Below the pieces are notes generated by a model. The model worked only from the letters and a program-made list of their open reading frames with translations. It was not told the DNA's origin and did not search any database. Positions 1 to 64,000 of a stretch of 64,000 nt of DNA are shown piece by piece; the stretch's first letter is position 1, and each line of letters begins with the position of its first letter. The translations under genes and the position numbers were made by a program. Source of the DNA: a virus; the IMG/VR virus record IMGVR_UViG_3300027791_000013, positions 7,516 through 71,515 of that record; one strand, 5' to 3'.

Positions 1-21
1 AAATGGATGATAGAAAAGAAT

Positions 22-1110
22 ATGAGTAAAGTATTTGTTTCCGGTTGTTATGATATTATTCATGCAGGTCATATAGAATTTTTTAAAGAAGCTCTAAAAC
101 AAGGAGATAAATTAGTAGTATGTATACCATCTGATGAAGTATTATATCAGTATAAAAAAAGACGACCAAGTATACCTATTGAGCATAAGATAGAAATTTT
201 AAATAATATATCTTTTATCGATGAGGTGGTTATTGGTCATAATTTAGATGAAAATGGTTTAAATTTTAAAGATATAATTATAAAAATATCACCAGATGTT
301 TTAGTAGTTACTTCCGACGATAAGTTTGAAAAAAATAAAAGAAAATTATGTACAAATCACAATATAGAATATGTTAAATTAGAAAAAACCCCTCCAAAGT
401 TTGACCCGATAAGTACATCATCTATTCTCAATAATATAAAGACCCCTAATGAAGCTCCTCTACGTGTAGACTTAGCCGGTGGTTGGTTGGATGTACCAGA
501 ACTTGCAAGAAATGATGGTTTTATAGTAAATTGTGCAATATCACCAACGGTATCTTTACATAGTTGGCCATATGAAACACAATCTGGACTCGGTGGTAGC
601 GGGGCATGGGCATTATTAAATGGTAGAGATGGGGTACAAAGTGAATTAGATTTAGGTGTTGGTTGGCAAGACCCTGCTGTAATAAAAGAAACAGGGTTAT
701 GTGTTTGGAAAAGTGGTAAAAAACCTTATCTTATTTTAAAACGAAATGGGGATATATTAAAAGGTAAAATGGCTTTACATTATACTGGAATTACCCATGA
801 CACCCCCTCATACGTTAAAAATGATCGAGATTATAATTTATTAGCCCGGTCTAGTCGATTATCATATTTCGGGGTACAAAATAATAATTTAGAACAATTA
901 TGTACCGGGATTAATATGAACTATGAGGTACAATTAAAAGAGGGTATGGATAAATTACCGGTAGTTAAAAATGCAATTGCGACCAAATACTGTGGAGGTG
1001 GTTTTGGTGGATACTCATTATCAGTGTTCTATAATAAAGTAGATCGGGATAAATTTGTAATGAATACACCTAATACAATTAAAATAGAACCATACTTAAA
1101 TGAAATATAA
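22..1110 (+). CDS. Bifunctional cytidylyltransferase-like nucleotidyltransferase / GHMP-family sugar kinase
   Basis: N-terminal VFVSGCYDIIHAGH (HxGH, TagD/RfaE-like). C-terminal APLRVDLAGGWLDV, SGLGGSGA and KYCGGGFGG match HddA/fucokinase-type GHMP motifs. Start is ATG 22 or 7. Confidence 0.8.
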   Translation: MSKVFVSGCYDIIHAGHIEFFKEALKQGDKLVVCIPSDEVLYQYKKRRPSIPIEHKIEILNNISFIDEVVIGHNLDENGLNFKDIIIKISPDVLVVTSDDKFEKNKRKLCTNHNIEYVKLEKTPPKFDPISTSSILNNIKTPNEAPLRVDLAGGWLDVPELARNDGFIVNCAISPTVSLHSWPYETQSGLGGSGAWALLNGRDGVQSELDLGVGWQDPAVIKETGLCVWKSGKKPYLILKRNGDILKGKMALHYTGITHDTPSYVKNDRDYNLLARSSRLSYFGVQNNNLEQLCTGINMNYEVQLKEGMDKLPVVKNAIATKYCGGGFGGYSLSVFYNKVDRDKFVMNTPNTIKIEPYLNEI

Positions 1111-1756
1111 AATTTACACAGCTACAAAAGGTAAAAAAGAAGATACAGCCCTGTATAAATCTCTTAATAAAAAATATAACGATTTACCGATACATTATGA
1201 AGAAAAAAATACTAAAAGTTTGCAAAGTTGCTATAACAACTTTTTGGAAGACGCTCGTACTAATAACATTGATATCTGTATGTTTATCCATGATGATGTT
1301 TTTATCAATTGCAGGGATTTGTTGCATAGGTTGGACAATTATGGTAAAATGTATACAGTTTTTGGTCTCGCAGGGGCTAGTACGTGTAAGGTTAAAGAAC
1401 CTGCTTTATGGCATCTTATGTCCGAGAGGAAAGACCAAAGAGGAAATGTTGCTCACGGACATTCTAACCAATATCAGTATACTTCGTTTGGTCCTATTCC
1501 AGGCCGTGTTTTGGTTATTGATGGTGTCTTTATCGGCATTAATATATCAAATTTACCTACTAATGTAAAATTTGACGAATCATATCCATCTAAGTTTCAT
1601 TACTATGATTTGGATTTTAGTTTAGAATGCAATAAAAATAACGTTAAAATAGGGGTAGTTGATATTCCAATAATCCATTCAAGTCCTGGGTTAACCAATC
1701 CCAATAAAGAATTTTATGAAGGTCAAAAATATTTTATAAACAAATGGAAAAAATAG
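1100..1756 (+). CDS. Glycosyltransferase, GT2-like (GT-A fold)
   Basis: MFIHDDV (DxD-like), VIDGVFI, FDE..FHYYDLDFSL motifs; sugar-gene context. Confidence 0.75.
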   Translation: MKYKIYTATKGKKEDTALYKSLNKKYNDLPIHYEEKNTKSLQSCYNNFLEDARTNNIDICMFIHDDVFINCRDLLHRLDNYGKMYTVFGLAGASTCKVKEPALWHLMSERKDQRGNVAHGHSNQYQYTSFGPIPGRVLVIDGVFIGINISNLPTNVKFDESYPSKFHYYDLDFSLECNKNNVKIGVVDIPIIHSSPGLTNPNKEFYEGQKYFINKWKK

Positions 1757-2166
1757 TATTAATAACGGGTGGGTTCGATCCCCTACATTCAGGTCACCTT
1801 GCTTATATTAAAGCAGCTCGTAAACTTGGAGATAAACTTATAGTAGGTTTAAATTCCGATGATTGGTTGGTTCGTAAAAAGGGTAAAAACTTTTTACCTG
1901 AAAAAGAACGTTACTCAATTATATCATCTATTAGATATGTTGATGGTTGTATTTTATTCAATGATACAGATGATACAGCTACTGAAGCTATAAAAAATGT
2001 TAAAATGTTATACCCATATTCACAAATAATTTTTGCTAATGGTGGTGATAGAACAAAAGAAAATATTCCAGAAATGATTTTTGATGATGTTACTTTTATG
2101 TTCGGTGTTGGGGGAGAGGATAAAAAAAATAGCAGTAGTTGGATTTTACAAAAATGGGAAAAGTAA
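1744..2166 (+). CDS. Cytidylyltransferase/adenylyltransferase-like nucleotidyltransferase
   Basis: ITGGFDPLHSGH, VGLNSDDWL.RKKG, FANGGDR, KKNSSSW. Confidence 0.85.
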   Translation: MEKIVLITGGFDPLHSGHLAYIKAARKLGDKLIVGLNSDDWLVRKKGKNFLPEKERYSIISSIRYVDGCILFNDTDDTATEAIKNVKMLYPYSQIIFANGGDRTKENIPEMIFDDVTFMFGVGGEDKKNSSSWILQKWEK

Positions 2167-2465
2167 TTAAACCATTATGGGGTTGGTACCATGTTTTATC
2201 TGAAGGTAAAGATTATAAAATTAAAACTTTACATATTGAACCGGGTAAATCGTTAAGTGATCAAAAACATTTTAAAAGAAATGAACATTGGTTTATTTTA
2301 GAAGGAGAATTATCTCTTAACGGTGTGATATATCATAAAAATGATTTTATTAATATACCAGTTGAAAAGTGGCATAAACCAGCTAATATTGGTAATAGTA
2401 TGTGCGTTATTTGTGAAATACAATACGGTGAAAAATGCATTGAAGAGGATATTGAAAGAAGATAA
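2154..2465 (+). CDS. Cupin, mannose-6-phosphate isomerase type II C-terminal-like
   Basis: WGWYHVL, PGKSLSDQKHFKRNEHW, WH..N, EIQYG..EEDIER; ATG at 2154 preferred over the TTG at 2139. Confidence 0.8.
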   Translation: MGKVIKPLWGWYHVLSEGKDYKIKTLHIEPGKSLSDQKHFKRNEHWFILEGELSLNGVIYHKNDFINIPVEKWHKPANIGNSMCVICEIQYGEKCIEEDIERR

Positions 2466-3805
2466 TGGAAGATATAGGAAGATTAAATTTAGATTATTAT
2501 GAGCAAGTTATAGTTTATAAGAGCTTAACTAACGAAAGTTATTTAACTCAAATTATAGACCATATAAAGCCGGATTACTTTAATGATAAAAATATTAAGA
2601 CTGTTTTTGGGTTAATAACTAATTTCTATATTAAGAGGCAGAGTATACCTACTATTACTGAATTAAAGTCATACTTAATTAATGATGAACTAAAAGAAAG
2701 TTTTAGATCAGTTGTAAAGAATTTTCCTAATATTGATAAGAACTTTAATGATGAAGAGTTAACTTCTAATACTGAACGGTTCTTAAAAGAAAGAGCAATA
2801 TACAATACAATGTTATCTGTTGCTGAGGATGTTAGTAAAGGTGAAGTTAATACTAGTTATATTTTAGATAGTTTTGAAAAAAGCTGTAACGTTAATTTAA
2901 AGGAAGAGATAGGTTTAGATTTATTTGAAAATATTGATAAGGTTGTAGATGATCTAAATGTAGATCAACCTACAATATCTTCTGGTTGGAAATGGTTGGA
3001 TGATAAAATAGATGGAGGTTTCTTACAAAATGGTAGATCGTTGTACGTATTTGCTGGGGAAGCTAATGTTGGTAAATCTATATTTTTAGGTAATATAGCC
3101 TGTAATATAGCTTCTAAGGGTAAGACAGTTTTAGTTATAAGTCTTGAAATGTCAGAGATGATATATGCAAGAAGGTTATCATCTAATATAACTAGAATAC
3201 CGATGAGAGAATTGAAAGGAGCTGGTCAATCTTTATCAGCTCAAATAAAGAGTTATAATAATGGTAAACCTAATAGTAAGATTTTAATTAAAGAGTTTCC
3301 TCCTAGTACTGTTACGCCGCAGAATATACAAGGTTATATTACAGAATTAAAAAATAGAGGTATTAAAGTTGATGCGGTAGTACTTGATTATCTAAATTTG
3401 TTGAAGAGTCCTCTCGGTGATAATTCTTATGAAAGAGTTAAGCATGTTGCAGAAGGTATTCGTGCTTTAAGTTATGTTTTTGAATGCCCGTTTATTTCTG
3501 CTACTCAGTTAAATAGATCTGGTTACGATGAAGCGAACCCTGGTTTAGATACAATATCAGAATCTATTGGAATGGCTGCTACTGCTGACTGTATTTTTAG
3601 TATATTCCAAGATGATGAAGATAAAGAATTAGGTATAGTTAAAATGGGTATGATGAAAAATAGATATGGTGCTAATTATGGGCAGACAGCATTACGATTA
3701 AATTATGATACCTTAACTATTTCTGAAGATGAGACGTTAAACGTTGATGATGAAGGTAGTGATATGTCTGATTTAACTAATACTCTTAGCATGTTGAGTA
3801 ATTAA
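2465..3805 (+). CDS. DnaB-like replicative helicase (T4 gp41-like)
   Basis: Walker A GEANVGKS, ISLEMSE, LDYLNL, ATQLNRSGY, MKNRYG. Confidence 0.92.
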   Translation: MEDIGRLNLDYYEQVIVYKSLTNESYLTQIIDHIKPDYFNDKNIKTVFGLITNFYIKRQSIPTITELKSYLINDELKESFRSVVKNFPNIDKNFNDEELTSNTERFLKERAIYNTMLSVAEDVSKGEVNTSYILDSFEKSCNVNLKEEIGLDLFENIDKVVDDLNVDQPTISSGWKWLDDKIDGGFLQNGRSLYVFAGEANVGKSIFLGNIACNIASKGKTVLVISLEMSEMIYARRLSSNITRIPMRELKGAGQSLSAQIKSYNNGKPNSKILIKEFPPSTVTPQNIQGYITELKNRGIKVDAVVLDYLNLLKSPLGDNSYERVKHVAEGIRALSYVFECPFISATQLNRSGYDEANPGLDTISESIGMAATADCIFSIFQDDEDKELGIVKMGMMKNRYGANYGQTALRLNYDTLTISEDETLNVDDEGSDMSDLTNTLSMLSN

Positions 3806-3827
3806 AAAGAGGAACTAAATAAAATAA

Positions 3828-4712
3828 ATGCCTACAATTCATATAATTACTGATGCAGATCTTGACGGAGCTGGTTCATATTTCTGTTTAAAACAAGCAT
3901 ATAAAGACAATACCTTAACATATTCTGTTACTACTGAAAAAAAGTTTATTAAAGATGTTTCATATTTTAAATTTGAAGACTATGATCTGGTAATTATATG
4001 TGATTTAAATTTAAAACCAGCTGAAATTAGATTATGCGATTTAAAGAATGTAGTAGTAATTGACCACCACGCTGAGCATATGGAATTAATAGATTCATAT
4101 AAAAATGCAAAGACTATAATAAAAGATTATCCATCATGTACAAAATTAATATATGATAACTTTAAGTTAGAAAATAAATTTAATAAAAATCAAAAACTTT
4201 TAGTTAAACTAATCAATGACTACGATAGTTATACTTTAAGTTTACCTTTTAGTAAGCCTTTAAATCAAGTATTTTGGACGTATACTGGAGACCGAGTAAA
4301 GAAATTTGAAGAAGATTTCGGAAAAGGTTTCTTCGGCTTTAATTCTTTTCATAAGAATGCTTTAAAAATAGTTGAGACTAAAATTAATAATTTCTTTAAA
4401 GAAGAAACTATCCATGGTGGTAGTATTAAAATTGGAGGTAATATTTATAATGTTGCAGGTGTAGTTGTATCTTTTAGCCCGAATGAAATAGCTGAACGCA
4501 TTATAAAAGATTATAAAGTAGATTTTGTTATAATGCTAAATTTAAAAGGTAAAAGTGTTTATATGAGACGAAGTTGTGATTGCCCGTTGAATATGGGTAA
4601 GTTAGCATTTAAACTTATGGATGGAGGAGGTCACCACGATTCTGCGGGTGGTACTTTAAATGATTCAATAATTAATATTACCAAATTACTAAAACCATTA
4701 AATGAAAAATAA
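3828..4712 (+). CDS. DHH/DHHA1 family phosphoesterase
   Basis: DADLDG, DL, IDHH and C-terminal GGGHHDSAGG motifs. Confidence 0.85.
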   Translation: MPTIHIITDADLDGAGSYFCLKQAYKDNTLTYSVTTEKKFIKDVSYFKFEDYDLVIICDLNLKPAEIRLCDLKNVVVIDHHAEHMELIDSYKNAKTIIKDYPSCTKLIYDNFKLENKFNKNQKLLVKLINDYDSYTLSLPFSKPLNQVFWTYTGDRVKKFEEDFGKGFFGFNSFHKNALKIVETKINNFFKEETIHGGSIKIGGNIYNVAGVVVSFSPNEIAERIIKDYKVDFVIMLNLKGKSVYMRRSCDCPLNMGKLAFKLMDGGGHHDSAGGTLNDSIINITKLLKPLNEK

Positions 4713-4986
4713 TAGCCCTTATCAAAATATTCAGATAGCTGAATTCGAAAAATCGTTTTATTCTTATTGTACTTTTATAGCATTATTACATGATAAAAAA
4801 ATGAATTTTGCAACCGTTTTTTTAAAAATATTAGAAGATAGAGCTTTACGTGATATATTTGTTAGTATTATAGAAGAAGAAAATGACTTTACAGCGATTA
4901 GAAAATATATTCAAACTGAGCCCTCAGTAACAAAGAGCAAATACGTAACCAAATTTTTAAATAAGTTTGAAGGATTTAATGACTGA
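4702..4986 (+). CDS. Hypothetical protein
   Basis: 94-aa ORF overlapping both neighbours in an operon. Confidence 0.6.
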   Translation: MKNNSPYQNIQIAEFEKSFYSYCTFIALLHDKKMNFATVFLKILEDRALRDIFVSIIEEENDFTAIRKYIQTEPSVTKSKYVTKFLNKFEGFND

Positions 4987-5611
4987 AGTAGAAAAAATAA
5001 TTTATAATAATTTTTTAGAAGTTAGTAAAAAGGTAAATAACAAACCAGTAAAGTATAGAAAGAATTTTGATAATTTTCCGGATGAAAATTATATTATCGT
5101 TAGTAAATTAAGTAACTTTTTTTATAAATTTAAACATTTAAAAATAAAAGATTTTTTTGAAGCACCTTATTTTGTTTATGATGAAAACTATTTTGATTTA
5201 AAATTTTATCTAAGTCCTAAAGCTATTAAAGCTTATACTCTATACAATGATAAATTTCTTTTAAACAATCCAGATAATGTTAATACGTTATCAAAAATGC
5301 AAGAATCTATAAAATTTATTTATAATTACTGCAAAGAAAATAACATCAACATTAAAGATTATCTAGCAGTAAAAGAAGGGGAGTATAACGTTTTTATGAA
5401 ACATATTAAAAATAGAGACGTTATTATCTTTATATTATTTGCTTTTAATAATTTTGAAAAAGTGGTAGGGTCTATTGATACCGATATAAAAACTATGTAT
5501 AGTTCTAATTTTTCTCGACTAAATTACATTAGAACAAAATACTATTCTAGCTCTAAAGCAAAGAAAATAATTAATAAATTTAAGATTTTCGTTGAAAATC
5601 AAAAAGTATAG
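4979..5611 (+). CDS. Hypothetical protein, possible helicase loader (T4 gp59-like)
   Basis: Basic, aromatic-rich ~210 aa protein directly upstream of gp32, the position and size of T4 gene 59; function inferred from synteny only. Confidence 0.4.
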   Translation: MTEVEKIIYNNFLEVSKKVNNKPVKYRKNFDNFPDENYIIVSKLSNFFYKFKHLKIKDFFEAPYFVYDENYFDLKFYLSPKAIKAYTLYNDKFLLNNPDNVNTLSKMQESIKFIYNYCKENNINIKDYLAVKEGEYNVFMKHIKNRDVIIFILFAFNNFEKVVGSIDTDIKTMYSSNFSRLNYIRTKYYSSSKAKKIINKFKIFVENQKV

Positions 5612-5619
5612 TCTATAAT
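5592..5619 (+). promoter_or_regulatory. Sigma70-like promoter TTGAAA-N16-TATAAT
   Basis: -10 box ends 6 nt before the ATG at 5626. Confidence 0.7.
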
Positions 5620-5625
5620 TAAAGT

Positions 5626-6483
5626 ATGAGTAATATAACAAGTTCAATGTTTGATAGTATTAAGTCTGCTCTAGCAGCAGATAATAATAATAATAAGAGT
5701 GCAATTGGTGATATCCTTAAGACTCCTCCTGGTAATACTTTTACAGTAAGATTGTTACCTTTTGCTAAAGACCCTTCTAAGACGTTCTTTCATTATTTTC
5801 AGCATGGTTGGAATAGTTTTGCAACCGGTCAATATACTAGTGCAATTTCTCTTCAAACCTTTGGTGAAAGAGATCCTATTGCTGAAGAGCGCTATAAGAT
5901 TCTTCGTACTGGTAATGAAGAAGAAAAGGAAAAGGCTAAGGCAATTATGCGTTCTGAAAAGTGGTTAGTTAATGTATATGTTGTTAATGACCCTGTTAAT
6001 CCTGAAAATAATGGTAAAGTGAAAATGCTTCGTTATGGTAAGCAAATTCATAATATTATTACTGATGCTATTGAAGGTGAAGATGCTAGTGAATTAGGTG
6101 CTCGTATTTTCGATCTAGGACCTAACGGTTGTAATTTTAGAGTTAAGGTTGAAAAGCAAGGTGACTTTCCGACTTATGTATCATCTAAGTTTGGTATGCC
6201 TGGTGCGATTGATAATCTAGATGAAGATAAACATAAAGAACTTTATGATAATGTATTTGAACTATCTAGTGTATTCAATGTAAAGAGTGCGGATGAGCTG
6301 AAGACTATGATGGATGAGCATTATTACGTAAGAGACTCATCTACTGATAATAATGTTGTTGAAAGAGTTGTAGTTGATACTCCTATTGAAACTACTTCGG
6401 TTGTTACCCCTGTTACTGAAACTAAAAAAGACGATAATGAAGATGAAGTTCTTAAAGAACTGCTTGAAGGTTTAGACGTTTAA
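5626..6483 (+). CDS. Single-stranded DNA-binding protein (T4 gp32-like)
   Basis: VRLLP, H.W, DPIAE, NVYVVNDPVNPENNGKVK..RYGKQI, GCNFRVK, acidic tail. Confidence 0.88.
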   Translation: MSNITSSMFDSIKSALAADNNNNKSAIGDILKTPPGNTFTVRLLPFAKDPSKTFFHYFQHGWNSFATGQYTSAISLQTFGERDPIAEERYKILRTGNEEEKEKAKAIMRSEKWLVNVYVVNDPVNPENNGKVKMLRYGKQIHNIITDAIEGEDASELGARIFDLGPNGCNFRVKVEKQGDFPTYVSSKFGMPGAIDNLDEDKHKELYDNVFELSSVFNVKSADELKTMMDEHYYVRDSSTDNNVVERVVVDTPIETTSVVTPVTETKKDDNEDEVLKELLEGLDV

Positions 6484-6487
6484 TATA

Positions 6488-7036
6488 ATGAGCGATCAAT
6501 TACCAGAAATGATACCTATGCCAGGTAATCCATCTGATGGAGGTGGGGGACCGCCTCCTGAGTCATTTGAAAGGCAGCTTTCTCCTGAAGAGGAAAGAAA
6601 TACGTTAATCAATTTTATGGGCAATATGTATGGTGAAGCGAAAAAGATGGATGGTCAGATTACTGGGCCGAGTTCCACCCTACAGAGAGGCAAAAGCGAA
6701 GAGATAAAAAAACAGATTGAACTAGCTTATACTCAACCTCAGCAGTCTGCACCACCAGTGCAGACTGCTCCTCTTCCTCAACCTGAAGTTCAAACCCAAC
6801 CTCAACCGCAAGTCGAAGTTACTCAACCAGTAGATAATGATCAATTATCATTTAATTTTGATATTAGTGAAAAGGAAGAGTTATTTACTTTAGTTGAAAG
6901 GATATTAACTCGATTAGATCGATTACAACGGAAAGTAGATAGTCTAGTAGAATATAATGAAAATAGTAAAATTGTTTCTTTACCAGTAAAAAGACAATCA
7001 AAAAAAAAATCAGTGGATAAAAAAGAGGAAGTTTAA
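6488..7036 (+). CDS. Hypothetical Pro/Gln-rich protein
   Basis: 182-aa ORF with low-complexity PQ linker and a C-terminal coiled-coil-like segment. Confidence 0.6.
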   Translation: MSDQLPEMIPMPGNPSDGGGGPPPESFERQLSPEEERNTLINFMGNMYGEAKKMDGQITGPSSTLQRGKSEEIKKQIELAYTQPQQSAPPVQTAPLPQPEVQTQPQPQVEVTQPVDNDQLSFNFDISEKEELFTLVERILTRLDRLQRKVDSLVEYNENSKIVSLPVKRQSKKKSVDKKEEV

Positions 7037-7053
7037 TATAATAGATAAAGTAT

Positions 7054-7788
7054 ATGGGTTATTTAAAAATAAAAAATAAAAAAGATTTCGTTTCTAACTT
7101 TCTTGTACCGGTATCAAATTTAAATGATGCCTGTATTCTATCGATAGAAGGTGATAATATTTGTTGTACGTTAGCATCAGCAGATGCAACGATTGTATGT
7201 AAGACTATTATAGCAATAGATACAGATTTAAAAGATAGTACGACTTTAAACTTACCGGATATTAAAAAACTTATAAGAGTTTTAGATATTATACCTACTA
7301 CAGATATTGAACTAAAGATAAATGAAAATAATATATCTTATAATCAAAATGGTTATAAATTTAAATATCATTTATTAGATGATGGTATTATTAAACAACC
7401 TTCTTTAAATGTTGAAAAGGTAAAAAAACTTGAATTTAATACTAAGTTTAACGTGAAAGAGAGTGAGTTAAATACACTGTTTAAAGGTAGTTCATTTGCA
7501 ACTGAGACGTCAAAGGTATACCTTTATGAAGAAGATAATAAAATCTATAGTGAGTTAGGTGATAGATCTAGACATAATTCAGATAACTTTGTATGCCTAC
7601 TAAGTGATAATTTCGAAGGTAATATTGATAAGCCTCTACCGGTTAATTTTGACTCATTCCGCTTGGTTAGTTTTGGTGGAAGTCGGGAAGTTAAATTTAG
7701 TGTAAATACAGATATGGGTGTTATAACTTGTAACTTTGAAAAAGGTAATACTCAATTGATTTATATTATTTCCGCATTAATTAATTAA
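7054..7788 (+). CDS. DNA polymerase sliding clamp (T4 gp45-like)
   Basis: 244 aa, beta-rich, LNLPDIKKLIRVL segment, replication-cluster position. Confidence 0.6.
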   Translation: MGYLKIKNKKDFVSNFLVPVSNLNDACILSIEGDNICCTLASADATIVCKTIIAIDTDLKDSTTLNLPDIKKLIRVLDIIPTTDIELKINENNISYNQNGYKFKYHLLDDGIIKQPSLNVEKVKKLEFNTKFNVKESELNTLFKGSSFATETSKVYLYEEDNKIYSELGDRSRHNSDNFVCLLSDNFEGNIDKPLPVNFDSFRLVSFGGSREVKFSVNTDMGVITCNFEKGNTQLIYIISALIN

Positions 7789-7791
7789 CAT

Positions 7792-8145
7792 ATGAAAGAT
7801 TGGTCAGAACATAAGGTAAAAAATAAGATTAAAACAGCAGGTTATTTTATCAAGAGATTGAAAGATAATGGTTTTGTAGTTTTAAAAATGTTTAACGCAT
7901 ATTCAGAAGCAGACCCAAGAAGATGGTCTATATTAGTAGATCCAGGTTATCATAGTGTATTTATTACTTGTTTTACCAATAAGGATGAAAAGGGGGAGGT
8001 ATTGTTTGAATTTGATGATGGTGGTAATAATTTTAAAAGAGGGTTTTATCTCAAGACCGATAGCATTGAATCTGTTGTTACTCAATTATTAGAAAAAGGT
8101 ATCAATAACGACCCATCTAAAAACCCATTTAGTAGAACTAAATAG
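7792..8145 (+). CDS. Hypothetical protein
   Basis: 117-aa ORF in operon. Confidence 0.65.
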   Translation: MKDWSEHKVKNKIKTAGYFIKRLKDNGFVVLKMFNAYSEADPRRWSILVDPGYHSVFITCFTNKDEKGEVLFEFDDGGNNFKRGFYLKTDSIESVVTQLLEKGINNDPSKNPFSRTK

Positions 8146-8149
8146 TTAA

Positions 8150-8473
8150 ATGAGTGGTGACGAAGAAAACGACAAGAATGAAGAAGATCTAGTTGGTAAA
8201 AACGACGTCAATAGTAATCTTGATCCAGAGATTGAAGGTTTAATAAGAGATGCTTTAAAAACTTTAGTTCAAGAAAAGTTTGATAGTAGAAAAACTGATG
8301 ATGATATTGAAGCAATGGTATCTACTTGTTCTGAATTTATGAAATGCTTTGTAATTATGGGTTATGATTTTAAAGGTAATTCAATTAAACCTGTTTTTTA
8401 TGCTAAAAACGATATAGACTCAGATGCCCTTACTCAGTATATTCAAAAATTTATAATGAATTCTATACATTGA
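8150..8473 (+). CDS. Hypothetical protein
   Basis: 107-aa ORF preceded by TAAATA-N5-ATG. Confidence 0.65.
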   Translation: MSGDEENDKNEEDLVGKNDVNSNLDPEIEGLIRDALKTLVQEKFDSRKTDDDIEAMVSTCSEFMKCFVIMGYDFKGNSIKPVFYAKNDIDSDALTQYIQKFIMNSIH

Positions 8474-8497
8474 TTTTCGGGGTTTATAATCTAAAAT
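8470..8497 (+). promoter_or_regulatory. Sigma70-like promoter TTGATT-N16-TAAAAT
   Basis: Ends 6 nt before the ATG at 8504. Confidence 0.55.
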
Positions 8498-8503
8498 ATA
8501 TAT

Positions 8504-9358
8504 ATGAATGTTTTAATACTCGGTAAGGGTTATGTGGGGTCTCATCTTGCAAAATATATGTCCAGTGATGGTCATGGCCATATATATTTTAAATCGAAAA
8601 AAGAATTAGATTATACAGATAGTGAAATATTGTATAGTTATTGTTTAGAAAATTTTATCGATACTGTAGTTAATGCATCTGGTTATACAGGTTCACCTAA
8701 TGTTGATGGTTGTGAAGATAATAAAGAAGATTGTTTTAACTACAATGTAAATGTACCTGTGACTATTGAGAGTATTTGTAAATCGTTAGGTATTAACTTT
8801 ATTCATATTGGTTCTGGTTGTATATATGAAGGGTATGATAAGATATTTACTGAAGAATGTACACCTAATTTTGGAATATTTCAGCAGCATTCAAGCTTCT
8901 ATAGTAAGACAAAGCATATATCAGAATTAATGCTTGATACGAACTTTACTAATATTGTTCGTATAAGAATGCCGATTGAGAGTTTTTTAACCCCTAAAAA
9001 TCTTATTACAAAGCTTTATAATTACCCGCAGTTAATAGATTATACTAATAGTAAAACTGATATGCTTCATTTGTGTGAGTTTATTGAGGTTATTATGAAT
9101 AACTTTAAAGCAGGCATATATAATGCAGTACATAGTAATGCTTTAACTACAATAGATGTTATTAATATCTTAAAAGAGTATGGTATTGAAAATAAAAATT
9201 GGGAATTTATACCATATTCAGAATTAAAAATAAAATGTAATAGAAGTAATTGTGTTTTATCTAATCAAAAAGCTAAAGATGATTTTGACTTCGATTGGGG
9301 TAATGAAGAACGTTATATACGATTAAATGCATCTATAATTGGAAAGGACTTACAATGA
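8504..9358 (+). CDS. NDP-4-keto-6-deoxyglucose 3,5-epimerase/4-reductase (RmlD-like SDR)
   Basis: ILGKGYVG, GYTGSPNVDGCE, GSGCIY, FYSKTK (YxxxK), RIRMPI. Confidence 0.82.
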   Translation: MNVLILGKGYVGSHLAKYMSSDGHGHIYFKSKKELDYTDSEILYSYCLENFIDTVVNASGYTGSPNVDGCEDNKEDCFNYNVNVPVTIESICKSLGINFIHIGSGCIYEGYDKIFTEECTPNFGIFQQHSSFYSKTKHISELMLDTNFTNIVRIRMPIESFLTPKNLITKLYNYPQLIDYTNSKTDMLHLCEFIEVIMNNFKAGIYNAVHSNALTTIDVINILKEYGIENKNWEFIPYSELKIKCNRSNCVLSNQKAKDDFDFDWGNEERYIRLNASIIGKDLQ

Positions 9359-9801
9359 AAAAAGAATTAGTAGGTTTTACAGCGGGTAATTTTGATTTAT
9401 TACACCCTGGTTACATTTATACGTTTGAGGAAGCAAAAAGACATTGTGATAGATTTTTAGTATTTTTACAAAAGGACCCTTCAGCTACCAGATATACAAA
9501 ATATAAACCCGTTATACCTTACTATGAAAGATATAAGACATTAATGGCTATTCAATATGTTGACGATGTTTATATGTACCAAACTGAAGAAGATTTAATT
9601 AACTTAATTGAGTTTTTTAAGCCTGATATTAGAATTTTAGGAGAAGATTATATTGGTAAATCATTTACCGGTGATGATCTACCTCCAAAAGTAATTTATA
9701 CAACTAGATCACATGAATGGTCAACGACAAAAATAAAGGATCTAATAACTGCTCAGACGATAAAGCAAAATCCAGATATTATAAAAAATGCAAAAAAGTA
9801 A
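9355..9801 (+). CDS. Glycerol-3-phosphate cytidylyltransferase-like protein (TagD-like)
   Basis: FTAGNFDLLHPGY, KP....ER, RILGEDY, R.H.WSTT. Confidence 0.8.
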   Translation: MKKELVGFTAGNFDLLHPGYIYTFEEAKRHCDRFLVFLQKDPSATRYTKYKPVIPYYERYKTLMAIQYVDDVYMYQTEEDLINLIEFFKPDIRILGEDYIGKSFTGDDLPPKVIYTTRSHEWSTTKIKDLITAQTIKQNPDIIKNAKK

Positions 9802-10744
9802 AAATATATTAGTAACCGGGGGTTATGGGTTTATAGGTGGTAATTTTATACGATTCCTACGAGATAACTTTCCACAACATAAGATAACGTGTGTAGATAA
9901 AGATGGTTACGCATCAAATAAAGATTATGTAAAAGGTTTATGTGATAAAGAGTATAAATTAGACATTGTTAATACATTAGAGTTAGAAAATGTTTTTTTA
10001 ACTAATGATAAGTTTGATTATATTTTCCACTTTGCAGCAGAATCACATGTTGATAACAGTATTAGTGGTCCAAAGGTTTTTATTGAATCAAATGTGCTCG
10101 GTACACAAAATATGCTAGAATGTTTCCGTAAAATTAATAATAACCACGGAAGATTCATCCATATAAGTACTGATGAGGTTTATGGACACTTAGGGTTCAA
10201 TGATCCATCATTTACTGAGTTAACCCCGATTGCACCTCGTTCTCCCTATGCTGCAAGTAAGGCATCAAGCGATCTCTTGTGTATGTCATATATTGAAACG
10301 TTCAATTGTAACATAAGTATAACGAGATGTTGTAATAACTATGGTCCTAATCAGCATAACGAAAAATTTATACCAACAATCATAAAATCCTTGAGTAAAG
10401 GTAAGAAAGTACCAATATATGGTGAGGGTTTGAACGTTCGTGAGTGGGTGCATGTACATGATCACAATTTAGCAGTTTGGGCCGTTGGTACTCAAGGTAA
10501 AAATGAAGTCTACAACATCGGATCAGGGTTAGAACTAGCAAACATTGAATTAGTAGACAAAATATGCACAATTATGGGTAAGGACTTAGATAAAAACGTT
10601 ATTTTTGTTAAAGATAGGCTTGGTCATGACTTTAGATACAGTATTAATTGTAATAAAATCAAAAAAGACTTGTTATATGAACCATTATACAATGATTTCG
10701 ACGAGCAATTAAAAGAATTAGTTAAAATTTATGGGGAAAAATAA
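9788..10744 (+). CDS. rmlB: dTDP/NDP-glucose 4,6-dehydratase
   Basis: VTGGYGFIG, HFAAESHVDNSI, HISTDEVYG, PYAASKA, NNYGPNQHNEKFIP, DRLGHDFRY. Confidence 0.93.
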   Translation: MQKSKNILVTGGYGFIGGNFIRFLRDNFPQHKITCVDKDGYASNKDYVKGLCDKEYKLDIVNTLELENVFLTNDKFDYIFHFAAESHVDNSISGPKVFIESNVLGTQNMLECFRKINNNHGRFIHISTDEVYGHLGFNDPSFTELTPIAPRSPYAASKASSDLLCMSYIETFNCNISITRCCNNYGPNQHNEKFIPTIIKSLSKGKKVPIYGEGLNVREWVHVHDHNLAVWAVGTQGKNEVYNIGSGLELANIELVDKICTIMGKDLDKNVIFVKDRLGHDFRYSINCNKIKKDLLYEPLYNDFDEQLKELVKIYGEK

Positions 10745-11009
10745 AATAAACTCAGGAAATTTATATGCCTGTCATCATGGACCATATGCAGGTCAGTTAT
10801 TTGCGTTTATTTGCCGAAATAAAACGGAACAGACGTATAATTTTATTAGAATGCCTGAAATGATAACGACAAAAATACCTCAAAAGGACTTTGAAGATGG
10901 TTTAGAAAAGGATATTATCAAATACGTTGAGAAAGTACCGGCATATGTTAATAAAGTTATAATGGCACAGTATAAAAAAAATGAAAATACTAACGATAGA
11001 CGGAAATAA
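10731..11009 (+). CDS. Hypothetical protein
   Basis: 92-aa ORF overlapping neighbours. Confidence 0.6.
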   Translation: MGKNKINSGNLYACHHGPYAGQLFAFICRNKTEQTYNFIRMPEMITTKIPQKDFEDGLEKDIIKYVEKVPAYVNKVIMAQYKKNENTNDRRK

Positions 11010-11865
11010 TTTAGTACACCGAGTGTATTGGGTAGCAAATAACATAAAAAACGTATCAGAAAACTATCACGTTTATATGTTCCTTAATAGCGTTAAGAGT
11101 TATGTGGAAATGTACCAACCAGATAAGGTTATATGTGTGTGGGATGAAAAACCTGACTATAGACCCAATAAACGTAAGGAACTCTTAGAAGATTATAAAG
11201 GAAACCGGGACCCGGAGTATGGTAAAGAGGTACATAATAAGAATGATATGATTAAAGAAATGCTTAATACATTAGGTATACCATCGATTTTTCCAAGATC
11301 ATACGAAGCTGATGACGTTATTAAGATAATTAACGACGCATACGATAAATTAAGTCAGACTAAATTTTATTTAACTAAAAAATTATTTAAACATATTATT
11401 ATAACCGTAGATAAAGACCTATGCCAGTTAATATCACATAAAGTCTCTGTATATGATCCGATAAAAAAGGTTGAAATTAATAAAGAAAATTTTGAAGAGG
11501 TGTTAAACTATAGTATAAAGGATTTTATTAAAGTAAAGGCCTTAACCGGTGATAAAAGTGATAATATACCCGGTTTAAAAGGTTTTGGTAAAGTTAAAGT
11601 AAAAAAGTTTCTAGCTGGTGATGTAGTTTTAACTGAAAAGGAAAACGATATATATAAAAGAAATTTAGAATTAGTTACATTGACTGATGATAAAGATGAA
11701 AAAGAATATGTAGTTAATCAGTTATCTGAAATTAAAGATGAAACGGACTATGAACAGTTTAAAAAATTAAGTAAAGATTATAATTTAAGTCAAATTCTTA
11801 AAAATGATACAAAATGGTACACTACATTTTTCCAGAAAAATAGATTATTAGAGTTACTATCTTAA
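10981..11865 (+). CDS. 5'-3' exonuclease / RNase H (T4 rnh-like, FEN family)
   Basis: IDGNNL, YKGNR, YEADDVI, TVDKDLCQL, LTGDKSDNIPG. Confidence 0.92.
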   Translation: MKILTIDGNNLVHRVYWVANNIKNVSENYHVYMFLNSVKSYVEMYQPDKVICVWDEKPDYRPNKRKELLEDYKGNRDPEYGKEVHNKNDMIKEMLNTLGIPSIFPRSYEADDVIKIINDAYDKLSQTKFYLTKKLFKHIIITVDKDLCQLISHKVSVYDPIKKVEINKENFEEVLNYSIKDFIKVKALTGDKSDNIPGLKGFGKVKVKKFLAGDVVLTEKENDIYKRNLELVTLTDDKDEKEYVVNQLSEIKDETDYEQFKKLSKDYNLSQILKNDTKWYTTFFQKNRLLELLS

Positions 11866-11873
11866 ATATTAAT

Positions 11874-12119
11874 ATGCAAGATCAATTTATTAATCCTCAG
11901 CAAATTCGTTCACCATATACAGGTGAGACAGTTAGACCTACTTATAATACATACAATGCCAATGGTAAAACATACGAACAAGCAGTTATGTCCGACCCGG
12001 TTACTGGTCATATTATTAAAAAAGGTTTAGTTTCTATTAAAGATGCTAAGACTGGTGAACTTATTCAAGATTATAAAGGTGCTTTAAGTCAAAGTATGAC
12101 CACTCAAAGTAGAGGTTAG
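11874..12119 (+). CDS. Hypothetical protein
   Basis: 81-aa ORF preceded by TAAATA-N5-ATG. Confidence 0.65.
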   Translation: MQDQFINPQQIRSPYTGETVRPTYNTYNANGKTYEQAVMSDPVTGHIIKKGLVSIKDAKTGELIQDYKGALSQSMTTQSRG

Positions 12120-12121
12120 GC

Positions 12122-12149
12122 TTGAAATATAATATATTGCATTTATAAT
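12122..12149 (+). promoter_or_regulatory. Sigma70-like promoter TTGAAA-N16-TATAAT
   Basis: Ends 6 nt before the GTG start at 12156. Confidence 0.7.
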
Positions 12150-12155
12150 AAGAAT

Positions 12156-13187
12156 GTGATAGCTATACCAGAGCAATACGTTATAAACGTTTTATATGAG
12201 AATATCTATAAGATATCATATAATAAATATAATAAATCATATAATGGTTGTTGCCCTATCTGTAAAGAAGGTAACTCGTGGGGTAAGAAAAAACGGTTCT
12301 ATTATATACCTGATAAAGAGTTAGCATATTGCCATAACTGCGGGTATAGTAAAAAAGCTCTTACTTTTATTACTGAAGTAACGAATAAATCTTTACATGA
12401 AATTATAAATGAAGTTAAAGAGTTTGATATAGAGATTTTACCTATAGAAGAACCTAAAGAAGTAAAAAAGGTAATAGATAAAAGTCTACCGGAAGATTGT
12501 ATTAACTTATCTGATATAAGTCAAATTGAGTACTATAAAGATAATACAGTTGTAAAAACAGCTTTACAATTAATTAAAGATAGAAAACTCAACAAAGGTA
12601 TTAATAAACCTAAAACGTTTTATATATCATTAAAAGATGTGGTACATAAAAATAGATTAATATTACCGTTTTATGATGAAAATGATGATATAATATTTTA
12701 TCAATCTAGAGGTTTAACTAAAAAAGATCTATTTGAAAGACCGAAATACCTTAGTAAGGTAGGAGCAGAAAGAAGCTTATACGGTATGCAAAATATAAAT
12801 TCTAATTTAGATAACGTGTTTATATTTGAAGGTCCGATTGATAGTTATTTTGTTGAAAACGGTTTAGCTACCTGCGGTATTACTGAGAGAAGCGATAAGA
12901 TGTTTACTAGTTTACAGAAGGAGCAGATCAATAAACTAAACTTATATGAAAAAATTTATGTATTAGATAACCAGTACTGTGATAAAGCTGCTTTAAGTAA
13001 AAGTATCATATTAGCTGATAATAATGAAAAGGTTTTTATATGGCCTAAAGAGTTAAAGCGTTTTAAAGACTTTAATGATATATGTGTTGCTGGTAATAAA
13101 GACAAAATAAAACCTGAATTTATATTAAAAAATACTCATTCAGGTCTTAAAGCTAAATTATTATTAACCGAGATTAAAAATAGTTAG
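12156..13187 (+). CDS. DNA primase (T4 gp61-like)
   Basis: Zn finger CPIC...CHNCG, RLILPF, YQSR, TOPRIM FEGPIDS, KDFND. Confidence 0.92.
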   Translation: MIAIPEQYVINVLYENIYKISYNKYNKSYNGCCPICKEGNSWGKKKRFYYIPDKELAYCHNCGYSKKALTFITEVTNKSLHEIINEVKEFDIEILPIEEPKEVKKVIDKSLPEDCINLSDISQIEYYKDNTVVKTALQLIKDRKLNKGINKPKTFYISLKDVVHKNRLILPFYDENDDIIFYQSRGLTKKDLFERPKYLSKVGAERSLYGMQNINSNLDNVFIFEGPIDSYFVENGLATCGITERSDKMFTSLQKEQINKLNLYEKIYVLDNQYCDKAALSKSIILADNNEKVFIWPKELKRFKDFNDICVAGNKDKIKPEFILKNTHSGLKAKLLLTEIKNS

Positions 13188-13699
13188 TTACGCATATATT
13201 GACCAACATCACGGTAACCCATTTGATCTTGTAAAAATCCTTTTAATATAACAAATTCTCCTCCACTTAGATTAACTAAGTATTCTAAATCAGCATCTCC
13301 AATAGAATTAGCGAACTTTTCAGCCTTATCTTCAAAATTAGAAGCTTCTCCTACTGATTCATCTTCTTCTGGGTATTCAAACCCGTAATGATCTTCAAAT
13401 GCATCTGCACCGTGCTCTTTATAAAATACTTCTTGCTCAGCACTAGCAGCTTCTTTACCTCTCATTATATTCTTTTCTCTACTCTCGTTGTCTTCTCCGC
13501 CTTTTCTTTTTCTAAAGAAGAATCTTTGTAATGAATTATAAGCCCAATCATTACGATCAAAAGTTTCGAATGTTTGAGCAATCTCGTACTCAGCTGGTGT
13601 TAAGGTTGAAAGTTCCTCTAGAGGGGTATTCTCTAAAGTTTCATTAGGCATATCTTGATAAGCTTCGAAAATTAAATCTGTCTCAAATTTATTGTGCAT
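13184..13699 (-). CDS. Hypothetical acidic protein, putative head internal protein
   Basis: N-terminal DLIFEAY shared with the next ORF; TAAATA-N5-ATG. Confidence 0.6.
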   Translation of the reverse strand: MHNKFETDLIFEAYQDMPNETLENTPLEELSTLTPAEYEIAQTFETFDRNDWAYNSLQRFFFRKRKGGEDNESREKNIMRGKEAASAEQEVFYKEHGADAFEDHYGFEYPEEDESVGEASNFEDKAEKFANSIGDADLEYLVNLSGGEFVILKGFLQDQMGYRDVGQYMRN

Positions 13700-13727
13700 A
13701 TTATTATTTAATTAAATACTGTTATTA

Positions 13728-14090
13728 TTATTTTTGCACATTACCAGTAAAACCTTTAATACGAGATCCAGTGGATATAAAATCAGCATACTGATTTAAT
13801 GTTTTTAATTCCCCTACGATTGCTTGTAATGAGTTTGCAATGTCTTTCGTTGAATCTTCTTCATCTTCTTCTTCCATTTCACCGTGAGTCTTATTAGATT
13901 GCGCACTAGGTGGTCGAGTTTTTCTATATCTACCACCCGAACCATCGCTTGCAGCATCTACACCACTTGGCGCGCCACCACGCTTCATATCAAATGATTT
14001 ACCTTTAGGAGCTTTGGAAGTACCAGCTTCCCAATTTTCAGTTAAAGTTTCGGTATAAGCTTCAAAAATTAAATCTTGATCATTAGTCAT
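13728..14090 (-). CDS. Hypothetical protein, putative head internal protein
   Basis: MTNDQDLIFEAYTETLTE N-terminus; TAAATA-N5-ATG. Confidence 0.6.
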   Translation of the reverse strand: MTNDQDLIFEAYTETLTENWEAGTSKAPKGKSFDMKRGGAPSGVDAASDGSGGRYRKTRPPSAQSNKTHGEMEEEDEEDSTKDIANSLQAIVGELKTLNQYADFISTGSRIKGFTGNVQK

Positions 14091-14098
14091 ATTATTAT

Positions 14099-14515
14099 TT
14101 AATTAAATTTATATTTAGGATCATTAGCACCTGCTAAATAACCTTTTAGTATTTCACTTAAGGACGATACTTCCATCGCTACTCTAGCAATCTTTTTTGT
14201 TTCAGCATTTGAAATACTATCAAAAATTGTATCTCCTTCTGCTGAATTAAGAGAAGTTTGGATACTATCTGAAGTACCATTTAAGTAATTAGAAAATTCA
14301 TCCATCTTTTGAATCCAACCATTTAATTCCTCAAACATCTGTCTAGACTGAGAGCTTATTGCTCCCTCATCATTTGCAGGAACGTCAACATCAAAATCTT
14401 CAGGAGAAGTCTCAGGTTCAAGGGTAGAAGCCATTGCTTCTTGATCTGTTAACTCGGTATTTTCATTATCTTGTTCAGATAAAAACTTTTTAAATCGTTT
14501 TTGGTATAAGCTCAT
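14099..14515 (-). CDS. Hypothetical acidic protein
   Basis: MSLYQKRFKKFLSE N-terminus; TATAAATA-N5-ATG. Confidence 0.65.
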   Translation of the reverse strand: MSLYQKRFKKFLSEQDNENTELTDQEAMASTLEPETSPEDFDVDVPANDEGAISSQSRQMFEELNGWIQKMDEFSNYLNGTSDSIQTSLNSAEGDTIFDSISNAETKKIARVAMEVSSLSEILKGYLAGANDPKYKFN

Positions 14516-14520
14516 ACTAT

Positions 14521-14532
14521 TATTTATAAATA
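14521..14532. promoter_or_regulatory. Overlapping divergent T4-type late promoters (palindrome TATTTATAAATA)
   Basis: TATAAATA on both strands, each 5 nt from an ATG (14515 minus, 14538 plus). Confidence 0.75.
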
Positions 14533-14537
14533 TTTAT

Positions 14538-14918
14538 ATGCAATCTACTATTAAATTCAAAGACTTCGTAAAATTACTTGGAGAAGACGCTGGTTCTGAA
14601 ATGATGCCCAACGTTACAAGAGACCAACCAGGTCAAAAAACAGAGTATCCCTCCGAGCCATCTAGTGTTCGAGACATATTTGATAAACAAAATCGCACTG
14701 ATGTAGCTCCTGAAAATATACCATATCCATTAAATGAATTCGATGACGTGGTGGCTAGTGCATTTGTATCTATACAGAACTTAGAAGAGTTGTTAAAGAT
14801 AGCAAACACGAATTCAGTAATTAAAAATAAAAAGCCATTAGACAGTATTGGTAAAGAGATAGTTGAAATAAAAGGAAGATTAGTTGATATTAGCAAAAAG
14901 GTTAGTAAAATAAAATAA
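14538..14918 (+). CDS. Hypothetical protein
   Basis: MQSTIKFKDFVKLLGE N-terminus; late promoter upstream. Confidence 0.65.
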   Translation: MQSTIKFKDFVKLLGEDAGSEMMPNVTRDQPGQKTEYPSEPSSVRDIFDKQNRTDVAPENIPYPLNEFDDVVASAFVSIQNLEELLKIANTNSVIKNKKPLDSIGKEIVEIKGRLVDISKKVSKIK

Positions 14919-15280
14919 TGATAAAAGTAATAACGTCGTTAGCGCTAACTTTGTTAGTTAGTGGTATATTTGGTATACTCTTTAGAGATTGGTTAGTGTT
15001 TGGATTGGTTACAATATTGCAAATTTTATTTTTTTATTTTTTCAATACTATATATGAAAATTTTTTAATAAAAAGAGCTATCGAAATTGGTGCAGAAACA
15101 GAAAAAGTAATATATGATAATACTACTAAAGTAGATTGCCCATGTGGTTCTTCTCAAGAGATTACTTTATCTCTAACTGAAGATACTATATACCGGTGTG
15201 ATGCATGTAAAAATGAAATTAGAGCTACTACTAGTATAGGTACTGCATTAGTAACAACACCTTTAGTAACTAAGAGTTAA
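14918..15280 (+). CDS. Membrane protein with C-terminal Zn-ribbon
   Basis: Two hydrophobic N-terminal segments; CPCG...CDAC. Confidence 0.65.
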   Translation: MIKVITSLALTLLVSGIFGILFRDWLVFGLVTILQILFFYFFNTIYENFLIKRAIEIGAETEKVIYDNTTKVDCPCGSSQEITLSLTEDTIYRCDACKNEIRATTSIGTALVTTPLVTKS

Positions 15281-15690
15281 TGGATGATATAGACCAAATT
15301 GCTAATAGAGTGGCTGTAGACGTACCAAGTACCACTCTAAAATTAAATAATACAAAACAAGAACTAACTGTTGAACAAATTATAGAGTTTTTTACTGGTG
15401 AAGATAGTGAGAAAAAAACACAAATGATTACAGGTAGGGTCTACCAAAAAAATAAAAAACTTAAATTTTTTGAAACCTTTTTTAAACTAGTTGAAGAAGA
15501 AATTGTTAAACTTGAAAGTAAAAACAATAAAGATTTAGATAATTCATTTTTTAATTTAAATAAAAAACTTCTATCAACTAATATCTATAATATAAAAGAA
15601 ATTATTAATCTTTACGGTATTGATCAAGATAGATTAGTTACATTTTTAATCGGAACTGTGATACAATCTATGTATGATAAAAAAGACTGA
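15280..15690 (+). CDS. Hypothetical protein
   Basis: 136-aa ORF, TAATG-coupled to the previous gene. Confidence 0.6.
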   Translation: MDDIDQIANRVAVDVPSTTLKLNNTKQELTVEQIIEFFTGEDSEKKTQMITGRVYQKNKKLKFFETFFKLVEEEIVKLESKNNKDLDNSFFNLNKKLLSTNIYNIKEIINLYGIDQDRLVTFLIGTVIQSMYDKKD

Positions 15691-15937
15691 TGATATAATT
15701 CAAGAATATGGTATAGATTTTGTTGCAAGATTTGCATGTTTATACGAAGGTGTTAATGTAGCTTGTAGCAGAGCTGAACGAATAGGGTATGATACGGAAT
15801 TTAGTTCAGCTTGGATTAAACCTACTGCTTTTCAAAAATATGTCGATGAAAGATATTTAGATATGAAGTATGATATTCAACTATATTTGAGAGGAATTGA
15901 TACAGATGAAATTTATCCCTGGAAAGACGTTTATTAA
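15674..15937 (+). CDS. Hypothetical protein
   Basis: 87-aa ORF in operon. Confidence 0.6.
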   Translation: MIKKTDDIIQEYGIDFVARFACLYEGVNVACSRAERIGYDTEFSSAWIKPTAFQKYVDERYLDMKYDIQLYLRGIDTDEIYPWKDVY

Positions 15938-16115
15938 TAGAACTGAAAATAATACAAGATTATTTTCTAGAAATAAGTTATATATTCTTCATGATATTAA
16001 AAAACTAGATAGTGGTCAATTTTCTTATACCTTTTTAGTCGATAATAAAAGTAAAGAAATTAAATTTGAATCACTTAAACAAGCTGAAGATTGGTTAGAT
16101 ACTATTTCAATTTAA
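15906..16115 (+). CDS. Hypothetical protein
   Basis: ~69-aa ORF; ATG at 15906 preferred. Confidence 0.5.
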   Translation: MKFIPGKTFINRTENNTRLFSRNKLYILHDIKKLDSGQFSYTFLVDNKSKEIKFESLKQAEDWLDTISI

Positions 16116-17062
16116 TAGTAATCACCGTACACATCAGTATCATTATTTGACATATCAAATACTTCATCTTTACTAGTTTTATCAGCGTTATATTCTCTGT
16201 AATCTTCTCGTTTCTTTAGTGTTTCAGGATTTGAACCTCCTGGTAATCTACCGGCAAAGGCATCTTCATAGACTTGATCATTGGTCAGTGTTTCACCACC
16301 TGCGCATAAACCAGCTTGTAAAGTAAATAAATCTTCTGCTGCTATGTCTGATAATCGACTTGTATCAGTAGATAAATCTGCAAATCTAACTTCACTTGAA
16401 ACATTATTGAAATTTATATTAGGTTCAAAGCTGTAATCTAAGCGTTTTGCTTTCAATAAAAAGACGTAATGACCTTGTAAATTATTAATTTGTGATATGT
16501 CTTGGTCTAATTTTTCAGTAATTTCGAAAAATTTAGATTGCCTATTATTAGGTCTATCATTACCGTACTCAGTTAGTTCGAATACATCACCAGCTTTTGG
16601 TTCTACTATAGGACCAAATTCAAAATACCTATCATAAACACCTTCTGGTATTTTACCATTTACAATATTATCTGTACCGAATTGTTCGAATACTGAAGAT
16701 AATGTATAAAATTCATCATAAAATGAAGATATATGAATATAAGCAGTTATATCATCATCACTTTCAAAACCAAATTTAGATAAAGTAATTGCATTTTCAT
16801 TCAACGTAACTGCCAAAGTAATCCTTCTTGGGTCGGCAAATGTTTGCGTTGGTTGTTCACCGTAGAAGTTATCTGCACTTAATGTATTGTATGTATTAAC
16901 GTAGTAGTTTACTTTAACCCCGTATTGGTTAATTTGCTCTCTCCACCAATTAGAGAATAGTATACGTTCACTTGCTTGAATTGATTTATCAGTAAATCTA
17001 TAACAAGTTTCATCGGTCTGTACTAGACCAGGGTAATCACAATTATAATCTATTTTACTCAT
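16112..17062 (-). CDS. Neck / head-closure protein (T4 gp14-like)
   Basis: EQINQYGVKVNY, FYGE, LSKFG..SDD.ITAYI, PKAGDV, FFEITE. Confidence 0.78.
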   Translation of the reverse strand: MSKIDYNCDYPGLVQTDETCYRFTDKSIQASERILFSNWWREQINQYGVKVNYYVNTYNTLSADNFYGEQPTQTFADPRRITLAVTLNENAITLSKFGFESDDDITAYIHISSFYDEFYTLSSVFEQFGTDNIVNGKIPEGVYDRYFEFGPIVEPKAGDVFELTEYGNDRPNNRQSKFFEITEKLDQDISQINNLQGHYVFLLKAKRLDYSFEPNINFNNVSSEVRFADLSTDTSRLSDIAAEDLFTLQAGLCAGGETLTNDQVYEDAFAGRLPGGSNPETLKKREDYREYNADKTSKDEVFDMSNNDTDVYGDYY

Positions 17063-17403
17063 CGCTCTAAAACAAATTTCTTTAATTTTTTATCGAAATA
17101 TAACTGTATACCAGTACTACCTAATTTTTTAATTTGACCTTTCATTGGTATTACTTTATATTCTCTTCGTATATAATCTAAATCTGACGTACCACAAACC
17201 TTTTTACCTGTACTACCTCTTAATTGTTCGATAGTTTGGTTCTTAGATGGGTCAGTTTTTACATAACCAGGTACAATATTTTCATGCTTTCTAATATAAC
17301 GACCATCTGAACTACTACCTGGTATAGCTCTTCTATGTCTATGATTGATACCAGGTTTAGTCCCTTGGTATTTATTTTCAAAAAACTTATGAAATTTTAT
17401 CAT
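17059..17403 (-). CDS. Hypothetical basic protein
   Basis: MIKFHKFFE N-terminus; TAAATA-N5-ATG. Confidence 0.6.
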   Translation of the reverse strand: MIKFHKFFENKYQGTKPGINHRHRRAIPGSSSDGRYIRKHENIVPGYVKTDPSKNQTIEQLRGSTGKKVCGTSDLDYIRREYKVIPMKGQIKKLGSTGIQLYFDKKLKKFVLER

Positions 17404-17417
17404 AATTATATTTAAGC

Positions 17418-17450
17418 AAAAAAAAGCGCAACCATATTAATGATTGCGCT
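17418..17450 (-). terminator. Rho-independent terminator
   Basis: Minus strand AGCGCAATCA-loop-TGGTTGCGCT followed by a T run, just past the stop at 17471. Confidence 0.75.
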
Positions 17451-17470
17451 ATTTATTTTAAATCTACTTT

Positions 17471-18325
17471 TTATTGAATAAAGTCACCTTGAGTAACTGT
17501 ACTGTGAACTTTGTTTTGTTTACTTTGAAGTGCTGCTTTTCCATCAGCTAATGGTTTTGGTTCTGCATCTACATACTTTTTAGTTGAATCAGATGCTTTC
17601 TTTCCTTTTGCTTTAAGCTTACCAACCTTGTTATGACCAGGATGGGTTAAATTTGTACCAGCCGTGTCAGGTACTGCCTGCAACTCAACTGCTTCCTTAT
17701 GAGTGTCTTCATCCTCATCTTCATCATCTTCTTCAGCTTCTTCATATGATTGGAAACCTTCTTCACTCTCATAATCTTCTTCTGCATCATCATCATCATC
17801 ATCTCCCATGGCTGCTTGCAATAAATCGCAAAGTGACTTAGCCATTTCACGGTCAACCGTGATTGTAACTTCGTCTGATTCTGTTTCAGCAACATCGGTA
17901 TCAATACCAAGTGCGTCTAATTCCTGGGTTTCTTGATCAGAGTGCATTTCTTCACCCATCACATTTTCAAAAAGTTTATCAAAAGTAGATTTCATATAAT
18001 TATTTATACTCTCTTTTACTTTTTTCTCTATTTTTTTGTTATATTTTTCAGAAGAATAGTCTGCGCTATTATATAATTCGTCTTCCACTCCATTATGTTT
18101 AGGGTCTATAACGTTGGAATATGGGTGTTGCGTTTCACCTACATCAGCATTTTCAGGTCCTGACGAATTATTATTCGCAAAACCTTTCTTTATATCGTTT
18201 GGCTTAACAGGGGGCTTACCTGGTTTAGTACCCATTTTAGCTGCTTTTACACCAGGTGCTTTTTCAGATAAAATATTATTATTATATGTATCCCATATTT
18301 CGGTTAGAGTATTTACTCGAGTCAT
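17471..18325 (-). CDS. Hypothetical acidic/basic low-complexity protein, putative head core/internal protein
   Basis: Start reassigned to ATG 18325 (TATAAATA-N5-ATG); Asp/Glu tract; second in-frame promoter and ATG at 17995. Confidence 0.65.
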   Translation of the reverse strand: MTRVNTLTEIWDTYNNNILSEKAPGVKAAKMGTKPGKPPVKPNDIKKGFANNNSSGPENADVGETQHPYSNVIDPKHNGVEDELYNSADYSSEKYNKKIEKKVKESINNYMKSTFDKLFENVMGEEMHSDQETQELDALGIDTDVAETESDEVTITVDREMAKSLCDLLQAAMGDDDDDDAEEDYESEEGFQSYEEAEEDDEDEDEDTHKEAVELQAVPDTAGTNLTHPGHNKVGKLKAKGKKASDSTKKYVDAEPKPLADGKAALQSKQNKVHSTVTQGDFIQ

Positions 18326-18343
18326 GTAAATATTTATAGCGAG

Positions 18344-20029
18344 ATGATTAAAAATAAACAAAATTATATGAATAACCCGAATCTACCTACAGTTGGTTCG
18401 GAATTTGAGTATACACCAAGCATGGTTCAAGACCTACAAAAGTGTAAGAAAAATATTTTACACTTTGCTGAAAAGTTTTTTTATATTATATCTTTAGACG
18501 AAGGTAAGAAGACAATTGATTTACATTATTGTCAGAAAAGAGCTTTACGTAAGATGAGAGATAATCGCTTTTTTATATTACTAGCAAGTCGCCAGATAGG
18601 TAAAACTACTATGATGACAATTTATGCTTTATGGGTAGCATGCTTTAATGAAGATCAAAGAATATTAATTGTAGCTAATAAAGAAGGTACAGCATTAGAA
18701 ATAATGAGTAGAATAAGATTAGCGTATGAAGAGTTACCTAACTGGTTGAAGCCTGGTGTTAAAGAGTATGGTAAAACTTCTGTTTTATTAGCTAACGGTA
18801 CAAAAATTGGTATATCTACTACAACAGGTACTGCTGCTCGAGGGCAATCAGTTAACTGTTTAATTCTTGATGAGCTTGCTTTTATTGAACCTCACTTGGT
18901 TGAAGATTTCTGGAAATCTGTATATCCGATTGTTTCGTCTTCGAAAAGGTCCAAGATTTTTATCGCTTCTACTGCTAACGGTACAGATAATCTTTTCTAT
19001 AAACTATATACAGGTGCTGAAAATAACGAAAATGATTGGGCTTGTGATAAAATTTTATGGAATGAAGTACCGGGTAGGGATGAAAAATGGAAGAACCAAA
19101 CTATAAATAGTATTGGTAGTAGAGATGCATTTGAGCAGGAGTTTAATTGTGAATTTATCTCATCTGGAGAAAGTTCAGTTAATGATGAGTTATTTCAAAA
19201 ACTTAAAAGTAAAACTTCTGAACCATTATTTGTATTTGATGATGGTAAGTATCTTCTTTGGGATGAGCCGACTGAAAACGGTATATATATAGCAAGCGTT
19301 GATACTGCTGAAGGTCTAGGTAAAGATGCATCAGTGGTTCAAATATTAGATTATACTGATTTAACTAACATTAAACAAGTAGCAGTATACCATAACAATG
19401 AAATATCACCATACAACTTTACTGAAAAGGTTTACGAAATTTTACAACATTGGGGAAACCCATTGGTTTGTGTTGAAAGAAATAATAGTGGTGGTCAAGT
19501 AGTTGATATACTAAAAAATACCCATGACTACGAAAATATTGTATCGTGGGGTGGTTCATTAGCCAATAGAAAGAAACAACAATTAGGTATAATTTCACAT
19601 ACTAATACGAAATATAAGGCAGTTACAAATATGCGATATTGGGTTAATGAATTAGAATCGGTTCAAATAAATGATAGTAGAACTGTTAAAGAATTAAAAA
19701 ACTATGTGAAAGCAGCTAACGGTACATGGAACGCAAAGAAGGGGTATCACGATGATTTGGTCACCTCACTCATGTGGAACTTAATTATACTTGATAATGA
19801 GATAGTTGAAACGTATTTTGATGTGGTTAAAAAAGATACAAATAATAGACCATTAGAACTACAACAAATGGATTTTGGTATTAAATATTTTATAGATCCG
19901 ACTTCTTTATATAGTAATGAAAAAAGCGGGTTAAATAATACACTACCAGTAATTATAGGTAACGCTTCTAATACTAATAGTGAAATAGATCAATTAAATA
20001 TGCAAGGTTATAAAGTATGGCAACCATAA
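18344..20029 (+). CDS. Terminase large subunit (T4 gp17-like)
   Basis: ASRQIGKTT, ILDELAF, IASTANG, FEQEFNCEF, VDTAEG, HDDLV. Confidence 0.95.
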   Translation: MIKNKQNYMNNPNLPTVGSEFEYTPSMVQDLQKCKKNILHFAEKFFYIISLDEGKKTIDLHYCQKRALRKMRDNRFFILLASRQIGKTTMMTIYALWVACFNEDQRILIVANKEGTALEIMSRIRLAYEELPNWLKPGVKEYGKTSVLLANGTKIGISTTTGTAARGQSVNCLILDELAFIEPHLVEDFWKSVYPIVSSSKRSKIFIASTANGTDNLFYKLYTGAENNENDWACDKILWNEVPGRDEKWKNQTINSIGSRDAFEQEFNCEFISSGESSVNDELFQKLKSKTSEPLFVFDDGKYLLWDEPTENGIYIASVDTAEGLGKDASVVQILDYTDLTNIKQVAVYHNNEISPYNFTEKVYEILQHWGNPLVCVERNNSGGQVVDILKNTHDYENIVSWGGSLANRKKQQLGIISHTNTKYKAVTNMRYWVNELESVQINDSRTVKELKNYVKAANGTWNAKKGYHDDLVTSLMWNLIILDNEIVETYFDVVKKDTNNRPLELQQMDFGIKYFIDPTSLYSNEKSGLNNTLPVIIGNASNTNSEIDQLNMQGYKVWQP

Positions 20030-20631
20030 ATCAATCACAGTTCAATAAAAGTAGATTAGATAAGTTTTTACTTGTTTTAAATCTTCCTCCTATTTTAAAA
20101 GAAATTAGTGAGCAATATTTGGGTAGTAGAAAAAATACTGGTATAATAGAAAATAGTTTACAGTTTTCTGTATACGGTACAGTTGTACCAGCTATACAAG
20201 TGCCGGAAGAAAGCTTATATTATGCAGGTCAATCAATGAAAGTATCGAAACATACAAGGCCAGTTTATGATAATGTAAGTGTTAACTTTACTATTGATAA
20301 TCAATTTAATAATTATTGGCTATTATATAAATGGCTTGATTTAATGAATGATGAAAAGATTTCTACGTTTAATGGTAAAGATATATTCAAGAAACCTAAT
20401 ATATCTCCAAAAGAACGTAATAATTTCAAAACTCTTACACCTACTGATCTTTATCAAACAGATATTTCATTGTATGCTAAGGATGAATTCGATAAAAATA
20501 AAGTTAAATTTGTATTTACTAAAGCTTTCCCAGTCAATTTAGGTAGTATTAATTTTAACTATAGGACCCCTGGAGAGATAGAAACTACTTTAGAGTTTGC
20601 ATTCTCTCAGTTATTAGTTGAATTGGTATAA
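20017..20631 (+). CDS. Tail completion / tube terminator (T4 gp3-like, tube fold)
   Basis: V.F.ID....NYW.LYKW, TDISL, AFPVNLGSINF pattern. Confidence 0.6.
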   Translation: MATINQSQFNKSRLDKFLLVLNLPPILKEISEQYLGSRKNTGIIENSLQFSVYGTVVPAIQVPEESLYYAGQSMKVSKHTRPVYDNVSVNFTIDNQFNNYWLLYKWLDLMNDEKISTFNGKDIFKKPNISPKERNNFKTLTPTDLYQTDISLYAKDEFDKNKVKFVFTKAFPVNLGSINFNYRTPGEIETTLEFAFSQLLVELV

Positions 20632-20662
20632 TTTTTATTCGGGAAGCCATAAATAATAGTAT

Positions 20663-23041
20663 ATGGCACGTACAATACAATCTCCCGGTGTAGAAATTAG
20701 AGAAATCGATCAATCTATTAGACCTGTGGTACCAGCAGGCACAAACGTTTTAATAACAGGTTTTGCCGATAAAGGGCCGACAGATGAAGTTATTCAAGTA
20801 ACTTCACGCAGCGAATTTGCTGATATCTACGGCGAACCAACGGTACCAGCAGAATTATATCTATCGAGTACAGCTCGAGCTTTATTTAACAGTCCAGCAA
20901 ATGTATTTGTTTACAGAATGCCATACGGTAAAGATAGAGGTGTTGGTTTTGGAAATAATTATAGTGTTTTAGCATACCCTGCATCTGCAGTTTCGGTAGG
21001 TGGTTCAGCCGCTACTTCGTTATCATCTTTTACTAATACTGGAGCAGCTAATAGTACACGTACAGTATTAATAGGTGAACCTGATCACTTTACAATTGAT
21101 CAAGATACATATTTTAGAATTCAGCAAAAAAATGGTTTTGACTGGGTAGATGAAACATCATCAAACTTTAATACTTTAGCAAGTCTTGGTAAAGCAGCAT
21201 TCCTCGTTATCAATAAAGCTCAAACAACGATTGACCAATCTTTTCAAGGTTATTACTTCGGTGCTATTGATAATACAAATTTAAATCCTGCTACAAATTT
21301 TGACGGTATTACAAATATTAAGACACTTAATGCAGCAGTAAGCGGTAATATTGGAAATTTAATAACAGAACCATTTATTAGCCTACCATCAACAAGACTC
21401 GACAATCTACTTTCAGCAAGATCTGATAATAATGTCGATACATTTGGTGCAAGTGATAATAGTATATCTGAGCAAATGGAAAATCTAACTGATTATGATA
21501 TTTCAACGAATCAATTTGATGATACATTATCGATTGGTTTATTCAGATTAGGAGTGACACCAAATACTAATAATACAATTAGATTAGCTTTAAATCTTGA
21601 AGAAACCGTAGTTGGTTCAACAGATTACCATAGACGTATTAATGACCCACAAGGTGGTGAGCCATTACCATTCAGGGTTGAAACTGATAACCAGTTACCT
21701 ACGATGGATATTTTGGTTAATGATTTCTTGAGTAACAGAAATAAATCAACATATTTAAATGCAGATGGTATACCTAAGACAAAAATTAGATTTGTAACTA
21801 CTAAAACGAAAGATTTAAATAATAATTGGGCTACTTTATCTGCAGCATATGGTGCGACGAATAACGCATCATCTCTTAGTCTATCAGGAGTTGTTAATTC
21901 AATTCAAACGCAAGCCTTACCAGGTAATACTAATAGCTTATTTGCTCTAGGTTCATATGCAGATACAGATCTTTCTACTAAAGTAATTGGTAATGTACCA
22001 CAAAAATTAGATCGACTATTAGATACTGTTGAAAATACTGAGAGATTTGATATCGACATTACAGTTGATGGTGGTCTTTCAACAATATATTCAGTATCAC
22101 AATCATTGAGTAGTGATTCATTCGACGACACAGCAAGACTTTCAGCTATTGATGGTTTTAGAACAACCAGAACTGATAATACAGGTTTGTCGGAGAGTAG
22201 TACGTCATTTAGAGGTTATTGGAATGATGTTATAAGTAGATTTTCAACATTTGCTGAATTTAGAAGAAAAGATCATATTTTTATTGCTGATTTACCTAGA
22301 TCAATATTTGTATCTGGTGAAAGTTTCTTAACTTTACAAGATGGTAATAAGAACTTCTCTAGAGATATACTTAATCCGATAAAAGCATTCGGCTCACAGG
22401 TTAATTCAAGTTATGCAGCTACTTACGGTCAATGGATACAAAGTAATGATACATTATATGGTGGATTGGCTTACTGCCCATCATCCGGATATCTTGCTTC
22501 AATCATGGCAAATACAGATGCTAATTTCGATCCATGGTTTGCACCAGCAGGCTTTACTAGAGGTAGATTAACAGGAGCAGCAGGTTTAGCATTGTTTCCA
22601 ACACAGAAACAAAGAGATCAACTATATAAGATATCAGTTAATCCAATTCCATCGTTCCCAGTTGAAGGACCTGTTGTATTTGGTCAAAAGACATTGCAAA
22701 AATTACCAAGTGCATTTGATAGAATTAATGTTAGACGTCTATTCTTATATCTTGAAAAAGCTACAAAGAATACAGTTAGAAACTTTATATTTGAACCAAA
22801 TACATTGCTAACGAGAACCCGAGTAGTTAATACATTAACACCTATTTTTGAAAATGTTAAAAACTCTGAAGGGTTGTTTGATTATTTGATTATTTGCGAT
22901 GAAAGAAATAATACACCAGATATTATTGATGCAAATGAATTAAGGGTTGATATATACTTGAAGCCAACAAGAGCTGCAGAGTTTATACTAGTTAATTTTT
23001 ACGCAACAAAGACAGGTACAGATTTTAACGAATTAGTTTAA
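20663..23041 (+). CDS. Contractile tail sheath protein (T4 gp18-like)
   Basis: SPGVEIREID, GFADKGP, PWFAPAGFTRG, FGQKTL, DRINVRRLF, FEPN, CDERNN. Confidence 0.95.
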   Translation: MARTIQSPGVEIREIDQSIRPVVPAGTNVLITGFADKGPTDEVIQVTSRSEFADIYGEPTVPAELYLSSTARALFNSPANVFVYRMPYGKDRGVGFGNNYSVLAYPASAVSVGGSAATSLSSFTNTGAANSTRTVLIGEPDHFTIDQDTYFRIQQKNGFDWVDETSSNFNTLASLGKAAFLVINKAQTTIDQSFQGYYFGAIDNTNLNPATNFDGITNIKTLNAAVSGNIGNLITEPFISLPSTRLDNLLSARSDNNVDTFGASDNSISEQMENLTDYDISTNQFDDTLSIGLFRLGVTPNTNNTIRLALNLEETVVGSTDYHRRINDPQGGEPLPFRVETDNQLPTMDILVNDFLSNRNKSTYLNADGIPKTKIRFVTTKTKDLNNNWATLSAAYGATNNASSLSLSGVVNSIQTQALPGNTNSLFALGSYADTDLSTKVIGNVPQKLDRLLDTVENTERFDIDITVDGGLSTIYSVSQSLSSDSFDDTARLSAIDGFRTTRTDNTGLSESSTSFRGYWNDVISRFSTFAEFRRKDHIFIADLPRSIFVSGESFLTLQDGNKNFSRDILNPIKAFGSQVNSSYAATYGQWIQSNDTLYGGLAYCPSSGYLASIMANTDANFDPWFAPAGFTRGRLTGAAGLALFPTQKQRDQLYKISVNPIPSFPVEGPVVFGQKTLQKLPSAFDRINVRRLFLYLEKATKNTVRNFIFEPNTLLTRTRVVNTLTPIFENVKNSEGLFDYLIICDERNNTPDIIDANELRVDIYLKPTRAAEFILVNFYATKTGTDFNELV

Positions 23042-23069
23042 TAACAAAGTCATCTAATTAAATAATTAC

Positions 23070-23474
23070 ATGGCAGATACCAAAGTATCAGATTTAACAC
23101 CAATTACTGTTGCTAATAACAGCGATGTATTATACATTGTTAGAGCATCTGCAGGAGGGACTTCTAATAAAATAACCTTTCAAGATCTACTTAGTGGGGT
23201 TAATGATAATATTACTACGTTAACGACAACCGTTAATACAAATCAAAGTACAGTACTTGATCTTTCAGGTACCTTTGAATCTGCTAATATTAACATAGGA
23301 CCTTTAACAACTACCACTCGAATATTATGTTCAATTCAACTTGGTTTATCAGCTGAATTAGATGAATTATCTGATGATGTTGAAGGTACAATAGGTACAG
23401 GTTTATCTCGAACAGTTGCAATTGGTGGTACAACATTAACATTTTTAAGCGGAGTATTAACACAAGTATCGTAA
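23070..23474 (+). CDS. Small fibre/collar-like virion protein
   Basis: MADTKVSDL..SDVLYIV..SNKITF, a fibre-type N-terminal motif; paralogous to the next ORF. Confidence 0.55.
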   Translation: MADTKVSDLTPITVANNSDVLYIVRASAGGTSNKITFQDLLSGVNDNITTLTTTVNTNQSTVLDLSGTFESANINIGPLTTTTRILCSIQLGLSAELDELSDDVEGTIGTGLSRTVAIGGTTLTFLSGVLTQVS

Positions 23475-23475
23475 A

Positions 23476-24126
23476 ATGGCAAATAGAAAATTAACAGAAT
23501 TACCTACCTTATCACCAATTAATTTTGATAGTACTGATTTACTTTATATAGTAGATGTACAAACAGATGCTTCAAAAAAAATTACCTACGCATCATTAGT
23601 TGGTAACTCTATAACCGGTTTAATATCATACAATGATAGTAATACGTTAAATATTAATTTTCTATCCGGTTCGATAGATCAAGATAGAGCAAGGCTCAAC
23701 GCGATTGAAGCCACAGCTGGTGCTGATGGTACTCGTATTGATAGTATTTCCGCTGCAGTTAGTAAGAATATAACTGATATACTTACAGTTTCTGCCTTAG
23801 CCATAGCTGGTGATAATACATTAGCTTTAAATGCATTAAGAACAGATGTTAATGTAATTAGTTCTGTACAACTAGGGTTGTCTGCAGAATTGGATGAATT
23901 ATCTGATGATACAGAAGGTTTGCAATCAGTACTTGCTACAGCGTCTGCTTTAGGTTTAACTAATGAAACAGGACTTGCCGCAGTCAGTTTGAGCGCTGAC
24001 GCGCTTAGTCTGAGCGCTAGCTCCTTTAACATGGTAGCAGCTGCTAGTAGTGATTTATCTGCTAGTCATACTTTTAATGTAAACTTAGGCGGTACAACAT
24101 ATAAAATATTATTACGCCAAGCTTAA
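23476..24126 (+). CDS. Small fibre/collar-like virion protein
   Basis: MANRKLTEL..DLLYIVD..SKKITY; coiled-coil-like body. Confidence 0.55.
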   Translation: MANRKLTELPTLSPINFDSTDLLYIVDVQTDASKKITYASLVGNSITGLISYNDSNTLNINFLSGSIDQDRARLNAIEATAGADGTRIDSISAAVSKNITDILTVSALAIAGDNTLALNALRTDVNVISSVQLGLSAELDELSDDTEGLQSVLATASALGLTNETGLAAVSLSADALSLSASSFNMVAAASSDLSASHTFNVNLGGTTYKILLRQA

Positions 24127-24161
24127 TTAAAGTTGGTATAAATGAATAAATATTAATAACC

Positions 24162-24707
24162 ATGGCACAGACTAGACAAACAATACAAAATTTTTATACG
24201 CAAGCACAAACAAAAGACTTCGCTAGAAATAATCTATTCAGAGTTTTAAATATAAACTTCGGCGGAGGTACAGATATTAGTTTTGATGAAGATGATTTAA
24301 TTTATGCTAAAACAGCTAACCTACCAGGTAAAGAAGTTACTTCTCAGACAGTACCATATATGGGGTTAGATTTTAATGTACCAGGTGTAACAAAATATAC
24401 AGGTAGTGATGGTTATACTATTACTTTTAGATGTGATGAAAGCTACGAATTAAGAAATAGATTTTTACAAGTTTTAAATGATACTTTTGATGATGCTGAT
24501 AGTACTGGTAATTACTTTATGCCTACTGCTGATAGTGTAATCGATTTAGCTTTATTAGATAAAGAATTGGACAGAGTATCTCAATTTCAACTAGTTGGAG
24601 TTGCAATTAAAAGTGTTGGTGAGTTAACTTACGATGTGACTGCTGAAGGCACTGTTCAAGATTTCGACGTAACAATTACGTATCACTACTTTAGACAAAC
24701 AGCTTAA
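24162..24707 (+). CDS. Tail tube protein (T4 gp19-like)
   Basis: ARNNLFRV, KTANLPG, VPYMGL.FNVPG, ITFRCDE; follows the sheath. Confidence 0.85.
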   Translation: MAQTRQTIQNFYTQAQTKDFARNNLFRVLNINFGGGTDISFDEDDLIYAKTANLPGKEVTSQTVPYMGLDFNVPGVTKYTGSDGYTITFRCDESYELRNRFLQVLNDTFDDADSTGNYFMPTADSVIDLALLDKELDRVSQFQLVGVAIKSVGELTYDVTAEGTVQDFDVTITYHYFRQTA

Positions 24708-24723
24708 AACATAAGTTAGTTCT

Positions 24724-24753
24724 AAAAAGCTCTCCTCGTGAGAGCTTTTTTTT
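24724..24753 (+). terminator. Rho-independent terminator
   Basis: AAAAAGCTCTC-CTCGT-GAGAGCTTTTTTTT after the tube gene. Confidence 0.85.
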
Positions 24754-24769
24754 GTATAAATATATTTAA

Positions 24770-25615
24770 ATGCCTACTAAAATATTAAATTCTGTTAATA
24801 ATGCTATACGAGGGGTAACAAACCCGATTAATAGTATAGTGGGTGGTACTTTAGCGCAACCTGGTTTATCATTATTTGGTACAAATTTACCCGGTACACC
24901 TTTAGTAAGTTTTAGAGATTCATTCTTACGTAGTTTAAGTCAATGGAATACATCTATACCTTTAAATACACAATTTATTGTTTTAATAGACAATTTTCCT
25001 CTAGGTTTATCTACTCAAGTGTTAAGAGATCTAGAACCTGTGGTTAATTCAACCGGGTTTGATATTAATTTAGCCAAAGAAACTACTTCTAATTTTAAAA
25101 ATCAGGGTATGGTTGGTTGTATTTTTGCAAACCAATTTAATATTCCTGATGATCAAGTAGAGGCAGATAAAGCTACTATACTTAATAATAGAGGATTTAT
25201 ACCAGGTTCAGTGATGAAAAATAGAAGTAATTTTGGTAATTTTAATTTAAGTTTAAGAGAGACTAATACTTCATTTGTTGATTTTGTAATTAGACCCTGG
25301 GTTATTATGGCATCTCATTACGGTCTAGTAGCTAGAAACCCTAATGATTTATCTGAAAGATTAAAAAATCCAAAGACTAATTTAACAGTAGTCCAATATA
25401 CGAGAAGTAAAGAAGGTTTATCTCAAATACCAAGAAAAACATGGAGATTTTATAATTGCGTACCTACATCTATCTCTACTAGAGATTACGCTAATAATGA
25501 AGAAGAAGGAGTTAAAAACTTTAATACAACTTGGACATTTGATAATTACGAAATAAGTAGTAATTTATATCTTAGTGTTACTGAGATGTTAAAAGCTATT
25601 AATCCTTTATTTTAA
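24770..25615 (+). CDS. Baseplate tail-tube initiator-like protein (gp54-like tube fold)
   Basis: ETNTSFVDFVIRPW, WRFYNCVPTSI, TWTFDNY; position after the tube gene. Confidence 0.55.
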   Translation: MPTKILNSVNNAIRGVTNPINSIVGGTLAQPGLSLFGTNLPGTPLVSFRDSFLRSLSQWNTSIPLNTQFIVLIDNFPLGLSTQVLRDLEPVVNSTGFDINLAKETTSNFKNQGMVGCIFANQFNIPDDQVEADKATILNNRGFIPGSVMKNRSNFGNFNLSLRETNTSFVDFVIRPWVIMASHYGLVARNPNDLSERLKNPKTNLTVVQYTRSKEGLSQIPRKTWRFYNCVPTSISTRDYANNEEEGVKNFNTTWTFDNYEISSNLYLSVTEMLKAINPLF

Positions 25616-26385
25616 TGAATTCATATTATTTCGACGACTACAAGATAACTGAACTTAGTTATTTTGAATACAAAAATCTAGTTAAAAATTTAATATCAGC
25701 TGAAGATCATAGAGTAGTAGATATATTTGAAGAAATAATAAATAATAAAGTCGAAAGCAAAACTGAATTAAATATAGGTAATAAAATAAAAATATTATTA
25801 CTATTAAGAAGTATTACTTTAGGAGAAGAAATAGAGTTAAATTTAAATAATAAACTATTTAAATATGATATTAATAAAATTGTCGATAGTATTAAATTTA
25901 AAACTGAACAATTTAAATACAGATCTTTAATATTCAATGCACCAAAAAAGATTCATTATAAAAGTAAATTTGAATGTTTAATTGACAATTTTTATAGCTT
26001 TGTAATTGATGGTAAAATAAAAATTATAGAAGAATATACATATAAACAGAAAGAGATATTACTGCAAAATTTAATAGGTTTTGAAACCAAAGAATTAACT
26101 AATGAATTTAATGAGTATATATCAAATTTTTGTTTGAAATATATAGATGATGCTGAAATAAATTTATACGATATTAATTTATTAAAATTTATAAAAAGTT
26201 TATTTCAAATCGATCTTAATGAAATGTATGATATAGAATATAATATAATGAACCATTTAAAATTTGATCCAGCAGTTTTTAACATGTATGGTTTACCAGA
26301 ATTAAGAATTTTTCTTAACAAATTCATTAAAGAGCAGGAAGAAAGTAAAAAACAAACTAGTGGTAATAATGGGTTAACTTTATAA
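25615..26385 (+). CDS. Baseplate hub assembly protein (gp26/gp51-like)
   Basis: LLLRSITLGEEIEL (gp26-like); C-terminal MY.IEY.IMNHLKF...PELRIF (gp51-like). Confidence 0.5.
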   Translation: MNSYYFDDYKITELSYFEYKNLVKNLISAEDHRVVDIFEEIINNKVESKTELNIGNKIKILLLLRSITLGEEIELNLNNKLFKYDINKIVDSIKFKTEQFKYRSLIFNAPKKIHYKSKFECLIDNFYSFVIDGKIKIIEEYTYKQKEILLQNLIGFETKELTNEFNEYISNFCLKYIDDAEINLYDINLLKFIKSLFQIDLNEMYDIEYNIMNHLKFDPAVFNMYGLPELRIFLNKFIKEQEESKKQTSGNNGLTL

Positions 26386-26393
26386 ATAACAGT

Positions 26394-27143
26394 ATGGATG
26401 ATAATTTTAATTCACTTTTAAAACAGATAGAGTCAAATAAAAAGAACGTAGTAGCCTACTCACCGACTCTACAAGATGATATTGAATTAAAATCGTTAAC
26501 AGTTGACCAACAAAGTGTTATTTTGGATTCAATATCCGATATATCATTATTGCAGGTAAATCCTATATATCTAATTATTAAGTTTAATACTAATTTTAAT
26601 AATATTATCAAACAAAATACTGATAATGAAGTTTTTGAAAAAATGACTTCAGTTGATAGAGCAAATATTATCATCTCATTTAGGAAAGAAATCTCAGATG
26701 AAATTGAGCAAGATGATGAAATTATAGATTTATCAAAGATTTTAGATCGTAATAAATCTATAGATATTATTGATTTTAACGAAGTTATTGAAAAAGATGG
26801 TTTTAAATTTAAAGTATCAGTACCATTGTTAAGTGAAGATACAATAGTAAATAAGATTTTATCTAAAAAATTAAAGGATAACCCATCGTCAAGCAATTTA
26901 GTAAGTGATATTTATCTATATGAAATTTTAAAATTTGTAGATTCAATACAATTTGAAGATAATGAAGAGGTTCAAATTAAAAAAGATTTTAAGAACTTAC
27001 AGCTTTTAAAGAAAATTAATCTTTCTACACTTAGTCCAGTTATTAAGTTTATTGAAAAGGTTAGAAGCTATGAAGAAGAATTTATAACGGTTCCTAGTAG
27101 CCAAGATAAATTATTACTTACACCAGATTTATTTGTAATATAG
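26394..27143 (+). CDS. Baseplate hub assembly protein (gp26-like)
   Basis: SP...IELKSLTVDQQ, TSVDR..IIISFR; context. Confidence 0.45.
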   Translation: MDDNFNSLLKQIESNKKNVVAYSPTLQDDIELKSLTVDQQSVILDSISDISLLQVNPIYLIIKFNTNFNNIIKQNTDNEVFEKMTSVDRANIIISFRKEISDEIEQDDEIIDLSKILDRNKSIDIIDFNEVIEKDGFKFKVSVPLLSEDTIVNKILSKKLKDNPSSSNLVSDIYLYEILKFVDSIQFEDNEEVQIKKDFKNLQLLKKINLSTLSPVIKFIEKVRSYEEEFITVPSSQDKLLLTPDLFVI

Positions 27144-27163
27144 TGGTGTAATTAAATATTTAT

Positions 27164-28759
27164 ATGGCCGATGTTACAATCTTAGAAGCTATATCTTTAT
27201 TAACAAAAGTATCTGCAGATTCAAGCAGTATGATAAAGAAGCTATCTGATAGGATAGATAATGGTAGTACAGTTTCTAAAGGTAAAAAAGAAAAAAAAGA
27301 GCTAGTGCAAAAAGCTTCCCCGGTAATAGTAACTGATTTTGGTAAAGCAGCTGAAAAGGACCTAGCAAGATTAGGTGGTAATGCTGAAAAAGAAAGACAA
27401 AACACTGAAAAAGAAAAGAATAAAAATAGTAACCTTTTAAAATTATTAGGCTTAGCAGGAGCAGCTGCACTAGCAATGAAATTTCTTTTTGATGGTGAAG
27501 GTTTTACAGGCTTAGTTCAAGGCTTTCAAAATGCAGTAAAAACAGTGACTAAATTTGCTAGTAAAGTAAAGGGGCTTGTTGATGATATTGGTAAAAGACT
27601 AGGTACATTTGCAGATGACGTTGGTAAAAGGGTAGGAACTTTAGTTGATAATATAATGGCTAAGACAGGTCAGTGGGCCGCTAAAGCTAAAACCGGTATT
27701 AAAAATGCTATGGATGATATCGGTAAAAAATTAGGTAGTTTTGGAGATGAAATAGTTAGAGGAGCGCAGAAAGCTATTAATAGTGTTAAAAATGTAGCTG
27801 GTAGAGTATCATCAGTGACTAAATCAGCTGTTACTGGCGTTGCCGGCGGGGCTACCGATGATGTTTTAAAAACTACTGCAAAAGTTGCTGCTAGAACAAC
27901 TGGTAAAGGAGCAATAAACGCCATGACAAGTTCAATTTCACCGGGTATTCAAACACCGGGTAAACCAACAAGAACTGGAGGAGCTAGCCCAGTAAAGCCT
28001 GGTGGTCCAAGTAGACTTGATAATATAACGAAAAGATTAAAAGGTTTATTAGGTAAAATTAAACCTTTAAAACTTATGAAAGGTCTTTTAAAGAGTCCGT
28101 TTTTAGCTCCAATAGTTGAAACGTTTTTTACTATGGGCGACGTAAAAGGCTATGTTAAAGATTACGGAGCAGGTGAATTGTCATTAGATGAATTAAATAA
28201 CAAGACTGGTACAAGATTAATACAGTCTATTACAGCATTATTAGGAGGGGCCGGTGGGGCTATGTTAGGTGGTATTTTAGGCTCACCTATACCGCTTGCA
28301 GGAAATATCGCTGGGGCTATTATTGGTGGTATTCTAGGTGATGTTGGAGGTAGATTTGTAGGTAAATTATTAGCACCTGCTTTAGGTAAAAACGTATCAG
28401 GTTTAGGTGAATTTGCTTTATCATCACCACTATTTAAAATGCCAGAAATGGAAAATATTGAAGATGGTATTATTACTAGGAAGGGTAAAGTTATAAAACC
28501 ATCTGCAGATGATACAATATACGCGATGAAAGATGGTGGACCTTTAGGAGAAGCGTTAAATAAAACCCCTAAAATGTTAGGTAGTTTAATAGATGTAGAA
28601 ATAGATAGTCTTAAATTAATGCAGGAACAAAACTCATTACTTAAAGCAATTCTTGAAAAAACTGGTAGTATATCCCCTGCAGTTAACATGCAAAACAATA
28701 AACAAACAAATTTTAACCAAAGTGGAGATACATTTAGATCTCTACAAATGGGATATTAA
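27164..28759 (+). CDS. Tape-measure-like / baseplate hub protein (gp29-like)
   Basis: Ala/Gly/Lys-rich helical repeats, glycine-zipper hydrophobic segment, position before gp48/gp53-like genes. Confidence 0.55.
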   Translation: MADVTILEAISLLTKVSADSSSMIKKLSDRIDNGSTVSKGKKEKKELVQKASPVIVTDFGKAAEKDLARLGGNAEKERQNTEKEKNKNSNLLKLLGLAGAAALAMKFLFDGEGFTGLVQGFQNAVKTVTKFASKVKGLVDDIGKRLGTFADDVGKRVGTLVDNIMAKTGQWAAKAKTGIKNAMDDIGKKLGSFGDEIVRGAQKAINSVKNVAGRVSSVTKSAVTGVAGGATDDVLKTTAKVAARTTGKGAINAMTSSISPGIQTPGKPTRTGGASPVKPGGPSRLDNITKRLKGLLGKIKPLKLMKGLLKSPFLAPIVETFFTMGDVKGYVKDYGAGELSLDELNNKTGTRLIQSITALLGGAGGAMLGGILGSPIPLAGNIAGAIIGGILGDVGGRFVGKLLAPALGKNVSGLGEFALSSPLFKMPEMENIEDGIITRKGKVIKPSADDTIYAMKDGGPLGEALNKTPKMLGSLIDVEIDSLKLMQEQNSLLKAILEKTGSISPAVNMQNNKQTNFNQSGDTFRSLQMGY

Positions 28760-28797
28760 ATTTGACTATAATTTTCCACCAGGATTAAATATTTATA

Positions 28798-29973
28798 ATG
28801 CCTGACTTATACAGCTTTACGTTTGATGAAGATCAAATTTTACCAATACTAACAAGAGGTGGTGCAAATACAATAAACCCCTTTAGTTATACAGGTGATG
28901 GTAGAATATATGGTAAGATTAATAATAACTCTACAGACCCTATCGATGTAGTAACTGACTTTCCTTGGACTAAAAGCCCAGCAACTTCAAGACAAGATGT
29001 ACCGACTGTATATATAAAAGAAAAGCGATTATTAACTAACTCAACCTTGGCTAACTTCTTTTATAGTATATTAGCAGGAGCTGAAGTATTAGAAAGCGGT
29101 GCAGAGCGAATACAAAGCGGTACCATACAGGTAGGTGGCAATTCTCTTAACGTTTTCGATACATTAAGTGCTGCGGGTGTATCATACCCAGGGGTACAAG
29201 AAGCATTAGCTGATAAAGCTGCAAAATTTGGTACTGACGTTGAAAAGTATAAAGAGATGGCTACTGGGTTTCTTGATCAAGGTAATCAAAAAGATAATAT
29301 ATTAAAACCCTATAACGGGTTATATTATACTGAAGATACAGGTTTTAAATATTTTTTACCTTACTTAAGTGACAATTACTTGGATAATAATAATACATTT
29401 TCTGATGATTCACAAAAATTAGCAAGTTTAGAAAATATATCACAAACATTAGCAAAAGGTTTTGATGCAGTAAGAGGAGTTGCTTTTATGGATAAACCTG
29501 GTGTTTATGTTGAACAAAGTAAACAATTTCAGTTTGGCCAAGAAGGTAAAAGTTATGATATAACATTCCCGCTATTGAATACTGGTAATTATGAAGATAT
29601 CAAAAGGAATTGGCAATTAATTTTCGGGTTAATATATCAAAATAAACCAGGTCGTATTAATAGAAACTTACTTGAATTACCAGTTATATATGAATTTTTT
29701 ATAGAAGGTATGGCTTATATGCCATATAGTTATATATCCCGGATTCAAGTAGATTTTATTGGTAATAGGAGAACGATGGGTATCGAAATACCTAGTTTTA
29801 ACGATACCAGTGGTAATGAGTCATTAAATGACCGTACTACTATTAATACTATTATACCAGATGCGTATAACGTTAATATAACTTTTGAAGGTCTTAATAA
29901 AGAAACAAAAAATTTCTTAATACGCAGTTTAGGTAACCCAATAATTAAAGTTAGAGAAAGGGGAGTAGTATAA
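28798..29973 (+). CDS. Baseplate tail-tube cap-like protein (gp48-like)
   Basis: ITFPLLNT, P.IYEF.IEG..YMPYSYIS.I.VDF, IPDAY.V.ITF; upstream of gp53. Confidence 0.45.
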   Translation: MPDLYSFTFDEDQILPILTRGGANTINPFSYTGDGRIYGKINNNSTDPIDVVTDFPWTKSPATSRQDVPTVYIKEKRLLTNSTLANFFYSILAGAEVLESGAERIQSGTIQVGGNSLNVFDTLSAAGVSYPGVQEALADKAAKFGTDVEKYKEMATGFLDQGNQKDNILKPYNGLYYTEDTGFKYFLPYLSDNYLDNNNTFSDDSQKLASLENISQTLAKGFDAVRGVAFMDKPGVYVEQSKQFQFGQEGKSYDITFPLLNTGNYEDIKRNWQLIFGLIYQNKPGRINRNLLELPVIYEFFIEGMAYMPYSYISRIQVDFIGNRRTMGIEIPSFNDTSGNESLNDRTTINTIIPDAYNVNITFEGLNKETKNFLIRSLGNPIIKVRERGVV

Positions 29974-30335
29974 TGGAAGGTAATTATCAAAATAATATAA
30001 TTGATCTAAAAAATTTAGATCTAACAAGATATGAAAATATATTTAAAGTTTACGGTACAGGAGATAAAAACTTTTATTTTTATAATATAAATAAAAAAAT
30101 ATCTATACCAGATGATATGGATGAGAGATTATTCTATCACGTAGTTTTACCTAAAGGCATACCATTAACAACTTTATCTTATAATGCATACGGTACTATC
30201 GATTTATGGTGGTTAATACTAATATTAAATAATATTACTAACCCAGTTAAAAAACTACCAGATGGTCAAAAAATAAGACTCTTAAAACCACAATATATTG
30301 AACAAATACTCGATTCAATCGAAAGTCAGTTATAA
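29973..30335 (+). CDS. Baseplate wedge protein (gp53-like, LysM-like)
   Basis: LSYNAYGTIDLWWLILILNNITNP. Confidence 0.8.
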   Translation: MEGNYQNNIIDLKNLDLTRYENIFKVYGTGDKNFYFYNINKKISIPDDMDERLFYHVVLPKGIPLTTLSYNAYGTIDLWWLILILNNITNPVKKLPDGQKIRLLKPQYIEQILDSIESQL

Positions 30336-31909
30336 TGAGAAGTGATTATATTAGAAATAATTTAAACGGGGCAGAAGCTAAAGCTAATTCATATAAAATT
30401 GATAATCAATTTTACCATATAAGAGCTGTTTTAGTAAATCCGGATGGAGATAGAATAGATTTAACGAAAGGTGCCCTTTATAATATTTCATTAACTGATG
30501 ATTTATTTGATCCGTTTTTAAAAGCAGAAATAACGTTATATAATGATAACCATACGATTGAAAGGACGGTACCTACTTCTGTAAATTATCAAAACGGTTA
30601 TACGTTTAGAGGAGATGGTAGAGATGTTTTATTTTTAGAAATTATACCTTTAAAGAGTACAAAGAAAGATTATAAATTAGAAGAATCAGCGGAATATAAT
30701 ACAGTTTTTTCATTAAGAAATCTATTTACAGTAATTGAAGATACCGATGTTAATATTGATGGTGTATTATATAAGAGATTAAAATTATATGATTTAGATA
30801 AAAGGAAATTATTAGAAAAAAACGTTTATTTTAACTCAATTAATACAATAAATTTCAATGAAAGTAATACATTATCTGGTGTACCACTCTTTAACTTAGA
30901 TAATAATGAAAGAGCTAATAATACAGGTATAATGTTGAGAGAATTATTAAAATTTACATTAAAACAAGGAGATGATGATATTTTTTATATCGATAGGTCT
31001 TCTAGCGGGACAAGAAATATAAATTATATCGATTTTGAAAACGGTGCAACTTCTGTAAATTATAGTAGTAATACATATAAAAAAGCAATAGATGATTTTA
31101 ACTATCTATATGATTTGCATGTTAGTAATTCAGACTCTAAAGATTTTAGTATACTAAAAAAGGATTATTTTACTGGTAAATATACATTAATAAATACAAA
31201 AAGTTTTTTCGATAGAGCTAATAATGGAAATGAAAACGGTCCATTTACAATTGAAAGGATTAATATTTCTGGTGCTGGTAATAATAAAGTAAGTAATCAA
31301 GGAGGTAAAGCAGTTAAAAACACACCTCAATTTAATGAGAAAAGTCAAGCATTAAACGTTAAATTTTTTAATACTAGTTTCGATATATTAAATGAAAAGG
31401 TTAATACTAAAATAGTACATGAATATAATTTTGAAGATAAAACGTTTAATATTCTACAAAAAGATAGTAATATAAATAACTCAAAAGAAAAATTTGATAG
31501 TTATTATGTACAAAATATGAGAGGTGAAAAACAACCTTACCCATCTCAAATTAACACCAATCTTAAAAAATTAAATTTTAACTACGAAAATGTTTATAAT
31601 TTATACGGTGACAACCAAGATATAAGGTTAAGTAAAGGTTTAAATAAACTTCTAAAAAATACTATAATGTCTAACTTAGGGGTTGAAGTTACAATAAAAG
31701 GCCAAATGCAAAGAAAAGCTGGTAAGTTTGTAACTATCGATCGATCTAGTTTAGACCCAAAAAATAAATTTGATGATAGATTTCTCGGTACATATTTTAT
31801 AATTAATATTGAACATACCTTTATAAGAGATGATCTATATATTAATAAGTTGTTTGCAGTTAAAACTTATTATTTTGATGATTTAAAATTTAACGAAGAT
31901 TTAGATTAA
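30335..31909 (+). CDS. Baseplate hub protein (gp27-like)
   Basis: C-terminal IKGQMQRKAGKFVTI...GTYFIINIEHTF; context. Confidence 0.55.
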   Translation: MRSDYIRNNLNGAEAKANSYKIDNQFYHIRAVLVNPDGDRIDLTKGALYNISLTDDLFDPFLKAEITLYNDNHTIERTVPTSVNYQNGYTFRGDGRDVLFLEIIPLKSTKKDYKLEESAEYNTVFSLRNLFTVIEDTDVNIDGVLYKRLKLYDLDKRKLLEKNVYFNSINTINFNESNTLSGVPLFNLDNNERANNTGIMLRELLKFTLKQGDDDIFYIDRSSSGTRNINYIDFENGATSVNYSSNTYKKAIDDFNYLYDLHVSNSDSKDFSILKKDYFTGKYTLINTKSFFDRANNGNENGPFTIERINISGAGNNKVSNQGGKAVKNTPQFNEKSQALNVKFFNTSFDILNEKVNTKIVHEYNFEDKTFNILQKDSNINNSKEKFDSYYVQNMRGEKQPYPSQINTNLKKLNFNYENVYNLYGDNQDIRLSKGLNKLLKNTIMSNLGVEVTIKGQMQRKAGKFVTIDRSSLDPKNKFDDRFLGTYFIINIEHTFIRDDLYINKLFAVKTYYFDDLKFNEDLD

Positions 31910-32784
31910 TGGCTACTAATAAAAAAAATATTTTACCTGAACTATCTGATACCATCATAAATGGTAGTATCGATTTCTATGAAAGCAGTGAAGAATTGTT
32001 AAACATTTTTAAAGATACATCATTAGATGTTGTTAACTTTTTTATTAAATTAGATGAAACAAGAAGTTCAGATAATGCTCTCAAAGAATTAACTCAGAAA
32101 TATATTGATTTAAATAATAAAAAATTATTAGTAAACAATGTCGAATTACCTAATAATTATAAGTTATATTTAAATGAAAAGTTTCAAAATTTATTATATA
32201 TTTTTAAAGTATTTGTATTAAACAATGTAGATGACAAAGAAAAAAGTGTTTTTTCTAATTATTCTGATGATATAGGAATGACTTTAGAAATTAATCACAA
32301 TTTAGGTTTATCGAATACCCCAATATTTGATATTTTTTATAATTTAGAATCCAATGGGTCTCCTATTACGATTCCACCTATAATGTACAATAAAGTAAGT
32401 AAGACAGTATTGAAAAACTTTAAAAAAATGTCTTTAAAAAATGATGCTTTATTAAAAAGAAATATGCGAAATATAGCAGGTTATGGTATTAAAAATATTT
32501 CTAAAACTGCTCATGGCTCTAATTTAGTTTATGATAATTTTATATCTGTAACTAAAAAAGAGATTACTAATGCAAAGACAAGTAAAATAATTCAAGTTTT
32601 TGGTGACAACCTAGGTGATCTGATTACGTTCTATAAAAATTTAAATATACGTCAGCAACCTGATAATAAAGCATATTTAGTTAGTTATGAAAATAATATT
32701 GAAGGTGTTCAAAACGTTTTAGATATCTTCAATAATAATATGTTCTCAACCACTACCATTAATAAGCCATTTTCAGGTTATTGA
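31909..32784 (+). CDS. Hypothetical protein
   Basis: 291-aa ORF, TAATG-coupled. Confidence 0.6.
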   Translation: MATNKKNILPELSDTIINGSIDFYESSEELLNIFKDTSLDVVNFFIKLDETRSSDNALKELTQKYIDLNNKKLLVNNVELPNNYKLYLNEKFQNLLYIFKVFVLNNVDDKEKSVFSNYSDDIGMTLEINHNLGLSNTPIFDIFYNLESNGSPITIPPIMYNKVSKTVLKNFKKMSLKNDALLKRNMRNIAGYGIKNISKTAHGSNLVYDNFISVTKKEITNAKTSKIIQVFGDNLGDLITFYKNLNIRQQPDNKAYLVSYENNIEGVQNVLDIFNNNMFSTTTINKPFSGY

Positions 32785-33239
32785 GTAGTTTCTACATCAG
32801 CATCTATTACCTTAGCATCATCTAATAATTGTTTTAACAATTCTTCTCTGTTTATAGTAAGCCCTACCCTCTCATTACTATGATCTTGTAATTCTTTCTT
32901 ACTTTGTATATCCATTTCCTTTACTTGTATTTTAGCTTCATTTGCTTTATCTTGTAATAGAATTTTGTTTAAACTTTCAATAGCCGAAGCAGACGCTCCA
33001 ATTAGTTTACTTAACGCATCGACATCTTTTGCATCCGGCGCTGAAGTAATAAATTGCTTTACATCCTCAACATAATCAACACTACCTTTAATTAACTTTC
33101 CGGAATACTGCAATAGAAAATCTTCTAAATTTTCTTTATCTAAATTTAATTCTGGCTTGTCAAGTTCCTTTCTTGCGACATTAACTCCTTTTAATTGCGA
33201 AAGTAAGTCATCTACTACAATATCTACATCATCATTCAT
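32778..33239 (-). CDS. Putative terminase small subunit (gp16-like)
   Basis: Helical ~153 aa with DALSKLI...IESLNK..NREELLKQL pattern; TAAATA-N7-ATG at 33239. Confidence 0.45.
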   Translation of the reverse strand: MNDDVDIVVDDLLSQLKGVNVARKELDKPELNLDKENLEDFLLQYSGKLIKGSVDYVEDVKQFITSAPDAKDVDALSKLIGASASAIESLNKILLQDKANEAKIQVKEMDIQSKKELQDHSNERVGLTINREELLKQLLDDAKVIDADVETTQ

Positions 33240-33261
33240 TATCAAATATTTATTATAAAAG

Positions 33262-33289
33262 TTGAATAATTAAACTAATATAATATAAT
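33262..33289 (+). promoter_or_regulatory. Sigma70-like promoter TTGAAT-N16-TATAAT
   Basis: Ends 6 nt before the ATG at 33296. Confidence 0.7.
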
Positions 33290-33295
33290 AGAGAT

Positions 33296-33763
33296 ATGGA
33301 AGAAGAAGTTATAATTAAATTTGTTAAGACGCATCCTGATGCTAAACTACCTACCAAAGCCCATAACGATGATAATTGCTTTGATTTATATTGTGTTGAG
33401 GATACTAATATAAAGCCGAGTAAGTGTAATCCAATTGGAAATGTAGAAATAGCCAGTGGTGTTGTACCGGTAGGTATTAAAGTAGCATATATTACACCAG
33501 GTTATGGGTTTGTTATTAAACCTAAATCGGGTCTTGGTTTTAAACATAACTTACAACCGCATTTAGGTGAAGTGGATAATGGTTATAGAGGGGATTGTGC
33601 AGTAAAGATGTATAATTTTGGTGATAAAAGATATGTATTTGAAAAGGGTGATAAAGTAGCTCAGATTAAAATTGAAAAAGTTTACGATACTACTATTAAG
33701 TGGGCTGATGAAGTAGAAGAAGCCAACCGTGGGGATGCTGGCTTTGGTTCATCTGGTAAATAA
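33296..33763 (+). CDS. dut: dUTPase (trimeric)
   Basis: FDLY, PKSGLG, GEVDNGYRG, GDKVAQ, RGDAGFGSSG. Confidence 0.92.
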   Translation: MEEEVIIKFVKTHPDAKLPTKAHNDDNCFDLYCVEDTNIKPSKCNPIGNVEIASGVVPVGIKVAYITPGYGFVIKPKSGLGFKHNLQPHLGEVDNGYRGDCAVKMYNFGDKRYVFEKGDKVAQIKIEKVYDTTIKWADEVEEANRGDAGFGSSGK

Positions 33764-33786
33764 TAGGAACTATGATATAATAAATT

Positions 33787-33894
33787 ATGGGAAAAGTAAC
33801 AAGACAAAGAATAACTGAAAAAAAAGTCGGTAATACGAAGGTTAGGAAAACAGTAACTGTAACTATAACAAAGCCAACTAAAAGAAAAAAATAA
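33787..33894 (+). CDS. 35-aa highly basic microprotein (not in ORF track)
   Basis: MGKVTRQRITEKKVGNTKVRKTVTVTITKPTKRKK; TATAAT-N5-ATG; stop overlaps the clamp-loader ATG (TAATG). Confidence 0.6.
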   Translation: MGKVTRQRITEKKVGNTKVRKTVTVTITKPTKRKK

Positions 33895-34808
33895 TGTTTA
33901 ATAACTTATATGTAGAAAAGTATAGACCTAAGACGTTATCAGATTTAGTATTATCTAAAAGTAATAGAAAGTATTTTGAATCTATTACTGAAGAGATACC
34001 AAACCTGCTTTTCGTTGGTACTCCTGGATTAGGTAAGACTACATTAGCTAGAATATTAGTAAATGATATATTAGAGTGTCAATACCTTTATATTAATGCC
34101 TCAGATGAAAATGGTATAGATACTATACGCTCTAAGGTAGTTGGCTTTAGTCAGACTAAGTCTCTCGATGGGAAACATAAAGTAGTCATCTTAGATGAGG
34201 CTGATGGTATTACCCTAGACGGGCAACGCGCACTACGTAATACAATGGAAGAATATAGTGGTATGACTCGGTTTATACTAACAGCAAATTATAAGCATAA
34301 AATAATACCTGCTATTCAAAGTAGAACTCAATTCTTCGACCTAATGCCGCCGTTTGATGATGTCGTAAAACGTGTTATTAATATTGTCAAGCAGGAAGGT
34401 ATCAAGATTGAAACTGATCAGAAACCTAATTTTGTCAATGTAATTAAGCAAAGTTACCCTGATATTCGTAAGGTATTGAATAGTATTCAAAAAGCTACTA
34501 TTGGTAATATCTTTACAATTGACCATAGCGTAGATAGTAAAGATATTGTTATTGTTATACATAAGCATGTTACATCTAACGATTCTTTAAAGCTTAGAAA
34601 GTATCTAATCGAGAATGAAAACGAATTTCAGGGTGATTATCATAACTTAATGAAGCAATACTTGAATTATGTTTATACTTCTAGTTTAGATGACAATAAA
34701 AAACGTCAATATATAGTGACTATTTCAGATCACATGTATAAAGACGTATTTGTATTAGATAAAGAGATTAATGCTTTTGCTTGCTGGGTTAATCTTGAAA
34801 AGATTTAA
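33894..34808 (+). CDS. Clamp loader AAA+ subunit (T4 gp44 / RFC-like)
   Basis: VEKYRP, GTPGLGKTT, INASDENGIDTIR, ILDEAD, IQSR. Confidence 0.93.
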   Translation: MFNNLYVEKYRPKTLSDLVLSKSNRKYFESITEEIPNLLFVGTPGLGKTTLARILVNDILECQYLYINASDENGIDTIRSKVVGFSQTKSLDGKHKVVILDEADGITLDGQRALRNTMEEYSGMTRFILTANYKHKIIPAIQSRTQFFDLMPPFDDVVKRVINIVKQEGIKIETDQKPNFVNVIKQSYPDIRKVLNSIQKATIGNIFTIDHSVDSKDIVIVIHKHVTSNDSLKLRKYLIENENEFQGDYHNLMKQYLNYVYTSSLDDNKKRQYIVTISDHMYKDVFVLDKEINAFACWVNLEKI

Positions 34809-35392
34809 CCTTTAATTGGCATATACTGCGAAGTATAATTTTCATTAACTGCAGGAGATGGTGTAACTGGCTGAGAAGGAATCTTAGTATTTACTCTAGG
34901 ATTGGAACGGGCTGACTTCTTAAGACTATCACCTTGTTGTGTCATAGTTTGTTGCTCGTTTTCATCTTCTTCATCAACTTCTTTAGGGTCAATTTGAACC
35001 TTATTATCATACGTATCTGAATCAGGTACTGGGTGTCTATTGATACCTGAATCAATTACTTCAAGCATATCACCAGGAACGGTTATTTTACCTTGATTAT
35101 CATATCTTCCATTTGTTAACTCTCTAGCAACTTCAACATTGAAAGATGTACCTCGATTATCACTGTTACCAGGTCCTGGTGTACCGGTGGTAGTCTTAAT
35201 ATTAACTGCATAGTAGTTTTTATCAGAATCGAAATAACTATCAATGTATTCCTTTACCTGGTCTCTAAGACCTTTATAACTATCTAAACTTTTATATCCA
35301 TTAACTAGTTTAACTACATCTCCGGTTAGAATACCTCCATTAGAATACCTTTCAATAGTATTTTCGATTAACTTTAAGAATTTACGTGCCAT
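34805..35392 (-). CDS. Hypothetical protein
   Basis: 195-aa ORF, MARKFLKLIE N-terminus, TAAATA upstream. Confidence 0.65.
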   Translation of the reverse strand: MARKFLKLIENTIERYSNGGILTGDVVKLVNGYKSLDSYKGLRDQVKEYIDSYFDSDKNYYAVNIKTTTGTPGPGNSDNRGTSFNVEVARELTNGRYDNQGKITVPGDMLEVIDSGINRHPVPDSDTYDNKVQIDPKEVDEEDENEQQTMTQQGDSLKKSARSNPRVNTKIPSQPVTPSPAVNENYTSQYMPIKG

Positions 35393-35485
35393 AATATAAT
35401 TATATTTATGTTAGCTGTAAGTTTTTTCTATCATTTTATAGCGAAACTATATTAGTTTAAAGAAGTATTATGTATAAATATTCAT

Positions 35486-35809
35486 ATGTCATGGTTGTTT
35501 ACAGCAAGTAGTATTATTATTAATCTATCATCAGACGCAAGTTACGGTTCCCCAGATTTTTCTGGTAACAACCCTACTATTAATTTATCATTAAACGCGA
35601 ATTACGATATAAATATACTACTTAATACGTTTAATACCGCTTTAAGAAACGGTATAACTGATCAAAGTGCAGTTATAGGGGTGTATAACAACAACCCAGC
35701 ATCTGGAGTTACTAGTAAAACATTAATGTGGACTCCAAAAATACCTGGTACATATTATTATGTAAATACTAATAACACATCAATTAATGGGCAAATTATA
35801 GTAAGCTAA
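35486..35809 (+). CDS. Hypothetical small beta-rich virion protein
   Basis: WTPKIPGTYYY...GQIIV; TATAAATA-N5-ATG. Confidence 0.6.
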   Translation: MSWLFTASSIIINLSSDASYGSPDFSGNNPTINLSLNANYDINILLNTFNTALRNGITDQSAVIGVYNNNPASGVTSKTLMWTPKIPGTYYYVNTNNTSINGQIIVS

Positions 35810-38709
35810 TGAATTATAAAGAATTAAAAGAAAAATTATCAAAGGTAGATCTACTATCAGCGTATCCGTTTATAAACAATTATGGTATATGTACTAAAAC
35901 TAATAAAGAAACTGGTAAGGATGAGCTAGTAGTAGAATTTGGAGTAAGTGTAAAAATAAAATTTGATGAAATCAACGGTAAATATATGTTACCAAGGAGT
36001 TTATCTGCATACGGTATCGATATAAAAACCAAAATAAGTCAAGTAGAACAAGCTAGCATTAATTTTACTAGTGATAAGGATGAAGCTATAAAATATTATG
36101 AAAAGGTAGGTATAAATTTAGAACAAAGTTATGATTATATGCAATTGCAAACTGTTTATAATAATTATCAGGATGCTTTAGCTGAAAATAGCATGTTATC
36201 TGCAGAGATTAGCTATTCATTTAACCCATTAAGTCAACATGTTGACCCCATTAAAAGAAATAGGCAGAAAGCAAGACCTCTTTCAGGTGGCTGTTCATCA
36301 ATATTTTACGGTAGTGGCAATTCATCCGACGCTACTTTTGGTTTATTTGTTAGAGATAAACAAGATAAAAGAATTGTAGCTTTATCAAATAGCCACGTTT
36401 ATTCAAGAAGTTTACTATTGGGTGAGGAAGCCCTCGCAAGTGGGCAAGCAAATAATATGCTAGTTTTATCAGCTCGACAACCAGGTAATGCTTCATATAA
36501 CACTTATGGTAGTACTGACCCAGCAGTCGACCATATAGGTATTCCAAAAAGAACTAGCCGTCTTTCATTACAAGGTAGTAATAAAATAGATGCATGTATA
36601 CTTGAATTATCTAGTTATAATGATATAGATGCTACTTCTAATAATATTATATGGTTTAAACAACGTGGACCATATGAATTTGCTACTACAGAAGAAATAG
36701 ATTCATTAATAGATCCTGCTTCTATAAACTACCAATCTCCTGTTTTTAGAAGTGGTAGAACCCTTGGACCTTTAGGTTACCCGGGTAGTGATCATGAAAG
36801 CTTCAGTAGTACTAGACCATCGTCAAGTACTTCAATAATTTCTTTAAATGAAACATTAACGACAAATGAAGGGTTTAATACATTAACTAACGGTGTAAGT
36901 TCTGTATATTTTAGTTCGTATGTGTCTATGTCAATACCTACTCAGGCTACTTTAATATATACAACAGCAGATGAAACAAGCGCATTTATTGTTGGTTATA
37001 AAAATTATTATACTGGAAGTAATTCATTATTTTCTACTAGTTATAATGATTATTCGCCTGAATTAACTATAAATGACCCAGCTGGTATTAAAGACATATC
37101 TATTTACCATGCCTACTTTGGAAGTGCATACATTAATAAGTTAGGTAAAATTTATCATAATCGGCAGTTTTTATCCAACATCGTGAGGACCATGTTTAAT
37201 TTGTACATTACACCTATTTCTGACAGGATACCATTTGCAAACCCCAATCCAACTATTTGGTCCCCTGTATCATCAAATAATGGTGATATCTTTGCAAAAC
37301 CCACTAAAAAATCTTGTTTTACTGGTCATGGTAGTTTTGCTTTAACTGAAGATAATGAACTATGGACACTAGGTGCGAATATTTGTGTAACAGCGAATGG
37401 GGATACTTATTATGGCGCACCAAGTGATACCCCATTTACCTCTAAGTCTAGTTTGAGATTTAGTGTTTGTGGCTTACCATATCAAGTAAATGATAGGGAA
37501 GAAATAAGACAATCGATACAAAAATTTACTAAAATTCCAGGGGAATGGATTGATTTTGGTTTTCATTTTTCCAGCTCTTCAGATACGTTTCTTTACGCTA
37601 TTTCAGCAAGCGGAGATTTATTTGCAGCGTATTTTAGCGTTGAGGCATCACAATATTATCATACGAATGACATGAGTCCGATGCTTTTTAATGGTTCTAT
37701 ACAAACCCCTCCACAATTAATTATATCGAGTGATAGTTGGTCACTTTCATGCTCACCGGACCTATCACACACTAAAATACCATTAATAGTAGATGGTGAA
37801 AATATTAAAATTAAAAAAATATTTACCAATACTAGTAGTGATGGTGACTTAGGTTCTTCGGCGAAGGAACCATTACTCTTTCAAACTGAAGACGATAAAA
37901 TATTAGTTTTTTCAAAACCGACTACTAGCAGTTCTACTTATGCAACTGGGTATTTAAAATATGATGGTGATGATATTGTAGTAACTGGAAAGACTGAAAC
38001 TATTCATGGTCGTGGAACGTCGAACCAAACTATGACTATATTATCAGGTAATAACATATATAGTATTGGAGGGTCTAGTAGCACGCTGGCCGCGGCAGTG
38101 GACGAAGGGACTTGGATCAGTACACTGGGGGACGGTAAAGATTATGATATACAAACTTTATTACCATATACTAACTATTTTGATTTAAAAAAATGGGATA
38201 ATATGCCACCTAATAACTGTAAAAATGCATGTGGTTCGATAGGGTACCTGGCATCGCTCCGAGGCAGCAATGCGAATAGTTCAAATTTCGAAGGTGATTA
38301 CGGTGCAACGATAATTTATACAGATGGTATTGGTCTATCTGGTATTGGTTATGGGCCAAGTGGTATTTTAGGTTTATATGATACCCCACAACGTGATGAG
38401 ATTATTATGTCATCAGTTAATCGCTCTATTAACGTTAGCGGGTTTACAGCTAGCGGTGGGGCATTACTGGTTGCCGAATGTTTAGATTTTAAAATGAAAC
38501 ATGAAAATGGAGCGGCCGCGGCTGGCGGTGATTCAGGTACAGCTGTATTTGCTTGTTTAAGTTCAACAATACCGACTCTAAGCACATTTAAACTTGTTGG
38601 TTTATTATTTGCAAGCCCGGCATCTACTTACCTATCACCTGGATATGGTGTAAGAATTGATAATATTCAAAATGAATTGGATATAGAACCGTGGGATGGA
38701 ATTATTTAA
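35809..38709 (+). CDS. Trypsin-like serine protease with large inserted propeller-like domain
   Basis: LSNSHV (His), IDAC (Asp), VFRSGRT, GGDSG (Ser), LVGLLFA; insert has RCC1-like FALTEDNELWTLG and YAISASGDLF. Confidence 0.7.
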   Translation: MNYKELKEKLSKVDLLSAYPFINNYGICTKTNKETGKDELVVEFGVSVKIKFDEINGKYMLPRSLSAYGIDIKTKISQVEQASINFTSDKDEAIKYYEKVGINLEQSYDYMQLQTVYNNYQDALAENSMLSAEISYSFNPLSQHVDPIKRNRQKARPLSGGCSSIFYGSGNSSDATFGLFVRDKQDKRIVALSNSHVYSRSLLLGEEALASGQANNMLVLSARQPGNASYNTYGSTDPAVDHIGIPKRTSRLSLQGSNKIDACILELSSYNDIDATSNNIIWFKQRGPYEFATTEEIDSLIDPASINYQSPVFRSGRTLGPLGYPGSDHESFSSTRPSSSTSIISLNETLTTNEGFNTLTNGVSSVYFSSYVSMSIPTQATLIYTTADETSAFIVGYKNYYTGSNSLFSTSYNDYSPELTINDPAGIKDISIYHAYFGSAYINKLGKIYHNRQFLSNIVRTMFNLYITPISDRIPFANPNPTIWSPVSSNNGDIFAKPTKKSCFTGHGSFALTEDNELWTLGANICVTANGDTYYGAPSDTPFTSKSSLRFSVCGLPYQVNDREEIRQSIQKFTKIPGEWIDFGFHFSSSSDTFLYAISASGDLFAAYFSVEASQYYHTNDMSPMLFNGSIQTPPQLIISSDSWSLSCSPDLSHTKIPLIVDGENIKIKKIFTNTSSDGDLGSSAKEPLLFQTEDDKILVFSKPTTSSSTYATGYLKYDGDDIVVTGKTETIHGRGTSNQTMTILSGNNIYSIGGSSSTLAAAVDEGTWISTLGDGKDYDIQTLLPYTNYFDLKKWDNMPPNNCKNACGSIGYLASLRGSNANSSNFEGDYGATIIYTDGIGLSGIGYGPSGILGLYDTPQRDEIIMSSVNRSINVSGFTASGGALLVAECLDFKMKHENGAAAAGGDSGTAVFACLSSTIPTLSTFKLVGLLFASPASTYLSPGYGVRIDNIQNELDIEPWDGII

Positions 38710-38712
38710 AAA

Positions 38713-41091
38713 ATGAAAACAAAAACTAATATAATTAGTTTAGACAATCAAACGTCGAATGTATACAAAGTTACCCTTTCTGGTCGTGAATTTACTGCTG
38801 TAGGGGTTACAGATGACCATACTTATGCTAATGTACCATCTCCAGATGTCGGTGAACTAGTTGCTACCTATAATATATCTGTTGCATCATCTGTAAATGA
38901 AGGTCAATCGTTACCGGTGACTGTGACGACGGCAAATGTTGCAGATTATACATTATTAAGTTGGGCAGTTACAAATACAGGAAACGGTGATTTTGTAGCT
39001 GAATCAGGGGTTTTCTTTATTAACAGTGATACTGGTAGTTTTTCAATAACCCCAGTATTAGACTTTACTACAGAAGGACCGGAGACTTTTATCATAACTA
39101 TTAAAAGTTTTGAAGCCGGTTACCCGGTAGTTGCAACATCACCATCTATAACTATAAATGATACTAGTATCACACCTGAAACACCATTACCTACTTATAG
39201 CATAGTTGCAGCTGCCAGTAATGTTGATGAAGGTAGCAATTTACCGATTAACGTTACTACGGCAAATGTTGCAAATGGTACAACTTTATATTGGTCATTC
39301 GGAGTGATTCAATCACCTATCAATGACCAAGATTTTGATGTTTCTGCCGGTTCAGTAACTATCAACAATAATTCAGCTAGTTTTAATATAATTCCAAATT
39401 TTGATCAATTAACTGAGGGTGTTGAAACGTTATTCGTTTTACTAAGATTGGATAATTCAACTAATGGTTCGGTGGTTGCAAATACGGGGTTAATTCTTGT
39501 TAATGACACTAGTCTTACTCCTGCTCCGGAGGATGGGACACCAGAACCAGAAGAACTTGATGTACCAGCTCCTACCCCTAGGGGCGCACTAAAACAAGTA
39601 CCCGTTGATTCCTCATCAGACGATACAATTCAAACTAGTACTATAATTGATATATTTGCAAATTTTGATACTACTGCAGTGACTGACCCTGAAAGAGAAT
39701 ATTATAACTTACCAAGAAATGAATTACCTGTGTTAAATCAGGTTACTGCTAGTACAAGAGTTATAATTACAGAAAATCCACCGGTAGATAAGTTAGTATT
39801 TTCTACCACTGGTATCGACGGTTATGGTTATAATGACCCTACTTTTAATTTCGATTCTAATTATTTTCAGAATCAAATTATATATTTTACCGTTAGAGTT
39901 AAAACTTTAAACAATTACCCAGCAAAATATCTTAATAATTTAGTTCTTGGTAATGGTTCTCAAAATAATACAATATCTATAGATTTGCTCGATGAAAATA
40001 ATAATTCTTTGAATGCTACTATATCTAGTGATTTTGGAATATTATCAGCTGATATAAATGGTGGTTTCTTTAAAGGAGCATTTCAATATAATGGGCAAAG
40101 TAATAACATTAAATTAAGAGCAAAAGCGACTACAAACAATGTACCGTTAGTTGGTGATAGTAACACGTTTAATATTGTACCGGTAAGTGGTAGTAAAGAA
40201 TTTCGTAAGGTAAATGAAGATAATAATCAAAAAGATAATTTTATAAGCTATTTATACCAACCTAATTTAAGGGATAATCCTAAATTCTTTACTGATATAA
40301 TAGGTCAAATCGTAGGAGATGATAAAGACCCAAATACATTAGGTGTAAAAGTTTATGAAAAAATATCTAACTTTTTATTAAATTCTAATGATATAGATTA
40401 TGCTAATATTGATAATTTAATTAGTAGTATGAAATTAATTGATAGTAATGTTAATAAATTTTCTGAAAACTATCCAGCTAGTTTAAAACGTATTGTAGAT
40501 TTTTTCAGCGTTAATAGATCCAAAATATTACCTATAAAAAATAAATTTAATCAAGATTTTGATAATAAAGGCCGGCCTAGCTCTGGTTTAGGTAAAAATT
40601 TAGGTAGCGAAATAAAAATTTCTGATACATTATCAGGTGGTGATAATTTTAAACCTATAGTAGCATATGAAAAATTCAGTCAAAGATATTATATGTTAAA
40701 TACTGATCCAACTAGTGGTTATGATTTTAGATATCTAGGTAGTAATCGTACTTTTGAAATATCTTCCTACAATATAGATTGGGGATGGAGTTTAGTTCTA
40801 CCAGATGGTGTAGGAGATTTTACATATATGCTAGATATTAGTGGTAATAATTTGGTTTTAGAAAATAATTTTAGAATTCTAAATGAAGATAGGGGTTTAG
40901 AAACGAGCCAAATATCGAAATATTATACTTTCTTTCAGTATATATCAACAGTTAATAATAGTAATATATTTGCATTTTATGACGATGCAAACTTAAATTC
41001 AAATAGTGATATATCATCTTTAAGTGCTATAAACAATAGTATTGATGAAATTATATTAAAAGATATATATTCTGGTACAAATTTAATTTAA
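38713..41091 (+). CDS. Virion protein with two Calx-beta/Ig-like repeats
   Basis: Two ~115-aa repeats SVNEG..V.TANVA..L.W...TEG.ET...NDTS. Confidence 0.65.
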   Translation: MKTKTNIISLDNQTSNVYKVTLSGREFTAVGVTDDHTYANVPSPDVGELVATYNISVASSVNEGQSLPVTVTTANVADYTLLSWAVTNTGNGDFVAESGVFFINSDTGSFSITPVLDFTTEGPETFIITIKSFEAGYPVVATSPSITINDTSITPETPLPTYSIVAAASNVDEGSNLPINVTTANVANGTTLYWSFGVIQSPINDQDFDVSAGSVTINNNSASFNIIPNFDQLTEGVETLFVLLRLDNSTNGSVVANTGLILVNDTSLTPAPEDGTPEPEELDVPAPTPRGALKQVPVDSSSDDTIQTSTIIDIFANFDTTAVTDPEREYYNLPRNELPVLNQVTASTRVIITENPPVDKLVFSTTGIDGYGYNDPTFNFDSNYFQNQIIYFTVRVKTLNNYPAKYLNNLVLGNGSQNNTISIDLLDENNNSLNATISSDFGILSADINGGFFKGAFQYNGQSNNIKLRAKATTNNVPLVGDSNTFNIVPVSGSKEFRKVNEDNNQKDNFISYLYQPNLRDNPKFFTDIIGQIVGDDKDPNTLGVKVYEKISNFLLNSNDIDYANIDNLISSMKLIDSNVNKFSENYPASLKRIVDFFSVNRSKILPIKNKFNQDFDNKGRPSSGLGKNLGSEIKISDTLSGGDNFKPIVAYEKFSQRYYMLNTDPTSGYDFRYLGSNRTFEISSYNIDWGWSLVLPDGVGDFTYMLDISGNNLVLENNFRILNEDRGLETSQISKYYTFFQYISTVNNSNIFAFYDDANLNSNSDISSLSAINNSIDEIILKDIYSGTNLI

Positions 41092-41164
41092 TTGAATTTC
41101 AATACTTTAGTTTTAAATACATATATGGAAATTGATATATAATTTTCATTATAAATATTAATAG

Positions 41165-44100
41165 ATGTCTTTATCACCCACATATCAAAATTTAAGTGCT
41201 TTATCACCTTTATACTTTAAAGATTCTGATAATAAACTAGAATTTATTAATCAAGATAAATTTACGTTACAAGGTCTAAATTTAGTAACGTATAATATTA
41301 ATAAAAGTGCTAATGATAGTTTTATAAAAAATTATTCAGTTAATAATCTTATTAAAGATAAAACCTCTAATGATCTATTTAATTTAACTAAAAAAATATC
41401 TGTTCAAGATTTAAATACTAAATTAAATTTTAAATCTACACTAAGTGCTCTAAGTGCTGGTTTTTTTCTTCAAACTATCACTACTAATGATGATAAGATC
41501 TCACCAATTTCATTTAATATAGATATAGAAAATTTACCTGGTAGTAAATTTTTAGTAGATTTTATAAACAACGAGTTTTGTACTGTATCTCTTTTTGATG
41601 GTAGGGTTCCAAAATTCTTATTTGATGGTGATGGTACACCTAATCCTGGTGGAGGTAAGTCATTAGTTTTTAAATTTTTAAATAGTACATTTCTACCATT
41701 AACATCAAACTATTATTTTAATTATTTTTACGATAGTGTAAATCATAAATTAAGATTATATAAAAATGATGAGATTGTTACTACTACAATAACAATGTTA
41801 ACAACAAATGCTACATCAATATCTAGTGGTTCTGATGGTTATCAAATATTTGTTAATACAGTATTATCAGCATTTGTTAATTCAATAGGACTTCTACCAG
41901 CAAATGAAGAAAGAATATTAAATGGTACAATAGAGGTTGGTAATGAAATAAAATTATTAAACAGTGATAATATTGATCAATTTATATATTATGATTTTCA
42001 AGACAATTATAAACTTTCAAATGATACAATTAGTGGCGTTAAATATGATTTTTTAACTTATTATACTTACTCAAATGTAATAACCGGTGATAAAAATTAT
42101 GCAAATTTAAAGTTTTTTAATTTAAAGAATCATATATCTAACGATAACATTGCCTATGGAGGGCCGTTAGAAAATAGAGATGACAATTTAGAATATAGAG
42201 GTAGAGAATATCAAAATTTTACTAATCAAAAGAGTAAAGAAAAAGATTTCGATAATATATCTTTAAATTATACATTTTTTGATAAAGAGTATAAAATTGG
42301 ATCAAAGGATTATACAGCATTTACGCTACCAGATAATTTATTTCCTTTTAGAAAAATTAACATTAATGATACAGGGTTAGCTGTTAATGGTTCATTTGCA
42401 GCAACTAACCCATATTTTAGTGATAAAGTATTTAAACTTACCGATACAAATAAAAATAAATTACAAAATAGTTTTATAGAAGATCAAGAATTTTTAGTAC
42501 TACAAAATGATGTAAGTTTAGTTGTATTACAAAGTGGGGATTTGTTAGGTTTTCAGAGTATAAATGATATACAGTCTAATGACATTTTCGGTGATTACTT
42601 ATGCACATGGTTAAAGGGAGATGGTATAACTAAAGGTATATGGTTTGATAGATATTATATACCTAAAGATAATTCATATACTTTATCATTTTCTGGTGAT
42701 TCAAATATTTTTGATAATACTACTCAAGCAGCTGAATATTTTAAAAATAATGAAAAAGATTTAGTTTATTATGACCTAAAGAGTAATTTAACATTTGAAC
42801 CGAGTGCATCTTATGGTTATCAGCGTATTAATAGTAAGCAAATAGATGTTTATATTGACGGTCAAAAGGATAAATTATTAAAAGATTCATTTAATATTCA
42901 AACCTCAGCTGTTCAACTGCAAGATATTAGTGAAGTCGATTTAAATAAAACTAAAGGTTATGATAATTTAGATATACAATCAATACCTAATAGGGATTTT
43001 AATGTCGGTTTTGAGTTAGAATTAGATTCTCTTTCATCTTTAGATTCATTCCAGTTGGCTGGTAATTTATATGAAGATGGATTTACTATAAAAAATAATT
43101 TTTTCTTTACACCTTTTATCTTTATACCACAAGGCAATGTACTTCATATATACGATAATAATTTTAAGTTATTACGATCTAATACATATAGTGGTACAGA
43201 GAATATTTTAGATGTACTCTATATAGAACAGAATAATAATATAGTTTTAGTATGTGATAATAAATTAATTAAAACTAATTATTTCGGGGAAATCTTAAAT
43301 GAAAGGTTTCCAGCAGATCAAGGTCCTCGTAGTGACTTACTGCTAGAAATTATTAAATCATATAAGAGTAGAACTTATCATGGTTATAATAATGTATTTT
43401 TTGTTACAAACAGATATTTTAGTGATAGTATTGTTATTAATTTAGATTTAAATAACCTCATACCGGTAGAAGATACAATTCTTCAAAATCAGTATTTACT
43501 TGACCCGTTATCATCATCATATACCAGTATAGTACCAAAAATAAGCGGTGGTTATAGATTTCTAGTTGGTAATAAACCAACCAAACTGGATGAAGAAGTT
43601 GCATGTTCATTAGACAATATTAACAGATTTATATCCAAGCAATTTATACCTGGAGAAGCATTTGTAAATTCTACTGTACTATCTTCTGAGTTAAGTAGTG
43701 GTATAATACAAGGTCAATCATATGATGAAAATTATTTTTCAATCATAAGAAGTATGTCGGCCGCGGCCCCGAGTAATTTTCAAGTTTTCTTTGATTTCAT
43801 ACAAGATGGTAAAGCTAGAATTGTTTTCGATCGCTTGAGCGTAAATCAAACAGAAGATCCAATTTTAGATAGTACAAACAGTGAGATTTTCGATATTAAT
43901 TCAGTTAATGGTAGGTTATTTGTACAATATATAAACATATCTGGTGGTACGGGGTTTATACAAGAATTTACACCTGAAAGATTTAAATTATCAGCATATG
44001 AACTCAGTGAAACAGTAAATAAAGGTTATAAGATAGATTTTATTGAAGAAAATAAAGAATTAAAGATAATGTCATTTGCAAGAGACTTATCATCTAATAT

Positions 44101-45163
44101 AGTTATAGATAAGATCAATGCAGGTACAGGTCAACTTGAAGAAACATATAATTTAATACTGACTGGGATGGATACTACGAAACGTACAGTTTACGCAGCA
44201 ACACAAAGTATATCAGGTTCTACGTTTAGTACTTCCACTACTTTAAGTTCGAAGTATATTAATGGTATATATAAATATAGAAGATTTGAATTACTAGATT
44301 ATAATAACATAGTAAGTTTTGATGGTAGTTTAGTTAATAAGTTCCAAGAATTACCATTTAATATAACGCATTTTACACCTATTAATTATCATGCTATTGA
44401 TCAAAAGTATAACTCATATCGAGATCAATTGGTATTTAAATTTAATCTTAATTCTTTAATCGACGTTGAATATCTAACTGAACAATGGAATAATGCAGGT
44501 CCTCCTATATCTGCTACAGGTCATTCAGTATTTACATGGTCTAACCCAGTTTCATCATTAAGTGCTTGGGATGGAGAGATGTTACTAATACAATCTGAAA
44601 GTGTAACAAATGTTGAGATATTATTTGTTGTACCGAACGTTTCTATTAAAAATTATTTAAATATTGATTTAGATTTAAACGCTGGTAAAATAAAATTATA
44701 TAATAACGGGTTAACTTTCGGGGAAGTAACTTTTAATCCTAATTTAATACCAATTGAAAGAATTTTATACCCTGAATTATTTATTAATACACAAAATATA
44801 CGAAATACACCTATTGATGAAATAGTAAAAGATATTTCTTATAATAGTTCAGGCGGTATATTAAAAAATTTAAAGATATACAACACGTCATTGGATCAAA
44901 GTTTGATAAATTATTTAGAGTTACAGACAAAACAAATCGACCCTCTATATTTTAGAGTACCATGTGGTACAAGAAATAGTAATGAAGAAATTGATACATT
45001 ATTTACTTATAATATACCAGGCAATATCAGCAATTATATTAATATTAACATTAAAGATATGGATATAAATAATGATATAAAGCAACAATTAATAGATTAC
45101 TTACAGAGCTCTGTAGAAGTAGTTACACCATCTCAACAAAAATTAATTTATAATATCGATTAA
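41165..45163 (+). CDS. Large putative virion (baseplate/tail) protein
   Basis: 1332-aa beta-rich ORF; TATAAATA-N7-ATG; structural cluster. Confidence 0.6.
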   Translation: MSLSPTYQNLSALSPLYFKDSDNKLEFINQDKFTLQGLNLVTYNINKSANDSFIKNYSVNNLIKDKTSNDLFNLTKKISVQDLNTKLNFKSTLSALSAGFFLQTITTNDDKISPISFNIDIENLPGSKFLVDFINNEFCTVSLFDGRVPKFLFDGDGTPNPGGGKSLVFKFLNSTFLPLTSNYYFNYFYDSVNHKLRLYKNDEIVTTTITMLTTNATSISSGSDGYQIFVNTVLSAFVNSIGLLPANEERILNGTIEVGNEIKLLNSDNIDQFIYYDFQDNYKLSNDTISGVKYDFLTYYTYSNVITGDKNYANLKFFNLKNHISNDNIAYGGPLENRDDNLEYRGREYQNFTNQKSKEKDFDNISLNYTFFDKEYKIGSKDYTAFTLPDNLFPFRKININDTGLAVNGSFAATNPYFSDKVFKLTDTNKNKLQNSFIEDQEFLVLQNDVSLVVLQSGDLLGFQSINDIQSNDIFGDYLCTWLKGDGITKGIWFDRYYIPKDNSYTLSFSGDSNIFDNTTQAAEYFKNNEKDLVYYDLKSNLTFEPSASYGYQRINSKQIDVYIDGQKDKLLKDSFNIQTSAVQLQDISEVDLNKTKGYDNLDIQSIPNRDFNVGFELELDSLSSLDSFQLAGNLYEDGFTIKNNFFFTPFIFIPQGNVLHIYDNNFKLLRSNTYSGTENILDVLYIEQNNNIVLVCDNKLIKTNYFGEILNERFPADQGPRSDLLLEIIKSYKSRTYHGYNNVFFVTNRYFSDSIVINLDLNNLIPVEDTILQNQYLLDPLSSSYTSIVPKISGGYRFLVGNKPTKLDEEVACSLDNINRFISKQFIPGEAFVNSTVLSSELSSGIIQGQSYDENYFSIIRSMSAAAPSNFQVFFDFIQDGKARIVFDRLSVNQTEDPILDSTNSEIFDINSVNGRLFVQYINISGGTGFIQEFTPERFKLSAYELSETVNKGYKIDFIEENKELKIMSFARDLSSNIVIDKINAGTGQLEETYNLILTGMDTTKRTVYAATQSISGSTFSTSTTLSSKYINGIYKYRRFELLDYNNIVSFDGSLVNKFQELPFNITHFTPINYHAIDQKYNSYRDQLVFKFNLNSLIDVEYLTEQWNNAGPPISATGHSVFTWSNPVSSLSAWDGEMLLIQSESVTNVEILFVVPNVSIKNYLNIDLDLNAGKIKLYNNGLTFGEVTFNPNLIPIERILYPELFINTQNIRNTPIDEIVKDISYNSSGGILKNLKIYNTSLDQSLINYLELQTKQIDPLYFRVPCGTRNSNEEIDTLFTYNIPGNISNYININIKDMDINNDIKQQLIDYLQSSVEVVTPSQQKLIYNID

Positions 45164-45167
45164 AAAT

Positions 45168-47138
45168 ATGACCGTAAATAATATAACAACCGACTTTTAT
45201 ATAGGTCAAGATTTAGAAAATAATTCTAGTGATGAATATAAGTCTTTAACTACATCAAAAAAAATAGCTTTTACAAATGGTAATGAATTTACTTTAAATG
45301 GTATAAATTATACTGGTTATTATAACTATGATGGTAATAATTCTTATAAAACTAAAACTTTACAAGTTGATAAACTAACAGTTGTAGAAAATATTAATAC
45401 TGATATTATCAATTCAAACAAATTCTTTGATCGAACTATTTTTACTGAATTAAATCCTTCATATGTGTTAGATGATATTTTATTCAAACCTAATGAAATA
45501 ATAAATAAAAATTCAATAAATTTTAAACTTAATTTATTGTATGATAATTTTATAGATTTATTTAGATTTGTAAATGTTAATAACCCTTTGATACCTACAG
45601 ACTTTAATGCTTATGCAGTATTATCTACTACATCTACAGGTACTGAATGGCAATGGGTATCATCTGATGTTAGATTTATTTCTGGTGGTCTTGACCCAAG
45701 CTTAATTAGTTTCTCTGCTTATAATGAACAATTTTTTGAAGTAGATAAAATGAATACTGTATCTTTTAACAGTACAAAAGAACCTGAGGAGTATACATTA
45801 TTTGTTACAACGAGTTCATACTTATTTGCATATCAATTAGATAGAAATGATACAATGTTTGATTTAGTATTGAGCGCAGATTCAATTGGTATAGACGGTA
45901 GGATGAGATTTGAAAATATTACTAGTATAGCAGCTGATAAAGAAAATAATATTCTTTATTTAAATGATAGAGATAAACAACAAATATATAAAACTGACAC
46001 TAAAACAATAATTAATAAAGATCGTACTGGTGTTCGGCAAATTAAACTCTTGGAAACTATCGGAGGTAAAGGTAATGATTTTACTAACTTTAATGACAAC
46101 ACATATATAGAATATGGTAATAAAAACGTGTTTGTATATGATTTTAGTGATAAGAGTATAAAGAAATTTAGTGATAAATTTGTTTTTAAATCTAGATATG
46201 CTAATGTAAAGTTGTTTACTGAAAACGAGTTCATTAGTATGACTTATAATAAAACATTTGACTTACTGTATATATTAACCAAAACTTATAGAGTTTTAGT
46301 ATTAAATGCAAATAATTTTAGTGAAGTCGATAGATATGTATTAACAAGTAATCCATTTGAATTTTCTATACCTTTAATCGGTTTATTTGAGTTACCTAGA
46401 AAAATAGTCTTTTCAGGAAATAATAGCAATGTTTACTACTTACAAACTACAAAAAATGTATATAAATATTTTGTAAATACCCAAACAAAAAATATTGAAA
46501 GATTTACTATTGATATCTCATTCGATTCAGTCTCAATGTGGAATACAATATTTGATAGATTTTCTGCTTTTGAAACGGAATGGGATGACCTTCCTGATTT
46601 TGATAAATTCACAATAGCGGCTAATGGTTTGCAAATAATAGATAGCGATGTAAAAGATACAGATAAGTTATTGTTATGGTCAAATAAAAGAATATTTAGT
46701 TTTAATGAAAATAATAACTACGTTTCTTTATTAAACACAAATAGACCAAACTTCTTTAAGAAAAGTGAAATATTCCTAAATGATGAATACTTTAATAATA
46801 TTACGTTTAATTCAACCATATATAGACACCTATTTAATTTAAATTTATTAGGTTCAAATTTAAATAAACAATTACTTGCAGTTTTCGATACAGTTGAAAC
46901 AAATGGTTATTTGAGATTTAAAGATTTCTTGGAAATATCTTATGAAGATAAAAAACAATTAGATTTAACTGATCAAAAACAATATTTTGCAGGTATAAAT
47001 GAAACGTTAAACGGTAATACATTAAACAGAATAATGACTAATTTATATGAATATCAAGATAAAATTATACAGACTATTGTAACAAAGAGAATTGGTGCAA
47101 GAATACCCATTTTAAAGACAGTACTATTAGATAAATAA
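45168..47138 (+). CDS. Putative virion protein with NHL/beta-propeller-like region
   Basis: ITSIAAD...LYLND, IGGKG...F, VFVYD....IKKF repeats. Confidence 0.55.
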   Translation: MTVNNITTDFYIGQDLENNSSDEYKSLTTSKKIAFTNGNEFTLNGINYTGYYNYDGNNSYKTKTLQVDKLTVVENINTDIINSNKFFDRTIFTELNPSYVLDDILFKPNEIINKNSINFKLNLLYDNFIDLFRFVNVNNPLIPTDFNAYAVLSTTSTGTEWQWVSSDVRFISGGLDPSLISFSAYNEQFFEVDKMNTVSFNSTKEPEEYTLFVTTSSYLFAYQLDRNDTMFDLVLSADSIGIDGRMRFENITSIAADKENNILYLNDRDKQQIYKTDTKTIINKDRTGVRQIKLLETIGGKGNDFTNFNDNTYIEYGNKNVFVYDFSDKSIKKFSDKFVFKSRYANVKLFTENEFISMTYNKTFDLLYILTKTYRVLVLNANNFSEVDRYVLTSNPFEFSIPLIGLFELPRKIVFSGNNSNVYYLQTTKNVYKYFVNTQTKNIERFTIDISFDSVSMWNTIFDRFSAFETEWDDLPDFDKFTIAANGLQIIDSDVKDTDKLLLWSNKRIFSFNENNNYVSLLNTNRPNFFKKSEIFLNDEYFNNITFNSTIYRHLFNLNLLGSNLNKQLLAVFDTVETNGYLRFKDFLEISYEDKKQLDLTDQKQYFAGINETLNGNTLNRIMTNLYEYQDKIIQTIVTKRIGARIPILKTVLLDK

Positions 47139-47144
47139 TTATAG

Positions 47145-47987
47145 ATGAGTACCAATATAACAGGTTTAGCCGGTGAAATAATAGCTTTCACATACCCTTC
47201 AATTATAAAAATAGCTGATAATGGTAACATGCCAGCAGTCTGTGGTGGCAATAGAAATGCTGCTGCAGTTTTTCAGAACAGTAATCGAAGCGGACAACCT
47301 AATGCATTATCAGTATTATCAGATGGTAGTGGTATTGTTGGTTCGTTAGCAATGGGGCAGCAAGGGTCTGGAGCCAAAGTGTTTGGACCTTTAATTGTAG
47401 ATGGTGGTACGAATAGTGTAGTTGCAAAAGTAGTAGATATTAAAAATGGTGGTATAACAGTAGCAAACCAAATTACTGTAGCCGGTAGTGGTGCGAATAA
47501 TATCAGCGGTACTACAAATTTAAATGTATTAAACGTTGCTACCACGTCGACCCTAATTGGAGCTGTTTGTGTTTGTAGTACTTTAGGGGTTACCGGTACA
47601 GCTACTGTAAATGGATGTACAACATTGAACGGCGGTTTAAATGTTACATCTGGTGGTTTATCAGTAACTGGAGCGATAAATGCTACAAATGATATTACAG
47701 CTTTTTCTACTTCAGATAGTAGATTAAAAAATAACATTATTAAGATTAATGATTCAAATAAAATTATTAATAGCTTAAATGGTTATAAGTATGAATGGAA
47801 TGAAAAAGCTAACCAATCAGGAGAAGGCATTGGTGTTATAGCTCAAGAAGTTAAAGAACTTATACCTTCGGCTGTCAGAGAAAATGATGAAGGTTATCTA
47901 TCAGTAGATTATATAAAAATTATACCATACTTAATCGAAGAGGTAAAAAATTTAAACAATAGAATTAAAATATTAGAGGAGAAATAA
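47145..47987 (+). CDS. Short tail fibre/spike with C-terminal peptidase S74 intramolecular chaperone
   Basis: Beta-repeat shaft, then SDSRLKNNI, YEWN, GVIAQEV, SVDY. Confidence 0.85.
   Translation: MSTNITGLAGEIIAFTYPSIIKIADNGNMPAVCGGNRNAAAVFQNSNRSGQPNALSVLSDGSGIVGSLAMGQQGSGAKVFGPLIVDGGTNSVVAKVVDIKNGGITVANQITVAGSGANNISGTTNLNVLNVATTSTLIGAVCVCSTLGVTGTATVNGCTTLNGGLNVTSGGLSVTGAINATNDITAFSTSDSRLKNNIIKINDSNKIINSLNGYKYEWNEKANQSGEGIGVIAQEVKELIPSAVRENDEGYLSVDYIKIIPYLIEEVKNLNNRIKILEEK
47667..47729 (+). repeat. 63-bp perfect direct repeat, copy 1
   Basis: Identical to 48407-48469; encodes TGAINATNDITAFSTSDSRLK. Confidence 0.9.
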
Positions 47988-48733
47988 TGGCAACTTTACA
48001 AGGAAGAAATATAAACGATACATATAAAGGTTTAATAAAAACCTTTTCTAACGGGCAACTAACATCATCTAATCTAATTACTGATGGTTCAGGTAATTTT
48101 ACAGCTTTAACCTTAGGTAGTGCAGGTAATAGTTCTTCTTTTGATAATTCATTAGTAGTTAATACTACTATACTTGCCTGTAATAATCTCACTACTAATA
48201 GTAATCTTTGCGTTAAGGGTTCAGGTACATTTGATAATAATATTATTGTAACGGGTAATACACTAATAACCGGTAATTTAACTGCATCAAGCTTTAATTT
48301 TAACGGTGCAGGTACATTTAACGGTGGAATAACGTTTAATAATACAATAGGAGTTTGCGGGGTAACAAACCTAAAAGCTACAAATATTGTTGGTGATTTA
48401 AATGTTACTGGAGCGATAAATGCTACAAATGATATTACAGCTTTTTCTACTTCAGATAGTAGATTAAAAGAAAATTTAATTCCTATTGATTCAGAAAGTT
48501 TTGTAAGTAACTTAACTGGTTATGAATTTAATTGGAATAGTAAGTCTAAAAGAACTGGTAAAGGTAAAGGAATTATAGCTCAAGACTTGTATAATATTGA
48601 TACAAGTTTAGTTAAAGAAAATAGCGATGGATATCTTACAGTAGATTATACGAGTCTAATTCCAGTGCTAATTGAAGAAGTTAAAAGGTTAGGTAAAGAA
48701 ATTGAAGCCTTAAAAAACTTACAGCATCATTGA
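47987..48733 (+). CDS. Short tail fibre/spike with C-terminal peptidase S74 chaperone (paralog)
   Basis: SDSRLKENL, FNWN, GIIAQDL, TVDY. Confidence 0.85.
   Translation: MATLQGRNINDTYKGLIKTFSNGQLTSSNLITDGSGNFTALTLGSAGNSSSFDNSLVVNTTILACNNLTTNSNLCVKGSGTFDNNIIVTGNTLITGNLTASSFNFNGAGTFNGGITFNNTIGVCGVTNLKATNIVGDLNVTGAINATNDITAFSTSDSRLKENLIPIDSESFVSNLTGYEFNWNSKSKRTGKGKGIIAQDLYNIDTSLVKENSDGYLTVDYTSLIPVLIEEVKRLGKEIEALKNLQHH
48407..48469 (+). repeat. 63-bp perfect direct repeat, copy 2
   Basis: Identical to 47667-47729. Confidence 0.9.
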
Positions 48734-49497
48734 TAAGTCGGCTCGTAATAACGAAAGCTACCAAAACCTGAAGTACCTACTAATGTAGTATCATCTGCGG
48801 ATACCGTTGTTAGAATAAGCTCACCTGAAGATAATTTACCGTAAATAAAAGTACTGTTTGTTTTTAAACTATCAATAACTTCAAAATTTTCATCTGGTGA
48901 AGTAAAGAAAAAACTTTTATTTTGATATTGGAAATTCATATTATCTAGATATTTACTTTCCAATTGCAACGGAGAGTTATTACCATTAACACTTAAATTT
49001 ATCTTATAATCATTAGCTGATAATTCTCGCGACGTAGCTATATTATTAAATCTAGTAATATAAAACCTAACAGTACTTTCACTTTCACTTTGGGTACCTG
49101 CATCTTGCGCTATAAAAATTAGATCTGGAACTGGATCTTTAACGTTAACGTTAAAACTATTGTTAGAACTAAATAACTCACCACTACTAGTAGCTACTAC
49201 TAAAGTAACTCGAAAATTACCAGACGTTTTATAGGTATGAAATGCAGAAAGATTATTTTCTACGACAGTACCATCACCAAAATCTACAAAAAAATCAGTA
49301 TCTGAGATTATTGGATTAGCAGATAGAAAATTAGGTACAGCATATATACCTCCTAAATCACCGGTGTATATATTACTACTAAGGTCAGCGCTATTTGTAC
49401 CTAACCCTAATATCTTTTTAAAATTTTTATTATAAATATCCAGTGGTATAATTATACCTGATAATGAACTATAATCTTTATTAAAACTGTAATTCAT
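48727..49497 (-). CDS. PKD-domain virion protein
   Basis: FFVDFGDGT...AFHTYKTSGNFRVTLVV. Confidence 0.7.
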   Translation of the reverse strand: MNYSFNKDYSSLSGIIIPLDIYNKNFKKILGLGTNSADLSSNIYTGDLGGIYAVPNFLSANPIISDTDFFVDFGDGTVVENNLSAFHTYKTSGNFRVTLVVATSSGELFSSNNSFNVNVKDPVPDLIFIAQDAGTQSESESTVRFYITRFNNIATSRELSANDYKINLSVNGNNSPLQLESKYLDNMNFQYQNKSFFFTSPDENFEVIDSLKTNSTFIYGKLSSGELILTTVSADDTTLVGTSGFGSFRYYEPTYQ

Positions 49498-49498
49498 T

Positions 49499-51322
49499 CT
49501 ATGTGTTCTCTACAATAATATTGGATAGTATCGATTTATTTGAAAGGTATGGGTATTTAAAAAATGGTAATTTTAAGTCACTACCAATTATTTTTATATC
49601 GTTATTAGGATATATAGGGTTATAAACAACAAGACTAATTCCTTCAACTTCATTATCATTAACATTATTAATAACACGCCTTGTACGTATATCTTCAACC
49701 CCATCTATATTAAAAATTTGATTGCTTATATCTTTTAGACTTATTAAACTACCTAAATTTAAACTTTCAAAATAGTTTATAAATATATTGTTTATTCTTT
49801 CTTTTATTGATTCAGTACTTGAATTACTTAACACATTTCTTTTTATAATTAAAAACGACTCACTAGATATATCTTTTGTTAGTGTTCTATCTGCATTACT
49901 TCTTACCCCTAAACCAAATGAAGTATATACTGGGTCAACAGGTACTATATTAATATTAGCTTGTTGTTGCTCTTTAAATGAATTTATAATTGAAGACTTT
50001 TGTGAAGTTGAAACAAAATTAAGATTATCATTTTCATCTACATTATTAAATTTAGAGACTAAAAATAAGTAAATATTATTTATTTGATTAATTGAATTAA
50101 AATTAATCTGGTTAAATAAAACTCTACTATCATCATTAGGTTTATTTAACCCGATATTTAAAAAATAATTTAAATATTGATCAACATAGTCATCGTTATT
50201 AACAACGTTAAATGATTTTAAAACTTGTGAAAAATTAGTTAATAAAAAGTCATTATAATCTTTTATTGTCACGACTCTATTCTGTAATTGAAAGTTTTTA
50301 GCTGCATTATTTCTAATACTTTCAGTATCTTCCTTTTCTACTGGTGTAGTTGATTGAAGACTATTTGAAAAATTTAAATATTGTAGCTGCTGAGTAGTTA
50401 TAAAATTAAATGTATTGTTGTAAATATCTTGACTAATTTGATTAAATCTAGGAGTTACAAACAAATTTAAGTTATTACCATCCAATACTCCTGGTGATAT
50501 TACACCTGCTTCCCCTGAACTTTGGATATAATATATAAGAACGTTATCCCCTACGTTAAGTTTTTTACCAAAAACCCCGTTACCAAATTTAAATTCATAA
50601 AGACCATTTTCATTTAATCTCTTTTCAAATACAGTTGAGTCAGAATTTTCTAAAAATAAACTAGTTGTTTCAGTAAATTCAATTATTTTCTTAGTATCAG
50701 CATCTTGCACGTAAATACTAATCGAACTACTATCTACATTAATTTTTAAGTTATCATCTTTACTCTTAACAGCTAATATTACAGATTCAAAATCTTCCCC
50801 TAACGCTGTTATCTGAGGGAATTCAAAATATTGTCCTTCTCTTAAAATATTTTCACTAGAAAAATTCTTTAAATTTTGATTACCTATTACAGTTTTATTA
50901 AAAGTACTATCATTAATAAATGAATAATATACACCACCTACAACGAAATAACTATATCTTTTAATCGTATACGCATCCACCGGTAACAAACTACTCGCTT
51001 CTAAATTAAATGAAAGTAACGAAGTCTGGTAACCTTTAGGTTTATAATCAATTAATTTAACGATTCTATTCATATTTTCATATATGTTAGTATCGGTAAA
51101 CATCGATTCAGCAGATGTTTGATTGAGATAAAATAAAAGTAAATGGTAACTGTATGCAATTACATCAATAATAGATGACATATTACTACCTTCAAAAGAC
51201 TGGTCAGTATATACATTACCTTCATTCAATCTTGTTTGAATAAGTTCTTTTAGTGATTTTGCATCAAAAGCAGTATAACTATTTCTTGATAAACTAAAAT
51301 CAGTTAAATTTTCCTTCGCCAT
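49499..51322 (-). CDS. Baseplate wedge protein (T4 gp6-like)
   Basis: DQSFEGSNMSSIIDVIAY, FKFGNGVFGKKL, ESIRNNA...QNRVVTIKDY. Confidence 0.88.
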   Translation of the reverse strand: MAKENLTDFSLSRNSYTAFDAKSLKELIQTRLNEGNVYTDQSFEGSNMSSIIDVIAYSYHLLLFYLNQTSAESMFTDTNIYENMNRIVKLIDYKPKGYQTSLLSFNLEASSLLPVDAYTIKRYSYFVVGGVYYSFINDSTFNKTVIGNQNLKNFSSENILREGQYFEFPQITALGEDFESVILAVKSKDDNLKINVDSSSISIYVQDADTKKIIEFTETTSLFLENSDSTVFEKRLNENGLYEFKFGNGVFGKKLNVGDNVLIYYIQSSGEAGVISPGVLDGNNLNLFVTPRFNQISQDIYNNTFNFITTQQLQYLNFSNSLQSTTPVEKEDTESIRNNAAKNFQLQNRVVTIKDYNDFLLTNFSQVLKSFNVVNNDDYVDQYLNYFLNIGLNKPNDDSRVLFNQINFNSINQINNIYLFLVSKFNNVDENDNLNFVSTSQKSSIINSFKEQQQANINIVPVDPVYTSFGLGVRSNADRTLTKDISSESFLIIKRNVLSNSSTESIKERINNIFINYFESLNLGSLISLKDISNQIFNIDGVEDIRTRRVINNVNDNEVEGISLVVYNPIYPNNDIKIIGSDLKLPFFKYPYLSNKSILSNIIVENT

Positions 51323-51334
51323 AAATATATTTAA

Positions 51335-51808
51335 TTAATAACTATAGAAACCAGATTTGTTTAATCTGCCTTTTATATTAAGTGGGTTATTGTTAAATTC
51401 GGGTATATTAATTGTTATGTTTAATTCATATTCCCCTGTTCCGATATCTGCTATAACTTCTATTTCAATTACTTGAATTCTAGGTTCAAAACCAACAAAA
51501 GTATTATTTATAGTTTCACCTATAACTGTAGCTCTAGCTTTCGACACCGGTAAGAATAAAAGATCACCAAAATTCATACCAAACTCAGGGTTTAATATTT
51601 TTTGACCTGGAAAGGTGGTTATTAAGTTAATTAATGAGTTTCTAATAGCTTCAAAATTAACTGAAGTATTTAAATCTTTTAAATTTTCAGGACTATGTAA
51701 TTCATTTCCTTTAACTATACCTACGTTTACATTTAAATTAAGATCTCTATAGATAACATCATTAGTTTTTTCCCTTACAGGTTCTAAAATATTTAGTTTT
51801 ATAGGCAT
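51335..51808 (-). CDS. Baseplate wedge protein (T4 gp25-like)
   Basis: AIRNSLINLITTFPGQKILNPEFG, FEPRI. Confidence 0.9.
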   Translation of the reverse strand: MPIKLNILEPVREKTNDVIYRDLNLNVNVGIVKGNELHSPENLKDLNTSVNFEAIRNSLINLITTFPGQKILNPEFGMNFGDLLFLPVSKARATVIGETINNTFVGFEPRIQVIEIEVIADIGTGEYELNITINIPEFNNNPLNIKGRLNKSGFYSY

Positions 51809-51829
51809 ATAAGTATTTAGTAGAAGTTA

Positions 51830-54589
51830 TTATGTACTGATAAAATTATATAAAGTATTATTTTTATCTATTAAATTAAATACAAACTTACCATTGTTAG
51901 TTTTTTGTCCGTTTATAGCTTTTAACCCTAATGGTGTTAGGTCAGAAATTAATTTAATAGCTACTAAATTAATAGTAGTAATTCCTCCATGTTCATAATA
52001 CAATTTTATAGAACCTGTCGATGATATAGTATCATTAAAAGATGTATAAGTATGTTTAAAATTATCTAACTTAAGTGTATTATCAGCTAATTGATATTTT
52101 GAATATAAAATATCGCTATTGTTATCACCGTAATCTATTTCCGCTTTATATAAACTAATACTACCCGATAATTGTGTTACGTTTTGTAAATCAAAATTTA
52201 TATCAGTTGTACCTGAGTATGCAAAAGTAACTGTTCTTGAAAAATCATCCACCGGAAAGGATAAAGATGGTAAAGTTAGATTACCTGGACCCGGTAAAAA
52301 ATTAAACGTACTTGATAATTGAGCTACCGCGGAGACTGCATTTCTTGTACTCGTGATAGCTGAGTTATTAAAATTAGTAAAAAGATCGTTAGTAATAATA
52401 GAAATTTTATTATTAACGATTTTATAATTAAAATAATGTAATATTATTGACTCGTTTTGATTTAAGAAAGTTGACGTTAATATATAAGAATTATCATAAC
52501 TGTTATATTTTAAATCGCTGTTAACTAGTTTATCAATTGTTACACTACCATCAGGTGAATCAAAATTAAATGTATTCAAAAAGTAAGTAGATGTTTCTGT
52601 ATTTCTAGTACTTATCTCATCTATAATTTTCTTTTGGGTATCAAACTTATACAATTCATAACGAAATGTATTTGAACCACCGGCAACGGGGGCTTGAGCG
52701 GATAAACTTATATTAAATTTATATATAGAACCGTTATTATAACAATCTTTTGTAATAAATGCAAAACGACTTGCCCATGGTCGTGTTGAGTCTCTTTCAA
52801 TTATTAAAGGAGAATTTACCTGTTCAATGTAATTGCCATCATATCTAAAAGCATCTATGATTGAAAAAGAACTTAAATCTAAACTAAAAGTATCTTCATA
52901 TACGTTAATATCGTAAATATCAGAACTAGTAATTTGGTTATATAATGTACTATTAAAAATAAATTTATTATATATAGTATTAAAATTAGAACTAGATAGT
53001 GGTTTTAACGTTTTTGTAATTACGTCTTTTATGTATACAGACTTAAAACTATTTATTTTATCGCTGAAACCAGATAGCTTTTCAACTACACCATATCTAT
53101 TTTCTGATACATCAATTGTATTACCAGATTCGAAAGTAGCATCTTGTATGATATCGATATCAGACGTATTTCTTATTACCCCTCTATTAGGTATAATTTG
53201 AATATATTCATTACCATAAATATCAGTTTCAATTTTATCAACTGAACCGTAATTAACTAAATCAGTAATTGAATTAGAAAATTTACCATCATTCGTAATA
53301 TTTATTCTTTTATTTTCAAGAGATTGATATGAATGAAAATAATGATTTCTTTCATTAGCTTTAACTGTATTACGAGAAGATGATGATGAAATATTTTTAT
53401 AACTGCTTTGATCAAAATAAAAATTAAAAGGATTTTCTCTTTTAGTATTACTTAAGTTTATAATGTCACCGTATTGATCTGGATCTGGGAAAACATATAC
53501 GTAATTATCAATTAATTTTGATTTTATTTTTCTTATAAACTCTCCATCTACTTTTAAAATAGAAAACTTAGTAGGGTTAAAAAATAAACCAATATCTCTT
53601 TCAAACCCACCCGGTAGAGTTTCTTTGGCCATTACTGAAGGAAAGTTTATATTAAATAAATTTTTTGCTTTATTTTTTGCTTCAAATAATTTACCAGATA
53701 CATATTCAGTACCAGTATTACTCAAATAATAATAATCAGTTCCTACTAAGTGTTCGGATAATTCAGCTTCAAAAAGTACTCTATAAGTATCTGTATTATT
53801 GGTAATTTTATAATCAATAAAATCATCTCTACGCAATATACTTGTATTAACTTCATTAAACTCTATTAATAAGTTATAAGGATTTAATTCACTTAAAGTG
53901 ATATTGTTACTATTTAAAACCTCTACCAATGCTTGATCAATATCTAAAAATGAATTTACATTAATATCATTGGTAATATACGTTTCATTTGCATCAATTG
54001 ATAACGGGTTTACATCAAAATAATTATTAAATGTATCGTAACCTAATTCAACATCAATTCTTAAAGATGATAATGAAACAATATTACCGGTGTAGTCTGG
54101 ACTGGTAAAGAAATTAGCAATATTATTTCTAATTTGATCTTTAACACTTAAATTACTACCTTTGCCTTGTTTTTCTCTTAACTCTCTTTGAAATGTATTT
54201 CTCTTACCTCTGTAATAATTTAAAATTTCGACTATCTTTGATCTATAGAAAGGTATAATTTTAGTTAATGCATCTTGATCGTAAAAATCAATAGTATTAA
54301 AAAATCTTCTTTGTTCTTGTGTAGAATATTTTAAAGTTAAATCATTGAAAAAATTTAAATAAATTGATCTTATATTTATAGCATTATCCTTATTGTTCGA
54401 AAAATCAGTCTCTTTCCACTTTTCTAAATATTTTTTATATTGATTAAAATTTTCTAAATCGTTAGTATCTATAATCTTAACATAATTTAAATATTCAATA
54501 AAGTTGAATGGACTACCGACATCAAACTTATCGTCAGATAAAGTATTAGTTATACTATTATTAACAATATACTCTGTGAATTTTATCAT
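51830..54589 (-). CDS. Large putative baseplate protein
   Basis: 919-aa ORF between gp5-like and gp25-like genes; C-terminal PKD-like IDYGD...HTY. Confidence 0.55.
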   Translation of the reverse strand: MIKFTEYIVNNSITNTLSDDKFDVGSPFNFIEYLNYVKIIDTNDLENFNQYKKYLEKWKETDFSNNKDNAINIRSIYLNFFNDLTLKYSTQEQRRFFNTIDFYDQDALTKIIPFYRSKIVEILNYYRGKRNTFQRELREKQGKGSNLSVKDQIRNNIANFFTSPDYTGNIVSLSSLRIDVELGYDTFNNYFDVNPLSIDANETYITNDINVNSFLDIDQALVEVLNSNNITLSELNPYNLLIEFNEVNTSILRRDDFIDYKITNNTDTYRVLFEAELSEHLVGTDYYYLSNTGTEYVSGKLFEAKNKAKNLFNINFPSVMAKETLPGGFERDIGLFFNPTKFSILKVDGEFIRKIKSKLIDNYVYVFPDPDQYGDIINLSNTKRENPFNFYFDQSSYKNISSSSSRNTVKANERNHYFHSYQSLENKRINITNDGKFSNSITDLVNYGSVDKIETDIYGNEYIQIIPNRGVIRNTSDIDIIQDATFESGNTIDVSENRYGVVEKLSGFSDKINSFKSVYIKDVITKTLKPLSSSNFNTIYNKFIFNSTLYNQITSSDIYDINVYEDTFSLDLSSFSIIDAFRYDGNYIEQVNSPLIIERDSTRPWASRFAFITKDCYNNGSIYKFNISLSAQAPVAGGSNTFRYELYKFDTQKKIIDEISTRNTETSTYFLNTFNFDSPDGSVTIDKLVNSDLKYNSYDNSYILTSTFLNQNESIILHYFNYKIVNNKISIITNDLFTNFNNSAITSTRNAVSAVAQLSSTFNFLPGPGNLTLPSLSFPVDDFSRTVTFAYSGTTDINFDLQNVTQLSGSISLYKAEIDYGDNNSDILYSKYQLADNTLKLDNFKHTYTSFNDTISSTGSIKLYYEHGGITTINLVAIKLISDLTPLGLKAINGQKTNNGKFVFNLIDKNNTLYNFIST

Positions 54590-54624
54590 ACTATAATATT
54601 TAATACAGGTTAATAACTATCAAA

Positions 54625-57012
54625 TTAACTAAACCCTCCATCATAATTAGCTGAAGTATTTCCTGTGTATGTTTCGTTACCACTACCGGTACCAACTGCG
54701 GCACCACTTGACAATGTTTTAGCATATGTCTCGTTAATAGTTATACCACTTTTTTGAGTATTAAATTGCGGGGTAGCAGTAACTCTTTGCTCACTATTAA
54801 TACCACTATTTTTAGCTGAATTACGTACACTTTCATTACCATCAGTTAAAGTTAAAGGTAGATTATTAAATGTATGGGTATGTGGGTAAGTTGCAATTGT
54901 ATCAGCTATCGGTGTACCGGTTTGTGTACCACCGTACACTGGCACTGTAGCTGAACCAGGTCCATCTGTCCAAAAATAGTCTACAAAACCAATAACAGCT
55001 CCTTGCACGGTTTGACCTAATACTTGCGTAGTATTAGTTACCTGTGTTTCTGCTGGTGCAGTTACATGTTGTAGATAAGTTTCCCCTTCTACCGATAAAC
55101 CACCGCCAATAACTACGTTTTTATTTACACCAAGACTACTATCTATTAAAACCTGCCTTTGTCTTTTATTACGTAATTTTAAAATTTCTGCACTTATATT
55201 AATAACTTTAGCATCTAAATTAATTTCATTTTCAGAACCAATATTAACTTGTTGACCAGCTATATTAGTTATTGAGCCTGATATATTTGTCGGTCCGTAT
55301 GACTTTAAATTAATACCACCAGCTCCGACCATTACATTATATCTATTATTAACGTTTAAATTATATGTTCCTCCTGGTAAATCCTGAACATCAACGTATT
55401 CTAACAAAGGACCTGAATCACTATTTGTATATGTACTTTTACTACCGACTAATACTTCATTATTTACTAACTTACCAATAGGATCAAATCTAATACTACC
55501 GTAATCATTCATTACAGTACCAATATTTTCTAATTTATTTTTACTAATCTCAATAATTTCACTTCCGCCGAGACCGAAATCTCTTTCTTTAATCATTAGA
55601 TCAGCTTGAATATTTAATATTTCTGTACTTAAATTTTTATCTTCGGGGTCCCAATCACCGTCTTGAGTAGATGGACTTTTACCAATACCATTACTGAAAG
55701 TATTACCTGATTCACTAGGCCAATTTTCTTTTGTAGTACCTATATTTGAACTGGGTGATGGTTTAGGGTTGGTACCCGTTGCTAATACTTTAAGGTTATT
55801 ATCATAATAAGGAGCTTGACCACCGTTAAAAGTTCCTGATATATTTAATTCTGGAAAACCGGAACCAAGAAATGTATTTATATTGTTTAAAGCTAAATAT
55901 TCTTTAGAAGCCGTTACTGGGAAACTAGCAAATGTACCAGCTCTTGTTTGTTCAATACTATTAAGTCTTAGTATAACATCACCATTTGAAGTAATATTAT
56001 TATTACCTGCTCTTTTTATATCAAACAATTGTTTTTTATCTTGAACTGTACCAAAAGCTAGCTTCCATTCATCAAAGAATGTATCGTTCAAATTGCCAAT
56101 TTTTTTATACTTATCACGTAAAACTATCTCATCATAATTTTTACCGGTAAATTCATTTTTAAATCCCTTTACTGTATTAAATTCATCATTAATTACCAAT
56201 TTTTGATTATTTTTAGTTGCTAGTTCTGAATTCGTATTATTATTAAACTCTTTAAATGAACCTGAATAGTGGGTTAATTTAATTTTTTCATTATGATCGG
56301 TATTGTTTATTTCAAAAGTACCCCCTTTCTGATTTAAGACATACTTATTCCTATATGTTTTTACGTTATAATCCTCTTCAGTCGAACTACTATCGTAATT
56401 TTCATATTTACCTGGGTAATCTACTTCATTATCATAAATACCTTGCCAGTCATCCTTACCGAAAGATGTACCTATAATAACAGGAAACTGTGTATTACCT
56501 TCTCTAAAAAATACATAAACGTGAGAGCCTACGCTAGGTATACCGAACGAACCTTTTGCTTTATTAGAGTATGTATTAGGCTTATAATTAAAAGAATAAG
56601 GGTTTATATTATTTACATTGTTACTATTATCGCTAAAAGCATCACTTAATCTAAACATACTTTGATCGTATATTTCTCCTGTTGAAGCTGAACTATCTGC
56701 ACTTAAATTACCATATGAATTAGTATCTGAAACTGTTGCTTTATTAGTATAATTATTATACCGTTTAGAAGTATTCTCACTCGTTAACGGACAACTAACT
56801 TCAGCCCAAGGCAATATAGTTTTTAACTTTGCCATGATCGGTTCAAGTTGACCGTCGATAGATCTAAAGAACTTATCTTGATTATCGCCGACCCAATTTT
56901 CATATACTGTAGGAGACAAATGAGGTATAAACACTTTTACCCTACCTCTTTTTTGAGGGTCGTTATTTTGAACTACTATGCCCAAATATATACTATTAAA
57001 TTCTTTTTCCAT
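54625..57012 (-). CDS. Baseplate central spike (T4 gp5-like OB-fold + beta-helix)
   Basis: YLGIVVQNNDPQKRGRVKV, LPWA, IPSVGSHVYVFF..G..QFPVIIG, THYSGSF.E, PHTH. Confidence 0.82.
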   Translation of the reverse strand: MEKEFNSIYLGIVVQNNDPQKRGRVKVFIPHLSPTVYENWVGDNQDKFFRSIDGQLEPIMAKLKTILPWAEVSCPLTSENTSKRYNNYTNKATVSDTNSYGNLSADSSASTGEIYDQSMFRLSDAFSDNSNNVNNINPYSFNYKPNTYSNKAKGSFGIPSVGSHVYVFFREGNTQFPVIIGTSFGKDDWQGIYDNEVDYPGKYENYDSSSTEEDYNVKTYRNKYVLNQKGGTFEINNTDHNEKIKLTHYSGSFKEFNNNTNSELATKNNQKLVINDEFNTVKGFKNEFTGKNYDEIVLRDKYKKIGNLNDTFFDEWKLAFGTVQDKKQLFDIKRAGNNNITSNGDVILRLNSIEQTRAGTFASFPVTASKEYLALNNINTFLGSGFPELNISGTFNGGQAPYYDNNLKVLATGTNPKPSPSSNIGTTKENWPSESGNTFSNGIGKSPSTQDGDWDPEDKNLSTEILNIQADLMIKERDFGLGGSEIIEISKNKLENIGTVMNDYGSIRFDPIGKLVNNEVLVGSKSTYTNSDSGPLLEYVDVQDLPGGTYNLNVNNRYNVMVGAGGINLKSYGPTNISGSITNIAGQQVNIGSENEINLDAKVINISAEILKLRNKRQRQVLIDSSLGVNKNVVIGGGLSVEGETYLQHVTAPAETQVTNTTQVLGQTVQGAVIGFVDYFWTDGPGSATVPVYGGTQTGTPIADTIATYPHTHTFNNLPLTLTDGNESVRNSAKNSGINSEQRVTATPQFNTQKSGITINETYAKTLSSGAAVGTGSGNETYTGNTSANYDGGFS

Positions 57013-57052
57013 TATATCTTTATATTTAAATTAAAAATTAAACAATACAATG

Positions 57053-57943
57053 TTACGTAAGGTTAAAATCATCATTCAAGGTTTTCATATAATTTAAAGT
57101 TTCTTCTTCTTTATTATATCTGTTTATTAAATCAATTTTTCTTGCTAATGGATTCTTAACTTGAGTGATATTTGCTATTTGTGATTGTTGTTTTGATACA
57201 ACATTTCTTGAAATAGTAGCTTCGTCTATGGTTTTTACATCAAAGAATGAAAAATCAGGATTAGTTGTTTTAATAAAACTACCAGTACTGTTTAGAGATA
57301 TATTAGATATCTGATTATCAAATATTGAAGTTTCAGAAATACCATTAAACGATAAATTGAAAATTTTATCTTTTTGTTGTTGTGCTAAATTATTAACAAA
57401 TGCTAATTGTTTATCAGGACTAAATGTAAAATCTCGTATTTGGGTATTTGAAAGTTTATTTACATTTCCTAGTATATCAATAGAACTTTTACCAACTATA
57501 ATACCAGCTTCAATTTCATTACTTATATTATCTGATAAATTATCTATAGAAGCATTTAATTTATCTCCTAATGAAATATCATCTAAACTTAGATTTTTAA
57601 ACCTTGTAGTAATACTTTTAGCAAATTTATTTAAATTAGCACCTATATTATTATCGATTAGACCATATATAGCATTTAAATTTAAACTACTTAAAGAAGG
57701 AAATGGTAAACCTTTCAAACCGTTTGCAAAATTAATACCACCAGTTAATTTCGAAAGGTTAAGATTTAAACTTGTTCCTATCACACTTTGTAAATTACTA
57801 AGTAAACTACTTGTAGCTGTATTAATTAAATTAGTCCTAACCGTACTGCTAAGATTTTGTATTTTAGAAGCAGCTATAGTTTTTAAATTATTAGTAAGAT
57901 TTCCTATTACACCGGAAAAATCTATATTAAGTCCAAACGCCAT
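57053..57943 (-). CDS. Hypothetical protein
   Basis: 296-aa Asn/Leu/Ser-rich ORF; TAAATA-N5-ATG. Confidence 0.6.
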   Translation of the reverse strand: MAFGLNIDFSGVIGNLTNNLKTIAASKIQNLSSTVRTNLINTATSSLLSNLQSVIGTSLNLNLSKLTGGINFANGLKGLPFPSLSSLNLNAIYGLIDNNIGANLNKFAKSITTRFKNLSLDDISLGDKLNASIDNLSDNISNEIEAGIIVGKSSIDILGNVNKLSNTQIRDFTFSPDKQLAFVNNLAQQQKDKIFNLSFNGISETSIFDNQISNISLNSTGSFIKTTNPDFSFFDVKTIDEATISRNVVSKQQSQIANITQVKNPLARKIDLINRYNKEEETLNYMKTLNDDFNLT

Positions 57944-57955
57944 ATATATATTTAC

Positions 57956-57983
57956 TTGATATACCTATTTCTGTCTATATAAT
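57956..57983 (+). promoter_or_regulatory. Sigma70-like promoter TTGATA-N16-TATAAT
   Basis: Ends 6 nt before the ATG at 57990. Confidence 0.7.
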
Positions 57984-57989
57984 TAATGT

Positions 57990-58781
57990 ATGTTAGTATC
58001 ACATGAAAGCCCGATTAGTATTTTAGATAAATCTCAATCATATAACGATTATGATTATGCATTAGTGCATTTATTTGAAACCCATCCTCAATATTATGAC
58101 TATTTTAAAAATAGTGTTAAACTAGGTAGAGAAGTTCTTTTAGATAATAGTATTTTTGAACTTGGAGAATCATTTGATCCAGGTAAGTTTGCCAAATATG
58201 TTAAAGAATTAAAACCATCCTACTATATTGTACCTGATGTACTTGAAGATGGTTATGCTACTATTAAAAGTTTTCATGAATTTACTACAAAATATACAAA
58301 ACTGCAAGGCTTGAAGATAGGAGCTATACAAGGAAAGACGTATGATGAAATTGTAGATTGTTATAACTATATGTCGGAAAATGCAGACTATATTGCAATT
58401 AGTTTCGACTTTAGCTATTATATTGTAACTGGTAAGGGTAAATCTAAACTAGAAAGATGGTGTGATGGTCGTCGTAGATTAATAGAGCAATTAAAGAAAG
58501 ATGGTATTTGGAATTATCAGAAGCCTCACCATTTATTGGGTTGTTCGTTAGCAAAAGAATTTAAAAACTATTTAGGTGATAAGTCAATTAGATCAGTAGA
58601 TACTTCTAATCCAGTAGTAGCTGGTATTAAGGAACTTAGATATACTGGTAATCTAGGTTTAAATGAGAAGCCTTCAATTATGCTAGCTGATTTAATTGAT
58701 CATGATGTTACAGATACACAAATGGAAGATATAAAATATAACGTTAATTGCTTTAAAGATATAATTGGTCATGGTTATTAG
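57990..58781 (+). CDS. TGT/DpdA-like 7-deazaguanine transglycosylase-fold protein
   Basis: LLDNS, VPDV, AIQG, HHLLG, RSVDTS resemble the TGT-barrel motif series; no TGT Zn-binding CxCxxC; same operon as queF. Confidence 0.65.
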   Translation: MLVSHESPISILDKSQSYNDYDYALVHLFETHPQYYDYFKNSVKLGREVLLDNSIFELGESFDPGKFAKYVKELKPSYYIVPDVLEDGYATIKSFHEFTTKYTKLQGLKIGAIQGKTYDEIVDCYNYMSENADYIAISFDFSYYIVTGKGKSKLERWCDGRRRLIEQLKKDGIWNYQKPHHLLGCSLAKEFKNYLGDKSIRSVDTSNPVVAGIKELRYTGNLGLNEKPSIMLADLIDHDVTDTQMEDIKYNVNCFKDIIGHGY

Positions 58782-59319
58782 TTTTACAGGAGCTCAGAGT
58801 ACAGGTAAATCTACTTTACTTACAAAAATGCAAACTGATGAAAGGTTTCGTAAGTTTAATTTTGTACCGGAAATAACTAGAAGTTTAAAAAAGAAATATA
58901 AACTAGATATTAATGAAGATGGTGATGAATTTACTCAATTACTAACGGTTAATAGTCATTTGTATAACTATTTAGATTTTAAGGGTAAAAATGTAGTATT
59001 AGATAGATGTATTTTAGATGGTTTAATATATACAATGTATCAATATCAAACGAAAAAAATACCTATTGAGATATATAATTATGCTGAATATCTCTTTAAG
59101 AAACTCATTAGTACTGTTGATATTATACTTTATACAGAACCTGATATACCCTTAGTAGATGATGGTGAGAGAAGTGCGAATAAAGAGTTTCGTGATATTA
59201 TCATTAATCTATTTGAAGAGGCAATTAATCATTTTGATATTAAAGTAATAAGATTGAGTGGATCAGTTGAAAATCGTATGAAAACAATTTATAATATAGT
59301 AGATAATTATGGCAAATAA
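58771..59319 (+). CDS. P-loop nucleotide kinase-like protein (AAA_28 / thymidylate-kinase-like)
   Basis: SFTGAQSTGKST, LDRCILD, DDGER. Confidence 0.75.
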   Translation: MVISFTGAQSTGKSTLLTKMQTDERFRKFNFVPEITRSLKKKYKLDINEDGDEFTQLLTVNSHLYNYLDFKGKNVVLDRCILDGLIYTMYQYQTKKIPIEIYNYAEYLFKKLISTVDIILYTEPDIPLVDDGERSANKEFRDIIINLFEEAINHFDIKVIRLSGSVENRMKTIYNIVDNYGK

Positions 59320-60238
59320 AGAATTAGATAATAGTAGAATTAGTAAGCATTTAGGTCAGACGTCTCAATATAAGAGTACGTATGATTCCGATTTGCTTGT
59401 AAGAGAACCTCGGAGTAATAATCGAGAATATTTAAATATATTCGATGATGACTTACCTTTTGTTGGTTCAGATACATGGAATGCATATGAATGTTCATTC
59501 CTTCTAGATAATGGACGACCTGTAACTGGTGTTGTAAAGTGTGTGTATCCCTGCAGTAGTAAGTATATTGTTGAGAGTAAGAGTATAAAGCTATACTTTA
59601 ACTCCTTTAATATGACTAAAATTGCTGTTGATAAAGATCAGGCTGTTAATCGCTTTGAAGATATAGCGAGTAAAGATTTAAGTGAGTTGTTAGGTACTGA
59701 TGTACAAGTTAAATTCCAAGATGGTCATCATGTTAATGAGAAGGTTGATAGCCCTAATAGAGAATGGGATATTGAAGATTATCAAAATGTAGATCTACTT
59801 GAAGATCATAAAGATTATGTATATACTCAATATACTGAAGACCCTGGTTTATTACAAGGTATTAGTCGTGATAGAGAATTAGAACAAAGGTTCTATTCAG
59901 GTCTATTGAAAAGTAATTGCCGTGTAACTTCGCAACCTGACTGGGGTGATGTATTCATTCATATTAAATCGAAGCATGCTATCGATGCTCATAGTATTAA
60001 GAACTATGTTGTATCGTATAGAGATGAGTGTCATTTTCATGAAGAGATTTGTGAATGCTTCTATAAGAGATTAAAAGATGCTTTTGATCCTTCTGAACTA
60101 TTAGTAATGTGTTTATACGCTCGTAGAGGTGGTATTGATATTAACCCTGTAAGAGCTTCCAGTCAAGATTTAATCGAGCAGCATGCTGCTAATCTAATCG
60201 ATGTAAACGCAGTTCATATTAAAACTTCGAAGCAATAA
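59309..60238 (+). CDS. queF: NADPH-dependent 7-cyano-7-deazaguanine reductase, bimodular type
   Basis: DTWNAYE, VESKSIKLYFNSFN, LLKSNCRVTSQPDWG, FHEEICE, YARRGGIDINP. Confidence 0.93.
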   Translation: MANKELDNSRISKHLGQTSQYKSTYDSDLLVREPRSNNREYLNIFDDDLPFVGSDTWNAYECSFLLDNGRPVTGVVKCVYPCSSKYIVESKSIKLYFNSFNMTKIAVDKDQAVNRFEDIASKDLSELLGTDVQVKFQDGHHVNEKVDSPNREWDIEDYQNVDLLEDHKDYVYTQYTEDPGLLQGISRDRELEQRFYSGLLKSNCRVTSQPDWGDVFIHIKSKHAIDAHSIKNYVVSYRDECHFHEEICECFYKRLKDAFDPSELLVMCLYARRGGIDINPVRASSQDLIEQHAANLIDVNAVHIKTSKQ

Positions 60239-60312
60239 TGGATATATTTTTAATATGGGGTTTAGTATGTTGTTTATTATGCTACGCCTATTGTATATCA
60301 TTTAATTATTAG
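60238..60312 (+). CDS. Possible 24-aa hydrophobic micropeptide
   Basis: MDIFLIWGLVCCLLCYAYCISFNY; TAATG overlap with the queF stop. Confidence 0.3.
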   Translation: MDIFLIWGLVCCLLCYAYCISFNY

Positions 60313-60313
60313 A

Positions 60314-60349
60314 CAAAATGAGACCTGGCTCATAATGAACCAGGTCTCA
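60314..60349 (-). terminator. Terminator hairpin downstream of the major capsid gene, between convergent genes
   Basis: Perfect 10-bp stem TGAGACCTGG/CCAGGTCTCA followed by TTTT on the minus strand. Confidence 0.75.
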
Positions 60350-60373
60350 AACTGTGTGTATCTTATATTAAGA

Positions 60374-61861
60374 TTAGCCGAAGTACACCGAGTTAGTACC
60401 TGGTGTGAACGCTTCGCCGAGTCCTGCTACAATGATAACGTGGTAGTAGAGATTTGCTCCGAAGATATTGTCTACGACACCATAACGTGTAAGCAAGCCT
60501 ACACGTGGCGCGAAGTCATTCGGTCCAATTGTTCTCTGTACCATTACTGGAATGTAAGGGCAATAGATGATACCAGTGTCGTAAAACTCTGGACCTTTAT
60601 AACCTAACAACGCGTATTCAGGGGCACTATTTGCAGAGATCGCAAGACTGTTACCAATCTTCTGACCTTCTGTGCGAGTGTCTCTATATACGTTGAAACG
60701 ACCACCAAGATTACCGATCTTTCCAACACCTACAGGTTGTGTATTAACATTACCTTGGACTGGTACCCACTGGAATTCAGGGAGCATTTCCAAGATAGCG
60801 CAAACACGAGGTGTTGCAACGATGAAGTTAGCTGCACCACGGCGATTTCTCACTGCGATACGATTAGCTTCTACGATTAATCTTTGATAGAAGTCGCGGT
60901 TACGTTCTACTAACCAACGGCCATCTGCCGAAGCAGGGGACCATGTTGAGTACCCAATTCCGGTACCAGCATTGAGAGCAACTTGAATCATTCTCATAAG
61001 CATTTCACGGTCGATTTCGGCCTGAATTTCATACGACATAGCGTTTGTCAATTCAGTATCGATATCGATACCATTCATATTCTTAAGATCCTGTTCAAGT
61101 TCAACTGACCAACGTGCGCCTAAGCGACGTGTGCCTGCTTCAACTGCTGTCTTTTCGAAAGAAACTTCCATAGTAGGGATATTACCCGTTACTTCGAAGT
61201 TCTTAAGAAGAGCTGCTACACCATCATCCGCTTCGTTAAACTCGAACTCTGAGTTACCTGAAAGGTAACCTGCAGAAGTACCAGTATAAGCAGTCTTAAG
61301 CTCTTGGTAGCCAGCTTCCTTACCAGCAGCATTTGCTAAAATAGCAGATTGTGCGGGAGGAGTATTACCAGCTGCTGACTTACCATCGATGCCATCACCA
61401 AGTGTTTCACCACTGTAGCGATAACGAAGAGCGAAGGCAAGTCCGACTGGACCAGCCATTGGTTGAACACCAACGATTTCATTTGTAATTAACTCGGGAA
61501 AAGTACGACGAATCATAGGAATCAAGATCTTTGGAAGACGGAAGTCACCCTGTGCGTAGTCGTCTTGACCACGTGTACCGGATGCAACACTGCCGTAGCC
61601 AAACTTGTTACCAAGTGCGCCACCATTGGAGCCATCAGCTCCAGCGGTATTACCACCAGTTGGTACGTAGTTTGGTCCAGCTTCTCTCAAACACCATGCT
61701 TCTTGGTTTTCAAGTAGCATAGCTGTGTTTAAACGAGTGTGACTGTCTTCAATAGCTGCAACGCTCTTCGAAGTGTAGTCCAGAACTGGAGCCCACTTTT
61801 CAAGCAGTTGCCCTGCTCTTGATTCATCAATATAAGCCTGTGAGGGTCTAATTGTATTCAT
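60374..61861 (-). CDS. Major capsid protein (T4 gp23-like)
   Basis: EKWAPVLD, LLENQ, VGVQPMAGPVGLAFALR, ELEQDLKNMNGID, EIQAEIDRE, YCPYIP, TRYG. Confidence 0.97.
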   Translation of the reverse strand: MNTIRPSQAYIDESRAGQLLEKWAPVLDYTSKSVAAIEDSHTRLNTAMLLENQEAWCLREAGPNYVPTGGNTAGADGSNGGALGNKFGYGSVASGTRGQDDYAQGDFRLPKILIPMIRRTFPELITNEIVGVQPMAGPVGLAFALRYRYSGETLGDGIDGKSAAGNTPPAQSAILANAAGKEAGYQELKTAYTGTSAGYLSGNSEFEFNEADDGVAALLKNFEVTGNIPTMEVSFEKTAVEAGTRRLGARWSVELEQDLKNMNGIDIDTELTNAMSYEIQAEIDREMLMRMIQVALNAGTGIGYSTWSPASADGRWLVERNRDFYQRLIVEANRIAVRNRRGAANFIVATPRVCAILEMLPEFQWVPVQGNVNTQPVGVGKIGNLGGRFNVYRDTRTEGQKIGNSLAISANSAPEYALLGYKGPEFYDTGIIYCPYIPVMVQRTIGPNDFAPRVGLLTRYGVVDNIFGANLYYHVIIVAGLGEAFTPGTNSVYFG

Positions 61862-61943
61862 AATTGTATTTTTTCCTTTATATACGACCCCAAGGTTTTA
61901 AAAAACCAGGAAACTCAGGAATACCTAAACAATATAGGAAATT

Positions 61944-62807
61944 CTAGTACTTAGATAGTTCGTCTAGATATGGGCTACTTACGCTTTCACTAACAACTTC
62001 TTGTTGAGTGTCTTCGTAAATGACTCTATCTACATCATCCCTAGTACTTAAAGCTTCTTCTTTCAAAGTCTCGAGCCTATTGCTTTCTTTCTTCTTAAAG
62101 AGCTTCAATGTATAATCAAAATTTTCAGCAATGAACTCAGCGTCCTTACCTTTTAATACCTTGTTTATATATTGCTTAGTTCTTTTATCGAGACCTGTAG
62201 TTTTCCGTTCAAGTATTAAACCAGCCTTAACTGTATCTAATTCTTCTTTCAAAACTGCATTTTCTCCTGCAACAGACTCAAGCTTCTTGGAAGCTTCATT
62301 AATTTGATTATGACCGTCCATAACGGCCTCTTTAATGCTTTGTTTTTCTAAAGCACTATCAACTGCTAGATGGCTTCTTAAGCCTTCTAAAATTTTCTTA
62401 GCTTTTGTATTCTTAACTGCTTCTTGAACACTTTCTACTGGAATTTTTTCTTCTAAGTAAACATCCAAGTAATCTGAAATACTTTCAATTAATTGAGATT
62501 GGAAGCCTTCTGCTTCATTATTTAAAGCACTTTCATATTTGTCAACAACGATCTTTAATTTATCAGCTCTATCATTGTCAATTGCTCCTACAACCTTCTT
62601 TAACTTGTTCGAATGATCTTCATCAATCTTTACTACTAATTCATTAAGCTTTTCAGTATATAATTCATCTTGCTCGTTAAGAGCATTTTCAACATGAAGT
62701 TCAACCCTTGTATTAATCTTTTGTTCAAAGACGTTTTCGATTTCAGAAAGCACCTCTTCGTTTAGGGCTCCATTTGTTGCTTCAGATAAAATTTGTTTAA
62801 TGTCCAT
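61944..62807 (-). CDS. Prohead core scaffold protein (T4 gp22-like)
   Basis: Acidic coiled-coil, ISDYLD..LEE; lies between protease and capsid genes. Confidence 0.8.
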   Translation of the reverse strand: MDIKQILSEATNGALNEEVLSEIENVFEQKINTRVELHVENALNEQDELYTEKLNELVVKIDEDHSNKLKKVVGAIDNDRADKLKIVVDKYESALNNEAEGFQSQLIESISDYLDVYLEEKIPVESVQEAVKNTKAKKILEGLRSHLAVDSALEKQSIKEAVMDGHNQINEASKKLESVAGENAVLKEELDTVKAGLILERKTTGLDKRTKQYINKVLKGKDAEFIAENFDYTLKLFKKKESNRLETLKEEALSTRDDVDRVIYEDTQQEVVSESVSSPYLDELSKY

Positions 62808-62809
62808 AA

Positions 62810-62953
62810 TTAGAATATATTTATATTATTATTTAATATCTTTTGTTCCATTTTCTTGTTAATTACGTTAGATAAATCAGTACTAGCATTTTTATAACTA
62901 CGATTCATAACATTGCTTATAAATTTTTTTAATTCTACTTTTATTTCTTTCAT
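62810..62953 (-). CDS. 47-aa protein, possible prohead core protein (gp67-like; not in ORF track)
   Basis: MKEIKVELKKFISNVMNRSYKNASTDLSNVINKKMEQKILNNNINIF fills the gp21-gp22 gap with 2-nt spacers. Confidence 0.55.
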   Translation of the reverse strand: MKEIKVELKKFISNVMNRSYKNASTDLSNVINKKMEQKILNNNINIF

Positions 62954-62955
62954 TA

Positions 62956-63624
62956 TTATAGGGTTTTCAGGAATTTAATTATATTATCTCTTAAAAATTG
63001 ATCTTTGTTTTTTAGAGGCATTGAAGAAATATTATCTTCGAAACGATCATACGCTTCCTCAAACTGTCCATATTTATTTACTACGTATTGTTTACTTTCC
63101 AAGATGCCATTAACAAAAGCTTTCGGAAAAGATGGATCTGCTACGCAATCGATAGCTACAAGCTTAAAGTCTTTAACTCTATTAACACCATCTGTACCTG
63201 ATTCTGGTATAAGTTGACCAAGAGCTCTAGAACTCATACCAACTCTAACACCATCATTAATAAGACTCCTAACAATTAAACCTGTTGGTGTAGATAATAC
63301 TTTACTTTTACCGTAAAAAACATTACCATCTTGAGTCATTTCAGTTACTAAGTGACAAGCTCTTTCAAGGTCAACATCAGCCGTAGATGGATGGTTTAAT
63401 TCTCCCATCGCTCTACCAGTTTTAACCATTAAATTTTCATAACGTTTCGTTTCACGGACCATTTCTTCTAATGGGTATATTCTATTGTTACGATTAACGC
63501 CTTCAGCCATCATATATGGACCTTTAATGAAGAAATTTTGTTTGTCTTTTGAATTACCCTCTTCAACGATATATTCAAACTCCTCTTTAGGGGCTGGTGT
63601 TTCTACTATAAGGCTTAAACTCAT
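62956..63624 (-). CDS. Prohead protease (T4 gp21-like)
   Basis: NRNNRIYP, AMGELNHP, LSTPTG, GMSSRALG, DCVADPS; start reassigned to ATG 63624. Confidence 0.95.
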   Translation of the reverse strand: MSLSLIVETPAPKEEFEYIVEEGNSKDKQNFFIKGPYMMAEGVNRNNRIYPLEEMVRETKRYENLMVKTGRAMGELNHPSTADVDLERACHLVTEMTQDGNVFYGKSKVLSTPTGLIVRSLINDGVRVGMSSRALGQLIPESGTDGVNRVKDFKLVAIDCVADPSFPKAFVNGILESKQYVVNKYGQFEEAYDRFEDNISSMPLKNKDQFLRDNIIKFLKTL

Positions 63625-63652
63625 ATAATTATTTATCAAATAGTTACCAATT

Positions 63653-63961
63653 TTACACTATTATTTCATTATCTAACCCTTTACCAGTTATTAAAGTGTA
63701 ATAAGGCCCGTAAATATCTTCTTCATATTTTTCAATATCTAGGCTATAGCTGTTACAAGCATCAGATAAACTGTCAAACCATGTCCAACCGCTAACTGGG
63801 TATGAATATGATTCACGGTTAGCTCTAAGAAGAGAATTACCATCAGGAAATTTTATTGCTTTTTTAGCATGAAATAACATTATTCTACCTGTCCTAGGAC
63901 TAGGACCATCTTTCATATAAAACCCTTCAAATGTAGTTAAACTAATAGTTTCTGTGCTCAT
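63653..63961 (-). CDS. Hypothetical protein
   Basis: 102-aa ORF, YSYPVSGWTWFDS. Confidence 0.6.
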   Translation of the reverse strand: MSTETISLTTFEGFYMKDGPSPRTGRIMLFHAKKAIKFPDGNSLLRANRESYSYPVSGWTWFDSLSDACNSYSLDIEKYEEDIYGPYYTLITGKGLDNEIIV

Positions 63962-64000
63962 GATATTATATATAAATTAATGTGTTACAGTCCAGCCTTT

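What the first reader, a model, noticed from the sequence alone, without database searches (positions are those of the whole stretch)
20663..54589. L-S-[A/G/S] motif enriched in exposed virion proteins: candidate sequon for phage-encoded virion glycosylation
Seen (hand counts of LS[AGS]): sheath 7/792 aa, 23070 ORF 4/134, 23476 ORF 5/216, protease 9/966, 41165 ORF 12/1332, PKD protein 6/256, 51830 ORF 7/919, about 50 in 4600 aa. Thirteen non-virion proteins (primase, RNase H, terminase, clamp loader, clamp, QueF, DpdA-like, RmlB, RmlD-like, helicase, gp32, DHH, first ORF) have about 3 in 4300 aa. The motif also appears in apparent insertions of gp14 (TLSA, TLSS) and gp23 (YLSG) but not in gp6. 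The same genome encodes a glycosyltransferase and nucleotide-sugar enzymes. Inference: the serine is an O-glycosylation site and the phage coats its tail, baseplate and capsid with glycans. The seven virion proteins were picked after noticing the motif, and Ser-rich composition explains part of the excess.
Basis: partly seen in the sequence, partly recalled or inferred. Interest (0 to 1): 0.85.

Follow-up and report, generated by a model that had tools for sequence, protein, structure and literature searches.

The report
Leu-Ser-small tag on phage tail proteins
The outer tail and baseplate proteins of this uncultured marine T4-like phage and its whole clade carry the tripeptide Leu-Ser-(Ala/Gly/Ser) three to five times too often, while a sister clade without sugar-transfer genes does not, so the tripeptide is probably where the phage attaches its own sugars, although no sugar has been seen.

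Summary
With each protein's residues shuffled, 29 virion ORFs hold 64 LS[AGS] against 19.9±4.2, and no shuffle of 2000 reached 64. The 39 other ORFs hold 7 against 6.8. LSA is the most extreme of all 8000 tripeptides (27 vs 4.7).

The motif is ordered and specific for Leu and Ser, and it is a protein feature, not a DNA word. T4 lacks it (8 vs 9.0).

It is a clade trait. In 278 non-redundant ORFs from baseplate regions of 49 related loci, LSA, LSG and LSS rank 3rd to 5th of all tripeptides. Distant orthologs keep the density but not the positions.

A sister clade with orthologous proteins has none of the excess (12 vs 9.9, against 106 vs 26.6). It also lacks every glycosyltransferase and sugar dehydratase family searched.

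This favours a tag read in trans, most plausibly O-glycosylation. It rests on one phylogenetic contrast and no chemistry.

This scan noted the same motif before in at least 8 other genomes. My literature searches found no report of it.

The parts
20663..23041 (+). Tail sheath, 792 aa, with 7 LS[AGS] sites (L at residues 67, 120, 250, 392, 407, 482, 493)
   Evidence: It matches phrog_23 at 1.5e-63. Count 7 vs 1.37 expected. All 10 motif columns of the window plus 20 relatives fall in residues 67-493 (P 0.002). Only residues 4-69 and 580-791 align to T4 gp18. Relatives carry 2-5.
23070..23474 (+). 134-aa ORF of unknown family, 4 sites
   Evidence: Count 4 vs 0.43. No PHROG or Pfam hit. Fifteen relatives carry 1-4 vs 0.43. 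It is a paralog of the next ORF (48% identity over 54 aa).
23476..24126 (+). 216-aa ORF of unknown family, 5 sites
   Evidence: Count 5 vs 1.34. Seven relatives carry 3-8 vs 0.61.
35809..38709 (+). 966-aa ORF with 9 sites.
   Evidence: Count 9 vs 2.60. No PHROG, Pfam or PDB sequence hit. The ortholog in G006 has 9 vs 1.93.
38713..41091 (+). 792-aa ORF of unknown family, 4 sites
   Evidence: Count 4 vs 1.21. Orthologs in the high clade have 4-11 vs 0.6-1.6. The G012 ortholog has 0 vs 0.98.
41165..45163 (+). 1332-aa ORF of unknown family, 12 sites. It is the richest carrier.
   Evidence: Count 12 vs 2.05. Nine relatives carry 10-14 vs 1.77. A homolog at 26% identity has 13 vs 1.84, with 1 of 7 aligned window sites shared. 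Low-clade orthologs have 2 vs 1.15 and 1 vs 1.52.
45168..47138 (+). 656-aa ORF of unknown family, with 1 site here and 2-4 in relatives
48727..49497 (-). 256-aa protein with a PKD domain, 6 sites
   Evidence: It matches PF18911 at 3.3e-8. Count 6 vs 0.63. Ten relatives carry 3-6 vs 0.59.
51830..54589 (-). 919-aa baseplate-module protein, 7 sites. Helical N-terminal domain followed by a beta-propeller-like domain.
   Evidence: Count 7 vs 1.19. AlphaFold2 model with mean pLDDT 71.6. Foldseek gives weak propeller matches. The family has 340 representatives at E<=0.001.
16112..17062 (-). 316-aa ORF with 2 sites.
   Evidence: Count 2 vs 0.26. Six relatives carry 2-3. No family hit.
49499..51322 (-). 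gp6-like baseplate wedge protein. It serves as an internal control: 0 sites.
   Evidence: It matches phrog_219 at 1.1e-33. Count 0 vs 1.02. Eleven relatives carry 0-1 vs 1.06.
47145..48733 (+). Two paralogous fibre ORFs (280 and 248 aa). They are exposed, yet carry no motif.
   Evidence: They match phrog_5668 and phrog_8215. Counts 0 vs 0.47 and 0 vs 0.59.
1100..1756 (+). Glycosyltransferase-like protein, the candidate reader of the tag
   Evidence: It matches PF13712 at 1.4e-11, 44.9 bits against a cut-off of 27. An HDD motif is conserved in 5 of 5 aligned orthologs. It is present in all 4 fetched high-clade genomes and absent from both low-clade genomes.
7..2465 (+). Sugar-activation genes around the GT: nucleotidyltransferase fusion (7-1110), second nucleotidyltransferase (1744-2166), mannose-6-phosphate-isomerase-type cupin (2139-2465)
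   Evidence: They match PF01467, phrog_7878 and PF01050.
8504..10744 (+). RmlD-like reductase (8504-9358), third nucleotidyltransferase (9355-9801), RmlB/GMD-like 4,6-dehydratase (9788-10744)
   Evidence: They match PF04321, PF01467 and PF16363 (4.2e-63). The dehydratase is present in 4 of 4 high-clade genomes and 0 of 2 low-clade genomes.

Best explanation
L-[S>T]-[A>G>S] is a selected recognition tag on a hydroxyl residue. It is scattered over the peripheral tail and baseplate proteins of a large clade of marine T4-like phages with low G+C and genomes of about 200 kb.

The most likely reader is a phage-encoded cytoplasmic glycosyltransferase. The clade-wide PF13712 enzyme (window 1100-1756) is the first candidate. 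In some lineages there are also GT2 enzymes that lie inside the baseplate gene block. The donor would be an NDP-sugar made by the phage's own nucleotidyltransferases, 4,6-dehydratase and reductase. The enzyme would transfer it to the serine before or during assembly, leaving a sugar-decorated tail periphery.

Shown: the enrichment, its order and residue specificity, its restriction to certain virion proteins, its clade-wide persistence with positional turnover, its absence from orthologs in a sister clade, and the matching presence or absence of sugar genes.

For: 1. Real and unbiased. 64 vs 19.9+-4.2 in 29 virion ORFs, reached by 0 of 2000 shuffles. LSA is the best of 8000 tripeptides.

2. 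Replicated on independent sequences. In 278 ORFs (133,164 aa, under 60% identity to each other) from 49 loci: LSA 196 vs 45.5, LSG 195 vs 54.3, LSS 231 vs 84.6. Only Thr/Pro linker words rank higher.

3. Sequon-like specificity.
- Only S (3.4x) and T (1.6x) are raised at the centre. D is 1.1 and N is 0.9.
- Only L (3.4x) is clearly raised in front.
- Behind the serine: A 4.3x, G 3.6x, S 2.7x.
- The permutations LAS, SLA and ASL are each 0.81.

4. Codon usage inside the motif equals the background (P 0.34 and 0.35). Spacing is close to random. There is no homology between carrier segments except one paralog pair.

5. Density is kept while positions are not. At 26-29% identity, 13 vs 12 sites and 5 vs 7 sites, with 1 of 7 and 1 of 5 aligned window sites shared.

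6. It is not a property of the folds. Orthologs of the same proteins hold 106 vs 26.64 in four high-clade genomes, but 12 vs 9.88 in two low-clade genomes (conditional binomial 5.6e-6). Low-clade neighbourhoods show LSA 7 vs 7.9 and LSG 4 vs 7.2.

7. Sugar genes track the motif.
- PF13712 is in 8 of 8 motif-rich records at least 50% complete, and in 0 of 4 motif-poor ones.
- PF00535 and PF01370 each give 2-3 hits in 3 of 3 high genomes and 0 hits in 2 of 2 low genomes (99% and 93% complete).
- T4 and Mosig have no PF13712. T4 has no excess (8 vs 9.0) and Mosig a weak one (31 vs 19.6).
- Four further GT-bearing records all show the excess in orthologs.

8. A GT2 gene (PF00535, 35.2 bits) sits between two motif-rich baseplate genes in G006 and beside the family gene in L118, L139 and L140.

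9. The usual acceptor pathway for DNA glycosylation was not found. A ThyA/hydroxymethylase-family gene (PF00303) is in 0 of 3 complete GT-bearing genomes.

10. Location.
- In the 51830 model, 0 of 5 confidently modelled sites lie inside a strand or long helix.
- Flanks of 48 sites are less conserved than flanks of other leucines (-0.072 vs +0.007, P 0.0075).
- All sheath sites lie in the non-conserved middle part.
Against: - No chemical evidence of any modification exists.
- The link between motif and sugar genes rests on one split. The low clade is an outgroup: capsid protein identity to the window is 50-51%, against 65-79% in the high clade. It is one evolutionary contrast, not a repeated correlation.
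- Seven other ORFs of the contig share the same phyletic pattern. Weak homologs may also be missed in the more distant low clade.
- The window's GT lies among replication genes, next to the helicase, as DNA-modifying transferases usually do. No GT2 was found on the 71.5-kb contig, which is 34% of a genome.
- Motif serines are not more conserved than other serines (0.74 vs 0.66, not significant). Motif leucines are equally conserved (0.78 vs 0.78).
- Some exposed proteins lack the motif: the fibres have 0 and the capsid protein has 1 vs 0.48.
- An earlier scan note on another genome (e1-5882034) reported no tie to the neighbouring GT cassette. I did not check that note.
- The acceptor of PF13712 enzymes is unknown. 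No solved relative was found.
Confidence: 0.45

Rival explanations
1. The tripeptide is a tag read in trans, but not by a glycosyltransferase. The reader could be another serine modification (phosphorylation, acylation, glycerophosphorylation from a CDP-alcohol), an assembly chaperone, or an enzyme of the host that the high clade infects. The sugar genes would then serve DNA or host-envelope modification.
For: Everything that points to a trans factor fits this equally: ordered, hydroxyl-specific, density kept without positions, absent from low-clade orthologs. The GT lies among early genes (and gene order). Three HxGH nucleotidyltransferases could also make CDP- or ADP-linked non-sugar donors. 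Seven other genes share the phyletic pattern.
Against: None of the seven other co-varying ORFs has a recognisable protein-modifying domain. No kinase or acyltransferase was noticed, but I made no dedicated search for one. GT2 genes sit inside baseplate gene blocks in four loci.
Confidence: 0.22
2. Nothing reads the motif. It is a structural preference (Leu closing a strand, then Ser plus a small residue opening a turn or capping a helix). It became frequent in the peripheral proteins of one clade through shared ancestry and local selection for foldability. The match with sugar genes is a coincidence of one split.
For: Sites lie at strand ends, turns and helix starts. Upstream positions -7, -5 and -3 favour Thr or Ser, which looks like a strand. 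Some positions recur across the family: two columns hold 35 and 32 of 114 sequences. Motif residues are no more conserved than others. There is only one phylogenetic contrast.
Against: - Orthologs in the low clade do without it (12 vs 9.88).
- T4 structural proteins show none (8 vs 9.0).
- Asp and Asn, the usual alternatives for caps and turns, are not raised (1.1 and 0.9). Ile, Val and Phe do not replace Leu.
- Positions turn over while the density stays.
- The excess spans unrelated proteins.
Confidence: 0.2
3. The glycosyltransferase and sugar enzymes glycosylate the phage DNA, as in T4, and have nothing to do with the motif.
For: The GT and sugar genes are interleaved with the helicase, gp32, RNase H and primase genes. 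Phage GTs are best known as DNA-modifying enzymes (passage in PMC12619734).
Against: PF00303 (thymidylate synthase / hydroxymethylase family) is in 0 of 3 complete GT-bearing genomes but in 2 of 2 low-clade genomes. GT2 genes lie inside baseplate blocks in four loci. This rival also leaves the motif itself unexplained.
Confidence: 0.12
4. The excess is an artefact of Ser-rich composition, post-hoc choice of proteins, tandem repeats or a DNA word.
For: In one relative (G011) an apparent excess does come from 22-residue tandem repeats of the type xxDLSSLxN in five ORFs.
Against: - 0 of 2000 composition-preserving shuffles reach the count, and the family-wise test passes.
- No internal repeats in the window.
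- Spacing is near random.
- Codon use is unbiased.
- The result is replicated in a non-redundant independent set.
Confidence: 0.01

Closest known systems
Virion glycosylation of mycobacteriophages by phage-encoded glycosyltransferases (Freeman et al. 2023, Cell Host Microbe). I saw it only as a passage and reference in PMC12619734. The paper itself is not held.
   Same: Phage-encoded GTs would act in the cytoplasm on structural proteins, giving a glycan-decorated virion.
   Different: There the glycans sit at the C-termini of the capsid and tail-tube subunits (passage). Here the candidate sites are a dispersed internal tripeptide on peripheral tail and baseplate proteins. The tube has 0 sites and the capsid protein 1. 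The phage is a marine T4-like myovirus, the GT family is PF13712, and no glycan has been shown.
Autotransporter heptosyltransferases (TibC/AAH) acting on TibA and AIDA-I. Recalled from memory; also named by scan note e1-5643605. No paper read here.
   Same: Cytoplasmic O-glycosylation of many serines on a folded beta-rich surface protein, from a nucleotide-activated heptose. The window has three nucleotidyltransferases that match the PHROG named for heptose-1-phosphate adenylyltransferase (phrog_7878).
   Different: Those acceptors are tandem repeats of one protein. Here the sites are non-periodic and spread over unrelated proteins. I did not test for a GT9-type heptosyltransferase. The GT found belongs to another family.
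General O-glycosylation of Bacteroidota with the sequon D-(S/T)-(A/I/L/V/M/T). Recalled from memory.
   Same: A three-residue O-glycosylation sequon with a hydroxyl residue in the middle and a small or aliphatic residue after it.
   Different: That system needs Asp in front and acts outside the cytoplasm from a lipid-linked glycan. Here Leu is in front and D-S-[AGS] is 0.8x.
Glucosylation of hydroxymethylcytosine DNA by T4 alpha- and beta-glucosyltransferases. Recalled from memory; general statement in PMC12619734.
   Same: Early-expressed phage GT genes placed among replication genes.
   Different: No hydroxymethylase-family gene in 3 of 3 complete GT-bearing relatives. T4 lacks both PF13712 and the motif excess.

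Membership tests
Phage-encoded virion glycosylation (mycobacteriophage type) | The phage genome encodes one or more glycosyltransferases | tested here: met
   Window 1100-1756 matches PF13712 at 44.9 bits against a cut-off of 27. The family is in 8 of 8 motif-rich records at least 50% complete.
Phage-encoded virion glycosylation (mycobacteriophage type) | The GT genes lie beside the structural genes they serve | tested here: not met
   In the window the GT lies next to the helicase gene, and no GT2 is on the contig. The feature is met in relatives only: a GT2 sits inside the baseplate block of G006, L118, L139 and L140.
Phage-encoded virion glycosylation (mycobacteriophage type) | Glycans at the C-termini of capsid and tail-tube subunits | tested here: not met
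   Candidate sites are internal and dispersed. The tube ORFs have 0 and the capsid protein has 1 vs 0.48.
Phage-encoded virion glycosylation (mycobacteriophage type) | A glycan is chemically detected on virion proteins | not testable with these tools
   The phage is uncultured and I had no proteomic data.
Sequon-directed protein O-glycosylation (general) | A short ordered motif with an obligatory hydroxyl residue, in excess on substrate proteins only | tested here: met
   Centre S 3.4x and T 1.6x, all other residues 0.6-1.6x. Permutations 0.81x. Virion ORFs 64 vs 19.9, other ORFs 7 vs 6.8.
Sequon-directed protein O-glycosylation (general) | The motif excess co-varies with the presence of the transferase across lineages | tested here: inconclusive
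   The match is perfect (8 of 8 against 0 of 4 records at least 50% complete; T4 and Mosig negative). But it is one phylogenetic split.
Sequon-directed protein O-glycosylation (general) | Acceptor residues are surface-exposed | tested here: inconclusive
   Only secondary structure and confidence were available, no coordinates. 0 of 5 confident sites are inside a strand or long helix. Flanks are more variable (P 0.0075). The second model was too poor to use (mean pLDDT 42.6).
T4-type DNA glycosylation | A hydroxymethylase of the ThyA family makes the acceptor base | tested here: not met
   PF00303 is in 0 of 3 complete GT-bearing relatives and in 2 of 2 low-clade genomes. The window's own contig is only 34% of a genome and I did not search it for this family.
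Helix N-cap / ST-turn structural motif | Asp and Asn can replace Ser or Thr, and the motif follows the fold | tested here: not met
   L-D-[AGS] is 1.1x and L-N-[AGS] is 0.9x. Low-clade orthologs hold 12 vs 9.88.
Bacteroidota O-glycosylation sequon | Asp directly before the Ser or Thr | tested here: not met
   D-S-[AGS] is 106 vs 139 (0.8x). Asp is depleted at the position before the Leu (0.36x).
Autotransporter heptosyltransferase system | A GT9-type heptosyltransferase and tandem-repeat acceptors | not tested
   I made no search for PF01075. The acceptors here are non-periodic.

The most novel reading that the evidence does not exclude
An abundant clade of marine T4-like phages carries a true three-residue O-glycosylation sequon, L-S/T-(A/G/S). 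A cytoplasmic phage glycosyltransferase of the uncharacterised PF13712 family reads it and coats the tail periphery and baseplate with a phage-made deoxy-sugar or heptose. This would be the first sequon-directed protein glycosylation system of a virus of bacteria. The coat could shield the virion from proteases or grazers, or tune adsorption.
Probability: 0.35. Interest if true: 0.85.

Novelty: new variant of a known kind. Interest (0 to 1): 0.72.

Why it matters
Protein glycosylation of phage particles is known only from a few mycobacteriophages, and no sequon is known there. This case is different in three ways.

- A simple sequence rule marks dozens of candidate sites per virion.
- It covers a whole clade of uncultured marine phages. 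The baseplate-protein family alone has 340 cluster representatives in the protein library.
- A sister clade lacks both the rule and the sugar genes.

If the rule holds, glycosylated virion proteins could be predicted from sequence, and the PF13712 family would gain a function. The hypothesis could then be tested in two ways: by re-searching marine virion proteomes with an open modification search, or by co-expressing one GT with one acceptor domain.

If it fails, the ordered, lineage-specific tripeptide excess still needs an explanation.

Tried and rejected
DNA word: rejected. Leu and Ser codons inside the motif match the background (P 0.34 and 0.35).

Internal repeats or a shared domain: rejected for the window. 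All-against-all BLASTP finds only the 23070/23476 pair, and spacing is close to random. In relative G011 an apparent excess does come from 22-residue tandem repeats. I set that excess aside as a different thing.

General property of T4-like structural proteins: rejected. T4 has 8 vs 9.0 in 23 proteins. Mosig has LSA 10 vs 6.0, LSG 16 vs 6.85 and LSS 5 vs 6.78.

Helix-cap or turn motif: rejected as the sole cause.

The other serine motifs noted elsewhere in this scan are not raised here:
- [ST][GA]S: 298 vs 229 (1.3x)
- SGS: 1.3x
- ASV: 1.2x

Extra purifying selection on motif residues: not found.

Identity of the motif-rich proteins:
- No PHROG or Pfam hit except PKD.
- No PDB sequence hit for four of them.
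- Foldseek on the 51830 model gave only weak propeller matches (TM 0.15 or less).

Second structure model (41165 residues 1-1150, 15-row alignment): mean pLDDT 42.6. It was too poor and I did not use it.

An independent lineage with the GT outside this clade: not found.
- tblastn of the GT against 50,697 phage records gave no match.
- The viral-contig scan gave 321 relatives, of which the best 80 were kept, all at least 45% identical.
- I examined 4 of the 5 records I looked up from those 80. All 4 belong to the same clade.

GT acceptor: no solved relative. Atlas neighbours are viral PF13712 clusters without a function.

Literature: five full-text searches, seen as listings only. They found no report of a tripeptide sequon on phage virion proteins. 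I read passages of PMC12619734.

Co-occurrence on short relatives: uninformative. The five records are 16-26% complete.

Full report
WHAT THE WINDOW IS. The window is bases 7516-71515 of a 71.5-kb viral contig. The contig has about 29% G+C and is estimated at 34% of a genome. It is a distant T4-like myovirus.
- The sheath hits phrog_23. Its C-terminal third is 37-41% identical to sheaths of pelagiphage and cyanophage T4-likes.
- The major capsid protein, prohead protease, tube, gp25-like, gp6-like and gp5-like proteins are recognisable.
- The large ORFs of the tail/baseplate block have no PHROG, Pfam or PDB sequence match. These are 23070, 23476, 35809, 38713, 41165, 45168 and 51830.
- ORF 48727 has a PKD domain.

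THE OBSERVATION. The seven named proteins hold 50 LS[AGS] against 9.6 expected from their own composition. The 12 I could place hold 3; I did not place the clamp. The fear of post-hoc selection is unfounded.
- Among all dipeptides of ORFs 20663-57943, LS ranks first (144 vs 96.4).
- Among all 8000 tripeptides, LSA ranks first (27 vs 4.42). LSS is fourth and LSG twentieth.
- I shuffled residues within each protein. All 29 virion ORFs (12,488 aa) give 64 vs 19.9±4.2, and the maximum of 2000 shuffles is 34. The 39 remaining ORFs (8,330 aa) give 7 vs 6.8±2.5.
- The best tripeptide in 500 shuffled proteomes never fell below P 1.4e-6, against 1.2e-12 observed.

NATURE OF THE MOTIF. It is ordered and narrow. 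In the window:
- X-S-[AGS] is raised only for X=L (63 vs 19.4).
- L-X-[AGS] is raised only for X=S. L-T-[AGS] is 12 vs 16.3.
- L-S-X is raised for A (6.1x), G (2.4x) and S (2.4x).

Codons inside the motif follow the background, so this is a protein-level feature. Carrier segments are not homologous to each other except in the paralog pair 23070/23476.

CONTROLS OUTSIDE THE CLADE. Twenty-three T4 structural proteins hold 8 vs 9.0. The structural ORFs of pelagiphage Mosig hold LSA 10 vs 6.0, LSG 16 vs 6.85 and LSS 5 vs 6.78. Their top tripeptide is TVT.

CLOSE RELATIVES. IMG/VR holds many contigs 65-90% identical. The excess persists per family:
- 41165 family: 10-14 vs 1.77 in 9 sequences
- 51830 family: 3-8 vs 1.28 in 14
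- PKD family: 3-6 vs 0.59 in 10
- 23476 family: 3-8 vs 0.61 in 7
- sheath: only 2-5 vs 1.18 in 19, so the window's 7 is the extreme
- gp6-like: 0-1 vs 1.06 in 11
- fibre ORF 47987: 0 in 10
- tube ORF 24162: 0 in 17

Motif serines are not more conserved than other serines (0.74 vs 0.66, not significant). Leucines are equal (0.78 vs 0.78).

DISTANT RELATIVES. A syntenic contig at 26-29% identity (G001) keeps the density: 13 vs 1.84 in the 41165 homolog and 5 vs 1.19 in the 51830 homolog. Only 1 of 7 and 1 of 5 aligned window sites are shared.

The 51830 family has 340 representatives at E<=0.001 in a library of 1.8 billion proteins. In 114 of them (700 aa or longer) there are 564 occurrences in 205 alignment columns.

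A profile scan returned 49 diverse loci, several of them near-duplicates.
- The family protein holds 224 vs 58.1.
- The other ORFs within 10 kb hold 912 vs 294.7.
- Every locus lies between 1.5x and 4.9x.

After removing redundancy at 60% identity, 278 ORFs (133,164 aa) remain. LSA (196 vs 45.5), LSG (195 vs 54.3) and LSS (231 vs 84.6) rank third to fifth of all tripeptides, behind only the Thr/Pro linker words TPT and PTP. In this independent set:
- The centre accepts S (3.4x) and T (1.6x), but not D (1.1x) or N (0.9x).
- Only L is clearly raised in front.
- The permutations LAS, SLA and ASL are each 0.81x.
- Flanks carry little information: Thr or Ser at -7, -5 and -3, Ala/Pro/Thr at -1, and Lys/Arg depleted upstream.
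- Spacing is near random.

STRUCTURE. An AlphaFold2 model of the 51830 protein (70-row alignment, mean pLDDT 71.6) shows a helical N-terminal domain and a beta-propeller-like domain. Seven sites are in the window protein.
- Five lie in confident parts. L572 and L629 are the last residues of strands. L505 and L531 directly follow strands. L173 is in a three-residue turn within a loop. None is inside a strand or long helix.
- Two lie in segments with pLDDT under 50.

I mapped 86 occurrences from the 70 aligned sequences onto 31 confident positions. Thirty of them come from two positions. Compared with all leucines:
- coil: 31% against 19%
- helix starts: 21% against 7%
- helix interiors: 14% against 30%

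Flanks of 48 window sites are less conserved than flanks of other leucines (P 0.0075). All 10 sheath motif columns lie in residues 67-493, the part that does not align to T4 gp18.

The tools gave no coordinates, so burial could not be measured. The second model (41165) failed.

THE CONTRAST THAT MATTERS. Among the family representatives, a group of about ten proteins are each other's nearest neighbours and carry 0-1 motifs. Their loci (L160-L166) show 1.0-1.6x in the neighbouring ORFs. A 1320-aa ortholog of the 41165 protein has 1 vs 1.52.

I fetched two near-complete genomes of this low clade (G011 at 99%, G012 at 93%) and four complete genomes of the high clade (G006, G008, G009, G010).
- Orthologs of the window's motif-rich ORFs hold 106 vs 26.64 in the high clade. 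This is after removing one double-counted row.
- The same orthologs hold 12 vs 9.88 in the low clade (P 5.6e-6).
- G011's residual genome-wide excess comes from tandem repeats in five ORFs.
- Low-clade baseplate neighbourhoods have no outstanding tripeptide.

The same proteins therefore exist with and without the excess. This argues against a purely fold-driven cause and for a lineage-level factor.

SUGAR GENES. The window encodes:
- a PF13712 glycosyltransferase-like protein (1100-1756)
- three HxGH nucleotidyltransferases, one of them fused to a further domain
- a mannose-6-phosphate-isomerase-type cupin
- an RmlD-like reductase
- an RmlB/GMD-like dehydratase

Distribution across genomes:
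- PF13712 is in 5 of 5 near-complete high-clade genomes.
- Over 43 records, it is in 8 of 8 motif-rich records at least 50% complete and in 0 of 4 such low-clade records. Three of those four may be one population.
- PF00535 and PF01370 each give 2-3 hits in 3 of 3 high genomes and none in 2 of 2 low genomes. PF00534 is only in G006.
- T4 and Mosig lack PF13712.
- Four more GT-bearing records show the excess in orthologs.
- Of 79 ORFs on the own contig, eight are present in all four high genomes and absent from both low genomes. The GT and the dehydratase are among them.
- A GT2 gene lies between two motif-rich baseplate genes in G006 and beside the family gene in L118, L139 and L140. None is on the window's contig.
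- A ThyA/hydroxymethylase-family gene is in 0 of 3 complete GT-bearing genomes and in 2 of 2 low-clade genomes. This weakens the reading that the GTs serve classical DNA glycosylation.

LIMITS.
- The low clade is an outgroup: capsid protein identity to the window is 50-51%, against 65-79% in the high clade. The link between motif and sugar genes is therefore one evolutionary contrast.
- No modification has been observed.
- The window's GT sits among replication genes.
- Fibres, tube and capsid carry no excess.
- Gene calls are my own longest-ORF calls.
- The virion status of the unannotated ORFs is inferred from their position.

VERDICT.
- The reading as an O-glycosylation sequon is partly supported and is the best single explanation (about 0.45).
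- It is followed by another trans-acting reader (0.22), a structural preference with nothing reading it (0.20), and GTs that serve DNA modification and are unrelated to the motif (0.12).
- The same motif was noted earlier by this scan on at least 8 other genomes. Different serine tripeptides were noted on other phage groups. Those are unchecked notes and I did not count them as evidence.
- My five literature searches found no published report.

Noticed in passing
L079 / G001:C1 about 17.5-19.8 kb, 35.9-39.3 kb and 40.1-42.8 kb: Three large ORFs (764, 1136 and 876 aa) of a distant relative are built of Thr/Pro/Ser-rich repeats. TPS occurs 201 times in the locus. TPT and PTP are the top tripeptides of the pooled relatives (466 vs 68 and 276 vs 36). 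These ORFs carry no LS[AGS] (0 vs 2.0-3.6). They look like mucin-type linkers and could be a second kind of glycosylation target.
   Followed up: no
G006:C1:66714-67530 (-), and L118, L139, L140 next to the 51830-family gene: A GT2 gene (PF00535, 35.2 bits) is embedded in the baseplate gene block of four related loci. It is absent from the window's contig.
   Followed up: partly
G011:C1 58.1-59.8 kb, 67.4-71.6 kb, 188.9-192.6 kb: Four ORFs of the low-clade genome carry 22-residue tandem repeats of the type xxDLSSLxN, which look like leucine-rich repeats; a fifth ORF (58.1-59.8 kb) has six dispersed LS[AGS] sites. They mimic an LS[AGS] excess.
   Followed up: partly
G011:C1:178111-179061 and G012:C1:81868-82743: A thymidylate-synthase/hydroxymethylase-family gene (PF00303) is present in both low-clade genomes and in none of three complete high-clade genomes. 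This is the reverse of the sugar-gene pattern.
   Followed up: partly
window 20017-20631, 24162-24707, 24770-25615: Three ORFs around the sheath gene all hit the tail-tube family phrog_45 (9.1e-17, 1.3e-21, 4.1e-6). They may be tube paralogs.
   Followed up: no
window 23070-23474 and 23476-24126: Two adjacent small ORFs behind the sheath gene are paralogs (48% identity over 54 aa) and share the segment QLGLSAELDELSDD. Neither has any family hit. Both are among the motif-richest proteins.
   Followed up: partly
G047 (record behind L230): The GT of this 185-kb record is 92% identical to the window's, but its 51830-family protein is only 37% identical and appears as two separate matches. This suggests mosaicism between the replication/sugar region and the baseplate region.
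   Followed up: no
window 35809-38709 and 16112-17062: The first-stage labels 'serine protease' and 'gp14' are not backed by any Pfam, PHROG, PDB-sequence or T4 BLAST hit.
   Followed up: partly
The first and third have orthologs in G006 and G009 but not in G008, G010, G011 or G012. The middle one also has a weak hit (23%) in G012. The 7-deazaguanine genes therefore do not track the motif.
   Followed up: partly
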